Positions 1 to 64,000 of a stretch of DNA of 64,000 nucleotides are shown here, piece by piece. Below the pieces are notes generated by a model, which was not told where the DNA came from, ran no database searches, and saw only the letters and a list, made by a program, of their open reading frames with translations. Both the position numbers and the translations under genes were made by a program. Source of the stretch: Okamejei kenojei (taxonomy: Eukaryota). The DNA is taken from NCBI GenBank assembly GCA_035221665.1, contig CM069160.1:15376001-15440000 (forward strand), in the 5' to 3' direction. The stretch's first letter is position 1, and each line of letters starts with the position of its first letter.

Positions 1-1113
1 TGACGTCATTGTGGATGACGCTCGACCGCTACGCCACCCCCTAAATGATCCTCCCCCCCCTAGCCGGGGGACACAGNNNNNNNNNNNNNNNNNNNNNNNN
101 NNNNNNNNNNNNNNNNNNNNNNNNNNNNNNNNNNNNNNNNNNNNNNNNNNNNNNNNNNNNNNNNNNNNNNNNNNNNNNNNNNNNNNNNNNNNNNNNNNNN
201 NNNNNNNNNNNNNNNNNNNNNNNNNNNNNNNNNNNNNNNNNNNNNNNNNNNNNNNNNNNNNNNNNNNNNNNNNNNNNNNNNNNNNNNNNNNNNNNNNNNN
301 NNNNNNNNNNNNNNNNNNNNNNNNNNNNNNNNNNNNNNNNNNNNNNNGGGGTGTGGTGAGGGGGTGTGTGTGTGTGAGGGGGTGTGTGTGTGTGANNNNN
401 NNNNNNNNNNNNNNNNNNNNNNNNNNNNNNNNNNNNNNNNNNNNNNNNNNNNNNNNNNNNNNNNNNNNNNNNNNNNNNNNNNNNNNNNNNNNNNNNNNNN
501 NNNNNNNNNNNNNNNNNNNNNNNNNNNNNNNNNNNNNNNNNNNNNNNNNNNNNNNNNNNNNNNNNNNNNNNNNNNNNNNNNNNNNNNNNNNNNNNNNNNN
601 NNNNNNNNNNNNNNAGATTTACAGCGCGGAAACAGGCCCTTCGGCCCACCGGGTCCGCGCCGACCAGCGATCCCCCCACACTAACACCACCCTACACCCA
701 CTTGGGACAATTTTCACATTTACCAAGCCAATTAACCTACAGATCTGTACGGCTTTGGAGTGCGGGAGGAACCGAAGATTGTTCTCTGGTGGGAAAAAGA
801 AGAAAACACTCGCAGAGCACAGGGGAGAAGTACAAACTCCGTACAGACTGCATCCGTAATCGGGATCGAACCCGGGTTTTTTGTTGTCCGGGCGCTATGA
901 GGCAGCAACTCTACCGCTGCCCCACCGTGATCAGCCGTGATTGAATGGCAGAGTAGACTAGATGGGCCGAATGGCCTAATTCTGCTCTATCACTTATAGG
1001 GACTTGCCGCACCTACCTCCTCTTGGCAGCTTGTTCCACTCACCCACCATTCTATGTGTGAATAAAGTTGCCTTCAGGTTCCTGTTATTCGTTTACCTCT
1101 CAACGTCAACCTA

Positions 1114-1245
1114 AGGGTGGCACGGTGGCGCAGCGGTAGAGTTGCTGCCTCACAGCGCCGGAGATCCTGGTTCAATCCTGACCACTGGAGCTGTCTGTGC
1201 GGAGTTTGTACGTTTCTCCCCGTGACCCACGTGGGTTTTCTCTGG
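1114..1245 (+). mobile_element. tRNA-derived SINE head (HE1-like), truncated; representative of many copies in the window
   Basis: ggtggcacggtggcgcagcggtagagttgctgcctcacagcgcc...ggttcaatcctgacc contains A and B boxes, followed by the core gagtttgtacgtttctccccgtgacc; related copies at about 7912-8220, 16710-17145, 34580-34900(-), 41360-41665(-). Confidence 0.8.
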
Positions 1246-1590
1246 TTGGTCCGAATGAATTCCATGGCGCTCCCATTACAAGATGAATGCGTAACTCCCA
1301 TAGCTGTTGGAACCTGATGAGCAGGCATTCAGGGTCTTGAATAGATTCAGCTGGAACAATCTGGACATCAGCAGCATTGAACTGGGCCGGTTGATCATGA
1401 AATCTTCTGGCACATCGAGCAGCCTCTGTGCCTTGCCAGGTGAAGGAGAATAGAGGCACGAACATCCGGAGCGACTACAGCGTGCAACGCATGCACATAC
1501 ACAGTGAAATCTTCATCAAAGATGTCCCATCGCTTGGCGATGTCGCCATCAAACACCAAAGGCTCTGGTTTGTGAACTGCTGACGCCATG
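1246..1590 (-). mobile_element. Ty3/Gypsy-type gag N-terminal fragment
   Basis: MASAVHKPEPLVFDGDIAKRWDIFDEDFTVYV...RASILLHLA resembles the gag N-terminus of vertebrate Gypsy elements; frameshifted; near-identical copy at 20.3-20.55 kb. Confidence 0.65.
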
Positions 1591-1739
1591 GTAAACGCAC
1601 AAACTGGACACAAAAACAAACTAAAATAAAGGTAAAACGACTTGCAGTTGTATTGGGCTCTGGTGAGACCACATCTGGAGTATTTTGCACAGTTTTGGTC
1701 TCCTAATTGATTTTAGGTTTGCACCCAAAAGTAACTCCA

Positions 1740-4700
1740 ATAAAGAAGGGGTACGTACATATATATATATATATTATATAAAATTACCTCAGTGTAAGGA
1801 TTTGATGGTATAAACCATACAAAACATCATTTTATATACACTTTCACAGTGTAAGAACAATTTATTAAAATGGAAACATCTTCAACATTGAAATACAGTT
1901 GTTATTAACAAAGTGTTAATCAAATATTACAGGTGCTTGAAATTTATTAAAATGGGTCAAGCGGTGCAAGTTAAAACATTGTCTAAAGGATTAAAACCAG
2001 TTCAAGGCTGTTAAACAGAATACTGGAAGAACAATTGTACTGATAAAAGATCAACACTTGCATTAATGAGGACATGGTCATGGTTTATCTTGATCACATT
2101 TAAATTGGAAGGTTATAAAGAGTCAGCTGCAAATTAGTGCTGCAATTACAAGCCTGTTGAAAGGCAAGGACCTGACCCATCACATAAAGCCTATGTTTTA
2201 GGCATGCATAAATGTTCATAAATTACTATTCTTGATTTAGGAGAAATTCAGCACCATAAGAGATGGAAAATTGTTCCATGATACAAATATGTCTCATTGC
2301 TTTGTTGACAGACTTTGTCCCTCCATTAGAAAAGGAGCCTAGGTAAAGAGTAAATAAAGCTCCAAAAGAAGGAATACAAGAGCTTATAAGAATATGTATG
2401 CCTTTGTGAGAGGCTTATGCAAATACCAAATGATACATTATCATTATTAAAGTAATGGATAAAAAAGAAAAAAAAAAGGGGGGGTTCACAAGCTGCTTCA
2501 ACTATAAGCTTAGCAGCTGTTGCAAGCTGAAGCAAGTATTAACAGATGATGGACAGCTTCTGTGAATATTTGGGTAAGATAAGAATATTATCTATTCTTA
2601 TAAAAATAATTGATACGTCTCTTGTTGGGACTATGGACAATAATACCAGGTAATTGCAAATGGATTGTCCTAAGAAATTTCTCCAAACATTTGTATTAAT
2701 TATTAAAGTATAAGGAGTTATGGATTAAATATTGATTGTTCTATTATGGAAGTGTCCATGTCATATCAAGGTGAACAATACCACGGCTGTGGCATATATT
2801 AAATCACATAAGATAAGTAAAATATAATCATGGGGTTATCTGAGTAAACAGATGTGGCATATTCTAAAATGTTTTTAGTCCAGCTGTTTATCTCTAAGAA
2901 AGAGACAATGTTATCGGAGACAACAAATTAAGGGGGGAAAATACATTGTCATTAATATGGATTACTTCGATTAATCTGGTCGTATACAGATTAAATCACC
3001 GATCTTTCAAATGTTCTCGTGGGTAAACCAAGAACAGGAAAGGTGGATGCTTTTCTCTTCAATTACATGAGGAAAAATGTTCTTTTATGTTCCTCATTTT
3101 TGTCTGATAGGGCAGTGTCTGATGAAAATGTAGCAGGACCACTGCCGGAGGCATTTTGGTGGCCCAAAAGGATCCTTCATGGTTTTCATAATATATTGAG
3201 TGATGTTGAACCACTTGTGATGATTCATAGTTGCAGTAATTTATTGTTGTACAAAGGCATCCATGACATGAAAATATGAATTGACTATCTGCAGGTTGAC
3301 CAGACCATTACAACAGTTTGATGGTCAAAGAAGTCTATGAATGTTTAACTAATATAACAACATAACAATAAAATAATTATGTATAAAGAAGTTTTATACC
3401 TGCAATTTGCAGAAATAAGTTTAAAAAACAATATTTTTATAAGAAATTGGAAGTCTGTATACAGTAAAGTTATTTGTCATATTAGATATATGTGAGTTCC
3501 TTGTGCATTGCATTTTTCTGAGTATCTAATTGATAGAGCCAATAATAGGGCTCAGAGTGTTTATCGTCCTATTTACGGACAATATACTAACCAAGAAATT
3601 ATCAGGTTCATTCGTAATATCCCGATATGAAAAGGGATATATATGTAGATATAAATATATATATATGTATATATATAATCTGTCCAAAATTGCAATACAT
3701 AAGTCTGGAGATCAATATAGTCCTGAATTGCTTTAGGCAATGGACTCCAATTCTATCAATGATTCAAAAAAAGTTAACATTGAAAGTAATAATGCTGATT
3801 ACTTTACTATCAATATAAGAGTGCAAACATTGCAAATATTATGTTATAATTGTATATGGATACAGATTACATTATCATATATGTTATGAATTTACCAAAC
3901 AAAGCAGACCAAGAAGAGCTGAAACCAAGGTAAACCTATAAGCATATCCTGTCGGCCTTAAATTGTGTGTGTGTGTGAACATTGATGAAATATGTTGAAG
4001 TAAGTAAGAGTCTCTGTGGTGATGAGACAGCACTACTTATCACAATAAAAAAAAACACATTAGGTTTCAGTAAAAACTGATGGTTCTAGAGAAATGTATT
4101 CTAGATGGTTAAAAATTGAATAACACTCAGTGGAACTAGACACTGAAATGTGGAAAAATCACTCTGTTAAGGAGGTAGATACAATTCACAGGAATGGCAC
4201 AGGATGAGCCGCGCGAGCAAAGATGCAAGGCCAAAGGAGGGTGTAAAATAAATATTAAATTAAATGGAACCAATCATGGTGTCAGGATTGGACACGGAGT
4301 GTTGGGTTCTCTATAATTGTTGCTTTGTTCATACCATCAAATTATATATATCAATTGATATTTTGTGATAAACTTGCCTTTCAAACGGAAAGGGCATTAC
4401 TTTTATTCTTTTATAATGTGAAATAATTTATCACATAACTTGAGGCAATGTTTGGGGGAAAAAATGGGTTATTTTGCTCATTACTGTGTTGAATGAGCCA
4501 GAGTGTCCTATGGAATGAGTCTAACGACATAAAAAACACAGAAAGCTTCAAAATCTTCACGTAGTCACTCACGTGACTCCGAAGTAAAATAGTAAGATTA
4601 AACCAGAACTTACCAGTTCGAAGTTTGATCTTATTTTATGAGGAGTAACGATGAGGGATTACGTGCCCTCCACTCCCGACCCTCATAAAATAAATGATCA

Positions 4701-4883
4701 TCTGGTAGTTCTAAATCTATGTTGAGCCTTACTATCTTACTCCGGCTATTATGTTCTGTGTTTTTCATGCCGCTGCTTTGAAGTATGCCGTTCCAGCGCC
4801 AGGCGGGGCTTCTTCACGTAATCCCTCATCGTTACTCCTCATAAAATAACGAACTGGTAAATTCTCGTTTAATCTTACTATTT
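1740..4883 (+). mobile_element. Degenerate DIRS-like (tyrosine recombinase) retrotransposon
   Basis: Remnant peptides HIKVNNTTAVAYI (RNase H DNxTA motif, ~2760), GKPRTGKVDAF, LTLKVIMLITLLS and DTEMWKNHS (YR-like); 3' inverted arms at 4587-4665 and 4815-4883; many stops; 5' boundary approximate. Confidence 0.7.
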
Positions 4884-5754
4884 ACCGTTACTGCTCTGTC
4901 GCCTTCTATGCCTTGGGGGTTTATACAAACATGTCTAATCACTTGTTCAACGCTGTGGGGATTTTTACTTCTGCAGTCGCATCAGTCAGTGTGTGTGTGT
5001 GAGTGTGTGTCAGAGATTGCAACTATCGGTCGTCCCACCCACCGTCAATAATTCTTCCCTAATCGCCCAGACTTATTGATTAAACATTTGCCCTGCTTGT
5101 TTTTGCCGAGGAACACGTTGTCACTCGATGCAGTGATAAAAGCTGTGTCAGTGTCNNNNNNNNNNNNNNNNNNNNNNNNNNNNNNNNNNNNNNNNNNNNN
5201 NNNNNNNNNNNNNNNNNNNNNNNNNNNNNNNNNNNNNNNNNNNNNNNNNNNNNNNNNNNNNNNNNNNNNNNNNNNNNNNNNNNNNNNNNNNNNNNNNNNN
5301 NNNNNNNNNNNNNNNNNNNNNNNNNNNNNNNNNNNNNNNNNNNNNNNNNNNNNNNNNNNNNNNNNNNNNNNNNNNNNNNNNNNNNNNNNNNNNNNNNNNN
5401 NNNNNNNNNNNNNNGTTAGTGGCTGGACTACGTGTTCTACTGCGAATTCGAGTGAGTGGTTCAGTAGACTGTGTGAACGACTGTATGTATTTCTGACATT
5501 GCGAATGTGTCTATTAATAACATCGCATCCGTGTCAGAGACGGCTGTGAATATGTCTGTGCTGTCAGAATATCCGACAATCATTTGTGGTTTTTAGAATT
5601 TCCCCACTGTGTCTGAATCCATGTGGACATTAGCTAATGTACTTCAATGTGTGTGTGTGTGGGGGGGGGGGGGGGGTTTTGTGTGGACGCCCTTCTTCAG
5701 ATTTGCAGATTCGGAAGCGTCCCGACCACAGAGGTCGCCTATCCTCCTTCCTCC

Positions 5755-7130
5755 AGAGATGCTGCCTGACCCGCTGAGTTACTCCAGCTCCCTGTGAAAC
5801 ATCACCAATCCATTTTCTCCACAGATGCTGCCTGACCCGCTGAGTTACTCCAGCACTCTGTGAAACGTCACCTATCCAGAGAGAGAGTGGGGAACATAAA
5901 GTCCCTCGGAGTGCAAATCACAGTCAGTCTCACCTGTTCCAGGAACAACACTGGGATTGTGAAACGGGCCCATCAGCGACTGCACTACCTGAGGAATCTC
6001 AAACAGGCCTCACTCCCCGCCAACATCCTCAGGATTTTTTACAGGGGCAAGGTGGAGTCTGTGCTCACGTCCTGCATCAACATGCGGTACTCCAACTGCA
6101 ACTGCTCAGACAGGAAGGCTCCGCAGAGGGTAGTGAGGGGAGCAGAGAGGATCATTGGCGTCTCCCTGCCCTCGGTACAAGAACTGTTCCACAGCCGCTG
6201 CCTGAAAAAAGCACCGAGCATCGCAAAGGACAGACTGCACCCCCCCCCCCCCCCCCACACTCAAACCTGGATCTCCTGCCATCAGGCAAGAGATTCCGCA
6301 GCATCAAAGCCCGGACAACCAGGCATTAACAGCTTCCTTCCACCAGCGCTGTGATGGCTGCTATAAACAGTCATCCACCTGATGCTGTGCTTTTTTGCAC
6401 TGACAATTTATAAGAAAACTCTGGCAATGGCCACTTAAATCAAGCTGCCCTCCCTGGGCACATTTATCAATGTTTTTACTTGTTTGCTGGTTTTTTACCT
6501 GCACTTTAACTGTTGTATTGTTTTATCAGGGGACTGGGTTGTTTTTATTATTTTTATTTATGTGAAATGTTTAAGCTTTATGTGCGATGCTCTGGTATTC
6601 CCTGGGAAAAGTCTTCTCATTTCGCACTGGACAACTGTTGCTTTGCAAGATGACAATAAAGGTTGATTGATTCTCCACAGATGCTGCCTGACCCGTTGAG
6701 TTACTCCAGCACTCTGTGAAACGTCACCTATCCATGTTCTCCACAGATGCTGCCTGACCCACCCGCTGAGTTACTCCAGCACTCTGTGAAACGTCACCTA
6801 TCCATGTTCTCCACAGATGCTGCCTGACCCGCTGAGTTACTCTACAGCCACTTGTGAAAACGTCACCTTATTCCATGTTCCCCACAGATGCTGCCTGGCC
6901 CGCTGGGGAGTTACTCCAAGCACTCTGTGAAACGTCACCTATCCATGTTCTCCACAGATGCTGCCTGACCCGCTGAGTTACTCCAGCACTCTGTGAAACG
7001 TCACCTATCCATGTTCTCCACAGATGCTGCCTGACCCGCTGAGTTACTCCAGCACTCTGTGAAACGTCACCTATCCATGTTCTCCACAGATGCTGCCTGA
7101 CCCACCCGCTGAGTTACTCCAGCACTCTGT
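5755..7130 (+). repeat. 66-bp tandem array derived from a Penelope-like terminal repeat, interrupted by a Rex1 insertion
   Basis: Unit ttctccacagatgctgcctgacccgctgagttactccagcactctgtgaaacgtcacctatccatg; about 2 units at 5755-5878 and about 7 at 6671-7130. Confidence 0.85.
5879..6670 (+). mobile_element. Rex1/Babar-type non-LTR retrotransposon, 3' fragment
   Basis: VKRAHQRLHYLRNLKQASLPANILRIFYRGKVESVLTSCI...DRKAPQRVVRGAERIIG is the C-terminal region after RT; ends in aataaaggttgattgatt. Confidence 0.8.
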
Positions 7131-7360
7131 GTCTATCTTTTGTATAAACCAGCATCTGCAATTCTTTATGTGAAGGAAGGAACTGCAGATGCTGACTTAC
7201 ACTGAAGAGCCGCCGAGTTACTCCAGCACCCTGTGTTCCAACCGTGGCCCTGTTTCGCGCTATATATCGCTCTAATAATACTCTCGCTTAAAGATCAGAA
7301 ATAGCCACTTCTGACTTCGGCTGCTCGCTAGCGCGCTCGGCCTGATCTGTTCACGCTGAC

Positions 7361-7435
7361 ATGGAAATAGAGCCAGTGCTAGTCCTTCAAACCGCGACCC
7401 AAGCGCACGAAGTCTACTTATTGTTGTACTGGACG
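7361..7435 (+). CDS. Candidate leader (first coding) exon of the NKp30-like receptor
   Basis: Unique CpG-containing island between repeats; ATG at 7361; 3' end hydrophobic in two frames (YLLLYWT / SLLIVVLD); weak donor gtcaga at 7436. Confidence 0.3.
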
Positions 7436-8289
7436 GTCAGAGAGAGCGAGAGAGGGGAGAGGGAGAGAGAGAGTGATGAAGAGAGAGGAGAGGAGAAGCG
7501 AGGGAGAGAGCGCTTCTTCCTAGTTCAGTTGAGAGATACAGCGTGGAAACAGGTCCTCGTGTTATCCCGCTTTCTCGACCACTATCTTCTCACTCGGGGG
7601 CAATTTTACAGCAGGGACAATTAACCTACAAGCCCGCTCGTGTTGTGTGATGTGAGATTGGATGGAGAGAGTGAGAGGGGAGGCTGGAGAGAGGTAGCAA
7701 AGCCAGTTGGCATCTACAAGGGAGACGGATTTGAGCCGCGACCAGGAGATACAAGGTACATCCAGCAAGACTTGATCGCTGCAGGGGAGAAAGACTCACA
7801 ACGCTAACAAAGGTAGAATAGGACTTTAGAATTACATCTGTACTGTATTCATTGTGTGGCTGTATCTCGGAGACACTAAAGACTGCAGACGCCGGGGAAT
7901 CTTTATGCGAGACACGGTGGCGCAGCGGTAGAGTTGCCGCCTCACGCCGGCGCACAGACCCGGGTTCAATACTGAACCACGGGCGCTGTCTGTACGGAGT
8001 TTGCTCGTTCTCCCAGTGACCCGCATGGGTTTACTCCGGGTGCCCCGGTTTCCCCCCCACACACTCATAAGACGTAGAGATTTGTAGGTTAATTGGCTTT
8101 GGTAAAAATTGTAAATCGACCTTAGAGTGCTGGTGTGCGGGGTGATCGTGTGGGTAGGATAGTGTTGGTGTGCGAGGTCCTGTTTCCGCGCTGTGTCTCT
8201 CAAACTAAAAACAAACTAAATACTCTAGAATGCACCCCAATATTCACGGTTACAATACATAAAACTATAATAATAAAATATCATTATAT

Positions 8290-10382
8290 GCAGATGATGT
8301 ATATATTCCAAAATCACAACTTAGCATACCAAATCTATTAAACTTAATAGAAGAATTTGGTTCCTTTTCAGGATATAGAATAAATTGGAATAAAAGCGAA
8401 ATAATGACGATAAAACACATCTTTTAAAATACCCTTTTAGAATTACTACAGAAAGATTTAAATACTTGAGTATTCAAATTACCAGAAAATATAAACCTCT
8501 ATTTAAGGCAAATTATCTGGAATACTTACTGAATTACAAACGTCGATCCAATTTTGGAAAACACTACCGATGTCCTTAATAGGCAGAATACATGCCATTA
8601 AAATGATTTTTCTTCCACAAATACTGTATTTATTCCAATAAATACCTACATATATACCTTAAAAACTTATTTTAAAAAATTGACTCATACATTACAGATT
8701 TCATGTGGGACTATAAATCCCATAGAATTCAAAGAAGACATTTATGAATATGGTGGGGACACACTTCCCAATTTTACGTACTACTATTGGGCAGTGAACA
8801 TTAAAAATATAATGTACTGGTTGGATAGTTCATCACAACAGGCAGAATGGACAATAATGGAGAAGGAGGATTGCACTCCTTTTAACATAGGAGCGATTCT
8901 TTTACGCTCAATAAAATTGAAAGAACACAATATATAAGAGAAACCCGATGATTCACAGGCACAATACGAATTTGGAGACAAATAAAATCCTCCCTTAAAT
9001 TAAGAAATCTTTCGCTTCTCTCATCGACAGCTAAACAACCCGGCATTTGAGCCATCGACTATTGACAACACGTTTCACTGCGCTCTGGGGAACGATTAGG
9101 AATTAAGACTTGGGAAGAGTTTTGTATGAAGAGGGAAAATGTTTACAATTCCAAGACTTACAGCTTAAATACATTTTGGAAAACAATCATAATTTTAGAT
9201 ACTTACAACCGAGATTATGTGAAAAAACACTCACCAGATGATCAAAATTTGAAGTTGGATCTTCTAGAGCAATGCAGAATAGACAAGTAGAATTGGATCA
9301 TTTAACATCATATTTTTATAATACTATTCTAAATATAGTTATCTTCGACAGAAGGTATAAGAAAAGATTGGGATCAGTACTCTATAGAATTCCAAGGACA
9401 GATGGGAAGACTATATGTCATCTGTATATAAATGTTCGATTAACGTTAGACATACACTGATCCAATTTAAAATTGTACACAGATTATATTACTCAAAAAC
9501 AAAACTAAATAAAATATTTCCAAAACGTCTCTCCCTTCTGTGATAAGTGCCTAACTAACGAGCAACATAGCACACTCATTTGTTCCATGTGCAAAACTTC
9601 AGAATTTTTGGAAGGAAATTTTTTATATTTTAAAAGCTTTTCAAATAATATTTAAATTAAGATGGACCCAAACACAGAATTAATTGTCTTCGGAGCTAGG
9701 GAAGCCTGCTCTGAACTAACCATATTTCAAAGATGTTTCCTAAACTATGGTTTAATAACGGCAAAAAATTCATATGCTTAAATTCTGGAAAAAACGCTCC
9801 TATCCCAACATTTAAAATGTGGATCACAAATATGTCGGAAATATTACATCTCGAGGAAATGAGACTCGTTCTAGCAGGAAAACAAGAACAATCCTTAAGA
9901 ATATGGTCACCTTTTATTGATTTGTTAGAAGTATAATATGGTGCAGCATAACCCTAGTAAGTTATTGTTTAAGAACTAGGTGATGGGTGTGAATGGTTAT
10001 GAGTTAGGCACTTTCCCTTTCTTTTTTCTTTAGCTCTACCTTCTTTGGATGTTTTACTTATTTCCTTTCCCTTCTTAAGGCCCTCTTCTCTTTGGGGCCT
10101 TGTTTTTTTTTTTCTTTTTTCTTTCTTTTCTTTCTGTTTTTCACATTCTCAAGCACGCAGTCTACTTGACCATCACCATTCATCTAACGCCAACCGCTGC
10201 GGACTACACTTCACCACTATTCTCATTCTTCTCTGCTTTCTCTTTTCTCTTTTTTCTATTATAGGTTAAAGTGTATAAAATTTTAAAAAAAGAGAAGTTG
10301 CACACGAAATGTATTACGTTCCATATCATGATTAATATGTATGTACAATGCTTCTAACAAAAAAAATAAATAAATAAAACAT
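8290..10382 (+). mobile_element. L1-clade LINE, 5'-truncated degenerate ORF2 with 3' UTR and A-rich tail
   Basis: LIEEFGSFSGYRINWNKSE, WKTLPMSLIGRIHAIKMIFLPQILYLFQ, LPNFTYYYWA, IQFKIVHRLYYSK; A-rich tail at about 10357-10380. Confidence 0.85.
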
Positions 10383-10734
10383 TTTAAACGATATACTCTT
10401 GGAAAGGGCCAGTCCGTCGACATGGGCCAACGCATCGACTGCCCGATCCATGACCGTGAATGGCCGCTTTGGACAGGCCGGTAGCGATTACAAACCCCAA
10501 GTTTAGTTCAGACATACAAATCGGAAACAGGCCCTTCAGCCCACCGAGGTCGCGCCGACCAGCGATTCCCCGCACACCCGCACTAACCTACACACACACA
10601 CACTGGGGGCAGTGTGCATTTCTCACAAGCCAATTAACCCACGAACCGATGGGTCTTTGGAGTGTGGGCGGAAACCGGAGATCCCGGAGATCCCGGAGAA
10701 AAAGCCACGCGGTCCCAAACCGCGGCCGTTCTTC

Positions 10735-10967
10735 AGGAAAAAGATAAGCGCGAGGTGACTCCAACAATAGTGGAATATCTTAATTCAATCAGTGAGAGCA
10801 CTTTGATTGTTTTTACAGATGGATCTAAAGATCCAGTTAGTGGGAGAGCTGGGTTTGGAGTGTATGCGGAGCAGCATGGGTTGAAGATTGGCCGACGCAT
10901 TTCTGATGGAAGCTCTGTTCTCACGACTGAATTAATGGCAATTCAATGGGCTCTATGTGTGGATTGA
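10735..10967 (+). mobile_element. RNase H fragment of an I/Nimb-type LINE
   Basis: LIVFTDGSKDPVSGRAGFGVY...ISDGSSVLTTELMAIQWAL has the RNase HI D and E motifs. Confidence 0.75.
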
Positions 10968-11779
10968 GGAATGGGGGGGGGGGGGGTGGGTGGGGGGGGG
11001 ATCGGGTAATAGGAGCTGCTCGCTGAATTTCCATTTTCCCTGTGTGGTTTATCCAGTGATGGTGGGGCCAGGCGCCATTGTGTGGATCCTGTCAGTGGCC
11101 GTGGGTGAGTAGGCTTTCTGTTTCTCAGTGGGGTCGCTCTTGGGTAGAGAGGGGCAGGAGGGGTAGTGGTGAGGGGTGGCGAAGGAGGCGTTGGGGTGCA
11201 ATTTTTTTTTTTTAGCGTTTTGCCAACTGTCCCGTACTAGCCGGGACATCCCGTATATTGGGCTAAATTGGTTTCGCCCCTTGTCCCGTATTTGACTGCA
11301 CACCTGGAGTATTGTGTGCAGTTTTGGTCCCCTAATTTGAGGGAGTGCAGCATAGGTTCACAAGGTTAATTCCCGTGATGGCGGGACTGTCATATGCTGA
11401 GAAAATGGAGCGGCTGGGCTTGTACACTCTGGAGTTTAGACGGATGAGAGGATATCTCATTGAAACATATATGATTGTCTATTGTTGGTCGGTGTGGGCA
11501 AGTTTGGGCTGGGAGGGTGGGGTGTGACTGTTTCCACACTGTGACTGCCACTCGTGGACTGTACACAAGAGGACAACAACGTGCTGAGTTAGCGCTCAGC
11601 GGGCCAGTCAGGCATCCCTGGAGAAACATGGACAGGCGAGGTCTCTGGTCGGGCCTGAAGGTCGTGACGCTGTGGCGGGAAACCGGTGAGAACAGAACAC
11701 AACGATAACAAACATAGGAAAAACGTCCGTAACCAGCGGGGGTCCCAAGTACCAAGTAAACTTTGCTTGCCGCCCGCAG

Positions 11780-12114
11780 GTGTTGTTCGCTGAGAAATAA
11801 TCGTAGGTCATTCAGGACACGTGCCACCATTGTGGCCACTGAAGGTGACTCGGTGATTACTCCGTGTCGTCACAACGCCACGGATCAAATATGGGCCTAC
11901 CGTTGGTTCAAGGGAGCCACAAACGGGATGTCTGTTTCCAATTATACCGGAGAATACAGAGGTCGTGTCAAAGTGCCGGATGCACCGTCTACAGACATGG
12001 ACGCTTCTATGCAATTGAATAAGGTGCGGATTAACGATTCCGGTCTGTACGTCTGTCAGGTGAAAACTATGATGAGCGAGGCATGTGGGACAGGGACGTA
12101 TCTCACGGTGAACG
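11780..12114 (+). CDS. Ig V-set exon 1 (germline-joined VJ type) of an NKp30/NCR3-like receptor
   Basis: EGDSVITPC-RHN...YRWFK...EYRGRV...ASMQLNKVRINDSGLYVCQV...CGTGTYLTVN; acceptor cccgcag ending 11779; phase-1 donor gtaagt at 12115; first ~40 nt appear frameshifted (VIQDT lies in another frame). Confidence 0.88.
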
Positions 12115-12809
12115 GTAAGTGACCACTCCGCTATCTCCAGGGCAGCGGGAGGGCGAATTAGACCCACAGCCCGCGACAGAGGTTACAAAATAAATGAATG
12201 AGTGAGTGAATGAGACACTATTATCAAATGCCCTTATTTATGGTCACTAGATTTCCACGCTGTATCCTTCAATCAATCAAATCGAGTGGGAGAGAGATGT
12301 GACTGATCCATAAAACTAATCGACTAAAAACAAGGTATTTCCTCAGGCAACCACAACCAAAGGCATGTCGCATCTACGGTGTAGGAAGGCATGAAATCCT
12401 GGAGGACGTGTCCACCCCCCTCCCACCCCCCCCCCCCAACACCCCCCCCACCCTTCCCCCCCATCCCCCTCCCCATGTTTTGAGAGGTGGGGGACAATCC
12501 CCCCCATGTTTTGTAATCTGGATTTTGAATTTCGGTGAAAAAAAAATTTAAATCTCCGCTTTCCACAAGACAGTGGGGGTGTCACTGTTAAGCACTTGTT
12601 AAATGTCTCTATTAACATCGTATTAACATAATGTGTCACCGTGTAAATTGTTCATTCTAGGCTTCCCCCCAGTCCGGTTTCAGTCAGAAACACTGAATCA
12701 GGCACTTGAACAACTAATCTTTATTTTAACAAAGCGCAATTTACAGTTCAACTGTACCCTCTAGGCCTCGCTCAAGCAGAGACTCTCCAGAGGGTCACAC
12801 AGTCCCAAG

Positions 12810-13439
12810 CAAAGATCCTGTAGTGAGCAAAATTGTCCACTCCTGTTAAATCCAATGGGCTGACAAGTAGTACGCAAAACGGAGCGGAACGTGGGTCATT
12901 TCTTCGGCCATTTCAGTAACTCGACCCGACTTTGTATGTCCCTCTCGCAGTGTAATCAGCATTGCGGGGGAACAGTTTGTGTGTGTGATATATGTTTTTA
13001 GATTCATAATTCATAATTTTGTCAATTCATAATTGTTATATTTTGTTAATGATTAATATGTTAATACATTATAATTCTGTTAAAAATACATTGCAAACCT
13101 CCCCGCAACTTTAGCCTGGCATCCCAGCCATGCTGATCCCGGCCAGACTTCCCAGACGCTGTGGAAAGAACATACGCACTTTTTTGCTTTTTATTGTGAG
13201 GCAGAGAGGCAGAAAGAAAATGAGGAGAAGATTTTTACTAAAGATCTTATATTTTTACGAGGATGTTTCCGGAACCAGCTTCCGTCTCCGCTCTAGTACC
13301 TTTGCTCCGCTATGGGATCTTTGGTGCGTAGATGGAAGCCGGTTACGGAAATGGGACCGAAGATTACCCATGACTCTGCCCATGACCGTACTACGTCTTT
13401 TTCGTCGAGTGGACTATCTTGCTCGCTATAGGATCTTTA
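12810..13439. mobile_element. Non-autonomous DNA transposon (MITE) with ~32-bp TIRs
   Basis: Left end aaagatcctgtagtgagcaaaattgtccactc matches the reverse complement of the right end gagtggactatcttgctcgctataggatcttt; flanks gtcccaag / gtcccaaa. Confidence 0.8.
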
Positions 13440-14144
13440 GTCCCAAACGCTCTCCCAGAAGGTCGACGCGGGACCTCGTGGTAGCGGACTTTCACATGTC
13501 CCGGGACCTCGAGGGGCCGAACCACATGGGGATGGTCTCTTAATAATCCAATTATGGATATCGATTAACCCCATACATAACAGACATTTCCCTAACCCAA
13601 TAAAACAGCAGCTAAAACAATGTATTCAAACCGGACTTCGGTAGGAAGCCAACTTAGAAACATTTACCCTGATCTGCAAGAAACCCAGACAAGGCTCAAT
13701 ACCTCATCCAATTAACACTCGGCAAAGTTAAACACTGCAACATTATTTATAATTATTTGCAAGGTGTATGGCTGGCTTGCAGCCATCCAATCCATTCTAT
13801 GCATTTTGCATCTAATTGACAGGGTCTGCAAATGTTCTTATTCTTTTCTTGCAACTTGTATCAAGGCTCTGGACACTCTGGCGCCACTCCACAGCCTGTC
13901 CCAGCTCTGCAGAGAGCAATTCCAAATTGACCCAATCTCCCAGCAGCCCTGAAGCTTTTACCCCATTTTAATGTCCTAGCCTCTCGAATTTGGCCAGGAT
14001 TAACAGGGGTGTCACTGTTAAGCACTTGTTAAATGTCTCTACTAACATCGTATTAACACGATGTGTCAACAAATTTGTTTTGACCTGCCAAAGTTGTCTG
14101 ATGTGAGTACAATTACCATTTGAACTAATTGGATGTATTGGTGG

Positions 14145-14589
14145 TACACAAATGGCTGGAGAAACTCAGCGGGTGCAGCAGCATCTAAAGAGCGAAGGAG
14201 ATAGGCAACGTTTCGGGCCAAAACCCTTCTTAAAACTGATGGGTGGTGGGGGGGGGGGGGGGGGGAGAAGAAAGGAAAAAGGAGGAGGAGGAGCCCGAGG
14301 GCTGAGGGAGAGGTGGGAAGGGGAGGAGACAGCAAGGGTTAACAGAATTGAGAACATGTTCAAGCCCAGAGTATGCAGACTTCCCAAGCGGAATATGAGG
14401 TGATGTTCCTCCAACTTGCGGTGTTGCTCACTCTGGCCGTGGAGGAGGCCCAGGACAGAGAGGTCGGATACGGAATGGGAGGGAGAGTTGAAGTGCTGAG
14501 CCACCGGGAGGTCGGGTTGGTTATTGCGGACCGAGCGGAGGTGTTCGGCGAAACGATCGCCAAGCCTCCGCTTGGTCTCACCGATATCG
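14145..14589 (-). mobile_element. Penelope-like element 3' fragment (GIY-YIG endonuclease)
   Basis: GETKRRLGDRFAEHLRS...AQHFNSPSHSVSDLSVLGL...RKLEEHHLIFRLGSL; flanked by the 17-bp direct repeat attggatgtattggtgg. Confidence 0.85.
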
Positions 14590-15256
14590 ATTGGATGTAT
14601 TGGTGGATGGGAAAGATTTAAACAGGTTAGGTCATTAAGGAATCCGGTTGAACAGGTTTCCTGGGTGGCTTGCAGGTTAGTCCCTCATTCAGGTCACTCA
14701 CTTTATTTAGTATGTTTTTCCCACCTCTCTCTCTCTCACGCCTCCAAGGTTGGTTCTTGGTTGGTTCTTGGTTACTTGGTCCTTCAAAAAACCAAAATAT
14801 GGTTCTTCAGTTTGCCTTTATTTGCTTCAGTTTTATTTGTTTAAGTGTTATTTATCACATTGTAGCTTTTGAAAGATCCAAGCGGGAATCAGACGCTCTC
14901 CAAGGGCTGAATCGGCCCGTTTGCGGAGCCTTTCATCGCCCGGCATGGCTGAAAATCAAACTGCTGCGTCAAGGCAATCGAGGCTCCTGATGTTGAAGCC
15001 CTGCCGGCCAGTTTTAAGCCACACCGGGCGATGAAAGGCCCCGCAAACGGGCCGATTCAAAACCCCACGATTCGGGGCGGACGAAGCTGCTGTTGCTGGA
15101 GTTTGGAGTCGGTTACCAATCAGGTCAGCTCCCGATGTTACCGTCCACTGGGCCCACGGCCGAAGCCTCGCACGTGTGTGTGTGCGTGTGCGCACGGCCG
15201 CTAAGAAATTGTGTCTCCCCCGTGTTTTGACAGTAAATTCCGCCTCCTAACGAGGG

Positions 15257-15515
15257 GACTGCAGATGCTGGTTTACACCGAAGACAGACACAACAAAACT
15301 GGAGTAACTCAATGGATCAGGCAGCGTCTCTGGAGAGAAGGAATATGTAACGTTTCGGGTCGAGACCCTTCTTCAGACCGACCTTCAGACCGAAGAAGGA
15401 TCTCGAGCAGAAACATCGCCCATTCCTTCTCTCCATAGATGCTGCCTCACCCACTGAGTTTCTCCTGCATTTTGTGTCTACCTTCGATTTCACAAGCATC
15501 TGCAGTTCGTTCTTA
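15257..15515. mobile_element. Inverted pair of Penelope-like terminal repeats with a minimal hammerhead core
   Basis: ctgcagatgctgg...aacgtttcgggtcgagacccttcttcag followed by an inverted copy gaagaaggatctcgagcagaaacatc...gcatctgcag. Confidence 0.7.
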
Positions 15516-15639
15516 AATGAGAAGCAATGGGTGACGATTTGACGTTGGAACAAAGAAGAACAGCGTTGAGTTACTCCAGCGTTTAGTGTTTATCTTCGGT
15601 CCAACAGGAAGGATTGATGTTCTGCTTTTTATTTTGCAG

Positions 15640-15972
15640 CGGGAAGAAACAAGTTCTTCACCGTGGAGCAAGGCCAGTCCAGAATAGTCGCGGATGAGGG
15701 CCAAGCTGTCCTCATGACTTGTACCCACAATGCCAATCGCTCTAGAGGTGCCAGCGAGTACAGCTGGCACAAGGATGGCAAACAAGTCTCCAATGAAACT
15801 CAGGAGTACGCAGGCCGAGTGATCGGGCCGCTCCAAGATGACTCTTTCAACACTTCTATACAACTGGTGGATGTGAGGCAGAGTGACTCTGGAGATTACT
15901 ACTGCAAGGTGCGGATAGAAGGACTCGGTGAGGCCGAGGGAGAAGGCGTGAGTCTGGAAGTGAACGGGACAG
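15640..15972 (+). CDS. Ig V-set exon 2 (germline-joined VJ type), strongly NKp30/NCR3-like
   Basis: Intact 333-nt phase 1-1 exon (ttttgcag / gtgagt): FTVEQGQSRIVADEGQAVLMTCTHN...YSWHKDGKQVSNETQEYAGRV...SIQLVDVRQSDSGDYYCKVRIEGLGEAEGEGVSLEV; CxVxxxGLGxxxGxG and VxNxTxEY/FxGR are motifs I recognise from NKp30. Confidence 0.93.
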
Positions 15973-16064
15973 GTGAGTGGTTTATCCGTGTGAACGGGCA
16001 GCGTCCGTGGAGAAGTCGAGTCACGTCTAGTCATGTCAAGTCTAGCCTGGTCTAGTCTGGTCAA

Positions 16065-16665
16065 CTATTTGTCACAGACGCATACAAGATGTGCAGTGAA
16101 ATGAAAGTGGCAATGCCTGCGGATTGGGCAAAAACTACAGAACAACTGAAAGAATATTTACATTTTAAAAAGACACAGCAGTAAATGAGTCCCCGGTGAG
16201 AACAGAGTTTACAGTCCTGACGGCCTGTGGGAAGAAACTCCGTCTCATCCTCTTTGTTTTCGCAGCGTGACAGCGGGGGCGCTTGCCTGACCATAATAGC
16301 TGGAGCAGTCCGTTGCTGGGGGGGTAGGGGTCCCCCATAATGTTGCTGGCTCTGGATCTGCACCTCCTGGTGTATAGGTCCTGCAGGGGGGGGGGGGGGA
16401 GTGTAGTTCCCGTGGTGCGATCAGCCGAACGCACTACTCTCTGCGGAGCCTTCCTGTCCTGGGCAGAGCTGTTCCCGAACCAGATCGTGATGTTACCGGA
16501 CAAGATGCTTTCTACAGCCCCAGAGTAGAAGGACTGAAGGACCCACAGAGAGACTCTGAATTTCCTCAGCTGCCTGAGGTGGTAAAGGCACAGCCTTGCC
16601 TTACTCACCAGTGCGGCAGCGTGTGTTGTCCATGTCAGATCCTCTGTGATGTGGACTCTCAGAAT
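16065..16665 (-). mobile_element. Rex1/Babar-type LINE 3' fragment
   Basis: VHITEDLTWTTHAAALVSKARLCLYHLRQLRKF...FYSGAVESILSGNITIWFGN...RMRRSFFPQAVR. Confidence 0.85.
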
Positions 16666-17307
16666 GTGGACAGGTGTATCCCACCTGGGATCGCTCCGTC
16701 CCTGGCCAGCACCGCTCGGCACGTTGGAGCAGCGGTAGAGTTGGGCCTCACAGCGCCAGAGACCCAGATTCCATCCTGACCACAGAACGGAGTTTGTACG
16801 CTCTCCCCGTGACCTACGTGGGTTTTCTCCAGGTGCTCCGGTTTCCTCCCACACTCCAAAGACATACAGGTTTGTAGGCTAATTGGCTTGGTACAGTTAT
16901 CTGGTGAGAGGGCGGGAACGGGGCACTGGTTCTGGATGATCAGCCGCGGTCATGTTGAGTGGCGGTGCTGGCTCGAGGGGCCGAATGGCCAACTCCTGCA
17001 CCTATTTTCTTCCCATGTCCCTAGTGTGTGTAGGATAGTGTTAGTGTGCGGGTATAGCTGGTCGGCGCGGACTCGATGGGCCGAAGAGGGCCTGTCTTTT
17101 TTGTGCTGTCCCTCTAAACTAAACATGCTAAACAAAACTAACTAAATCTGAAGATGGTCTCAACCAGAAACGTCACCTATTCCTTCGCTCCATACAAGAT
17201 AAACTGTTCAATCTGCTCGCAAGTTGCTCGGTGTGCTGGACTGACCTTGAGGGGCCGAATGGCCTCTTCCTCGTTTGCAGGTTCTGAGCTGTTTGTCTTC
17301 TCCACAG

Positions 17308-17436
17308 GGACGGGGGGGGGGGAGATAAAACGTGTTCACCATTCTCCTGTTGATCCTGGCATTAGGCCTTGTTGGAAGGCTGCATCATTCCTCTTCGCCA
17401 TCCACCTCTGCAGGCAAATCCCACCAATAGCCAAAC
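17308..17436 (+). CDS. Transmembrane exon of the NKp30-like receptor (internal compensating frameshifts)
   Basis: Acceptor tttgtcttctccacag, donor gtaagg, 129 nt; hydrophobic run VFTILLLILALGLVG at 17332-17376, then FLFAIHLCRQ in the neighbouring frame; a G homopolymer precedes the shift. Confidence 0.7.
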
Positions 17437-17954
17437 GTAAGGATGTTGAACTATTTACCCTCTCTGACCAGTTGAACTGGGTGGAGGGTCAGTGTGTCAG
17501 CCCCCACCCAGTACAGCAGGCAGTGAAGAAAGCGAATGGGCTGTTGGGGGCCACGTTTCATGACGAGAGGAGTTGAGTATAGGAGCAAAAAGGTCCTTCT
17601 GCAGTTTGTACAGGGCCCTGGTGAGATCACACCTGGAGTATTATGTGTCGTTATGGTTCCCTGATTTGAGGAAGAACATTCTTGCAATTGAGGGGAGTGC
17701 AGCGTAGGATCACAAGGTAATTACCGGGATGGCGGGACTGTCATATGCTGAGAGAATGGAGCGGCTGGGCTTGTATAGAAAAGACTTTGCCTTCCATCAC
17801 AGTGAGGAGGAGATTCACTGTGATGGATTTTGTGGTAAATTGAATTGTTTGTATGTTTTGTAGGAATTGTCTTTGTTTGTATGGCTGTGGAAACAGAGTT
17901 TCGTTTTGAGCCTCACTGAGGTTTAGTGACTGGACATGAAACAATAAAATATTG

Positions 17955-18484
17955 TATTTATATTCGGGATCAAACATTTAATCCTCCAGCGATTGGTCGA
18001 GAGAGCGTCACGTGATTTGATATAATTTCAACTATTTTAGAATGTTGGCACGCTGACACTCCAAACGATGTACTATTTGACAAAAATGACATCACTTTTA
18101 TGACGACATTTTTGTAAATAAGCATTTACTATGTCGGGAAATCATGTCACAGCTCCGCGTGCATGTAACGGGAAACTGACCAAATCGCCTAGTACTGGAC
18201 CCGCCATCTTCGTATCGAGCAGACGATTGAAACTTGTGTACAAATTTACATCGCGCGCTATACTCCGAGTAAAGTAGAGAATTATACGCAAGCGGGAGAG
18301 CGGGAGATTTTCCGAAAATGCCCTTTCAGCGGCGATCTTGCTGAAAGGGCATTTCGGAAAATCTCCCGCTCTCCCGCTTGCGTATAATTTCTCTACTTCA
18401 CTCGGGAGTCTAGCGCGCGATGTAAATTTGTAAACAACTTAAGGTAAGAATTATTCTTGTAAATGTTTGATCCCAAATATAAAA
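17955..18484. mobile_element. MITE-like element with TIRs and a long internal palindrome
   Basis: tttatattcgggatcaaacattta ... taaatgtttgatcccaaatataaa; internal inverted arms at 18239-18330 and 18340-18432. Confidence 0.65.
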
Positions 18485-18664
18485 CAAATATCCTTGGCCT
18501 TATTTCGAGTTTCTGGTTTAAACTATGGGCCTCGGTGCCTCCAAATAGTACTATTCACTTCGGGCTGCGCCCTCAGTGAATTACAATTTTGGAGGCACCT
18601 CTGCCCATAGTTTAACCAGAAACTCTCAAGCCCAAGTATATTTGTATAGTATATTGTATTAGCA

Positions 18665-19590
18665 TTGTATGCTCTGGAGTTTAGGAAGGGTGAGAGGGAT
18701 CTTATTGAAACATATAAGATATTTAGGGTTTTGGACATGCCTGAGGCAGGAAACATGTTCCCCGATGTTGGGGGAGTCCAGACCAGGGGGCCACACAGAT
18801 TACGAATACTAGTAAGCCATTTAGAACAGAGACGAGGAAACACTTTTTCACACAGAGAGTTGTGAGTCTGTGGAATTCTCTGCCTCAGAGGGCGGTGGAG
18901 GCCGGTTCTCTGGATACTTTTAAGAGAGAGCTAGATAGGGATCTTAAAGATAGCGGAGTCAGGGGATATGGGGAGAAGGAAGGAACGGTGGGTAGGTGGG
19001 GGATGATCAGCCAATATCACAGTGAATCACTGGCTCCAAGGGCCGAAGGGCCGAATGGCCGACTCCTGCACCTGTTGTCTATTGTAGCACACTATCCATC
19101 CCCCCTCTGGGACTGGAATGGGTCAGTGTGCACACATTATGGTCTCCTGTAACTAGAGGGTGTGGAGCTATCGGGGAGAGGTTGAGGTTGAGCAGACTGG
19201 ACTCTATTCCTTGGAGCGCAGGAGGATGAGGGGAGATCTTATAGAGGTGTATAAAATCATGAGAGGAATAGATCGGGTCCACACACAGAGACTCTTGCCC
19301 AGAGTAGGGGAATCGAGGAGCAGAGGACACACGTTCAAGGTGAAGGGGAAAAGATTTACAGGAATCTGAGGGGTGGCTTTTCGGTGGGTGTATGGAACAA
19401 GCTGCCAGAGGAGGTGGTTGAGGCTGGGACTATCCCAACGTTAAAGAAATAGTTGGACAGATACATGGACAGGACAGGTTTGGAGGGATATGGACCAAAC
19501 GCAGGCAGGTGGGACTAGCATAGCTGGAGATGTTGGCTGTATGGGGCAAGTGGGCCAAAGGGCTTGTTTCCACGCTGTGTCACTCTATGA
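18665..19590 (+). mobile_element. Two CR1 (HER1-like) LINE 3' fragments; representative of the dominant repeat class of the window
   Basis: ALEFRKGERDLIETYKI...TRGPH and GLYSLERRRMRGDLIEVYKIMRGID...SRGH; 3' UTR gggccgaatggcc(t/g)actcctgcacct. Confidence 0.85.
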
Positions 19591-20304
19591 CTTCTAATAT
19601 GACTGTAATTAACAAGATGGATTTTATTTCTGTAAAATGCCAGAGAAATTGCGGGGAGACCCTATGGGACATAGAACATAGAAGAGCCCCTCTCCCCCCC
19701 CCCCCCATGGTTTGAGAGGTGGGGGGACCCCCCCCCAAATTCCCCCCCCCCCGATCCCCCCCACCCCCCCCATTGGTTTGTGGCCCTGGGCGCTACTGCC
19801 AGTCCCAGGTGGGCTCGCTTGCCCCGGGACTTGCATCCTGGCCACTCACTCATATCCCCGCTGCCCTCAGGTAGAAGGTACAGGAGCCTGAAAATCTGCA
19901 ACATCCAGGTTCAGGATAGCTGCCATTCCCCACAGCCATCAGGCTATTAAACTCAACTCATACAAAACTCTGATCATTAATAACCCATTGCACTTTATNN
20001 NNNNNNNNNNNNNNNNNNNNNNNNNNNNNNNNNNNNNNNNNNNNNNNNNNNNNNNNNNNNNNNNNNNNNNNNNNNNNNNNNNNNNNNNNNNNNNNNNNNN
20101 NNNNNNNNNNNNNNNNNNNNNNNNNNNNNNNNNNNNNNNNNNNNNNNNNNNNNNNNNNNNNNNNNNNNNNNNNNNNNNNNNNNNNNNNNNNACTGATCTG
20201 TTCACTATTTATTTATGCCTACCAAAAAAAAGACTAGGCTTGTATTCACTGGAGTTTAGAAGGATGAGGGGGAATCTTATTGAAACATATAAAATTATAA
20301 AAGG

Positions 20305-20555
20305 CTATAGATTCCGCCGGAACAATCTGGACATCAGCAGCATTGAACTGGGCCGGTTGATCATGAAATCTTCTGGCACATCGAGCAGCCTCTGTGCCTG
20401 CCCGGTGAAGGAGAATAGAGGCACGGACATCCGGAGCGACTACAGCGTGCAACGCATGCACATACACAGTGAAATCTTCATCAAAGATGCCCCATCGCTC
20501 GGCGAGGTCGCCGTCAAACACCAAAGGCTCTGGTTTGTGAAGTGCTGACGCCATG
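20305..20555 (-). mobile_element. Ty3/Gypsy-type gag N-terminal fragment, second copy
   Basis: MASALHKPEPLVFDGDLAERWGIFDEDFTVYVHALHAVVAPDVRASILLHRAGTEAA. Confidence 0.65.
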
Positions 20556-21514
20556 GTAAACGCACAAACTGGACACAAAAACCCAAAATAAAATAAAGGT
20601 AAAACGACTTGCAGTTGTATAGGGCTCTGGTGAGACCACATCTGGAGTATTGTGCACATTTTTTTTGGTCTCCTAATTTGAGGAAGGCCATCCTTGTGAT
20701 TGCGGCAGTGCAGCGTAGGTTCACGAAGGATTGATCCCTGGGATGGCGGACTGTCATATGAGGAAAGATTGAAAGGACTAGGCTTTGTATTTACTGGAGT
20801 TAGAAGGAAGGGGGGGGGGGGGGATCTTATAGAAACAATATAAAATTATAAAAGGACTGGACAAGCAGATGCAAGGAAAAATGGTCCCAATGTTGGCGAA
20901 GTCCAGAACCAGGGGCCACAGTACTTAGAATAAAGGTCATTTAAGACTGTGAGACATTTTTCCCTTCACCAAAGGGGAGGTCATTTTTAATGACTGTGAG
21001 AAAAAACATTTTCACCCAGAGAGTTGTGAATTTGTGGAATTTCCCCCTGCCTGCAGTGGAGGCCAAGTCACTGGATGGATTTAAGAGAGAGTCAGATAGA
21101 GCTCTAGGGGGGGCTAGTGGAGTCCAAGGGATATGTGGAGAAGGCAGGCACACGGGTTATTGATTGGTGGACGATCAGCCATGATCGCAATGAATGGGGG
21201 GTGGCTGGCTCGAAGGGCCGAATGGCCTCCTCCTCCCTGCAGCACCTTGCACCTATTTCTATGTTTCTAACGTTTAATATTCTGTTGTGCTGAACCAAAG
21301 GTCTAGAATATCATTCCTATCTGGGACACGGACAATAAACTCTCTTGAAACTTGAATCGTGACTGGCTGTAGCGCCCAGGCCAACCCGCCAGCCCCTCAC
21401 TCCAAAGACGCATCAGGTTTTGTAGGTTATGTGCTTCAGTTATATTGTGAATCTCCCAAGTGTGTCGGATGGTGCTAGTGTACGGGTGGTCACTGCAGAC
21501 TATGTGGGCCAAAG

Positions 21515-21775
21515 GCCCTGCAGTTCCAGCCTCGCCTGCGCGCACCAGGACCGGGATGTCAGGCCTGTAACGCCCAGGTCAGCTTGCGTGCCCCGGTCTG
21601 ACTGCAGTTCCCACTCGGCTCTGCACGCCCCGGGACAGGCTGTAACACCCAGGTCAGCTAGCCTGCCTATGGACTGGCTGAGTTCCCCAGTTCAACTCGC
21701 TTGCTCCAGGTCCGGCCGCAGTTCCCAGGTCGCCCTGCGTGCCCCGGGAATGTCTGCAGTTTACCCATGTCCCGC
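21515..21775. repeat. Degenerate GC-rich minisatellite
   Basis: Recurrent ctgtaac(g/a)cccaggtcagct and ctgcagttccca...gccccggga units; one more unit at about 21365. Confidence 0.55.
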
Positions 21776-24114
21776 GAAACTAATTGAAAAAAAAATATGC
21801 CTCTAGCCAGATGATTTTGGTACAGTAAGTAAGTTTTTATTGGCCAAGTATCACATACAAGGAATATTGCCTGGGCTTCCGCCCCAAAGTAACAACATGA
21901 CCATACAGTGACAGTTACGAATTGACTCAGAAAACACTAAACATTAATACTAATTAAAACATGAATGATAAAACACCATTGATCAAGCATGTGAACCACA
22001 AAATACCAGATCACAGGGAGGCAACAGATTTTTGGCTGTTGATAGAGCAATCTACACTGGATAAAAACTGGGTTTTATAAGACTCGGGCTGTGGCAGCTT
22101 TGACAGTCCGACGAGAGTCGCCTTCCAGAGGAAGTGAGTCAAAGAGTTTGTGGCCAGGGTGAGATGGGGTCAGAGATGATCTTGCCGGGCTCGCTTACGA
22201 GGCCGGATTCCGGCACCTGGGCCGTAGGTTGCCACCCCGGTCTTTACAATGTCAGGCTCATTGTGTGCACCCACCCCCCCCAATGTTTTAAAAAGCAATT
22301 TCGCGCCAGTGGCCCTTCGGTCCACAAATGTTTGTGGTCAAGCATGATGCCTGGTTGAATCTGGTTTCATACTGCCTTGTTCCTTGTGTCTTAATGTATA
22401 TTTTCATCTTTTTATATCCATTCTTTACAGGTGCTATTCTTGGATCAAAGGCTGGTGTGGTTGTACTACACACTGTTAACATTCAGTTTAACAACCTCCC
22501 TCTTCTCCCCTCTCCTCGATCAGGCAAGAGGTAGGCAGATTTCCAGAAGTGTGTAAACGCAATCTCCAGTATCTACGGACAGCTTTCTTCACAGCTGTTA
22601 ATCAGGCAACCTGAACCATCCCTACCACAACCAGTGTGCGGTCCTGAAATACTATCTAAGGTAGACAAAAATGCTGGAGAAAACTCAGTGGGTTGAGGCC
22701 TGCATCTATGGGCGAAGGATAATCAGGCAACAATTTTGGGGCTGAAACCTTCTTCAGAACCGAAACGTTTTGGCCGATTTCCTTCGCTCCATAGATTCTG
22801 CATCACCCGCTGAATTTCTCCAGCATTTTTGGTTCTACTTCGATTTTCAACATCTGCAGTTCTTCCTTAAACACTCTGGAACTACTATTCTACTCGCTGG
22901 TCGGACCCTGGGACTAGACTTGAGTGGACTTTACTGGCTTTACCTTGCAGCTAAACTTTATTCCATTACCCATGTATTTCGTAACAATGTAAGTGGGTTT
23001 GATCGTAATCATGTATTGTCTTTCCGCTGACTGGTTAAGCAACGCGGGCTCAGAGCTTTTCACAGTTACCTCGGTACACGTGACAATAAACTGAATAGGG
23101 AACAAAGTTATCAACTTTTGGTGGCATAAAAACAGGAAAGCAGACTATTATTTAAAATGGTGGGCCGATTAGGAAAAAGGGGAGATGCAGCGAGAACTGG
23201 GTTTGTCAATGGTACACCAGTCATTGAAAGTAGGCATGCAGGTGAGCAGGCAGTTGAAAAAAAAGCGAATGGTATGTTAGCTTTTTCATAGCAAAAGGAT
23301 TTGAGTACAGGTGCGCAGGGAGGGGTTTTTTTAAACTTCAGTTGTTTACAGGGTCTTGTGAGACCACCAACTGGAGTATTGCGTGCAGTTTTGGTCTCCA
23401 ATATCTGAGGAAGGACATTATTTGCATAGAGGGGAGTGCTGGAGGAAGGTTCACCAGGTCTGATTCCTGGGATGTCTGGACTGTCTTCTCTGAAGAAAGA
23501 CTGGATAGACTTGGTTTATACTCTCTGTAATTTTGGAGATTAAGGAGGGGATCTCTTATAGAAACTTCACAAAATTCTTAAGGGGTTGGACACGGCTTGA
23601 TGCAGGAAGATTGTTCTCCGTTGTTGGGGCAAAAGTCCAGGACCAAGGGGTCATCAGCTTAAGGAGATAAAGGGGGAAGGAAAATCCTTTATGACCGAGA
23701 TGAGAAAGACTTTTTTCACACAGAGAGTGGTGAGTCTTCTGGAACTCTTGCCCACAGAGGGTAGTTGAGGCCAGTTCATTGGCTATATTTAAGAGTGAGA
23801 TTGGATGTGGCCCTTGGTGGCTAAGGGGTCAGAGGGTATGGGAGAGAAGGCTGGTACGGGGATACTGGTTGGATGATCAGCCATGATCATATTGTATGGC
23901 GGGTGGCAGGCTGACAGGGCTGATTATGCACTATCCTGCACCTAATTTCTATGTTTCTTTGTTTATATGAGTATAATTGTTGTGATAAAAGAAGCGCACA
24001 TGCAGAGATACTCCCTCGTTCTCTCATTTGACACCACAAGCCTGCTGAGTAACTAGCGGGTCAGGAATTCTCTGGAGGAGGAATGGAAAGGAGTAGGTGA
24101 GAACGCATTTAGAA

Positions 24115-24145
<31 letters not shown>

Positions 24146-24910
24146 CTATATATTTTTATTAGAGTATTTAGACAGTGATTTAGCTAAACATTTGTTTGAT
24201 AGCACTATTTCATGTTCAACAAGCATACATATTAATATTTATCATGTGTATCATTTTGACTCTAATAGTTTTTTTTTATAAAGAAGAGCAGTAGGAAAAA
24301 TAAGCTAAAAATCAACATCGAAAAAAGAAAAAGTCATAAAGAAAGGAATAATTTATATTACTACATCGTAGGAGATTAAGATCAAGGACTATAAAATATA
24401 ATTTTCATTCTAACTCCTTTAATAAAATCATAGTTTCAGTTAGGGTTCCCTCCGAACCATTCAACCCTTTTAGGTAAAACAATGAAAGAAGACCTATTCT
24501 AACAAAAACTTCTTGTTTGTCCATTAGGCAAATCTGATTCTTTACAGCTGTAGGGTTCAGACATTTCCATTAATCCAAATTTTAATTGTGAGGGGAGTAT
24601 AGGGCCTTTCCAAAATTTTAATATTAATTTCTCTTCCCAATTATTATACTATCATCTAGGAAATTTCTTCTAGACTTGTTTGTAAGAGTTAACTTTGTTC
24701 TAAAGTTCCAAAGTAGATTATTAATTTTGGGTCGGAACATCCAGTTTAGTATTAATAATCTTCAGAAGTATTCTAAAAAATCTCAGGTCCAAGACGATTC
24801 TTAATTTTTATACAATTCGCAAAGGTTATTTGTTAATTATATTAGGCCTCTGAGATGTTGGAACATCTTATCGCAGGTGCGTAGGAAGATATTTGTGGAA
24901 AGATATATCA
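24115..24910 (-). mobile_element. L1-clade LINE 3' end (poly-A tail read as poly-T)
   Basis: T-run at about 24115-24141 followed by AT-rich sequence that resembles, on the minus strand, the end of the L1 at 9.5-10 kb. Confidence 0.6.
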
Positions 24911-25411
24911 TGTAGGGTTTTAGAATATTGTGCTGTTCTGGGCACCAAGGTTATAGGAAATGTTATTGTAAGCTTGAAAGGGTTCAGAGCAGATATACGT
25001 AGGATTGGTAGATTAATTGGCTTACAAGTATAAATGTAAAAAATTGTCCCTAGTGTGCATAGGATAGTGTTAATATTTTCGGGGGATCACTGGTCGGCAC
25101 GGACTCGGATGGGCCCGAAGGAGCCTGTTTTCCGTCTCAGTATCTCTAAAACTAAACGGTTTCAATCTCCAAAACAATTGGCAAGTTACTAAACTGTAAC
25201 TAGCCGCCCTAATATGGATGCCACAAGTGAGTTTACTTTCTTGCTATTAATTATTTAGACAGTTCAGAGGACACAGAGAAGATCTTACGTGGATGTTGCC
25301 AGGACTAGAGGGTTGTGTGCTACAGCGGAGAGGTTGAGTAGGCTGGGGTCTCTCATTCCATGGAGCGCAGGAGGATGGGGGAGAATCTTATGAAACATAG
25401 AAACATAGAAA

Positions 25412-28400
25412 TTAGAGTGCAGGACGTAGGCCATTCAGCCCTTCGAGCCTGCACCGCCCATTCAATATGATCATGGCTGATCATCCAATCCAGGTATCCC
25501 GATACCTGCCCTTCTCTCCATACCCTCTTTTCCCTTAGCCACAAGGGCCTCATCAACCTCACTCTTAAATATAGCCAATGAAATTGGCCTCAACTACCTC
25601 CTGTGGCAGAGAGTTCCAGAGACTCACCACTCTCTGTGTGAAAAAGTCTTTCTCTTCTCGGTCTTAAAGGATTTCCCCCTTATCCTTAAGCTGTGTCCCT
25701 TGTCCTGGACTTCCCCCAACTTCGGGGAAAAACAATCATTCCTGCCATCTAGCCTGTCCAAACCCCTTAAGAATTTTGTAAGTTTCTATTAAGATCCCCT
25801 CCTCAATCTCCCTAAATTTTTTCCAAGAGAGTATAAACCGCTGGGGTATATCCAGTCTTTTTCTTTCATATAAGACAGTCCTGAACATCCCTAGGATCGT
25901 CTGGTTGAAACCTTCTCTGCCTCCCTCCATGGCAATAATGTCCTTCCCTCAGATTTGGAGACCAAAACTGTACGCAATTACTCCAGGTGTGAGTCTCACA
26001 AAAGACCCTGTATAACTGAAGTAGACCTCCCTGCTCATGTACTCCAATTCTTTTTGCATTTGAAAGCTAACATACATTCGCTTTTTTCACTGCCTGCTGA
26101 ACTGCATGCCTACTTTCAATGAACTGGTGTACCATTGACACCCAGGTCTCGCTTGCATCTACCCACATTTTCCTATTCGACCCACCATTTAAATAATAGT
26201 CTGGCTTTCCTGGTTTTTGCCACCAAAGTGGATAACCTCATCATTTATCCACATTATTACTGCATCTGCCAAACACTTTGCCCACCACCCAGCCTATCCA
26301 AGTCACCTTGCAGTCTCCTAGCATCCTCCTTCACAGCGTACCACTGCCCCCCCAGCTTAAGTGTCATCAGAAACTTGGAGATATTGCCTTCAATTCCCTA
26401 TCCACCCGCGAATCATTAATATTATATTGTAAATAGCTGGGGTCCCAGACTGTGCCCTGCGGTTACCCCACTAGTTACCTGCCTGTTCTGTGAAAAGGAC
26501 CACCCGTTTTCTCCTACTGCTTTGCGTCCTGTTTGCCAGCCAGTTTAAGTTCTTATCCACCTCCAATACTGAAAACACTAATCAGTATACTTTAAGTTTG
26601 TATACTAATATATTATGTGGGACCTTGTCGAAAGCTTCTGGATGTCCGATTACCACATCCCACTGGTTCTCACTTATCCTCGCATAATAGTTACATTCCT
26701 CGAAAAATTCCACAAGATTCGTCAGGACTGATGATTTACCTTTTTGTAAAATCCTGCTGACTTGTCCAAATGATTTCACCACTTTCCAAATGTGCTGCTA
26801 TCCCTCATCTTTAATCAACTGACTTAGCAGTTTACCCCACTACCGATGTTAGACTAAAACTGGTCGGTAATTCCCCGTTTTCTCTCTCCCTCCCTTCTTA
26901 ATAAAGAGGGGGGTTACATTTTGCTACCGCCATCCTCAGGAAACTACTCCTGAAATCTAAAGAGTTTTGAAAGATTTCCCTAATGCATCCTACTATTTCC
27001 TGAGCTACTTCCTTAAGTACTCTGGGATGCAGCCTATCTGGCCCCTGGGATTTATCGGCCTTTAGTCTATTCAATTTACCCCAACACCACGCTTCCCGAA
27101 TGACCTGGATTTCACTCAATTCTCCTTTGACCCTCAGTCCCCTGCTATTTCAGAAGTATTAATGTTATGTCCTTCTTAGTTGTAGTGAAGAACGGAACCA
27201 CACACAGTAGTTATTCAATTGGTCCGCCATAATCCTGGTTCCCCATCGATCAACTCACCTGTTAAGAGTGCTATATTTAAGAGTGAGGTTGGGATGTGGC
27301 CCTTGTGGCTAAGGGGTTCAGAGGGTATGGAGAGAAGAGCAGGTATGGTGATACTGAGTTGGAGAATCAGCCTTTGATACATATTTGAAATGGCGGTGCA
27401 GGCTCGAAGGGGCCTGAATGGCCTCCTACTACTGCACCTAATTTTATGTTTCTATGTTTATATGTTTCTGACTGCTGAGAACCTACATTTGTTTTTAACT
27501 AACCTCATTTACCATTCACATAATCTATAAAAAACGTTTGCAGTCAGTTTTTATGTTCCCTGCCAGTTTTCTTTCCTTAATATACTTTTTCCTTTCCTAA
27601 TTAGCCCTTTGTACTCTCTGCTGGTCTATGAATTTACTCACCAGTCCTGGTATGCTGCTTTTTCATGGGGCTACTTTGTACGCATCATCCTTTTGCTTTG
27701 ATTACTATCCCTCGATTTCCATTGTTATCCACGGATGCACTACCTTCCCCGAATTTTATTCTTTTGCCAAACTGGGATGAACCAATTTTTGTCCGTTCAT
27801 CCATGCAAGTTCTTTAAATGTCTTCACTTTGTATACTCCACCGTCACCCTTTTAGAATTAATTTGCCAGTCAATCTTGGCCTATTCCGTCTCATACCCTC
27901 AAAGTTACCTTTCTTTTCGTTTCAGAACCATTGGTCTGAATTAACAATGTCATCTCCATCCCTAATGAAGGAAACTCAAACCATATATGGTCACTCTCTT
28001 GCCCAAGGCGGGTACGTTAACAAACAAGGGACGGCTAATTACTCCTTCCATCATTACTCAAAACCAAGTCCTAAAAAATAGACCTGCTCTCTCGTTGGTT
28101 CCTCTACATGTTGATTTAGATAACTATTCCGCATACATCCCAAAAAATCCTCTTCCTCAGCACACCCCTGCCAATTGATTAACCCAATCTATATGTAGAT
28201 TGTTGAAGTCACCCATCTTTAACTGTTTTGCCTTTGTCGCACGCATTTCTAATTCTCCTGTTTGATACCATCCCCAACTTTCTGCTATCTGTTAGGTGGC
28301 CTGTAACAACAACACCCACCAGCGTTTTCTGCCCTTAGTGTTTTGTAGCTCATACACTACGTTTCCACATCCTCCAAGCTAATGTCATTCTTTCAACATT

Positions 28401-29340
28401 GCTTTAATCTCCTCTCTAACCAGCAACGCATAAACCCCACCTCCCTTTTCCTTTCTCTCTATCCCTCCTGAATATTGAATATCCCTGGATGTTCAGCTCC
28501 CAAGCCTACGTCACCCTGGGAGCCATGTCTCCGTCTGAATCCCAACTATTTCATAATCATTTAATAATCTATCTGCACGTTACAACTCGTCCAGCTCTAT
28601 TTCGAATACTCCTTGCATTGGAGACACCAAAGCCTTCAGGCTTGTCTTTACAACGCACTTACCCCTAATACAATTTTGCTGAAAAGTGGAACCTTTTTGA
28701 TTTTTGCCCTGGTTTTGTCTGCCTGCCACTTCTACTTTTCACCTTGCTACCTAAGCTTCTACCCTCATTTGACACCCGTCCTGCCTCTTCTGTCTTGTAC
28801 CCATTCCCACTGCACATTTAGTTTTAAATCCTCCCCGACAGCACTAGCAAACACTCCCCCAAAGAACATTGGTTCCATTCCTTTCCAGGTGCAAACAGTA
28901 CTGTTTGTTTAACCGTCCACCACCCCCAGAATGGTCCCATGGTGCCCTAAAAAAAATTTGAATCCCTCCCCCTTTTGCACCACTTTTCAAGCACACGTAT
29001 TCATTTGCCATTATCCTCCTATTTCTACTCTGGACTGGCACCGTGGTAATGGTTAGTAATCCGGAGGGGATTTATACCTTTGAGGTCCTACTTTTAAGGT
29101 TTATCTCCTAGCTCCCTAAATTCACCTTGTTAGGACCTCATCCCTTATTTTTTTTACCTATATCGTTGGTGCATCATGCTCCACGACAATGGGCTGTTCA
29201 CCCTCCCCCTCAGAATGTTCTAAGCCGTTCAGTGACATCCCTGCTTTGCACCTGGGACGGCCAAATACCATCATGTAGTCTCAGATTGCGGCCGCAGGAA
29301 AAGCCTATTATTCCCCTTGACAATTGAATCCCCTATTACT
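25412..29340 (-). mobile_element. Long degenerate CR1 LINE (ORF1 esterase region, endonuclease, RT, 3' UTR)
   Basis: LKADKSQGPDRLHPRVLKE, LTNLVEFFEE, AFDKVPH, LHLERNGTNVL (ORF1); gaaacata tail at about 25400. Confidence 0.85.
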
Positions 29341-30025
29341 ATTGCCCTCACCTCTTATTTTCCACCCTAATGTGTTATTTTTAGAGGTGTACAAAATCAT
29401 TGAGAGGAATAGATGGGTAGACGCACAGAGTCTCTTGCCCCCGGAGTAGGGGATCGAATCGGAGGACCAGAGGGACATCGGTTCACGTTGAAGGGGAAAA
29501 GATTTAATAAGGTGAGTGTAATTCCAGAGGGGTAACTTTTTCACAAAGAGGGTGGTGGGTGTAATGGAACAAGCTGCCAGAGGAGGTAGTTGAGCTGGGA
29601 CTTATCCCATTGTTTACGAAACAAGTGCGACAGGTTACTGGATAGGACAGGTTTGGAAGGGATATGGACCAAGCGCAGGCTAAGTGGGGACTAGTGTAGC
29701 TGGGACGTTGTTGGCCGGTGTGGTCGAGTTGGGCGAAGGGGTGTTTTAACACTGTATTCACTCTGTGACATAGTGCAGCTGGGACTTGTTGGCCCGGTAG
29801 TGGGCGAGTTGGGCCGAAGTGCGTGTTTTCCACACTTGTATCACTCTGGGAATCTATGACATTTTGGTTGGATCCATCTTGACCCGAAACGTCACCATTC
29901 CTTTCTCCAGAGATGCTGGCTAGCCTGCTGGAGTTACTCCAGCATTTAGTGCCTCTCTTCGCGTGTGTAAAAGTGGCCATCTGCAGTTCCTTTGATACTA
30001 ACTGTTCTTTTCCTTATGCTCCCAG

Positions 30026-30064
30026 TTTGTGTGGCATTTCCTCTGACTCCAGTGGCGAAAGACG
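30026..30064 (+). CDS. Candidate cytoplasmic micro-exon of the receptor
   Basis: tgttcttttccttatgctcccag | 39 nt | gtaagt, in a unique island; phase-1 reading CVAFPLTPVAKD; reading frame uncertain. Confidence 0.5.
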
Positions 30065-31189
30065 GTAAGTAACGCCAGAGTTTTACCCAGAGCTGAACCT
30101 GTGGTTTTTTACAAGGCCCTGTACCAGAATGGTGCCTGGATTAGAGTATCCCAGCCACAGGGAGCCGTTGGCCAATGAAACAATAGACAACAGTGTGCGG
30201 ATGTAGGCCTTTCGGGCCCTTCGAGCCAAGCACCCCGCCATTCAATGTGATCATGGCTGTTCATCCCAATCAGTATCCCGATCTGACTTCTCCCCATGTC
30301 CCTGACTCCGCTATCTTTAAGAGCTTCTATCTTAGCTCTCTCTTGACATATCCAGCGAACCGGCCCTCCAACTCTGAGGCAGAGAATTCCACAGACTCAC
30401 ACTCTGTGGGTGAAAAAGTGTATCCTCTCATCTCCGTTCTAAATGCCTACCCCTTATTTCTTAAAAATGTGGCCCTTGGTTCTGGACTCCCCCAAACATT
30501 GGGAACCTGTTTCCTGCCTCGGCTGTTTCCAATCCCTTAATTGCATCAGAGGGCTGCGGTCGGTGGGAGGCCGGTTCTTGGTATACTTTCAAGGGAGAGA
30601 AGATAGAGGCTCTTAAAGATAGCGGGACGTCACCCGTAATCAAGATCGAAACCCGGGTCTTGGCGCTGTGAGGCAGCAACTCTACGCTGTGCACTGAGGG
30701 CCGCACTGGTCAATAGACAATAGGTGCAGGAGTAGGCCATTCAGCCCTTATATTTGCAACTCTGTGTTTGCCACAGCAAAATAATTGGAGGGGCTTGGCG
30801 GGTGATACAGGAATGCGGGTACGGTTTCTATGACTAAGTACAGTGGGCGGGGCTTGATTAATTTGCCTACACCTTAATATGTACATAATTAATTTTGCAG
30901 CTGATCCAACTTTACCTCTTGCGGTGGACGAAGCCGGAACTCGGTGATGAGTCCTCAATTGCAACGGACCCGCCGCGATGGTTGAATCCTGAGATAAATT
31001 GCGGAGAAAGGCCGGGGCGGGAACGGCCCAGTGTTAACTCCTGTTGACTTTGCAACAGAAATGGGGTGGAAAAATGGATCCTGCAACATTGACTCGGGGC
31101 GGACCCCAAGGGGGGGGGGGGCGGAAAGTGGGGAAAATAGTAGGGATGGGCAAGGAAGGAATGCAGCATGTTTAAGAAGGAACTTTGCA

Positions 31190-31800
31190 GAGATGCTGGA
31201 AAATCGAAGAGTAGACAAAAAATGCTGGAGTAAAACTCAGCGGGGGTGAGGCAGCATCTATGGAGGCGACAGGTAATAGGCAAAGGTTTTCGGGCCTCAA
31301 AACCTTCTTCTGACTGATGTGGGGTGGGGGGGGGGGCGGGAAGAAGAAAGGAAGAGGTTGGAGCCAGAGGGCTGAGAGAGAGTTGAGAGGGGGAGGAGGA
31401 GACGGTAAGGACTACCGGAAATTGGAGAAGAAGTCAATGTTTCTTACCGCTGGGGGTTGCAAAACTAACCATGCGAAATCTGAGTTGCTGTTCCTTCCAA
31501 TTTACGGTGGGCCTCACTCTGGCCGTGGAGGAGGCCACCAAAGACAGAAAGGCTCGGATTTCGGAATGGGAGGGGGAGTTGAAGTGCCTGAGCCACGGGA
31601 GATCAGGTTGGTTATTGCGGACCTGAGTGAGGTGTTGGGCGGACGAAGCGATCGCCAAGCCTGCGTTGGTCTTCACCGGATGGTAGAGCCAGCTGACATC
31701 TAGAGCATGCGGAGGCAATAGATGAGGTGGAGGAGGTGCAGTGAACCTCGGGCCGCAACCTGGAAAGTGCATGGGTCATTGGATGGAGTGGTCGAGGGGG
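31190..31800 (-). mobile_element. Penelope-like element fragment (GIY-YIG)
   Basis: EDQRRLGDRF, RHFNSPSHS, plus a terminal repeat with a decayed hammerhead core. Confidence 0.75.
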
Positions 31801-33374
31801 GGGACGGTTAAAGCGGCCAATTGCAGATGCTGGTTTAAACCGAAGATAGACACAAAAATGCTGGAGTACAGGTGTCAAGGGTATATAAACAGGGGGGAGA
31901 GAGGAGGAATGAATGAATGAAGAGGTTTATTCGGCCATGTATTCACATACAAGGGAATTTGCCTTGGTGCTCCGCCCGCAAGAAGTGAAAAACATGACAC
32001 ACAGTGACAGATTTAGGAATGACACATGAAATATTAAACATTAATAATAAAACATTATTGATTACTCTACATGTGAAATTTAAATAAAATACCAGAGCAA
32101 AAGGATCTACAGATTTTTGGTTATTGAGTAGAGCTACTACTCTCGTAGAAAAAAGCTGTTTTTATGTCTGGCTGTGGCAGCTTTGACAGTCCGGAAGTCG
32201 CCTTCCAGAGGAAGTGAGTCAAAGAGTTTGTGGCCAGGTCTTGAGTGGGGGTCAGAGATGTATCTTGCCCGCTCGCTTCCTGGCCCTTGCAGTGTACAGT
32301 TCGTCAATGGGGGGAAGGTTGCAGCCAACAACCTTCGCAGCTGATCGGACGATTCGCTGCAGGCCCGGGTGTCGTGCTTGGTGGCTGAGCCAAACCAGAC
32401 CATGATGGAGAAGGTGAGTACAGACAGACTCTATGATGGCCGTGTAGAATTGGACCATCATTGGGTGGGAGAATGGGATTAGGAGGGAGGGAGATATAGA
32501 GTTTCAGCCGGGTTCTGGGGGTCTTGGTACATCAGTCTATGAAAGTAACATGCAGGTACAGCAGGAAAATGAAGAAGAAGGCAAATGGCATGTTGGCCTT
32601 TATAACAAGAGGAATCGAATGTTGTATACAAAGCGCAAACTCCTTCTGCAGTTGTACAGAGCCCTAGTGAGACCACACCTGGTGTATTGTGTGCAGTTTT
32701 GGTCCCTTAATTTAGAGGAAGGACATTCTTGCTATTGAGGGAGTGCAGTGTAGGTTTTACAAGGTTAATTCCCGGGATGGCGGGACAGTCGTATGCTAAG
32801 AGGATGGACAGCTGGCTTGTACACTCTGGAGTTTAGAAGGATGAGAGAGGCTTCTCATTGAAACGTATAAGATTGTTAACGGATTGGACACGCTAGAGGC
32901 AGAGGAACATGTTCCCCGATGTTTGGGGAGTCCAGAACCAGGGGCCACACGGGTTAAGAATAAGGAGTAAAGAATTTAAAACGGAGAGGAGGAAACACTT
33001 TTTCTCACAGAGAGTGGCGAGTCTGTCGGAATTCTCTCTCTGCTTAGAGGGCAATGAAAGCATTCTCCTCTGGATGCTTTCAAGAGAGAGCTAGATAGGG
33101 CTCTCAAAGATAGCGGAGTCAGGGGCTATGGGAAGAAGGCAGGAACGGGGTACTGATTGTGGATGATCAGCCTATGATCACACTGAATGGCCCTCGGTGC
33201 TGGCTCGAAGGGCCAAATGGCCGACTCCTGCACCTATTGTCTATTGTTCTATTGTCTATCAGCCGTGATTGAATGGTGGAGTAGGCTTGATGGGCCGAAT
33301 GGACTAATTCTGCTCTTACGAACTTACAAATGCACGGAAATAGATTTGTGATCGGCTTTCTTTGCCTTTGACAG

Positions 33375-33418
33375 GAATCCCAGCTGGCAAACCCATCGAT
33401 CTACCTTCCCATGGAAAG
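33375..33418 (+). CDS. Candidate cytoplasmic exon, ESQLANPSIYLPME (YxxM)
   Basis: ctttctttgcctttgacag | 44 nt | gttggt; the phase-0 reading joins the next exon in frame. Confidence 0.55.
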
Positions 33419-35179
33419 GTTGGTACAGATCCAGCAACCGTGAATGTCATTCACGAACCATCGTTACACCCGCTGATAGACACAGAGAGCTGGAGTAACT
33501 CAGCGGGTCAGGCAGCATCTCTGGAGCGAAGGAATGGGTGACGTTTCAGGTTCACACCCTTCTTCAGACCGCTGCTAGTCTGCTTTACTTTAGGCTTCAG
33601 AGATACAGCGTGGAAACAGGCCCTTCGGCTCACCGGGTCCATGCCGACCAGCGATCATCCCATACACTAGCACTATCCTACACACTCTAGGGATAAGTTA
33701 CAATTTGCGGAAGTCAATAAACCTGTGCCTCTTTGGAGTGTGGGAGGAGACCAGAGCATCCGGAGAAAACCCACGCAGTCACAGGGAGAATGTGCAAACT
33801 CCACTATTCAAATGTCGTTTGAGTCAAATCTTACCCAAATAGTCCCGGTGAGCAGACAATAGACAATAGGTGCAGGAGTAGGTCATTCGGCCCTTCCAGT
33901 CAGCACCGCCATTTATATAGAAACATAGAAACATAGACAATAGGTGCAGGAGGAGGCCATTTGGCCCTTCGAGCCAGCACCGCCATTCATTGTGATCATG
34001 GCTGATCGACACCAATCAATAACCCCGTGCCTGCCTTCTCCCCAATATCCCTTGACTCCACTTAGCCCCTAGAGCTCTCTATCTAACCCTCTCTTAAATC
34101 CATCCAGTGACTTGGCCTCCACTGCCCTATGTGGCAGGGAATTCCATAAATTCACAACTCTCTAGGCGATAACGTTTTTTCTCACCTCAGTCTTAAATGA
34201 CCTCCCCTTTTATTCTAAGACTGGTGATCTAAGATTTAATGTGATCATGGCTGATCATACACAATCAGTACCCCGTTCCTGCCTTCTCCCCTTATCCCTT
34301 GACCCCGCTATCTTTAAGAGCCCTATCTATCTCTCTCTTGAAAGTATCCAGAGAATTGGCCTCCACCGCCCTCTGAGGCGAGGAATTCCACAGACTCACA
34401 AACTCTCTGTGAGAAAAAGTGTTTCCTCGTCTCCGTTCTTAATGGCTTACCCCTTATTCTTAAACTGTGTGTGGCCCCTGGTTCTGGTCTCCCCCAACAT
34501 CGGGAACACGTTTCCTGCCTCTAGCGTGTCCAAACCCTTAATAATCTTCTATCTTTCGGGGGGGCGTCAAGGTCCGATAGTTGAGTTTAGTTTAATTGAG
34601 AGATACAGCGCGGAAACAGGCCCTTCGGCCCTCCGAGTCTGGGCCGACCAGCGATCCACCCCGTACATTAGCACTATCCCACACACACACACTGGGGAAC
34701 AACTTTACAATTGACAGAAGCCAATTAACCTGCAAATACGCACGTATTTGGAGTGTGGGAGGAAACCCGAGCACCCAGAGAAAACCCACGCAGGTCGCGG
34801 GGAGAGGGTACAAACTCCATGCAGAAGTAACCCGTGGTCGGGATCGAACCGGGCGCTGCCAGGCAGTGACTCTACCGCTGCGCCACCGTGCCGCCCCATG
34901 GGGGGACCCAGGTGGAAGCGGGGGCCACGTTTTCTCCCTCTGGGCTGATCATCTCGCTCCCCGCTTCTCCTTGAAGCCTGAGGTCTTCAAGGCTACCGCC
35001 CAATCCAGATGGAGGCTTGGACGCCGCACAGCCATTAAACCAACCTCCACGGCACCATGCTCACGAGCCCTCCAACTAGAAGAGTAGAAACACCAAGAGA
35101 CTCACCAGAGAAGAACCGGATAAAAAAGAAAAGAAAAGGAATAGGAATCGCGACGACGAAGAATAAGGAACAGAAAACC

Positions 35180-36060
35180 CCTCTCCTCCCCCTCCTCTCC
35201 TCTCCAGGCCCCAGGCACCCCGAACATCTCCATGAGACTCCCCTCTCCTCACAGATATCCCCTCTCCCCGAAACACCCTCACACTCTCCACCCTCTCTCC
35301 TCTCCACTCCACCTCCTCTCCACCCCTCTCCCTTCTACCTCCTCCCTTCACCCCTCCTCCCCTCCTACCCCTTCCCCAGCACGCCCCCTTCCACGCTCCT
35401 CTCCACCCTTCCCCTCCCCTCTCCTTCTTCCTTTCTCCCCTCCCCTCTCCTCTCCCCTTCCCCTCATCTCATTCTCCCCCCCCCTTCCCTCTGCCCTCCC
35501 CCTCCCCCCTCATCTCATCTCCTACTCCCCTCTCCTTTCTCCCCTCCCCTCTACTCCCCTCCCCTCCTCCTCCTCCTCCTCTCCTCTCCTCCCCTGCCCT
35601 AACTTCCCTCTCCCCTCTCCATTCCTCCCCCCTCCCCCTCTCCTCCCCATCCCTCCACCCCCCCTGCTCCCTCCCTCCCTCTCTCCCTCCTCACCATCCG
35701 TCCCTCCTCCATTCCCTCCCATCCTCCTCTCCCCCTCCTTTCTTCCTCTTCTCCCTCCATTCCTCCTCCTCTCCCTCTCCTCATCCCTCCCTCCTCCTCT
35801 CCTCCCTACCTCTCACCATCCCTCCCTCCTCCACTCCTCACGCCTTTCCTCCTCTCATCCCTCCTCCACTCCCTGCCTCCCATCCTCCTCTCCCCCCTCG
35901 TTTCTTCCTCTCCTCCCGCCTTTCCTCCTCCCCCTCCCCCTCCCTCCCCTCATCCCTCCCTCTCCCCCTCTCCCCTCTCTTCCCTCCCCACTCTCCCTCC
36001 CCCACCATCCCCTCCTTCCGGATCTCCGTCCGCATCCCTTCGCTCCTGGATGTCCCCCCC
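35180..36060. repeat. C/T-rich low-complexity tract (~0.9 kb)
   Basis: Almost pure polypyrimidine on the plus strand. Confidence 0.95.
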
Positions 36061-36149
36061 CATTCACTGCCGCCCACCCAATGTCTCCGTCCCACTGTTG
36101 CCTTCAGCTGCAGCGATGGCCACTGACGTTTTCTCCTCCGCTCCCCCAG

Positions 36150-36193
36150 ATATGAAGACCCAGAGGAACATAATCCACATCTCCCACGGAAAC
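36150..36193 (+). CDS. Candidate cytoplasmic exon, (R)YEDPEEHNPHLPRK
   Basis: Branch-point-like cactgac, then gttttctcctccgctcccccag | 44 nt | gtaagc; phase 2 in matches the previous exon. Confidence 0.6.
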
Positions 36194-36929
36194 GTAAGCA
36201 TGAACCTACCATTACATTCCTCCTATCCTTCCAACATCAGAGGCCATTCAGCCCATTGTCTACTCATTTCCTTCTGACCGTTTCATAAGGCGTAGGAGCC
36301 AAATTAGACAATAGACAATAGGTGCAGGAGTAGGCCATTCGGCCCTTCGAGCCAGCACCACCATTCACTGTGATCATGGCTGATCATCCACAATCAGTAC
36401 CCCGTTCCTGCCTTCTCCCCATATCCTCGGACTCCACTATTTTTAGAGCACTATGTAGCTCTCTCTTGAAAGCATCCAGAGAACCGGCCTCCACCACCCT
36501 CTGAGGCAGAGAATTCCACAAACTCACAACTCTCTGTGAGAAAAAGTGTTTCCTCGTCTCCGTTCTAAATGGTTTACCATTTATTCTTAAACTGTGTGGC
36601 CCCTTGTTCTGGACTCCCCCAACATCGGGAACATATTTCCTGCCTCTAGCGTGTCCAAACCTTTAACAATCTTATGTGTTTCAATAAGATCCCCTCTCAT
36701 CCGTCTAAGCTCCAGAGTGTACAAGCCCAGCCGCTCCATTCTCTTCCCAGCTGTTAGGCCATTCAGCCCATTGTCTACCCATGGCTGGCATCTATCGTTC
36801 CCCCACAACCCCATTCTCCTGCCTTCGCCCCGTGACTTTTGACACCTTTACTAATCTAGAATTTGTCAGTTTCTGCTTTAAAATGACCCACTGACTTGTC
36901 CTCGACAGCCGTCTGTGGCAATGAATTGC

Positions 36930-37545
36930 ACGTGTCCCAGATAGGACAATGACATTCTTGCTTGCTGCGGCACAACAGAATATTGTAAGCATAAATACAG
37001 ATCAGATCAGTGTGTCTATATAGCATAGACCATATATATATACACATAAATTAACAGATAAAGTACAATAGGATTTTACAGTTCAGAGTTTGTTTGAAGT
37101 TGTGTTTGATAGCCTGATGGCTGTGGGGAAGTAGCTATTCCTGAACCTGGATGTTGCAGATTTCAGGCTCCTGTACCTTCTACCTGAAGGCAGCGGGGAG
37201 ATGAGTGCGTGGCCAGGATGGTGTGGGTCCTTGATGATGCTGCCAGCCTTTTTGAGGCAGCGACTGCGATAGATCCCTTCGATGGTGGGGAGGTCAGAGC
37301 CGGTGATGGACTGGGCAGTGGTCACAACTTTCTGTAGTCTTTTCCGCTCCTGGGCGCTCAAGTTGCCGAACCAGGCCACGATGCAGCCGGTCAGCATGCT
37401 CTCTACTGTGCAACTGTAGAAGATCAGGAGAGTCCTCCTTGACAGACCGACTCTCCGTAATCTTCTCAGGAAGTAGAGGCACTGATGTGCTTTCTTTACG
37501 ATTGCATCAGTGTGCTGGGACCAGGAGAGATCTTCGGAAACATTC
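36930..37545 (-). mobile_element. Rex1/Babar-type LINE 3' fragment
   Basis: SEDLSWSQHTDAIVKKAHQCLYFLRRLRR...VESMLTGCIVAWFGN...RFRNSYFPTAIR. Confidence 0.85.
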
Positions 37546-39201
37546 TCTGACAAAATAAATTCCTCCCCCTCAGGGCCCTTCTTCTCAAACTGCCTCGGCA
37601 GAGCCAGCAGCATAATGAAGGACGAGTCGCACCCCGGCCACTCCACCTCTTTCCCATCGGGCAAAAGGTGCAAAGGTGTGAAAAACGCACACCTCCAGAT
37701 TCAGGGCCAGCTTTTTCCCGGTTGTTATCAGGCAACTGAACCATCCTACCACAACCAGAGAGCAGTGCTGAACTCCTCATTGGAGCTTCTCAGACTATCT
37801 TTGATTGAACTTTGCTGGCTTTACGTTGCACTAAACACTATATGTATCTGCACAGCGTAAACGGCCTCATTGTAATCGGTTACAGTCTAAGTTTAGAAGG
37901 ATGAGAAGGGATCGTATTGAAACATATAAGATTATTAAGGTAGACAAAAGTGCTGGAGAAACTCAGCGGGTGAGGCAGCATCTATGGAGCAAAGGAAAGA
38001 GGCAACGTTTTGGGTCGAGACCCTTCTTCAGAACTGCCTCTGCAGTTAAGTTCCTTCTTAAGATTATTAACGGCTTGGACACGCTAGAGGCAGGAAACAT
38101 GTTCCCGATGTTGGGGGAGTCCGGAACCAGGGGCCACACAGTTTAAGAATAAGGGGTAGGCCATTTTGAAAGGAGACGAGGAAATGCTTTGTTTCTGTGG
38201 GAGGAAACCAAAGCACCTGGAGAAAACCCCGCGCGGTCACTGGGAGAACGTGCAAACTCTGTACAGACAGCACCCGAGGTTTAAGAATAAGGGGTAAGGC
38301 CATTTAGAACGGAGACAAGGAAACACTTTTTCTCACAGAGTTGTGAGTCTGTGGAATTCTCTGCCTCAGAGGGCGGTGGAGGCCGGTTCTCTGGATACTT
38401 TCAAGGGCGAGCTAGATAGGGCTCTTAAAGATAGCGGAGTCAGGGGATAGAAACATAGAAACATAGAAAATAGGTGCAGGAGTAGGCCATTCGGCCCTTC
38501 GAGCCTGCACCGCCATTCAATATGATCATGGCTGATCATCCAACTCAGTATCCTGTACCTGCCTTCTCTCCATACCCCCTGATCCCTTTAGCCACAAGGG
38601 CCACATCTAACTCCCTCTTAAATATAGCCAATGAACTGGCCTCAACTACCTTCTGTGGCAGAGAATTCCACAGACTCACCACTCTCTGTGTGAAAAATGA
38701 TCTTCTCATCTCGGTCCGAAAAGACTTCCCCCTTATCCTTAAAATGTGACCCCTTGTTCTGGACTTCCCCAACATCGGGAACAATCTTCCTGCATCTAGC
38801 CTGTCCAACCCCTTAAGAATTTTGTAAGATCCCCCCTCAATCTCCTCAATTCCAGCGAGTCTATCCAGTCTTTCTTCATATGGAAGTCCTGCCATCCCAG
38901 GAATCAGTCTGGTGAACCTTCTCTGTACTCCCTCTATGGCAAGAATATGGTGAGAAGATACGGGGAGAAGGCAGGAACGGGGTACTGATTGGGGATGATC
39001 AGCCATGATGACATTGAATGGCGGTGCTGGCTCAAAGGGCTCCTATTGTCGATTGTCTATTGTCTTTCTGGTGACTGGATAGCACGCAACTTAAAGCTTT
39101 TCACTGTACCTCGGTACACGTGGCAATAGACTGAACTGAGCTGAACTTCTCTTCTGCGCTGTTGTCCTCCATCGCCTCTGAATCTAATCCTTCTGCTCCA
39201 A

Positions 39202-39266
39202 CATCATCCACGGACGAAGGGATTACAATACGCGATTATCGTTTCAAAAACCTCCCAACACATTCG
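39202..39266 (+). CDS. Candidate ITIM-bearing cytoplasmic exon (damaged in this sequence)
   Basis: SSTDEGIT followed, after one extra A, by YAII (tacgcgattatc); pyrimidine tract upstream, but the acceptor reads ctccaa rather than ctccag; donor gtgggg. Confidence 0.4.
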
Positions 39267-40239
39267 GTGGGGGATGATGAGTTTGGAGTGAGTTGTTTAT
39301 TTATCTACGCTTTTACTGTCTGGAGTCAAGGGGTCCTGCAGCATGGAAACAGTCCCTTGGGCACAGCTTGCCCATGCTGACCCATGATGACCAATCTACA
39401 CTAGTCCCACCTGCCCGTGCGCTTAGCCCATATGCCTCCAAACCAGGGGTCATAGAAACATAGAAACATAGAAAATAGGTGCAGGAGTAGGCCATTCGGC
39501 CCTTCAAGCCTGCACCGCCATTCAATGTGATCATGGCTGATCATCCAACCTCAGTATCCTGTACCTGCCTTCTCTCCATACCCCCTGATCCCTTTAGCCA
39601 CCAAGGGCCACATCTAACTCCCTCTTAAATACAGCCAATGGAACTGGCCTCAACCTTCTGAGGCAGAGAATTCCACAGACTCACCACTCTCTATGTGAAC
39701 AAAAAAATTTATCATCTCGGCCCTAAAAGACTTCCCCCTTATCCTTAAACTGTGACCCCGTGTTCTGGACATCCCCAACATCGGGAACAATCTTCCTGCA
39801 TCTAGCCTGTGCAACCCCTTAAGAATTTTTTTGTAAGTTTCTATAAGATCCCCCTCAATCTTCTAAATTTCTAGCGAGTACAAGTCGAGTCTATCCAGTC
39901 TTTCTTCATATGGAAGTCCTGCCATCCCAGGAATCAGTCTGGTGAACCATCTCTGTACTCCCTCAATGGCAAAAATGTCTTTCCTCAGATTAGGAGACCA
40001 AAACTGTACGCAATACTCCAGGTGTGGTCTCCACAAGGCCCTGTACAAACTGCAGTTAGAACCTCCCTGCTCCTATACTCAAATCCTTTTGCTAGAAAGC
40101 TAACATAACCATTCGCTTTCTTCACTGCCTGCTTTGCACCTCTGCATGCCTACTTTCAATGACTGGTGTACCATGACACCCAGTTGCATCTCCCCTTTTC
40201 CTAATCGGCCACCATTCAGATAATAGTCTACTTTTCCTA

Positions 40240-40730
40240 CAGCCCCGGGCTGAATGCGGCCCGTAACCCGATATTACCCCGGCCCGCAGGCGGATTTTGT
40301 GCCGTAATTATCCGTCCCGCATTACCTCCATCATCTCCGGTACCTGCCGGGCCTGATGCACGGTGACGCCAGGAGGCCTACGCTGGTGGTCGCGATGGCG
40401 GAGCAGCCGAGCGGTGACTGTACCGCATCCTGCGCAAAGCCGCCAGCCCGGGCACCCTCTGTGTCTGGGCTTCACTGTCAGTAGGCCGGGATTGTCAGTA
40501 GGGCCGGGGACAAGTGAGTGTGAGTATTTGAGCCACCGCCCTTTCAGGACAGAGCCAATGCAATGGGCCGTGGGTGCGCCGTGTTGGTGAGCGACGGTAA
40601 CCAGTGGCCAGCGCTCCGGGTGGCGTCCTGGGTGGGATCCATGTGAGCACGTGATAGATGTGGCCCGCCATCCGCTCACAGGCATGCGTCCGCCCCCTAC
40701 GCAGACCAAGGTTGTCCACCCCTGTTCTAA
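40240..40730. mobile_element. Possible hAT-type non-autonomous element fragment
   Basis: GC-rich, starts with gcggcccg/ggcccgc motifs and ends aaggttgtccacccctg (reverse complement caggggtggacaacctt, a hAT-like terminus); other terminus not found. Confidence 0.4.
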
Positions 40731-41772
40731 ACCTTGCCTATCCATCTAAGGGGCCTCGACCCGAAACGTCGCCCATTCCTTCTCTCCAGAGATGCTGCCT
40801 GTCCCGCTGAGTCACTCCAGCATTTTGTGCCTATGCTCGCTTTAAGCCAGCATCTGCAGTTATAGAGTCATAGAGTGATACAGAGTGGAAACAGGCCCTT
40901 CGGCCCACCTTGCCCACACCGGCCACCAATGTCCCAGCTGCTCTAGTCTCACCTGCTTGCGCTTGGCACATAACCCTCCAAACCTGTCCTATCCATGTAC
41001 ACGTCCAAGTGTTTCCTAAACGATTGGAGAGACCCAGCCTCAACTACCTCCTCCGGCAGCTCGTTCCATACACCCACCACCCTCTGTGTGTAAAAGCTAC
41101 CCTCGGATTCCTATGAAATCTTTTCCCTTCACCTTGAACCTAGGTCCTCTGGTCCCTCGATTCCCCTACTCTGGATAAAATATTCTGTGCATCAACCGAT
41201 CTATTCCTCTCGTGTCACCCTGTCCAAATGACTTTTAAGTGTTGTTTAGTAACCCAACCTGCCTCAACTACCTCCCTGGCAACTCGTTCCATACACCCAG
41301 AGTAACAGCGTCTAGATAACGGTCCACTGGTACATCCCAAGCTAAGCTTACCCCGTGCACTGGTTTAGTTTTAGAGATTACAGTTTTCAGCCCACCAGGT
41401 CCGCATCGACCAGCGATCCCCTGCACATTAACACTAACCCACACCCACCAGGACAATTCTTACATTCAAACCAAGCCAATTAACCCACAAACCTGCACGT
41501 CTTTTGAGTGGGGGGAGGAAACCGAAGATCGCGGAGAAAAACCCGCGCAGGTCACGGGGAGAACGTGCAAACTCCGCACAGACAGCGCCCGTGGTCGGGA
41601 TCGAGTGCCCGGGTCTCCTGCGCCGTGAGGCAGCAACTCTAACCGCTGCGCCATCGCGCGCCGCCCTTAAAGTAGGAATGGCAGAAGTAGAGTTTAGAAA
41701 GTTAAAGTTAGAATGGCACCGAGCCAGAGCCCATCTTCTCATTAACCCCGAGTTTACCTCTTTGCACTGCAG

Positions 41773-41811
41773 GCATAAAGAATGACGGATATGATGAGCT
41801 GAACGTGACGG
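41773..41811 (+). CDS. Candidate cytoplasmic exon, IKNDGYDELNVT (YxxL)
   Basis: tttacctctttgcactgcag | 39 nt | gtaaga; only the phase-1 frame is open. Confidence 0.65.
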
Positions 41812-44800
41812 GTAAGAACCACAAGGAACAAAGCGCATGCAGCGGACACACAGCCTAAAGAGCCGCAATCGACAACAGGTGCAGGATCAGGCCATTCAGC
41901 CCTTCTAGCCAGCACCGCCATTCAATGCGATCATGGCTGATCATTCCCCAATCAGTACCCCGTTCCTGCCTTCTCCCCGTATCCCCTGACTCCGCTATCT
42001 TTAAGAGGCCTATCCAGCTCTCTCTTGAAAGCATCCAGAGAACCGGCCTCCACCGCCCTCTGAGGCAGAGAATTCCACAGACTCACCACTCTCTGTGAGA
42101 AAAAGTGTTTCCTCGTCTCCGTTCTAAAATGGCTTACCCCTTATTCTTAAACTGTGTGTGTGTGTGGCCCCTGGTTCTGGACTCCCCCCAACATCGGGGA
42201 ACATGTTTCCTGCCTCTAGCGTGTCCAAGCCCTTAAAAATCTTATATGTTTCAATGAGATCCCCTCTCATCCTTCTAAACTCCAGAGTGTACAAGCCCAG
42301 CCGCTCCATTCTCTCAGCATACGATAGTCCCGCCATCCCGGGAATTAACCTTGTAAACCTACGCTGCACTCCCTCAATAGCAAGAATGTCCTTGCCTCAA
42401 ATTAGGGGACCAAAACTGCACACAATACTCCATGTGTGGTCTCACTGGGGCTCTGATAATAACTGCAGAAGGACCTCTTTGCTCCTAGAATCTGATTCGT
42501 GCTTGTTCTAAAGGCCAAAATGCCATTCGCTTTCTTCACTGCCTGCTGTACCTGCATGCATACTTTCATAGACAAGAACCCCCAGATCCTGTTGTTGTAC
42601 TTCCCCTTTTCCCAACTTGAGAGACGCCATTTAGATAGTAATCTGCTTCCTGTTTTTGCTACCAAAGTGGATAACCTCACATTTATTCCGCATTAAACTT
42701 CATCTGCCATGCATCTGCCCCACTCCCCCAACCTGTCCAAGTCACCCTGCATTCTCATAGCATCCTCCTCACAGTTCACACTGCCACTGAGGTAGGTCCA
42801 GCTTTGTGTCATCTGCAAATTTGCTAATGGCCAAACCCCTTATTCGTAAACTGTGGCCCCTGGTTCTGGACTCTCCCGACATCGGGAACATGTTTCCTGC
42901 TCTAGCGTGTCCAACCCTTAACAATCTTTATATGTTTTCCTCTTAGACTCCAGAACTCCAATAAGTCCTTCTCAGTGCAAAACAGTGTGCCATTCTGGCT
43001 CAAGATCATAGATAGGTCCCCGCCATCAGGGTGCCCCCCTTAAAGACCTTAACTTGTGTAAACCTATACGCTGCACTCCCTCAGCAAGATGACAAAACGT
43101 CCACCTTAAGGGGGCCAAAACGCACAACAAACTCAGGGTGTGGTCTAGGCATGCAGGTTAGGGCCATGAGCTGTACACAACTGCCAGGGTCTTGGGAGGA
43201 CCTCTTCCTCTCCTGTAAGGCTCTCTCTCCCTGATCCACAGCAAAAAACGGCCTGAACCCGGAAGAAAACTAGATCAATGACCGGATAAGTCACCAGAAG
43301 AGATCTACTGGAACTCTCTTTAGTTGTCCAAGAGTTTATGTCGGGGGATCAGGAGGTGCTGAGGGTAGAGAGAGGGGTGAAAAATGTAAAGGGGGCTATG
43401 AGAGGCATGCTTTTCCCCACTGAGGCTGGGTGTATGGAATGAGCTGCCAGAGGAGGTGTAGATTCTCCATAGGGGGCGCCGTGATATAGAAACATAGAAA
43501 ACATAGGCAATAGGTGCAGGAGTAAGGCCATTCGGCCCTTCGAGCCTGCACGCCATTCAATTTAAGATCATGGCTATATCATCCAACTCAGTATCCCTGT
43601 ACCTGCCTTCTCTCCATACCCCATGATCGTTCCCTTTAGCCACAAAGGCCCACATCTAACTCCCTCTTAAATATAGCCAACGAACTGGCCTCCAACTACC
43701 TTCTGTGGCAGTGAATTCCACAGATTCACCCTCTCTGTGTGAAAAACTCTCTGTTTTTCTCAACTCGGTCCGAAAGACTTCACCCTTATCCTCAACTGTG
43801 TGACCCCTTAGTTCTGGAACCCCCTTAGCCTGTCCAACCCTTAAGTATTTAGTAAGTTCTATAAGATCCCCCCTCAATCTTCTAAATTCTGATGGCAGAC
43901 GGTCTGTCTGTTTTTGTAATTTTTTTTTGTTATTTTTCGTCTGTTTAAAAAAAAGTAGTTTGTTTTGGAGATTTCTCAGTATTTTTATGTGGGGGAGGGG
44001 TAGGGTTGTTAGGGGGAAACTTTTCCCATACACTTCCTGGCGAGGATGCGACTATTCTCCGAGCCTCGGCCCTCGCTCCCCCCCCCCCCCCTTGTTGCGG
44101 CCTAACCTGGATTAGTGCGGCCTTTCCTGCCGGGGACCAGGACCTGGACCAGAGCTTCAAGCATCGAGGAGCCCTGGACCCCTTTGCCGAGTGGACCGCC
44201 AGTGTGAATCTCCGCCCGGCTCGGCCTGTGGACTTCGGGACCCGAGGTCTCCGGTAAGAAGTGGCCGACTTGGAAGTCCTGTGAGCCGCGCTGAGAATGT
44301 TTTTTTCGTTCCGACGTCTGGATTCCCATCATCCCGGCGGAGAGGGCCTGAGCATCGGGACTCCCACAGCGGCGACTGCGGAGGCCTCAGTAGGCCCCGA
44401 CCACGCGGGTGAAGATTGTTTAAGGGCTTTGGACACGCTAGAGGCAGGAAACATGTTCCCGGTTGATGGTGGAGTCAGAACAGGGGCCACACACACAGTT
44501 TTCAAGAAATAAGGAGTAAGTCATTAGAACGGAGGAGACGAGGAAACACTTTTTCTCACAGAGAGTGGTGAGTCTGTGGAATTCTCTGCCTCAGTGGAGG
44601 CCGGTTCTCTGGATGCTTTCAAGAGAGAGCTAGATAGAGCTCTTAAAGAAAGCGGAGTCAGGAGATATGGGGAGAAGGCAGGAACGGGGTACTGATTGGG
44701 GATGATCAGCCACGATCACATTGAATGGTGGTGCTGGCTCGAAGGCCTACTTCTGCACCTATTGGCTATTGTCTATTGTAACAAGAGGAAGAGGACTGAA

Positions 44801-45026
44801 CTTTGGTGCCTTCCCTCACAGTGGGGAAACGTTGAATCCGCTGTGTGGGGATTTTCATGTTAAATTCTATCGTGAGTTGTGTTCTTTTTATTCGCATGGC
44901 TTTCTGGTGACTCAAATCTCAATTTACCAATGTGACAATAGATTGAAACTTGAAACTTGAAACTAGATGTGAATACAACAGTGGGTCATCAGGGAGAGAT
45001 TGTGGATGAGGTCTGTATTCCCTCAG

Positions 45027-45079
45027 AACGAGAAGAACGGAACATTTTTTGATGAAGCCCTCATAAATGCATCAACATG
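45027..45079 (+). CDS. Candidate cytoplasmic exon
   Basis: tctgtattccctcag | 53 nt | gtggga, in a unique island; needs one indel in the T6 run to continue from phase 1 (EREERNIFDEALINAST). Confidence 0.35.
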
Positions 45080-47424
45080 GTGGGAGGAAACTGAGCGCCA
45101 GAGAAACCACAGGAAGACAGCACCCGCAATCAGGATCGAACAGGGCCCTCTGGCGCTGTACCGGCTACCCAACCATAGAAACATAGAAAAAAGGTGAGCA
45201 GGAGGCCCATATGCGGCCCTCGGCCAGCAATCGCCTTTCAATATGATTCATGGCCGCTCATCTAAAATCAGTACCCCGTTCCTGCTTTTTTTTTTCCCCA
45301 CCATAATTCGCTATGATGATTCTGTTGCCCTTAAATTCTAAATAAGACAATGGGTTGCAGAGGAGGCCCATTCGGGCCCTTCGAACAAGCACCACTATTC
45401 AATTTGATCAGGGCTGATACATCCCCAATCAGTAACCCGTTCCTGCCTTCACTATCTACCCCATTCAACCTATATAGAGAGAGTTTAATAGAGCTCTCGG
45501 GGCTGGTGGAAATCAAGGAGAAGGGAGAAGGCTGGCAGCGGGTATTTGTTTTTGGGGACCGAAATCCAAAGAAGCCCCCCCCCCCCCAATTGGGGGATCA
45601 GCATGGACACCATGAATGCATGCTGGCTCGAAGGACCGAATGGCCTCCTCCTGCACCTGTTTTCTATGTTTCTATCCCCTGGACTCCGCATCTTTAAGAG
45701 CCCTATCTCGCTCTCTATTGAAAGTATCCCAGAGAACCGGCCTCCCACCGCCACTCCGAGCAGAGAATTCCACAGAGTCACAACTCTCGCTGTGTGAAAA
45801 TGTGTTTCTTCGTCTCCAATCTAGATGTGGCTTACCCTTATTCTAAAATTGTATGGCCCTTGGTTTCTGGACTCTCCCCCCAAAATTCTAACTCTCTCTT
45901 GAAAACATCCAGTGAATTGGGCCTGCCACGCTTCTGTGGCAGAGAATTCCACAGATTCGCAACTCTCTGGGTGAAAAGGGTTTTTCCTCATCTCGGTTCT
46001 AAATGCCTGCCCCTTATTCTTTTATCTGTGACCTGGTATTTGGACTCCCCCCCCCAACATCGGGAACATTTTCCTGCATCTAGCTGACCGAAATCCTTTA
46101 AGAATTTTTATATGTTTCTATAAGATATCCTCCTCATCCTATATTCCAGTGATACAAGCCCAGTCAACCCATTCTTTCTCATATGACTTTCTGTCATCCC
46201 GAGCATTAACCTGGTGAACCACGTGGGCTACGCCCGAAGTATGCTTGGGTATCTGTTTTTCACCAACTGGTCCTGGCTTTGCTGCTTAATCGGATTAGAT
46301 AGTCAATTAACAATTAGGTGCGAAGTAAGTATGGCCATTCGACCCTTCGAGCCAGCACCGCCATACATGTGCATCATGGGCTGATCATCCCAATCAGTAC
46401 CCCGTTTACCTGCCCCTTCTCACCCATATCCCTGACTCCGCTATCTTTAAGAGCCCTATCCAGCTCTCTATTGAAAGTATCCAGTGAACTCGGGACCTCC
46501 ACGCCCTCTGAGGCAGAGAATTCCACCAACTCACAAATCTCTGTGTGTGAAAAAGTGATTCCTCATCTCCGTTCTAAATGGCCGACCCCTTATTCTTAAC
46601 TGTGTCCCCATTGGTTCTGACTCCCCCAAATCAAACTCTCTCTTGAAAACGTCCAGTGAATCGGCCTCCACCGCCTTCCTGTGGCAGAGAATTCCACTGA
46701 TTCGCAACTCTCCTGGGTGAAAAAAGCTTTTCATCATCTCAGTCCTAAATGCCTACCCCTCATTCTTAAACAGTGTGCCCCTCGGTTCCAGACTCCCCCA
46801 ACATGGGAACATTTTTTTCGGCTGCGTCTAGCCTGTCGAATCCTGAATGTGTCAATAAGAACTCCCTTCAATCCTTCTAGAGTCCAGTGAATACCAGTCG
46901 ACCCATTCTTTCATCATTTGTCAGTCCCGCATCCCGGGAATTAACTTTGTAAACCTACGCTGCACTCCCTCAATAGCAAGACTTCCTTCCTCAATTTAGG
47001 GGACCAAAACTGCACTCAATACACCAGTGTGGTCTCAAAACAAGAAATTCCTCCTCAACATTAGGGGGACCAAACTGCGCACAATACTCCAGGGGTGTGG
47101 TCTCAATATGCAAGAAAGTCCTTCTCAAATTAGGGGACCAAAACTGCACACAATACTCCAGGTGTGTCTCAATAGCAAGAATTTTCCATCCTCAAATTAG
47201 GGACCAAAACTGCACACAATACCCAGGTTGTGGTCTCAATAGCAAGAATGTCCTTCCTCAAATTAGGGGACCAAAACTGCGCACAATACTCCAGGTGTGG
47301 GTGAGAGTCCAAAAGGCCCACCAGGGCGCTGACGATGGCAGCCTCACCAACAGTCCTGTCGTTGTTCGTCATTTTTTTGTTACGTTCTTAGTGTGTTTTA
47401 ACTCTTCAATCTTGATATCTCTAG

Positions 47425-47690
47425 CTGGGGTACGAATGGGCAGAGAACCACCATTAACGAGATAATGGACCAGGACAAGCAGCCAGACCGTGTCACTGGG
47501 CAGGTTCGTTCAGTCATGAGCCTTCGCTTTGTATCCGTTCCATTGATAGGGATCCTTGACGTGCCCGAATTAGATCAAAAACGCTCCACTACCCAAATGA
47601 GACGTTGTTAGTAGACAAGAACTTTGCCTTAGCCCGAAGTCCGAGCACCAAGTACTAGTGCATAGTTCAAATAAATTCCTAGCGCAGGAA
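47425..47690 (+). CDS. Candidate terminal exon (coding end plus 3' UTR) of the receptor
   Basis: Unique island after cttgatatctctag, with AATAAA at 47670-47675; reading frame uncertain. Confidence 0.3.
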
Positions 47691-50600
47691 TTGGGCTGTC
47701 GACCCATTGAGTCGACTCCATCAATTCAATAATGGCTGATCTGTCTTTACCCTCTCACCCTATTCTCCCGCCTTCTCCCCCATTAATCTTTGATACCCTT
47801 TATTATCTTAAAACATCTCTCAATCTCTGCTTTAAAATTAAATCCAATGACTGGCCTCTGCTTGGGCAATCACTCCACCAGATTCCATCACCCTCCGGCT
47901 GAGGAAATTCCTTCTTCATCTTTCTGAAGTACATCCTCTTATTCTGAGTCTGTGGCCTCTGCTCTTGGACTCTCAAACCAGTGGAAACATCCTCATCCAC
48001 ATCCACTCTATCCAGGCCATAGAGGACAGATTTTGTAAGATTCAATGAGGTCCCCCCCCCCCTTTCACCTTCTTAACTCCAGCGAGTACAGGCCCAGGTG
48101 AGCCGGCAAACGCTCATCATAGAGTAGTTAACCCACTCTATCCTGGGCATCATTCTCGTAAACCTCCTCTGGACCCTCTCCAGAGCCGGCATTCCTTCCT
48201 CAGGTGGGCCGATGACAATGCAGTCTCGCCAACAGACAATGATGTGCAGGAGTAGCCATTCGCCCCTTCGAACCAGCACCACCACTCACTGCGATCATGG
48301 CTTGATCATCCCCAATCAGTACCCGTTCATGCCTTTTCCCCATAACCCCCTGAACTCCGCTATCTGTAAGAGCTCTGTCTAGCTCTCTCATGAAAGCATC
48401 CAGATAACCGCCTCCACCGCCCTCTAGCAGAGAATTCCGATCTGGACTCACAACTCTCTGTGATTAAAAAGAGATTCCCTCATCTCCTTACACATTATTC
48501 TTAAACTGTGGAGACCCCTGGTTCTGACTCCCCCAACATCGGGAGTCATGTGTTCACTGCCTCTAGCGTTCCAAAACCCTTAATTAATCCTTATATGTTT
48601 TTCCTTAAATACCCCTCATCCTTCTAAATTCCCAGACTAATTCCCGCTCCCATTTCTCTCAGCATAAGACAGTTCCCCGCCATCCGGGAATTAACCTTGT
48701 AAACCTACGCTGCACTCCCTCAATAGCAAGAAGTCCTTCCTTCAAATTGGGAGACCAAAACTGCACACAATAATCCCAGGTGTGGACTCACTAGGGCCCT
48801 GTACTACTGCAGAAGGACCTCTTTGCTCCTATAACTCACTCCCTTGTTTATGAAGGCCAACAGTCCCTGCCTTTTAGTCTTTTTTGTTATTTTTAGTGTG
48901 TTTTTAAAAGTTTTTTTATTTGGGGGAGGTGGTGGTGGTTGGGGGAAGGGGGAAACCTTTTTTGAACCACTCTGACCCAGGGTCCGATCGCCCGGCGCGG
49001 GGGAGCTGAGATCCGGGATCTTGATGACCCGGAGCAGGAGGGCCCGACCGCCGGCTAAGGAAGTCAAGATCTCCCGTCAACCGAAGCTAGAGGCCCTCGA
49101 ACCGCGGGAGAACAAAGAAGGAATAAGATTGAACTTTTATTTTCGCTTTCATCACAGTGAGGAATGCCGAGGAGTCAACTGTGTTGGATGTTTATGTTAA
49201 AATGTTTTTGTGTGTCTTGTTGCTTTTTATTGGTGTATAAGACTGTATGCAAATCAAATTCCTCATCTGTTGAAAAACATACTTGGCTAATAAAGTATCG
49301 ATTAAGATGAAAACGGCTCACAATACTCCAAAAGCAGTCTGACCAGGGGGGCCCCCCCCCAAAAAAAAAATAAAGCCTCAGCATTACAACATCCCATGTT
49401 TTTTATATTCGTTTCCACTTCAAATAAATGCGAACATTGCATTTGCCTCCATTACTAACAATAGACAATAGGTGCAGAGTGGCCATTCGCCTTCGAAGCC
49501 AGTCAAGTTAAGAGAATTCAATGTGATCCAAGCTGCTCATCTCCCCAATCGAGTATCCCTTCCTGCCTCTCCCCATATCCCCTGACTTCCGCTCACTTTA
49601 AGAGCCCTATTTTAACTTCTCTCTTGAAACATCCAGAGCACCGGCCTCCACCGCCCTCTGAGGCAGAGAATTTCACAGACTCACAACTCCTGAAAAGTGT
49701 TTCCTCATCTCTGTTCTTCTAAATGGCTTACCTACCCCTTATTATCTTAAACTGTGGTCCCCTGTTTCGGACTTCCCCAATCATCGGGAACATGTTTCCT
49801 GCCTCTTAGCATGTCCAAACCCTTAATAATCTTATATGTTTCAATAAGATCCCCTCTCATCCTTCTAAACTCCAGACTATACAAGCCCAGCCGCTCCATT
49901 CCTCAGCATATGACAATCCCGCCATCCTGAATTAATCTTGTAAACCTACGCTGCACTGACCCTCAATAGCAAGAAATGTCCTCCTCAAATATGAGAACAA
50001 CACGTGCACACAATACTCCAGGTGTGGTCTCACTAAGCCCTGTGCAACGCAGAAGGAGATATTTGCTCCTATACACAACTCCTCTCTTATGAAGCCAACA
50101 TGCCATTCGCATTTTCTTCACTGCCTGCTGTACCTGCATGCTTTACTTTCATTGACTGATGTACAAGGTACCCCCCCAGAATCCCGTTTACTTCCCCTCG
50201 TTCCCAACCTTGACACCTATTTGGATAATATTCTGCCTTCCTGGGTGTGGTTCTTTGGTTTTCCCCCCAACACTCCAAAGACGTTCATGTTTGTAGGTTA
50301 ATTGGCTTGGTCAAATATAAAAATTGTCCTAGTGGGTGTAGGATAGTGTTAACGTGCGGGGATCGCTGGTGGGCGCAGGCGCCTGTTTCTGCGCTGTATC
50401 TCTAAACTAAAATATGATACATCACAAGAAACGGGCCCATCGGCCCACCAACTCCGTGCCAACACCCCATACACTAGCACCAACCTACACATGAGGGACT
50501 ATTTTACAACTCACCCTAGCCAATTAACCTACAGATCTGCACGTCTTTGGGATGTGTGGGAGGAAACCGGAGCACCCGGAGGAAACCCACACTCGGTCAC

Positions 50601-50858
50601 AGGGAGAATGTACAGTTCAAACTCCATACAGTCCGGATCGAACCCGGGTCTCTGGCACTTTTGAAGGCAAGCAACTCGACCACTGCGCTATTATACTGCC
50701 CTTGGAAAATAGATGTGCATTCACCCTATCTATACCCCTCGTGATCTTCTACACCTCGGTAGGGTCACACCTCACGCTCTTGCACGAGAAGCAACTAAGT
50801 GCATTTTTAAAAACTTGTGCAAAGAAACCCACAGCAGCTGAGAACGTTCAATTCAACT

Positions 50859-50948
50859 TTTATTAACAATTAGCACGATATCGTTGCATATATTACAAAA
50901 GAAATATTAAGAGTCAATAAATTAGTCACATCAATAAATAAATAAATA
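50859..50948 (-). promoter_or_regulatory. Candidate polyA signal and AU-rich element of the TRAF 3' UTR (duplicated at 56991-57080)
   Basis: Minus-strand AATAAA at 50859-50864, preceded by tatttatttatttatt at about 50933-50948, in unique AT-rich sequence. Confidence 0.4.
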
Positions 50949-52439
50949 GAACCTGGTTTAATAAGGATTAAAGTGCAGTGAACAGGTTGGTAGAGTGCAA
51001 ATATTGTGCAATGGCTGCTGAGAAAGTGCAGATGTTTTTTTAAAAGTGCGCAGGCAATGCGAGGTAGATTGGAAGATCCGGACATTCGCCCCGACGGATG
51101 AGACGGCCACACCTGACAATCTCACAACAGGAGGGAAGAATCTGTTTCCCGAATCTATCAACGTGCTGTCAGGCTTTGTCCGAGCTGGAGAGGGGGAAGA
51201 AGCGGGAATGGACCGGGGTGGGAGCTGTCCTGGAGGGTAAGCATGTTCATTTTGTGATTCTGAGGCACTATTTGGTCTTGCGATTGAGGCAGTGCAGCGG
51301 AGGTTCACCAGATTGATCCCTGGGATGGCGGGACTGTCATATGAGGAAAGATTGAAAAGACTAGCCTTGTATTCACTGGAGTTTAGAAGGATGAGTGGGA
51401 GGAACGATCTTATAGAAACCGGAGCACCCGGAGAAAACCCACACGGTCTGTAAATATGTGTATGGTGTTACAATGAGGTATTGCTATTGTCTATTGAGAA
51501 GCAAACAGTTATGTTCATATTTTCCCAATCTTATTTAAAAAAAACTTCAGCAGCGATATATTTTAACCGCCACTGTACTCAAAATAGTTTGATAGGTTAA
51601 AAAAATAAGTTAGATACAAATTAAGCATTCTTCTACACTGTATATACACACACGTATTGAAAAACATATAACATTATTAAGGGTTTGGACACGCTTAGAG
51701 GCAGGAAACATGTTCCGATGTTTGGGGGAGTCCAGAACTCCCAGGGGCCACACATTTAAGAATAAGGGGTTAGGCCATTTAGAACGGAGATGAGGAAACA
51801 CATTTTCTCACAGACTGAGAGTTGTGAGTCTGTGGAATTCTCTGCCTCAGAGGGCGGTGGAGGCCGGTTCTCTGGATACTTTCAAGAGAGCTAGATGGGG
51901 GCGGAGTCAGGCGATATGGGGAGATGGCAGGAAGGGGGTACTAATTGGGGATGATCAGCCATGATCATATTGAATGGCGGTGCTGGCTCGAAGGGCCGAA
52001 TGGCCTACTCCTGCACCTATTGTCTATTGATCACATTGAATGGCGGTGCTGGCTTAAAGGGCCGAATGGCCTACTCCTGCACCTATTGTCTATTGATCAC
52101 ATTGAATGGCGGTGCTGGCTTAAAGGGCCGAATGGCCTACTCCTGCACCTGTTGTTCACAAGGAATAGCTGTGCTGGCTCGAAGGGCCGAATGACCTACT
52201 CCTGCACCCATCGTCTGTGTACACACACACACAAACACAAAAACACTCAGAGTGAAAGGCCCATCGGGAGCCACTGCCCTCGTTACAATTCTCATAGAGC
52301 AGGGATGGCACAGAATGCCATCGAGTCGACTCTCCTGGAGAAGTGGCGGAGGGTTCAGTTCGAGATGCCCCCCACACCGACCCGCCAAAACGCCCTACGG
52401 AAGTGACGGCAGGGGCTGGTCCCCACAAGTCTCAAGCAA

Positions 52440-53326
52440 GTACATTTGCACCCGACGGGGTCCACCAGCACCTTGATGTAGATGGTGTCGTTCCGGAGAT
52501 ACTGGCAGGGGCCCTTGTGCAGCAGGGCTTGCTGGGCAAAAGTTGGACAGCCGCTGGCCACGTTCATGTGTCGCTACAAGGGCTTCTGGAAGGAGCCGCT
52601 CAGGGAGTCGGGGGAGAAGGACTCCTTGAGGTGCCTCTGCCCCGCTTTGGTCCAGGAGCAACGAAGGTCACCTTCTGCCTGAAGGGCCAGGGGAGGACCT
52701 CGTCGAACTCCCCCCTCACCAGCGCCAGGGAAGAGCGAGACGTGGGCTTCCCTTTGCCCTCTCCCGTCGCCGTTGGGGTAAGATCCGGCAGCCACAGTAT
52801 CGGTAGCCGAACGGGTGGGTGGTGAAGTGCGGCGAGTAGATGACGGCCGCTGGCCGGACCTGGCGCCGAGAGGCGGGCCGAGAAGTTTCTTGATTTCCAC
52901 AAAAAACCAGGACCCCGTCGGTGCTGACGGGCCCCGGCCCCCCGAGACCCCCGCGCGCCCGCCCGCCGCCGTCTGCAGGCCCTGGATGACCTGCTCGTAC
53001 TGGAAAAAAAAAGGCACTTCTGCTGGAGGACCTCGATCACCTGGGCGTAGCGGTCCAGGTCCTTGTTCAGACCCCCACACACCACACCTCTCCAGGTCAT
53101 TGTCTGCCCGGCCGGCCAGCGACTGCAGGCCGGACCCCGCCCATGGGACCACCTCGCCCGCCGGCTCCTCGGACACTCTCCGGACGGCGTTCCGTGCGGA
53201 GTCCTGAAGCGTTGACCCTCCCTCCCCTGGTGACCCGGGGCGGAGACTGGTGGCCAGCGAGAGGAGGAGCAGGAGATGACTCTCCTGGGATGATCGGAGA
53301 TGGGCGGACATTTCATGCTGTGGCAG
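52440..53326 (-). pseudogene. Duplicated terminal TRAF exon (coiled coil + MATH), frameshifted orphan copy
   Basis: LPQHEMSAHLRSSQESHLLLLL..., NKDLDRYAQVIEVLQQK, LVRGEFDEVLPWPFRQKVTF, MNVASGCPTF...YLRNDTIYIKVLVD across several frames; no zinc-finger exons inside the duplicated unit. Confidence 0.75.
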
Positions 53327-54463
53327 CTGTGGATCAGAGAGGAACAGTGTTGGACATCCGACGAATGAAGAGGTTTATTGGCCAAGTATTCACATACAAG
53401 GAATTTGCCTTGGTGCTCCGCCCGCAAGTGAAAACATGACACACAGTGACAGTTAGGAATGACACATGAAACTTTAAACATTAATAATGAAACATTATCG
53501 ATTAAACATGTGAATTAAATAAAATACCAGAGCAAAAGGAGGCTACAGATTTTTGGTTATTGAGTAGAGCTACTACTCGTGGGAAAAAGGTGTTTTTACA
53601 TCTGTGGCATTATTAAACATTAATAATAAAACATTATTGATTGGACACACTATTGGCAGGAAACATGTAAGCAGGAGTAGGCCATTCGGCCCTTCAAGCC
53701 AGCACCGCCATTCAATGTGATCAAGGCTGATCATCCCCAATCAGTAGCCCGTTCCTGCCTTCTCCCCATATCCCCCGACTCTGCTATCTTTAAGAGCCCT
53801 ATCTAACTCTTTCTTGAAAGTATGCAGAGAACTGGCCTCCACCGCCCTCTGAGGCAGGGAATTCCACAGACTCACAACTCTATGGGTGAAAAAGTGTTTC
53901 CTCGTCTCTGTTATAAATGGCTTCCCCGTTATTCTTAAACTGTGGCCCCTGGTTCTGGACTCCCCCAAACATCGGGAACATGTTTCCTGCCTCTTGCGTG
54001 TTCAATCCCTTAATAATCTTTTTTGTTTCAATGAGATAGCCTCTCATCCTTCTAAACTCCAGAGTGTACAAGCCCAGCCGCTCCATTCTCTCAGCATATG
54101 ACAGTCCCACCATCCCGGGAATTGTGTCTCCCTCTGTCACATTTCCAGCCATGTTATTTCTGAATACCTCTGCAGCGGGCACAGAGTGCGGGTCAGGCAA
54201 CATCCCAGGCAGGAGAATGGGGTTAGGAGGGGAAAAATAGATCATCCACCATTTAGATGCAGGAAGATTGTTCTCGATGTTGGGGAAGTCCAGGACATGG
54301 GGGTCACAGCTTAAGGATAAGGGGGAAATCCTTTAAGACTGAGATGAGAAAGACTTTTTTCACACAGAGTGGTGAGTCTCTGGAACTCTCTGCCACAGAG
54401 GGTAGTTGAGGCCAGTTCATTGGCTATATTTAAGAGGGAGTTAGATGTGGCCCTTGTGGCTAA

Positions 54464-57400
54464 ATCCCCATATCCCCTGACTCCGCTATCTTTAAGAGCT
54501 CTGTCTAGCTCTCTCATGAAAGCATCCAGAGAACCGGCCTCCACCGCCCTCTGAGGCAGAGAATGCCACAGACTCACAACTCTCTGTGATAAAAAGTGTT
54601 TCCTCATCTCCTTACCCCTTATTCTTAAACTGTGTGACCCCTGGTTCTGGACTCCCCCAACATCGGGAGCATGTTTCCTGCCTCTAGCGTGTCCCAAACC
54701 CTTAATTAATCTTATATGCTTTCTAGATACCCTTCTCATCCTTCTAAATTCCAGACTATTTCCCGCCTCCATTCTCTCAGCATATGACAGTCCCGCCATC
54801 CCGGGAATTAACCTTGTAAACCTACGCTGCACTCCCTCAATAGCAAGAAAGTCCTTCCTCAAATTTTGGAGAGACCAAAAAACTGCACACAAAAATACTC
54901 CAGGTGTGGTCTCACTAGGGCCCTGGTACAAACTGCAGAAGGACCTCTTTTGCTTATACTCAAACTCCTCTTGTTATGAAAGGCCAACAGTCTGCCTTTT
55001 AGTCTTTTTTTGTTATTTTTAGTGTGTTTTTAAAGTTTGCTTTATGTGGGGGAGGTGGTGGTGGTGGGGTGAGGGGGAAACCTTTTTTGAACCAGCTCTG
55101 ACCCAGGGTCCGATCGCCCGGTGCGGGGGAGCTGAGATCCCCCCCGATGCGGGAGCTTGATCACCCGGATGCAGAGGGCCCGACGCCGGCTACGGAAGTC
55201 AAGATCGTCCCGTCAACGGAAGGCTCGAGGCCCCCACCCCCCAACCGGGGCTGAAGAGAACAAAGAAGGGAAGAGATTGAACTTAATTTTCGCCTTCCAT
55301 CACAGTGAGGAATGCGGAGGAGTCACTGTGGTGGATGTTTATGTTAAAAATGCTGTTTTGTGGGTCTTGTTGCTTTTTGATTGGTGTATAGACTGTATGG
55401 CAAATCAAATTCCTCATCTTTTTGCCAAAACATACCTGGCTAATAAAGCACGATTAAGATGAAAACTGCTCAACAATACTCCAAATGCAGTCTGACCAGG
55501 GCCATATAAAGCCACCTCAGCATTACATTCCCTGTTTTTTATATTCGTGTCCTCTCAAAGTAAAATGCGAACATTGCATTTGCCTTCCTTACTAACAATA
55601 GGTTGCAGGAGTGGGCCATTCGCCCTTCGAGCCAGCAAGGTTAGAGAATTCAATGTGTTCAAGGCTGCTCATCCCCAATCAGTATCCCGTTTCCTGCCTT
55701 ATCCGCCATATCCCCTGACTCCGCTATCTTAAGAGCCCTATTTATCTCTCTCTTTGAAAGCATCCAGAGCACCGGCCTCCACAAGCCCTCTGAGGTCAGA
55801 GAATTCACAGACTCACAACTCTGAAAAAGTGTTTCCTCATCTCTGTTCTAAATGGCTTATCCCTGATTCTTAAACTGTGGGCCCCTGGTTCTGGACTTCT
55901 CACAACTTCGGGAACATGTGTTTCCTGCCTCTAGCGTGTCCAAACCTTAATAAATCTTATATGTTTCAATAAGATCCCCTCTCATCCTTCTAAACTCCAG
56001 ACTATACAAGGCCCCCCAGCCGCTCCAGTCTCTCAGCAATATGAAATCCTGCCATCCGGGGAATTAATCTTGTAAACCTACGCTGCACTCCCTCAATAGC
56101 AAGAATGTCCTTCCTCAAATTTGGAGAACAAAACTGCACACAATACTCCAGGTGTGGTCTCACTATTGGGCCCTATACAACTGCAGAAGGACCTCTTTGC
56201 TCCTATACTCAACTCCTCTCGTTATGAAGGCCAAACATGCCCATTCGCTTTCTTCACTGCCTGCTGTACCTGCATGCTTACTTTCATTGACTGATGTACA
56301 AGGACCCCCAGAATCCCGTTGTACTTCCCCTCTTCCCAACTTGACACCATTTGGATAATAATCTGCCTTCCTGGGTGTGGTTCTTTGGTTTCCCCCCCAA
56401 CACTCCAAAGACGTTCATGTTTGTAGGTTAATTGGCTTGGTAAATATAAAAATTGTCCCTAGTGGGTGTAGGATAGTGTTAACGTGCGGGGATCGCTGGT
56501 GGGCGCAGGCGCCTGTTTCTGCGCTGTATCTCTAAACTAAAATATGATACATCACAGAAACGAGCCCATCAGCCCACCAACTCCGTGCCAACACCCCATA
56601 CACTAGCACCAACCTACACATGAGGGACTATTTTACAACTCGCCCTAGCCAATTAACCTACAGATCTGCACGTCTCTGGGATGTGGGAGGAAACCGGAGC
56701 ACCCGGAGGAAACCCACACGGTCACAGGGAGAATGTACAGTTCAAACTCCATACAGACCGGATCGAACACCGTGTCTCTGGCACTTAGAGGCAGCAATTC
56801 TACTGCTGCGCTATTATGCTGCCTTGGAAAATAGACTGTGCATTCCCACCCTATCTATACCCCTCGAGATTTTCTACACACCTCGGTAGGGTCACACACC
56901 TCACGTCCCTCTTGCCTGAGAAGCAACTAAGTGTATTTTAAAAAAACTTGTGCAAAGAAACCCACAGCAGCTTGAGAACGTTCATCAACTTTTATTAACA
57001 ATTAGCACGATAGTTGCATTATTACAAAAGAAATATTAAGAGTCAATAAATTAGTCACACCAATAAAATAAATAAAATAGAACCTGGTTTAATAAGGATT
57101 AAAGTGCAGTGAACAGGTGGTAAAGTGCAAATATTGTGCAATGGCTGCTGAGAAAGTGCAGATGTTTTTTTAAAAGTGCGCAGGCAATGCGAGGTAGATT
57201 GGAAGATCCGGACATTCGCCCCGACGGATGAGACGGCCACCTGAGAATCTCACAACAGGAGGGGAAGAATCTGTTCCTGAATCTATCGACGTGCTGTCAG
57301 GCTTTGTCGAGCCGGAGAGGGAGAAGCGGGAATTGACCGGGTGGGAGCTGTCCTGGAGGGTTAAGCATGTTCATTTGTGATTTCTGAGGCACTATTTGGT

Positions 57401-60400
57401 CTTGCGATTGAAGCAGTGCAGCGGAGGTTCACGAGATTGATCCCTGGATGGCGGGACTGTCATATGAGGAAAGATTGAAAAGACTAACCTTGTATTCACG
57501 GGAGTTTAGAAGGATGAGTGGGGGGTGCAATCTTTATTAGAAACCGGAGCACCGGAGAAAACCCCACACGGTCACAGGGAGGAGCCACAACTCGTACAGA
57601 CAGCACCCGTATCAGATCGAAACCCGGTCTCTGGCGCTGTGAGGCAGCAACTCTACCGCTGCGCCACCATGCCACATTAACAGAATTCTGGTAAATAGTG
57701 TATGGTGTTACAATGAGATATATTGCTATTGTCTATTGAGTAGCAAACAGTTATGTTCATATTTTCCTAATCTTATTTTTAAAAAAAACTTCAGTAGCGA
57801 TATATTTTAACCGCCACTGTACTCAAAATAGTTTGATAGGTTAAAAAAAATAAGTTAGATACAAATTAAGCATTCTTCTACACTGTATACACACACACAC
57901 ACGTATTGAAACATATAACATTATTAAAGGGTTTGGACACGCTAGAGGCAGGAAACATGTTCCCGATGTTGGGGGAGTCCAGAACCAGGGGCCACACAGT
58001 TTAAGAATAAAGGGGCGTAAGCCATTTAGAATGGAGACGAGGAAACACTTTTTCTCACAGACTGAGAGTTTGTGAGTCCTGTGGAATTCTCTGCCTCAGG
58101 GAGGGCGGTGGAGGCCGGTTTCTCTGGATACTTTCAAGAGAGCTAGATGGGGGGCGGAGTCAGGCGATATGGGGAGATGGCAGGAAGGGGGTACTAATTG
58201 GGGATGATCAGCCATGATCATATTGAATGGCGGTGCTGGCTCGAAGGGCCGAATGGCCTACTCCTGCACCTATTGTCTATTGATCACATTGAATGGCGGT
58301 GCTGGCTCGAAGGGCCGAATGGCCTACTCCTGCACCTGTTGTTCACAAGGAATAGCTGTGCTTGCTCGAAGGGCCGAATGACCTACTCCTGCACCTATCG
58401 TCTGTTGTACACGTACACACACACACAAACACTCAGAGTGAAGGCCCATAGCCACTGCCTCGTTACAATTCTCTAGAGCAGGGATGGCACGGAATGCCAT
58501 CGAGTCGACTCTCTGGAGAAGTGGCGGAGGGTTCAGTTCGAGATGCCCCCCACACCGACCCGCCAAACGCCCTCCGGAAGTGACGGCAGGGGCTGGTCCC
58601 CACAAGTCTCAAGCAAGTCACATTTGCACTCCGACGGGGTCCACCAGCACCTTGATGTAGATGGTGTCGTTCCGGAGATAGTGGCAGGGGCCCTTGTGCA
58701 GCAGGGCATGCTGGGCAAAAGTTGGACAGCCACTGGCCACGTTCATGTGGCTACAGGGCTTCTGGAAGGAGCCGCTCAGGGAGTCGGGGGAGAAGGACTC
58801 CTTGAGGTGCCTCTGCCCCGCTTGGTCCAGGAGCACGAAGGTCACCTTCTGCCTGAAGGGGCCAGGGGGAGGACCTCGTCGTACTCCCCCCCTCACCAGC
58901 GCCAGGAAGAGCGAGACGTGGCTTCCCTTGCCCGCCCCGTCGCCGTTGGGGTAGATCCGGCAGCACATCCGGTAGCCGAACGGGTGGGTGGTGAAGTGCG
59001 GCGAGTAGAATGACGGCCGCCTGGCCGACCTGGCCGCCGAGAGGCGGGGCCGAGAAGTTCTTGATCTTCCACACCAGGACCCCGTCGGTGCTGACGGGCC
59101 CCGGCCCCCCGAGACCCCCGGCGCGCCCGCCCGCCGTCTGCAGGCCCTGGATGACCTGCTCGTACTGGAGGCACTTCTGCTGGAGGACCTCGATCACCTG
59201 GGCGTAGCGGTCCAGGTCCTTGTTCAGCCCACACACCCACCTCTCCAGGTTGTCTGCCCGGCTCCGGCCAGCGACTTACTGCAGGCCGGACCCCCCCCCC
59301 TGGGACCACCTCGCCGCCGGGCTCCTCGACACTCTCCGGACGGCGTCCGTGCGGAGTCCTGAAGCGTTGACCCTCCCTCCCCTGGTGACCCGGGGCGGAG
59401 AGCTGGTGGCCAGCGAGAGGAGGAGCAGGAGATGACTCTCCTGGGATGATCGGAGATGGCGGACATTTCATGCTGTGGCAGCTGTGGATCAGAGAGGAAC
59501 AGTGTTGGACATCCGACGAATGAAGACGTTTATTGGCCAAGTATTCACATACAAGAATTTGCCTTGGTGCTCCGCCCGCAAGTGAAAAACATGACATACA
59601 GTGTGACACATGAAACTTTAAACATTAATAATGAAACATTATCGATTAAACATGTGAATTTAAATAAAATACCAGAGCAAAAGGAGGCTACAGATTTTTG
59701 GTTATTGAGTAGAGCTACTACTCGTGGGAAAAAAGGTGTTTTTTACGTCTGGCTGTGGCATTATTAAACATTAATAATAAAACATTATTGATTGGACACA
59801 CTATTGGCAGGAAACATGTTGAAAATTGACAATAGGTGCAGGAGTAGGCCATTCGGCCCTTCGAGCCAGCACCGCCATTCAATGTGATCAAGGCTGATCA
59901 TCACCAATCAGTACCCCATTCCTGCCTTCTCCCCATATCCCCCGACTCTGCTATCTTTAAGAGCCCTATCTAACTCTTTCTTGAAAGTATGCAGAGAACT
60001 GGCCTCCACCGCCCTCTGAGGCAGGGAATTCCACAGACTCACAACTCTATGGGTGAAAAAGTGTTTCCTCGTCTCCGTATAAATGGCTTCCCCGTTTTAT
60101 TTCTTAAACTGTGGCCCCTGGGTTCTGGACTCCCCCAAACATCGGGAACATGATTCCTGCCTCTTGCGTGTCCAATCCCTTAATAATCTTTTTTGTTTCA
60201 ATGAGGGATAGCCTCTCATCCCATAAATTCCAGAGTGTACAGCCAGCCCAGCCACTTCCCATTCTCTCATGATATGACAGTCCCGCCATCCCGGGAATTG
60301 GTGTCTCCCTCTGACACATTTCCAGCCATCTTATTATTTCTGAATACCTCTGCAGCGGGCACAGAGTGTGGTCAGGCAGCGTCCCAGGCAGGAGAATGGA

Positions 60401-60645
60401 GTTAGGAGGGGAAAAATAGATCATCCCACATTTAGATGCAGGAAGATTGTTCCCGATGTTGGGGAAGTCCAGGAACAAGGGGTCACAGCTTAAGGATAAG
60501 GGGGAAAATCCTTTAAGACCGAGTTGAGAAAGACTTTTTTCACACAGAGAGTGGTGAGTCTCTGGAACTCTCTGCCACAGAGGGTAGTTGAGGCCAGTTC
60601 ATTGGCTATATTTAAGAGGGAGTAAGATGTGGCCCTAGTGGCTAA
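54464..60645. repeat. Tandem segmental duplication, copy B (~6.2 kb)
   Basis: See copy A; junction cccttgtggctaa|atccccatatcccctgactcc. Confidence 0.9.
58618..59481 (-). CDS. TRAF-family protein, terminal exon (end of zinc finger, coiled coil, MATH/TRAF-C); TRAF2/3/5-like
   Basis: Acceptor ctctctgatccacag; STDGVLVWKIKNF...FYSPHFTTHPFGYRMCCRIYPNGDGAGKGSHVSLFLALVRG...WPFRQKVTFVLLDQAGQRHLKESFSPDSLSGSFQKPCSHMNVASGCPTF...YLRNDTIYIKVLVD, ending in TGA; a few 1-nt indels. Confidence 0.9.
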
Positions 60646-61453
60646 GGATCAGGGGGGGTATGGAGAGAAGGCAGGTACGGGATACTGAGTTGGATGATCA
60701 GCCATGATCATATTGAATGGCGGTGCAGGTTCGAAGGGCCGAATGGCCTACTCCTGCACCTAATTTCTATGTTTCTATGTTTCTATGAATGGTGGGGTAG
60801 ACTTGATGGGCCGAAATGGCCTAACTTCTGACTGAGAGATAGGGAAGTCTATAGCAAAACAGAGCTGTCAGGAGATGATCTCAGGAAGATTGTAGTCCAT
60901 AATGGCCCGACAGAACCATCCTCTCACCAACTAGAGAGCGGTCCTGACCTCCCATCTACCTCATTGGAGACCCTCGGACTATCTTTAATCGGACTTTGTC
61001 TTGCACTAAACGCTGTTCCCTTTATCCAGCATCTGTACACTGTGGGTGACTTGATGGTAATCATTTATAATCTTTCCACTGACAGGATAACATGCAAGAA
61101 AAAAACATATTTTCACTGTACCTCAGTGCACGGGACTACAAACTATACTGCAGTTTAGTTATCCAGAAGGGATATGGGCCAAAGGCAGGCGGGTGGAACT
61201 TGTGTAGCTGGGACATGTTGGCCGGTGTGGGCAAGTGGGGCCAAAAGGTCTGTTTCCACGCTGTATCACTCTATGACAATGATAGAGGGATATGGGCCAA
61301 AGGCAGGCGGGTGGGACGAGTGTAGCTGGGACATGTTGTGGGCAAGTTTTCCACGCTGTATGTGAACGAATGAACAGTCCTGCATGACCATACGTGGCTT
61401 CAACACGTTGCTGGGAGAGCTCACTAGTTTTGAGTGGGTGCGAGGGTACTAAC

Positions 61454-61540
61454 CTGGACTGAACAGCCGACCTCCTTAAAGGGACAGGCCACCTTCAACT
61501 TGGGACAGGCGCCAAGGACAGGGTCACAATGTTGCTCCAG
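61454..61540 (-). CDS. TRAF zinc-finger exon
   Basis: Intact 87-nt phase 0-0 exon (ttttcctcctgcag / gttagt): LEQHCDPVLGACPKLKVACPFKEVGCSVQ. Confidence 0.88.
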
Positions 61541-62079
61541 CTGCAGGAGGAAAACATGGCGTCAGTTGCTGAGCTTGTTCTCGACTCGCACTGTGGGTGG
61601 CACAGTGGCAGAGCCCACTGCACCAGAGACTCGGGTTCAATCCCCACCTCGGGTGCTGTTTGTGTGTGTGGTGTGCACGTGTGTGTGTGTGTGTGTGTGT
61701 GTGCGTGCATCACGCGCCTGCATGCGTGCACCCCATCCGGGTGCTCCGGTTTCGTCCAACTTCCCAAAGACGTGCAGGATTGTAGCTTAATGGGCCCTCT
61801 GTAAATTAATCCCGAGTTTGTAGGAAATGGGATCGAAACATAGAACTGGTGTGAACAAGTGGTTGTAACGGTAGAGTTACTTTTATGCAGTGTCTGTAAT
61901 GGAGTTTGCACCTCTCCCCGTGACCTGCGCTCGTTTTCTCCGGTGCTTCAGTTTCCTCCCACACTCCAAAGATGTGCAGGTTTGTAGGTTAAAATGGCTT
62001 TCGGAAAATTACAAATTGTCCTTCGTTGTGTAGAATAGTGCTGGTGTAAACTGACGCTCAGGAGAAGCTGAGTGCCTGT

Positions 62080-62126
62080 GAGTAAGAGAGGAGAGGGGAG
62101 ACGGAGAGGAGAGAGGGGAGAGGAGG

Positions 62127-62178
<52 letters not shown>

Positions 62179-62233
62179 GAGAGTCTAGGTGGGGGGGAGA
62201 GAGAAGAGAGAGAGGAGAGCGACAGAGAGAGAG
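62080..62233. repeat. (GA)n microsatellite next to an assembly gap
   Basis: Visible gagaga run ending at an N-gap. Confidence 0.95.
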
Positions 62234-63066
62234 NNNNNNNNNNNNNNNNNNNNNNNNNNNNNNNNNNNNNNNNNNNNNNNNNNNNNNNNNNNNNNNNNNN
62301 NNNNNNNNNNNNNNNNNNNNNNNNNNNNNNNNNNNNNNNNNNNNNNNNNNNNNNNNNNNNNNNNNNNNNNNNNNNNNNNNNNNNNNNNNNNNNNNNNNNN
62401 NNNNNNNNNNNNNNNNNNNNNNNNNNNNNNNNNNNNNNNNNNNNNNNNNNNNNNNNNNNNNNNNNNNNNNNNNNNNNNNNNNNNNNNNNNNNNNNNNNNN
62501 NNNNNNNNNNNNNNNNNNNNNNNNNNNNNNNNNNNNNNNNNNNNNNNNNNNNNNNNNNNNNNNNNNNNNNNNNNNNNNNNNNNNNNNNNNNNNNNNNNNN
62601 NAAACCGGAGGATCCCAGAGAAAACCCAAACATCACGGGGAGAAACGTGCAAACTCCGTACAGACAGCACCCGTAGTCGGGATCGAAAAGCCCGGTCTCA
62701 GGAACTGTGAGGCAGCAACTCTACTGCTGAGCCACCGTGCTGCCCTTGATACACACACTCACTCTCTCACACACACACGCTCATTCATACAGTCTCACAC
62801 ACTCTCACATTCACAACATGGTCCTCACAGTCTCGCTCGCAACGCACTCTCAACTCGCCCCGCGCGCACAGCACACACTCGCCCTCTCTCTCGCACACTA
62901 CCAACACCTCTCACTCACACTCGCGCACACTATGGAAGCCATTAACCCATGACCCGGCGCCTCTTTGGGACGTGGGTGGAAAATGGGAGCATCCTGAAGG
63001 AATTCTGTGGTCACCGGGGAGAACATGCGAAGTTGCACAGGGATCTCTCCCTCCGGGGGCTCTTAC

Positions 63067-63138
63067 CCCGGTCTTTTGTTAAGTAGGACTGTCCACAGTG
63101 AGGGCAGCTCTCCTGCTTCCCACAGTCGCCATGTGGTC
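63067..63138 (-). CDS. TRAF zinc-finger exon (compensating indels)
   Basis: tttgtcttgcag | 72 nt | gtaaga; DHMA then, after a frameshift, CGKQESCPHCGQSYLTKDR. Confidence 0.75.
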
Positions 63139-63906
63139 CTGCAAGACAAAACGGGCGCAATCAGCGGCGGGAGACAGAGCGTGCGCCGCGACGGGAACGG
63201 GATTGACAACGGTACACGAGGAACTCACTGACATTTTAACGCCAGGCACTGGACACACGCACGGTAATCCATCAACGCAACCCCCAGCCTCCATCCACTG
63301 ACTCAACCTACACCTCCACGCTGCCTCCGGCAAGGCCAGCAGCATCATCAAGGACCAGTCTCACCCTCCGGTTCCTTCATCCATCTCTTCTTCTTCTACT
63401 TTCTTCTATCTTCTTCCTTTCTCTTCTCTTCCTTCTCTCGCTCACTCCCTCTCTCTCCCCTCTCCCATCGGGCAAGAGGTACAGAAGGGATACAAACGCA
63501 CGCACGCACACCTCCAGATTCAGGGACAGTTTCTTCCCGGCTGTTATCAGGCAACTGAACCATCCCACCACCAACTAGAGAGCGGTGCTGAACTGCTATC
63601 TACCTCATTGGTGACCCTCGGACTATCCTTGATCGGACTCTGCTGGCTTTAACCTTGCACTAAACAAACTTTATTTTAGTTTAGTTTAGTTTGGAGATAC
63701 AGCACACGGAAACAGGCCCTTCGGCCCACCGGGCCCGTGCCCACCAGTGATCCCCACACACTAACATCATCCTATACCCACTAGGGACAATTTTTACAAT
63801 TAACCTATTGTCCCTTTTGGCCACCTCGTGTCCCTTATCTGGGAGTGAGAAGGTGGGCAACCCGATTGATGGACCTTACGGGCCAGAGTTGGCACCGTAC
63901 ACTCAC

Positions 63907-64000
63907 CGCCAGCAGGTTGTGGGCGCAGAAGGTCTCGCAACGGGGGCAGCGTTCCATCCGCCACCTACACTCGCGGCTTCTCGTGAAGCTCCATCTCCCT
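63907..64000 (-). CDS. TRAF zinc-finger exon, cut by the window edge
   Basis: REMELHE then, after a frameshift, RECRWRMERCPRCETFCAHNLLA; donor gtgagt at 63906-63901. Confidence 0.8.

Follow-up and report, generated by a model that had tools for sequence, protein, structure and literature searches.

This study analyzed a window of 64,000 nucleotides of Okamejei kenojei contig CM069160.1 (positions 15,376,001 to 15,440,000), which contains a leader exon, two exons encoding V-set domains (V1 and V2), the remnant of a transmembrane (TM) exon, and a series of small, widely spaced tail exons (Table 1). The joint frame of the leader and V1 was checked by coordinates, and the exons were searched one by one, unjoined.

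Table 1. Coordinates of the receptor features in the window; a slash marks an exon boundary
Feature	Position	Strand	Remarks
Leader exon	11059-11108	+	ATG at 11059; tblastn match to Mobula leader MEVGAILWLLTVSSG
V1, VJ-type V-set exon	11780-12114	+	Pfam V-set 1.7e-8; donor phase 1
V2, intact VJ-type V-set exon	15640-15972	+	Pfam V-set 1.7e-10; phase 1 in and out
TM-remnant exon, 129 nt	17308-17436	+	ctccacag/.../gtaagg; phase 1 in and out; open in that frame
Assembly gap (N)	19999-20191		Intronic, downstream of the 17308 exon; a different repeat fragment on either side
Candidate micro-exon, 39 nt	30026-30064	+	Very good branch point, polypyrimidine tract, AG, GTAAGT
Tail exon ESQLANPSIYLPME, IYLPM (YxxM motif)	33375-33418	+	HMM match; phase 0 in, 2 out
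Candidate tail exon GLQYAIIVSKTSQHIRWGMMSL	39220-39287	+	Phase 0 in, 2 out; donor GGA/GTGAGT
Tail exon (x)IKNDGYDELNVT, GYDELNVT	41773-41811	+	tblastn match; phase 1 in and out
Last coding exon, (A)KNGLNPEEN and TAG	43242-43273	+	Matches Mobula C-terminal AKRSLQPEE

Leader and V domains

The leader exon reads MVGPGAIVWILSVAVG and offers two donors. The strong donor, G/GTGAGT after 11104, is in phase 1 and out of frame with V1; only the weaker donor, GA/GTAGGC after 11108 (phase 2), is in frame with V1 as assembled. Through this weaker donor, the frame stays open across the leader, V1, V2, and the 17308 exon. V1 reads ...ATIVATEGDSVITPC...WFKG...DSGLYVC...GTGTYLTVN, and V2 reads GRNKFFTVEQ...YYCKVRIEGLGEAEGEGVSLEVNGT. 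The V1 donor (G/GTAAGT) and the V2 acceptor (ttttgcag/CG) produce a phase 1/1 in-frame join, which bears out the sequence-only reading that the two V exons are spliced in frame as ...YLTVN-A-GRNKFFTVEQ....

The canonical residues (C, W, DxGxYxC, and GxGxxLxV) are all retained in both V bodies. Each domain carries its V region and a J-like G strand in a single exon, V1 ending in ...CGTGTYLTVN and V2 in ...GEGVSLEVNGT directly before the donor gt, and both are therefore of the germline-joined VJ type. G100, G102, L105, and V107 of the J-like motif are invariant in the family alignment (A1). The results of the PDB search revealed that NKp30 was the top match for V1 alone (1.8e-8) and for V2 alone (9e-9), and the family profile matched NKp30 at 1.5e-23 compared with 3.5e-18 for the next match. 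SIRP V domains ranked next among the PDB matches. The predicted fold of V2 (AF2 pLDDT 90) was best matched by the NKp30 structures 3NOI and 6YJP, and all of the top four Foldseek matches were NKp30. In sequence, profile, and fold, NKp30 thus outranks the other V-set families as a match for both domains, as had been proposed for them. The single Ig domain of canonical NKp30 is absent here, where two V exons are spliced in frame.

In the phylogenetic tree, V1 was sister to the stingray distal V domains (support 99/94) and V2 fell within the stingray membrane-proximal V clade (support 100/99), so that each window domain is sister to its corresponding stingray domain and the two are orthologous as distal and proximal units. 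The branch of V1 was long (0.62, compared with 0.36 for V2), and the identities to the stingray and devil-ray counterparts were 52% for V1 and about 60% for V2, the latter against the membrane-proximal V of Mobula. At the 5' end of V1, a frameshift-aware alignment recovered the conserved reading AEK..VIQD in another frame, which contains TAA and TAG; in comparison with Mobula and Hypanus, the first strand of the window V1 has been replaced.

TM-remnant and tail exons

A TM exon had been read from the letters at this locus. A splice-bounded exon of 129 nt does exist, but its V2-compatible frame, GTGGGEIKRVHHSPVDPGIRPCWKAASFLFAIHLCRQIPPIAK, encodes no TM helix, with a maximum 19-residue hydropathy (KD19) of 0.91 compared with 2.6-2.8 in the orthologue TMs. 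The hydrophobic, TM-like stretch (NVFTILLLILALGLVG, FTILLLILALGLVG) lies in a frame that V2 cannot enter, behind the TAA at 17326-28. The exon matches the stingray TM weakly, at the expected position, and forms an island of single-copy depth. No in-frame hydrophobic helix thus follows the last V domain in the assembly, and the window, having no in-frame TM, does not display the basic TM residue and short tail of canonical NKp30. Other candidate TM exons at 24.3-24.8 kb, 27.5-28.0 kb, and 29.97 kb proved to be low-complexity or repeat sequence.

Approximately eight splice-bounded islands had been proposed downstream. Four of them match orthologue tail modules in the orthologue order (IYLPM, LQYAII, GYDELNVT, and AKNGLNPEEN with its stop), reproducing the YxxM-ITIM-YDEL succession, but the micro-exon at 30026-30064 lacks support from homology and is out of phase with the next exon. 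The IYLPM exon aligns at the YTPM/YIPM position in all four of the orthologue tails, and its score was reached by 4-29 of 500 shuffles. LQYAII fits the ITIM pattern and aligns at the IQYAVI position; the score of its exon was reached by 1 of 500 shuffles against Mobula and by 23-30 of 500 against two other orthologues, and to judge from sequence comparison it is the weakest of the four supported tail exons. The GYDELNVT exon scored 46-51 against shuffle means of about 18-21 (0/500 shuffles reaching the score) and has an alternative acceptor between 41779 and 41780 that would place it in phase 0. For the last coding exon, 1 of 500 shuffles reached the score. The phases of these exons (0 to 2, 0 to 2, 1 to 1, and 1) do not chain, and no single tail ORF results.

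Searches of the window turned up neither the juxtamembrane nor the middle tail modules. Candidates for them at 38800-38949, 36650, and 39806 were copies of a repeat, and an 11-residue sliding search for tail modules was swamped by noise except at the YDEL exon. A proposed frameshift inside the 39220 exon (NLPTHSVGDDEFG versus TPAKTSVEDGDLE) gave a match no better than shuffles. No reading frame enters the assembly gap from either side, and a micro-exon may be hidden inside it.

The stop codon, TAG at 43271-43273, is followed directly by repeats, so that the coding sequence ends 4.4 kb before the end point of 47690 that had been assigned to the gene. Stretches near 47690 are repeat-like ORFs matching none of the orthologues. 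A TRAF-type MATH exon was also noted downstream; it does not place the region.

Relatives in rays and sharks

The closest proteins are those of Mobula hypostoma LOC134346462 (XP_062903900.1, 419 aa) and Hypanus sabinus LOC132393824 (426 aa), which are annotated in RefSeq as 'uncharacterized protein' and consist of a leader, two V domains, a TM, and a tail of approximately 180 residues with the motifs IY(T/A)PM, I(Q/H)YAVI, and GYDELNV(I/T)AK...PEE. They share with the window the leader, the order of the tail motifs, and both kinds of V domain, the distal one being of the AEKFVVIQDKSSIVATEG type and the proximal one of the KSKSFTVTQGQSS type. They differ from the window in that its TM is out of frame, its juxtamembrane and middle tail modules are missing from the search results, and its exons are unchained. 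Because these RefSeq proteins already possess the leader-V-V-TM-tail plan, the architecture proposed from the sequence alone is right for the family but is not new; it holds for the stingray and devil-ray orthologues, whereas the window copy has neither an in-frame TM nor one tail ORF.

Members of the family carry two to five V domains per protein and a long motif-bearing tail. In the intact members (Mobula, Hypanus, Scyliorhinus, and Heterodontus), a YxxM motif is followed by an ITIM of the form [IV]QYAx[IL] and, approximately 30 residues on, by YDEL or YEEL. The TMs of the ray orthologues contain no Arg or Lys, and the shark members have Glu. Genes related to the one in the window carry the name NCR3-like in both Stegostoma and Heterodontus, and a short-tailed relative (P0156) is present in Hemitrygon akajei; other RefSeq names for such genes are misleading (pIgR-like, SIRP-beta-like, and turtle homolog). 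A search with the Hypanus tail alone yielded no further species and no annotated protein of this kind beyond stingrays and devil rays, an ESM Atlas search with the Mobula tail returned only scores below 0.9 and no family, and no sequence homology of the tail to a named family was found in these searches.

Human NKp30/NCR3 (PDB 3NOI, 3PV6, and 6YJP), the best match in sequence and fold, shares the germline-joined VJ domain with the window gene. NKp30 itself has a single domain of this kind and a short tail, contains an Arg in its TM, and depends on an adaptor for activation. The elasmobranch family differs from it in its two to five V domains, its uncharged ray TM devoid of basic residues, and its long motif-bearing tail. 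The suggestion of an undescribed chondrichthyan branch did not survive, as at least five elasmobranch species have RefSeq models with this architecture and eight subtypes of a shark NCR3 family have been published from the nurse shark (MT914154-MT914161; Kinlein et al. 2021, Immunogenetics 73:333, cited in PMC12227049 and PMC10450919). As far as those citations describe it, the shark family and the present one are both elasmobranch, non-rearranging, NKp30-like VJ multigene families.

Status of the window copy

The locus is best explained, with a probability that we estimate at about 0.5, as a batoid co-ortholog of the elasmobranch NKp30/NCR3-like family, the copy being most likely a young pseudogene or a defective allele. 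With its TM segment outside the frame and its tail exons not readable as one, the window copy is probably defective, from which we infer its pseudogene status. The proposed defects comprise the out-of-frame TM core, the strong leader donor out of frame with V1, the stops in the conserved first strand of V1, and the unchained although recognisable tail exons; as assembled, the copy is unable to make the receptor of its relatives. The long branch of V1, the restriction of annotated proteins of this kind to stingrays and devil rays, and the indel flagged by two DNA runs just ahead of the TM-remnant exon, with none inside it, are counted on the same side. The copy may represent a decaying member of a cluster in which receptor genes are gained and lost; its V bodies are still intact. 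Against this explanation stand the open frame from the leader to the 17308 exon and the retained V residues, which suggest that any decay is slight or that the gene is used in a changed form. The uneven base quality in the window, which allows for assembly errors, and the individually weak similarities of the TM and ITIM exons also weigh against it.

It is possible, although we consider it unlikely, that the animal carries an intact gene for a working leader-V-V-TM-long-tail receptor. The frame problems would then be assembly errors or confined to one haplotype, and the tail modules that were missed would be too short and divergent to find or would lie inside the gap. Some frame problems could indeed be assembly errors, because base quality is uneven and reads contradict the assembly at 17292, where two DNA runs flagged an indel lying 16 nt ahead of the TM-remnant exon. 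At 50-61 kb, a pair of 4.5-kb copies differed by 79 gap openings, 52 of them of homopolymer type, versus 50 mismatches, and 1-nt homopolymer indels outnumbered substitutions there. The suspected shift point at 17326-29 is an A4 homopolymer, the 129-nt exon is still divisible by three, and the V bodies are undamaged. In run X2, one base is missing at 11823, and VIQDTSTIVATEG is thereby restored, in agreement with stingray VVIQDKSSIVATEG; however, the X2 V1 contig may come from a paralogue, because it is only about 95% identical. Reads also revealed only one or two indels in the single-copy parts of 11650-17600 and, in either DNA run, none inside 17308-17436, the read-contig coverage of 17330-17420 having been deduced from bin depth. 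The TAA and TAG in the 5' frame of V1 are substitutions, which are atypical of long-read errors, and several independent corrections would be required. In one run search, only DNA-like runs carried the V exons; runs X18 and X19, guessed to be RNA, had depth 0 on V1 and V2, although repeats were covered.

We regard it as improbable that the copy functions in a changed form, either as a secreted V-V protein without a TM, a putative ligand decoy, or as a V-V-TM receptor with a 17-residue tail. The short-tailed version would require the A-run at 17326-29 to be one base shorter, giving ...NVFTILLLILALGLVGRLHHSSSPSTSAGKSHQ and then a stop inside the exon, and the downstream tail would be vestigial; we give it, jointly with the former, the same small chance. 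The open frame kept through four exons favors such a use, as does frame B of the 17308 exon, in which a hydrophobic stretch is followed by Arg and an early stop. The short-tailed Hemitrygon protein provides an example, and KIR, LILR, and NITR clusters often hold paired long-tail and short-tail forms. Nevertheless, the hydrophobic stretch in frame B spans only about 15 residues behind an in-frame TAA as assembled, the reads revealed no indel at the A-run, and the YDEL and terminal exons are well conserved, which would be unexpected had they long been unused. Far less credible is the idea that two different genes left these remains, the V-V part coming from a truncated receptor gene and the distant tail exons from the 3' end of a neighbour since lost. 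The failure of the tail-exon phases to chain might point to it, as might the distance of 26 kb, filled with repeats and interrupted by an assembly gap, between V2 and the well-supported tail exons. A tblastn search revealed no other V, leader, or TM exon at 17.4-43 kb or elsewhere in the window, all of the parts lie on the plus strand in the orthologue order, and the V domains and the tail exons best match the same stingray proteins.

In the family to which we assign this probably defective copy, a receptor comprises a leader, at least two VJ domains joined in the germline, an uncharged TM, and a tail of about 180 residues. Its ectodomain would be predicted to bind a B7H6-type ligand, as NKp30 does, and it would presumably signal by itself, without CD3zeta/FcRgamma. 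Src-family kinases may phosphorylate the tail, whereupon the ITIM and the distal YxxL could recruit SHP-1/2 and the YxxM could recruit PI3K, with a probable inhibitory or mixed 'switch' output. A broader reading is doubtful, namely that an unnamed shark-and-ray NCR3 branch with two to five VJ domains and a self-signalling tail acts toward B7H6-type ligands as the inhibitory or 'switch' complement to adaptor-coupled NKp30, with the window copy working and its defects due to assembly errors. As part of that same doubtful reading, the order of YxxM, ITIM, and YDEL/YEEL would have been kept since the shark-ray split.

NKp30 is the one natural-killer receptor known to extend through the jawed vertebrates; its mammalian form is purely activating and adaptor-dependent. 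If a conserved elasmobranch branch with PI3K-type, ITIM, and Src-type motifs is real, self-signalling and probably inhibitory NKp30-like receptors would be old, and the branch would offer a concrete partner to set against shark and ray B7H6 homologues. For annotation, the copy illustrates the decaying members that such receptor clusters carry, and it serves as a warning that the right motifs in splice-bounded islands are not enough to make an ORF. In its motifs, the predicted family resembles SIRPalpha and ITIM receptors of the PD-1/BTLA type, which likewise combine a V-type ectodomain with a self-signalling tail bearing an ITIM and a second tyrosine motif approximately 30 residues on. The NKp30-like XMIV genes of Xenopus have a comparable V-type ectodomain and an ITIM-type self-signalling tail.

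V domains and elasmobranch relatives

The best solved relative of V1 and of V2, the distal and membrane-proximal V-set exons, was human NKp30 when each was used alone (1.8e-8 and 9e-9, respectively), with pIgR a close second. A profile from a ten-sequence alignment separated the candidates clearly, placing NKp30 at 1.5e-23 and antibody and SIRP V domains next, from 3.5e-18. The AlphaFold model of V2 (pLDDT 90) retrieved NKp30 structures as its best four Foldseek matches (TM 0.76-0.79, identity 31-32%). Each V exon contains a J-like G strand (CGTGTYLTV in V1, GEGVSLEV in V2), and C27, W42, D82, Y86, C88, G100, G102, L105, and V107 were invariant in an alignment with eight relatives. The sequence-only reading had spliced V1 to V2 in frame, and the donor and acceptor phases, with one base from the V1 donor and two from V2, gave the identical predicted junction, ...YLTVN-A-GRNKFFTVEQ....

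Elasmobranch proteins ranked top when V2 was searched against 1.84 billion representative proteins. Their RefSeq labels included 'uncharacterized', 'pIgR-like', 'SIRP beta-like', and 'turtle homolog', and 'natural cytotoxicity triggering receptor 3-like' was the name of two nearby relatives. In the maximum-likelihood tree, built from 40 V domains, the sister group of V1 was formed by the distal domains of stingrays and devil rays (support 99/94) and that of V2 by their membrane-proximal domains (100/99); the branch was longer for V1 (0.62) than for V2 (0.36). These placements, together with the shared architecture, indicate that the window gene is a co-orthologue from a batoid lineage outside the stingrays. 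Mobula hypostoma XP_062903900.1 (419 aa) and Hypanus sabinus LOC132393824 (426 aa) both consist of leader, two V domains, transmembrane segment, and a tail of approximately 180 residues; further paralogues in the family have three or five V domains, and one is short-tailed. The RefSeq proteins demonstrate that this architecture already exists in other elasmobranchs. The earlier proposal of a new self-signalling receptor was right for the family and overstated in its novelty, and it is probably wrong for the window copy.

Leader, transmembrane, and tail exons

Exons were searched singly, with no joined model as query. The features located in the window are listed in the table.

Features of the NKp30-like gene and neighboring repeats (window coordinates)
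Feature	Position	Strand	Remarks
Leader MVGPGAIVWILSVAVG	ATG 11059	+	matches Mobula leader
V1, V-set exon	11780-12114	+	acceptor ccgcccgcag|G, donor AACG|gtaagt; passes Pfam V-set threshold
V2, V-set exon	15640-15972	+	acceptor ttttgcag|CG, donor ACAG|gtgagt; passes Pfam V-set threshold
Transmembrane-remnant exon, 129 nt	17308-17436	+	good splice sites; open when entered in phase 1
Island, 39 nt	30026-30064	+	textbook branch point, polypyrimidine tract, AG, GTAAGT donor; open in two phases
Tail exon ESQLANPSIYLPME	33375-33418	+	phase 0 in, 2 out; matches orthologue module
Tail exon GLQYAIIVSK...	39220-39287	+	phase 0 in, 2 out; weakest of four
Tail exon IKNDGYDELNVT	41773-41811	+	phase 1 in, 1 out; score reached by 0/500 shuffles
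Last coding exon (A)KNGLNPEEN, then TAG	43242-43273	+	phase 1 in; matches orthologue module
Retroelement fragment, ...LGLYSLEFRRMRGDLIETYKI...	11345-11527, 18665-18865, 19160-19369, 20192-20300, 23342-23530	+	
Same retroelement fragment	53880-54931, 60104-60478	-	
Duplicate copies, ~4.5 kb	50005-54463 and 56135-60645		92.7% identity

The strong leader donor, G|GTGAGT after 11104, leaves phase 1, whereas V1 from 11780 needs phase 2; an open frame from leader to V1 exists only via the weaker donor GA|GTAGGC four bases downstream, after 11108. A reading of the window DNA that is off-frame and broken by TAA and TAG, AEK..VIQD, shows the distal domain's conserved beginning (in rays, AEKFVVIQDKSS); the frame actually used reads CCSLRNNRRSFRTR. 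At 11823, the DNA sequencing run X2, from a different sample, is one base shorter in V1, which would restore the conserved reading VIQDTSTIVATEG. Because the X2 contig is only approximately 95% identical to the window, it may represent a paralogue or a divergent allele.

The exon at 17308, in the position of the orthologue transmembrane segment, reads GTGGGEIKRVHHSPVDPGIRPCWKAASFLFAIHLCRQIPPIAK in phase 1, and its maximum 19-residue hydropathy in the entered frame is 0.91, compared with 2.6-2.8 in the orthologues. A transmembrane-like FTILLLILALGLVG lies in a second frame, after TAA 17326-28 and ahead of TAG 17428-30, and aligns weakly with stingray VTILLVILL at the correct position (score reached by 32-86/500 shuffles). 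In the entered frame, AASFLFAIHLCRQ would complete a transmembrane segment of approximately 25 residues, which suggests, on weak statistics, that a one-base shift near 17327 is compensated by another near 17377. An eleven-G run (17313-17323) at the start of this exon encodes GGG(G); such runs are error-prone on every sequencing platform.

The four tail exons occur in the order of the orthologue modules, and their phases do not chain into one frame. The juxtamembrane and middle tail modules were sought in the window and not found, and the island at 30026-30064 resembled none of the orthologue tail modules. The gene had been extended to 47690; the TAG of the last coding exon is followed directly by repeats, and no family match was found near 47690, so that end point was abandoned. 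Of the V-V-transmembrane-tail gene originally described, the V exons, their junction, and four tail exons stand; the in-frame transmembrane segment and a chaining tail do not in the sequence as assembled.

Read evidence and the state of the window copy

Four runs were checked over 11650-17600, and those matching the gene stretch were all DNA-like. The bins at single-copy depth were exactly those containing V1, V2, and the 17308 exon, the remainder being repeat. Both DNA runs have one T fewer than the assembly at intron position 17292, which precedes the transmembrane-remnant exon by 16 nt; the discrepancy reflects a fixed difference or else an error in the assembly. Neither DNA run reported an indel inside 17308-17436, full-exon coverage being inferred from bin depth only.

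The most likely reading, with a probability of about 0.5, is that the window copy belongs to a self-signalling NKp30-like receptor and is either a pseudogene of recent origin or a defective allele. An intact gene masked by assembly errors is a tentative alternative that draws on the ~4.5-kb copies at 50-61 kb, each with a minus-strand exon for a TRAF-type MATH domain (Pfam 7.5e-21). Over 2500 nt these copies differ by 79 gap openings, mostly of 1 nt and 52 of them homopolymer-type, against 50 mismatches, a pattern that looks like low base quality or false duplication there rather than normal divergence. Nevertheless, within the single-copy portions of 11650-17600 the reads give just one or two indels, and the transmembrane defect is for this reason probably real, although not proven. 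A secreted or short-tailed variant is unlikely, and two separate gene remnants would be a most improbable explanation of the locus.

The N run at 19999-20191 is intronic, is flanked by two different repeat fragments, and is reached by no frame; it could hide a micro-exon, and none of our results rests on continuity across it. Many LGLYSLEFRRMRGDLIETYKI-type retroelement copies fill the introns on both strands, with read depths there of 10^3 to 10^6.

Tail motifs in the family

Catshark and horn shark relatives carry three tail motifs in a common order, namely (I)Y(T/I)PM, (I/V)QY(A/T)x(I), and, approximately 30 residues beyond the second, Y(D/E)ELN. Judging from the motifs alone, the ITIM and distal YxxL would recruit SHP-1/2, and the YxxM could recruit PI3K. 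The transmembrane segments lack Arg and Lys in rays and contain Glu in sharks. The Heterodontus francisci RefSeq isoforms (our labels P0002/P0151/P0152 and P0031/P0153) vary in which complete tail modules they include: one such difference is a 14-residue NQDVNLLESDPLCM insert, and another is whether the ITIM block is there at all. Alternative splicing of the tail micro-exons thus seems to occur in sharks.

Follow-up and report, generated by a model that had tools for sequence, protein, structure and literature searches.

The window, a stretch of 64,000 nucleotides of Okamejei kenojei DNA (contig CM069160.1, positions 15,376,001 to 15,440,000), probably contains the gene of a two-V-domain NKp30/NCR3-like receptor on an MHC-bearing contig, predicted from its sequence to be mainly inhibitory by way of an ITIM, with a YxxM motif and a terminal YxxL motif acting as modulators. 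The gene likely comprises 14 exons that encode a leader, a pair of V domains, one transmembrane segment and an extended tail, and the micro-exons of the window are likely this tail. The original prediction of an immune-receptor tail of micro-exons carrying YxxM, ITIM and YxxL agrees with the homologues, which support the frames of all three motifs.

Exon layout and the second copy of the locus

The exons with their splice sites, both V domains, a near-identical second copy of the locus (copy D) and the indel differences between the copies are read directly from the DNA. The exons, in window positions, are:

11059..11104, + strand: leader exon, 46 nt, with ATG, ending in phase 1 at a GTGAGT donor; similar by eye to homologue leaders
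11780..12114, + strand: V1 exon for a VJ-type Ig V domain, matched best in the PDB by NKp30 (E 1.8e-8)
15640..15972, + strand: V2 exon, Ig V domain; Pfam V-set above cut-off; best PDB match NKp30, E 9e-9
17308..17436, + strand: transmembrane exon with a Glu midway along the span; it is noisy in the window and runs from phase 1 to 1 in copy D
22431..22450, + strand: tail exon 1, 19 nt and phase 1 to 2 in copy D; 5 copies found
25141..25226, + strand: probable tail exon 2, deduced to be 81 nt and phase 2 to 2 in copy D; acceptor and GTGAGT donor
30026..30064, + strand: tail exon 3, 38 nt and phase 2 to 1 in copy D
30901..30945, + strand: tail exon 4, in copy D 41 nt and phase 1 to 0; its end is approximate in the window
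33375..33418, + strand: tail exon 5, phase 0 to 2, YxxM (YLPM); identical in both copies; frame set by homologues
34977..35020, + strand: likely tail exon 6, poorly sequenced in both copies; phase 2 to 1 required
36150..36193, + strand: tail exon 7, phase 1 to 0 by phase logic; tyrosine-free in that frame
39204..39287, + strand: tail exon 8, ITIM IQYAII, phase 0 to 2; 80 nt in copy D
41773..41811, + strand: tail exon 9, DGYDEL, phase 2 to 1; 35 nt in copy D
43242..43273, + strand: last coding exon, TAG stop; the ray C-terminus has its top tblastn match in copy D here, E 0.04

The splice path that we infer runs from 33418 through 34977-35020 to 36150 (in the tyrosine-free frame), 39204, 41773 and 43242. 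Copy D is in phase at all junctions from the transmembrane exon to the stop, save for one base in exon 6. Together with one contig of another organism (DNA run X19), it reveals indel errors in the window, where frameshifts occur in V1, the transmembrane exon and several tail exons. The 5' part of the V1 exon is frameshifted there by extra bases (a paralogue is open over 330 nt), and the donor of tail exon 1 is garbled. The two copies agree in 497/500 columns of the best tile and in 397/560 columns of the worst stretch, at the edge of which exon 6 lies. The window frameshifts and the damaged V1 match of copy D (81% identity) could also be those of a recent pseudogene with genuine frameshifts. 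However, the indel sites differ between the copies and are equally dense in introns, and X19 agrees with copy D, so that a pseudogene is very improbable.

Two predicted proteins, P0004 (Mobula) and P0161 (Hypanus), share the leader-V-V-TM-tail layout, and the family member P0165 bears the source name 'Natural cytotoxicity triggering receptor 3'. All homologues used here are database gene predictions, and the resemblance of tail exon 2 to its ray homologue was assessed by eye only. Many relatives have different or short tails.

V domains, transmembrane segment and MHC linkage

In a search of 177,635 PDB sequences, NKp30 was the best match of both V1 and V2 and occupied ranks 1-4 for each, while in a family-profile search of the PDB it took ranks 2-5 with one diabody above, the E-values of the NKp30 matches being modest (about 1e-8). 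Word-index protein searches with V2 alone gave no match. Each V domain is encoded by one AG..GT exon that closes in a GxG-containing strand, an arrangement of the single-exon, non-rearranging VJ type. Of 15 MHC class I matches, every one falls on the gene's own contig (C30), between 1.5 and 8.5 Mb, and the receptor gene lies at 15.39 Mb; with about 7 Mb between them, the linkage holds at the contig level only. A search for MHC class II beta, run with no positive control, was blank.

The transmembrane segment of copy D has a Glu inside the hydrophobic span and no Arg inside, the only Arg being just ahead of the span; in the paralogues the span opens with one or two Arg. Transmembrane exons were found in five or six copies, the later tail exons in the window and copy D only.

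Tail motifs and the path between them

The segments 33375-33418 and 36150-36193 are exons, as the original prediction had proposed; both are 44 nt long, bounded by AG and GT, and letter-identical in copy D. Its phase 0-to-2 reading of the first of these, which spells YLPM, also held: when the three frames were compared with homologues, the score of this frame was reached by 0/1000 shuffles and those of the other two by 769 and 98 of 1000. An arrangement of the two segments as mutually exclusive phase 1-to-0 exons was rejected, the homologues fixing 33375-33418 at phase 0 to 2. All seven homologue tails examined (predicted proteins from seven shark and ray species) keep YxxM, [IV][QH]YxxI/L and Y[DE]ELN with their tyrosines, a conservation that is partly circular for YxxM and YDEL because the homologues were chosen for having those two exons. 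Such motifs occupy only three of about ten tail exons, fewer than the one motif per exon initially envisaged.

The direct join from 33418 to 36150 that had been proposed is probably wrong, because it misses a likely exon at about 34977-35020. This segment is the top match of an intron scan in copy D, where it reads LRTF against LKTF in the homologues and follows a pyrimidine-rich CAG acceptor. Taken alone, its score was reached by 53/1000 shuffles in copy D and by 460/1000 in the window, and a strict splice-consensus scan of both copies from 33420 to 36140 returned no candidate exon. In copy D the exon is 45 nt long if the weak GTCACT is taken as its donor, the window has no GT there, and the matching homologue segment implies a length of 38 nt. 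With a 44-nt exon 6 the distance from YxxM to the ITIM is 43 codons, equal to that in both rays; by arithmetic it is 29 codons on the direct path, and all seven homologues have 36-43. P0165 terminates in VMGK directly after its exon-6-like segment, an ending that would fit read-through of a phase 1 donor.

Exon 6 might instead be decayed in this lineage or usually skipped, with 33418 joined to 36150 in the YEDP frame, yielding YxxM and YEDP without the ITIM and YDEL; the tail would then be truncated and of activating type, or the transcript would decay. Neither copy has a clean exon 6 donor, and when the two are joined directly the frame stays open past YEDP and ends 23 codons into the ITIM exon. 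However, the ITIM, YDEL and last exons of copy D are intact in their conserved frames, X19 retains the ITIM frame, and exon 6 borders the worst-sequenced stretch. We thus consider decay or regular skipping of exon 6 distinctly unlikely and retain the path that includes it.

The frame of 36150-36193 is at issue as well. Aligned end to end with the two ray homologues, the tyrosine-free frame gave a score reached by 9/2000 shuffles and the YEDP frame one reached by 1747/2000; against all seven homologues the values were 81/2000 for the proposed frame and 1221/2000. The end-to-end test was picked only after the outcome of local alignment was known, which had not favored the proposed frame (790/1000 against 477/1000 shuffles). 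The YxxP (Nck/Crk) motif assigned earlier to this exon requires the YEDP frame, which stops in the ITIM exon, and none of the seven homologue tails (0/7) has a YxxP between YxxM and the ITIM. Because the YEDP frame, continued across the CAG acceptor, stops inside the ITIM exon, YEDP and the ITIM would not occur in one protein. A YxxP in an open frame arose in 416/10000 shuffles of 36150-36193, and any Yxx[PMLIV] in 960/10000. YEDP, the fourth motif, is likely an artefact of the missed exon and of sequencing errors.

A four-motif protein would require that YEDP reach the ITIM by a shifted acceptor restoring the register. One such AG, at 39218-39219, is present in both copies, and the YEDP frame is open. 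Yet the CAG before 39204 comes earlier and after the pyrimidine tract, the A at 39218 is G in X19, YxxP is absent from the homologues, and the tyrosine spacing would fall far below that of any of the seven. Such a protein is therefore extremely improbable, and the three-motif tail is preferred.

The ITIM exon, first read from 39202, starts at 39204: its CAG acceptor is missing the G in the window, whereas copy D and the X19 contig both have it. A U12-type AT-AC intron, considered for the apparent AC acceptor, was rejected, as a GT serves as donor upstream and the acceptor reads CAG in copy D. The window also carries four extra T in this exon relative to copy D, of which X19 likewise lacks those at 39223 and 39244. 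The surplus base before YAII, originally taken as an A, is the T at about 39223, and the motif therefore reads IQYAII. Acceptor and ITIM frame are restored in both copy D and X19, and the window's own open frame through this exon was rejected (903/1000 shuffles). The ITIM and YDEL frames of copy D were each reached by 0/1000 shuffles. At 41773-41811 the proposed YDEL motif is thus real, and the exon as delimited in the window holds four bases more than copy D, where it starts in phase 2. Homologues place the YDEL tyrosine 28-30 residues downstream of the ITIM. In the predicted proteins P0152 and P0160, both of which lack the YxxM tyrosine, the ELN exon follows directly on the PM exon. X21 provides a further contig, which links 39203 to 39284 with unknown letters in between. 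Two runs presumed to be RNA, X1 and X4, gave no coverage of the ITIM exon, a blank that speaks neither for nor against the path.

Predicted signaling, relatives and meaning

ITIMs conform to (I/V/L/S)xYxx(I/L/V), a consensus matched in frame by IQYAII of copy D and X19 and by all seven homologues. The SAP-binding switch motif is TxYxxV/I, and nothing resembling it occurs in the predicted tail. Given the usual roles of these motifs, binding of a ligand to the V domains would lead Src-family kinases to phosphorylate the tail tyrosines; the phosphorylated ITIM, probably with the YDEL tyrosine, would then recruit the tandem-SH2 phosphatases SHP-1/2, and phosphorylated YxxM could add PI3K p85. An ITIM match need not recruit SHP, as the NKp44-1 ITIM does not (PMC6514059). 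The same gene model could also signal mainly positively, through PI3K at YxxM and Syk at the hemITAM-like DGYxxL, with the ITIM secondary. DGYxxL is the hemITAM consensus (PMC3819593) and is matched here and in Mobula, and YxxM is described as a putative PI3K site in CD28 (PMC11599192). However, DGYxxL occurs in only one of the seven homologues (Mobula; five of the others have YGY and one FEY), the hemITAMs treated in PMC3819593 are amino-terminal and on C-type lectin-like receptors, and the ITIM tyrosine is kept in 7/7. Mainly positive signaling accordingly seems improbable, and mainly inhibitory signaling is favored.

Likely orthologues, judged from sequence, are two predicted proteins named 'uncharacterized', XP_062903900.1 (Mobula) and XP_059825197.1 (Hypanus), in which the leader-V-V-TM order recurs and the three tyrosines are found with identical spacing. 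The V stretches are about 53% identical to P0004 (Mobula) over the matched parts. By eye, the Mobula and Hypanus proteins have Gln or Gly where the transmembrane Glu sits here, and their ITIM exon is longer. Kinlein et al. (2021) reportedly described a multigene family of shark NCR3 (NKp30), which is said to share with this gene non-rearranging VJ-type V exons nearest NKp30, clustering and an MHC contig. The gene likely adds a new member to the elasmobranch NCR3-like family, predicted to be inhibitory with two modulating motifs. PMC12227049 describes NCR3 as a non-rearranging MHC-linked VJ gene and gives eight nurse shark accessions, MT914154-914161. A literature search that did not cover the key papers (Kinlein 2021, Flajnik 2012, Ohta and Flajnik 2015) found no description of this tail.

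Human NKp30 (NCR3), the best PDB match of both V domains, is a VJ gene in the MHC (PMC10751288); it has one Ig domain and a charged transmembrane residue for pairing with ITAM adaptors, and lacks a signaling tail of its own (PMC6514059). In contrast, the present gene has two V domains, a mid-span Glu and three tyrosine motifs within a tail of about ten exons. BTLA, PD-1, G6b-B and NKp44-1 also combine an Ig domain with an ITIM, and Atlas scores of the Mobula protein are 0.95-0.96 for the BTLA-like, NCR3-like and G6b-B clusters alike, serving as leads only. BTLA mixes activating and inhibitory motifs. The present gene differs from this group in that it has no TxYxxI/V switch motif and has two V domains that are nearer to NKp30. 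The hemITAM class as defined in PMC3819593 differs too, the motif here being C-terminal on a type I Ig receptor. Members of the CD28/CTLA4 family have a single extracellular V domain and mostly a proline-containing CDR3 motif (PMC11599192), whereas two V domains are found here and neither CDR3-like loop contains proline, which places the gene outside that family.

As micro-exon tails with mixed motifs are common in Ig receptors, the architecture is unsurprising. As a caution, one missed exon and indel errors yielded a plausible and probably false motif. The direct PM-to-ELN joining in P0152 and P0160 and the confinement of the later tail exons to the window and copy D suggest a broader reading, which as a whole is unlikely: the elasmobranch NKp30 family as an MHC paired-receptor cluster with a switchable long-tailed member. 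If true, that member would itself carry docking sites for PI3K and SHP and of the Syk type, and skipping three exons in frame, from phase 2 to phase 2, would remove the whole ITIM module and turn inhibition into co-stimulation. The neighboring tail-less paralogues with transmembrane arginines would signal via adaptors, and in NKp30 of mammals only the activating half would survive.

NKp30, a VJ-type receptor encoded in the MHC, has been discussed as related to the precursor of the antigen receptors. With the present assignment, 'uncharacterized' database proteins gain a testable role, and a conserved YxxM-ITIM-YxxL branch beside paralogues with transmembrane arginines would show that the family once had both inhibitory and activating members.

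Gene structure and the second copy of the locus

The window belongs to a genome of 2.76 Gb and holds, besides the motif-bearing tail exons, the following parts of the receptor gene.

11059-11104, leader exon
11780-12114, Ig V exon V1; best PDB match human NKp30 (E 1.8e-8)
15640-15972, Ig V exon V2; passes Pfam V-set, best PDB match human NKp30 (E 9e-9)
17308-17436, transmembrane (TM) exon
after the TM exon and upstream of 33375, four small tail exons
43242-43273, last exon with the stop codon

A glutamate in the middle of the TM span occurs in all six copies translated and in P0032 and P0152, homologues from Heterodontus, and is possibly a dimer or adaptor contact. Directly upstream of the leader exon, an open frame on the + strand (about 10720-10960) contains FTDGS, a motif typical of ribonuclease H; the frame is probably a retroelement fragment.

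An inverted, near-identical counterpart of window 11.7-78.6 kb, termed copy D, is located on the same contig at 15.492-15.548 Mb (15492240-15548327) and is flanked by runs of 500 N (15491722 and 15549194). Copy D probably represents the second haplotype, scaffolded as its own contig, or a duplication of recent origin. The V2 region differs between the two by 5 substitutions and no indels over 421 nt. Most differences are indels; of 26 tiles, each 500 nt long, 16 have the surplus bases on the window side. This makes the assembly noisy, and copy D was taken as a second reading.

Reading frames of the tail exons

The original prediction joined 33375-33418, 36150-36193, 39202 onwards and 41773-41811 into a single tail. 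The bounds of the first two exons hold, both having AG/GT ends and being letter-identical in copy D, whereas the start of the third and the length of the last required correction. The acceptor of the third exon is CAG in copy D, the G of which is absent from the window, and the exon therefore begins at 39204. Four T of the window are absent from this exon in copy D. A single contig from a sequencing run of another organism (X19, 215 nt, depth 79) has the CAG acceptor and lacks bases 39223 and 39244. With acceptor and T count corrected, the third exon runs from phase 0 to 2 and encodes IQYAII; this frame scored above 1000 of 1000 shuffles against the homologue tails, whereas the uncorrected window frame did not beat shuffles in this way. 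Exon 41773-41811 carries four surplus bases; its counterpart in copy D is 35 nt long and runs from phase 2 to 1.

Exons 33375-33418 and 36150-36193 have the same length, 44 nt, and share, by eye, 10 of their 12 final bases. This may reflect an ancient duplication of one exon, with the frame since changed, or chance. One contig of a second foreign run (X21) spans both flanks of the ITIM exon (39203-39284) without the 80 bases between them; in that organism the exon may be diverged or deleted.

Conserved motifs and a candidate additional exon

The closest relatives found are ray and shark proteins, which places the organism among the cartilaginous fishes, probably with the batoids. HMMER searches identified predicted proteins of Mobula, Hypanus, Hemitrygon, Scyliorhinus, Heterodontus, Chiloscyllium, Carcharodon and Stegostoma. 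PM-type and ELN-type segments occur together in 11 of the 166 proteins collected, the tails of other relatives being short or different. Seven tails, one per species, were compared after exclusion of isoforms P0154 and P0166 and of P0152 and P0160, in which the middle segment is missing, as is the first tyrosine. YxxM, [IV][QH]YxxI/L and Y[DE]ELN are present in all seven gene predictions. The choice of these predictions was circular with respect to YxxM and Y[DE]ELN, not with respect to the ITIM. The conservation expected of the YxxM, ITIM and YxxL tyrosines is seen in these predicted tails. No YxxP was found between YxxM and the ITIM-like motif in any of the seven. In P0152 and P0160, both predicted and both without the YxxM tyrosine, the PM segment is joined straight to the ELN segment, which makes an in-frame cassette of the three intervening exons.

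Directly after YxxM, all seven homologues carry an LKTF-like segment (12 residues plus flanks) that ends in M followed by D or G. The best match in a scan of the 2.7-kb intron of copy D, LRTF, abuts a pyrimidine-rich CAG and is the counterpart of window 34977-35020, adjoining the worst-sequenced, C/T-rich stretch. In copy D a weak GT follows after 45 nt; no GT is found at this place in the window. At a length of 44 nt, the YxxM tyrosine and the ITIM tyrosine are 43 codons apart, the spacing of both rays. A predicted tail exon at this position, necessarily phase 2 to 1, is likely, and is placed no higher because 53 of 1000 shuffles reach the score of the copy D exon alone.

Including this exon turns 36150-36193 into a tyrosine-free phase 1 to 0 exon, whereas skipping it yields the YEDP (YxxP) frame, which meets a stop within the ITIM exon. 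Thus, YEDP and the ITIM are mutually exclusive unless a later AG (39218-39219) is used. Local alignment scores did not separate the two frames of 36150-36193. An end-to-end score, chosen after that result, was reached by 9/2000 shuffles against the two rays and 81/2000 against all seven homologues for the tyrosine-free frame, versus 1747/2000 and 1221/2000 for the YEDP frame. The original prediction is thus confirmed in part, and its interpretation has partial support: of the four motifs proposed for one tail, YxxM, ITIM and YxxL are retained, and YxxP is probably not part of it.

Kinship, paralogues and proposed signalling

A search of the genome with V2 gave 17 matches, which are confined to this contig at 14.35-15.82 Mb. 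The genome search for MHC class I gave 15 matches, every one of them on this contig at a distance of 7-14 Mb. NCR3 is an MHC-linked VJ gene that does not rearrange, according to PMC12227049 and PMC10751288. Four V exons at 14.35-14.61 Mb, more distant with 31-35% identity to V2, are probably further NCR3-like subtypes.

The 465 kb examined contain 7 leader, 10 V1, 6 V2 and 5 TM matches and a sixth, partial TM, numbers that unmerged haplotypes may inflate. Each tail exon after the first occurs twice in this region, in the window and copy D only, the same two matches that a genome-wide DNA search returned for the ITIM exon. Paralogues at 15.24-15.37 Mb and 15.81 Mb have leader, V and TM exons but lack the later tail exons, and tails of their own were not found. 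In the remaining TM copies the span begins with one or two Arg, the pattern expected for adaptor-coupled partners, which suggests that these paralogues are activating.

The gene is likely a two-domain, ITIM-bearing member of the NCR3-like family. Tails of this kind may already be described in Kinlein 2021 on shark NCR3 genes or in its supplements.

The signalling proposed here draws on motifs known from other receptors. The V domains would bind a cell-surface ligand, perhaps of B7-H6 type. YxxM may contribute PI3K; PMC11599192 names the CD28 YxxM a putative PI3K site. In its letters the last motif fits the hemITAM consensus DGYxxL (PMC3819593), as does that of only 1 of the 7 homologues. Motifs that match an ITIM can be silent; PMC6514059 describes this for NKp44-1. 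Once phosphorylated, the ITIM, jointly with the tyrosine of YDEL, which in the homologues follows 28-30 residues later, would recruit SHP phosphatases and so dampen activation.
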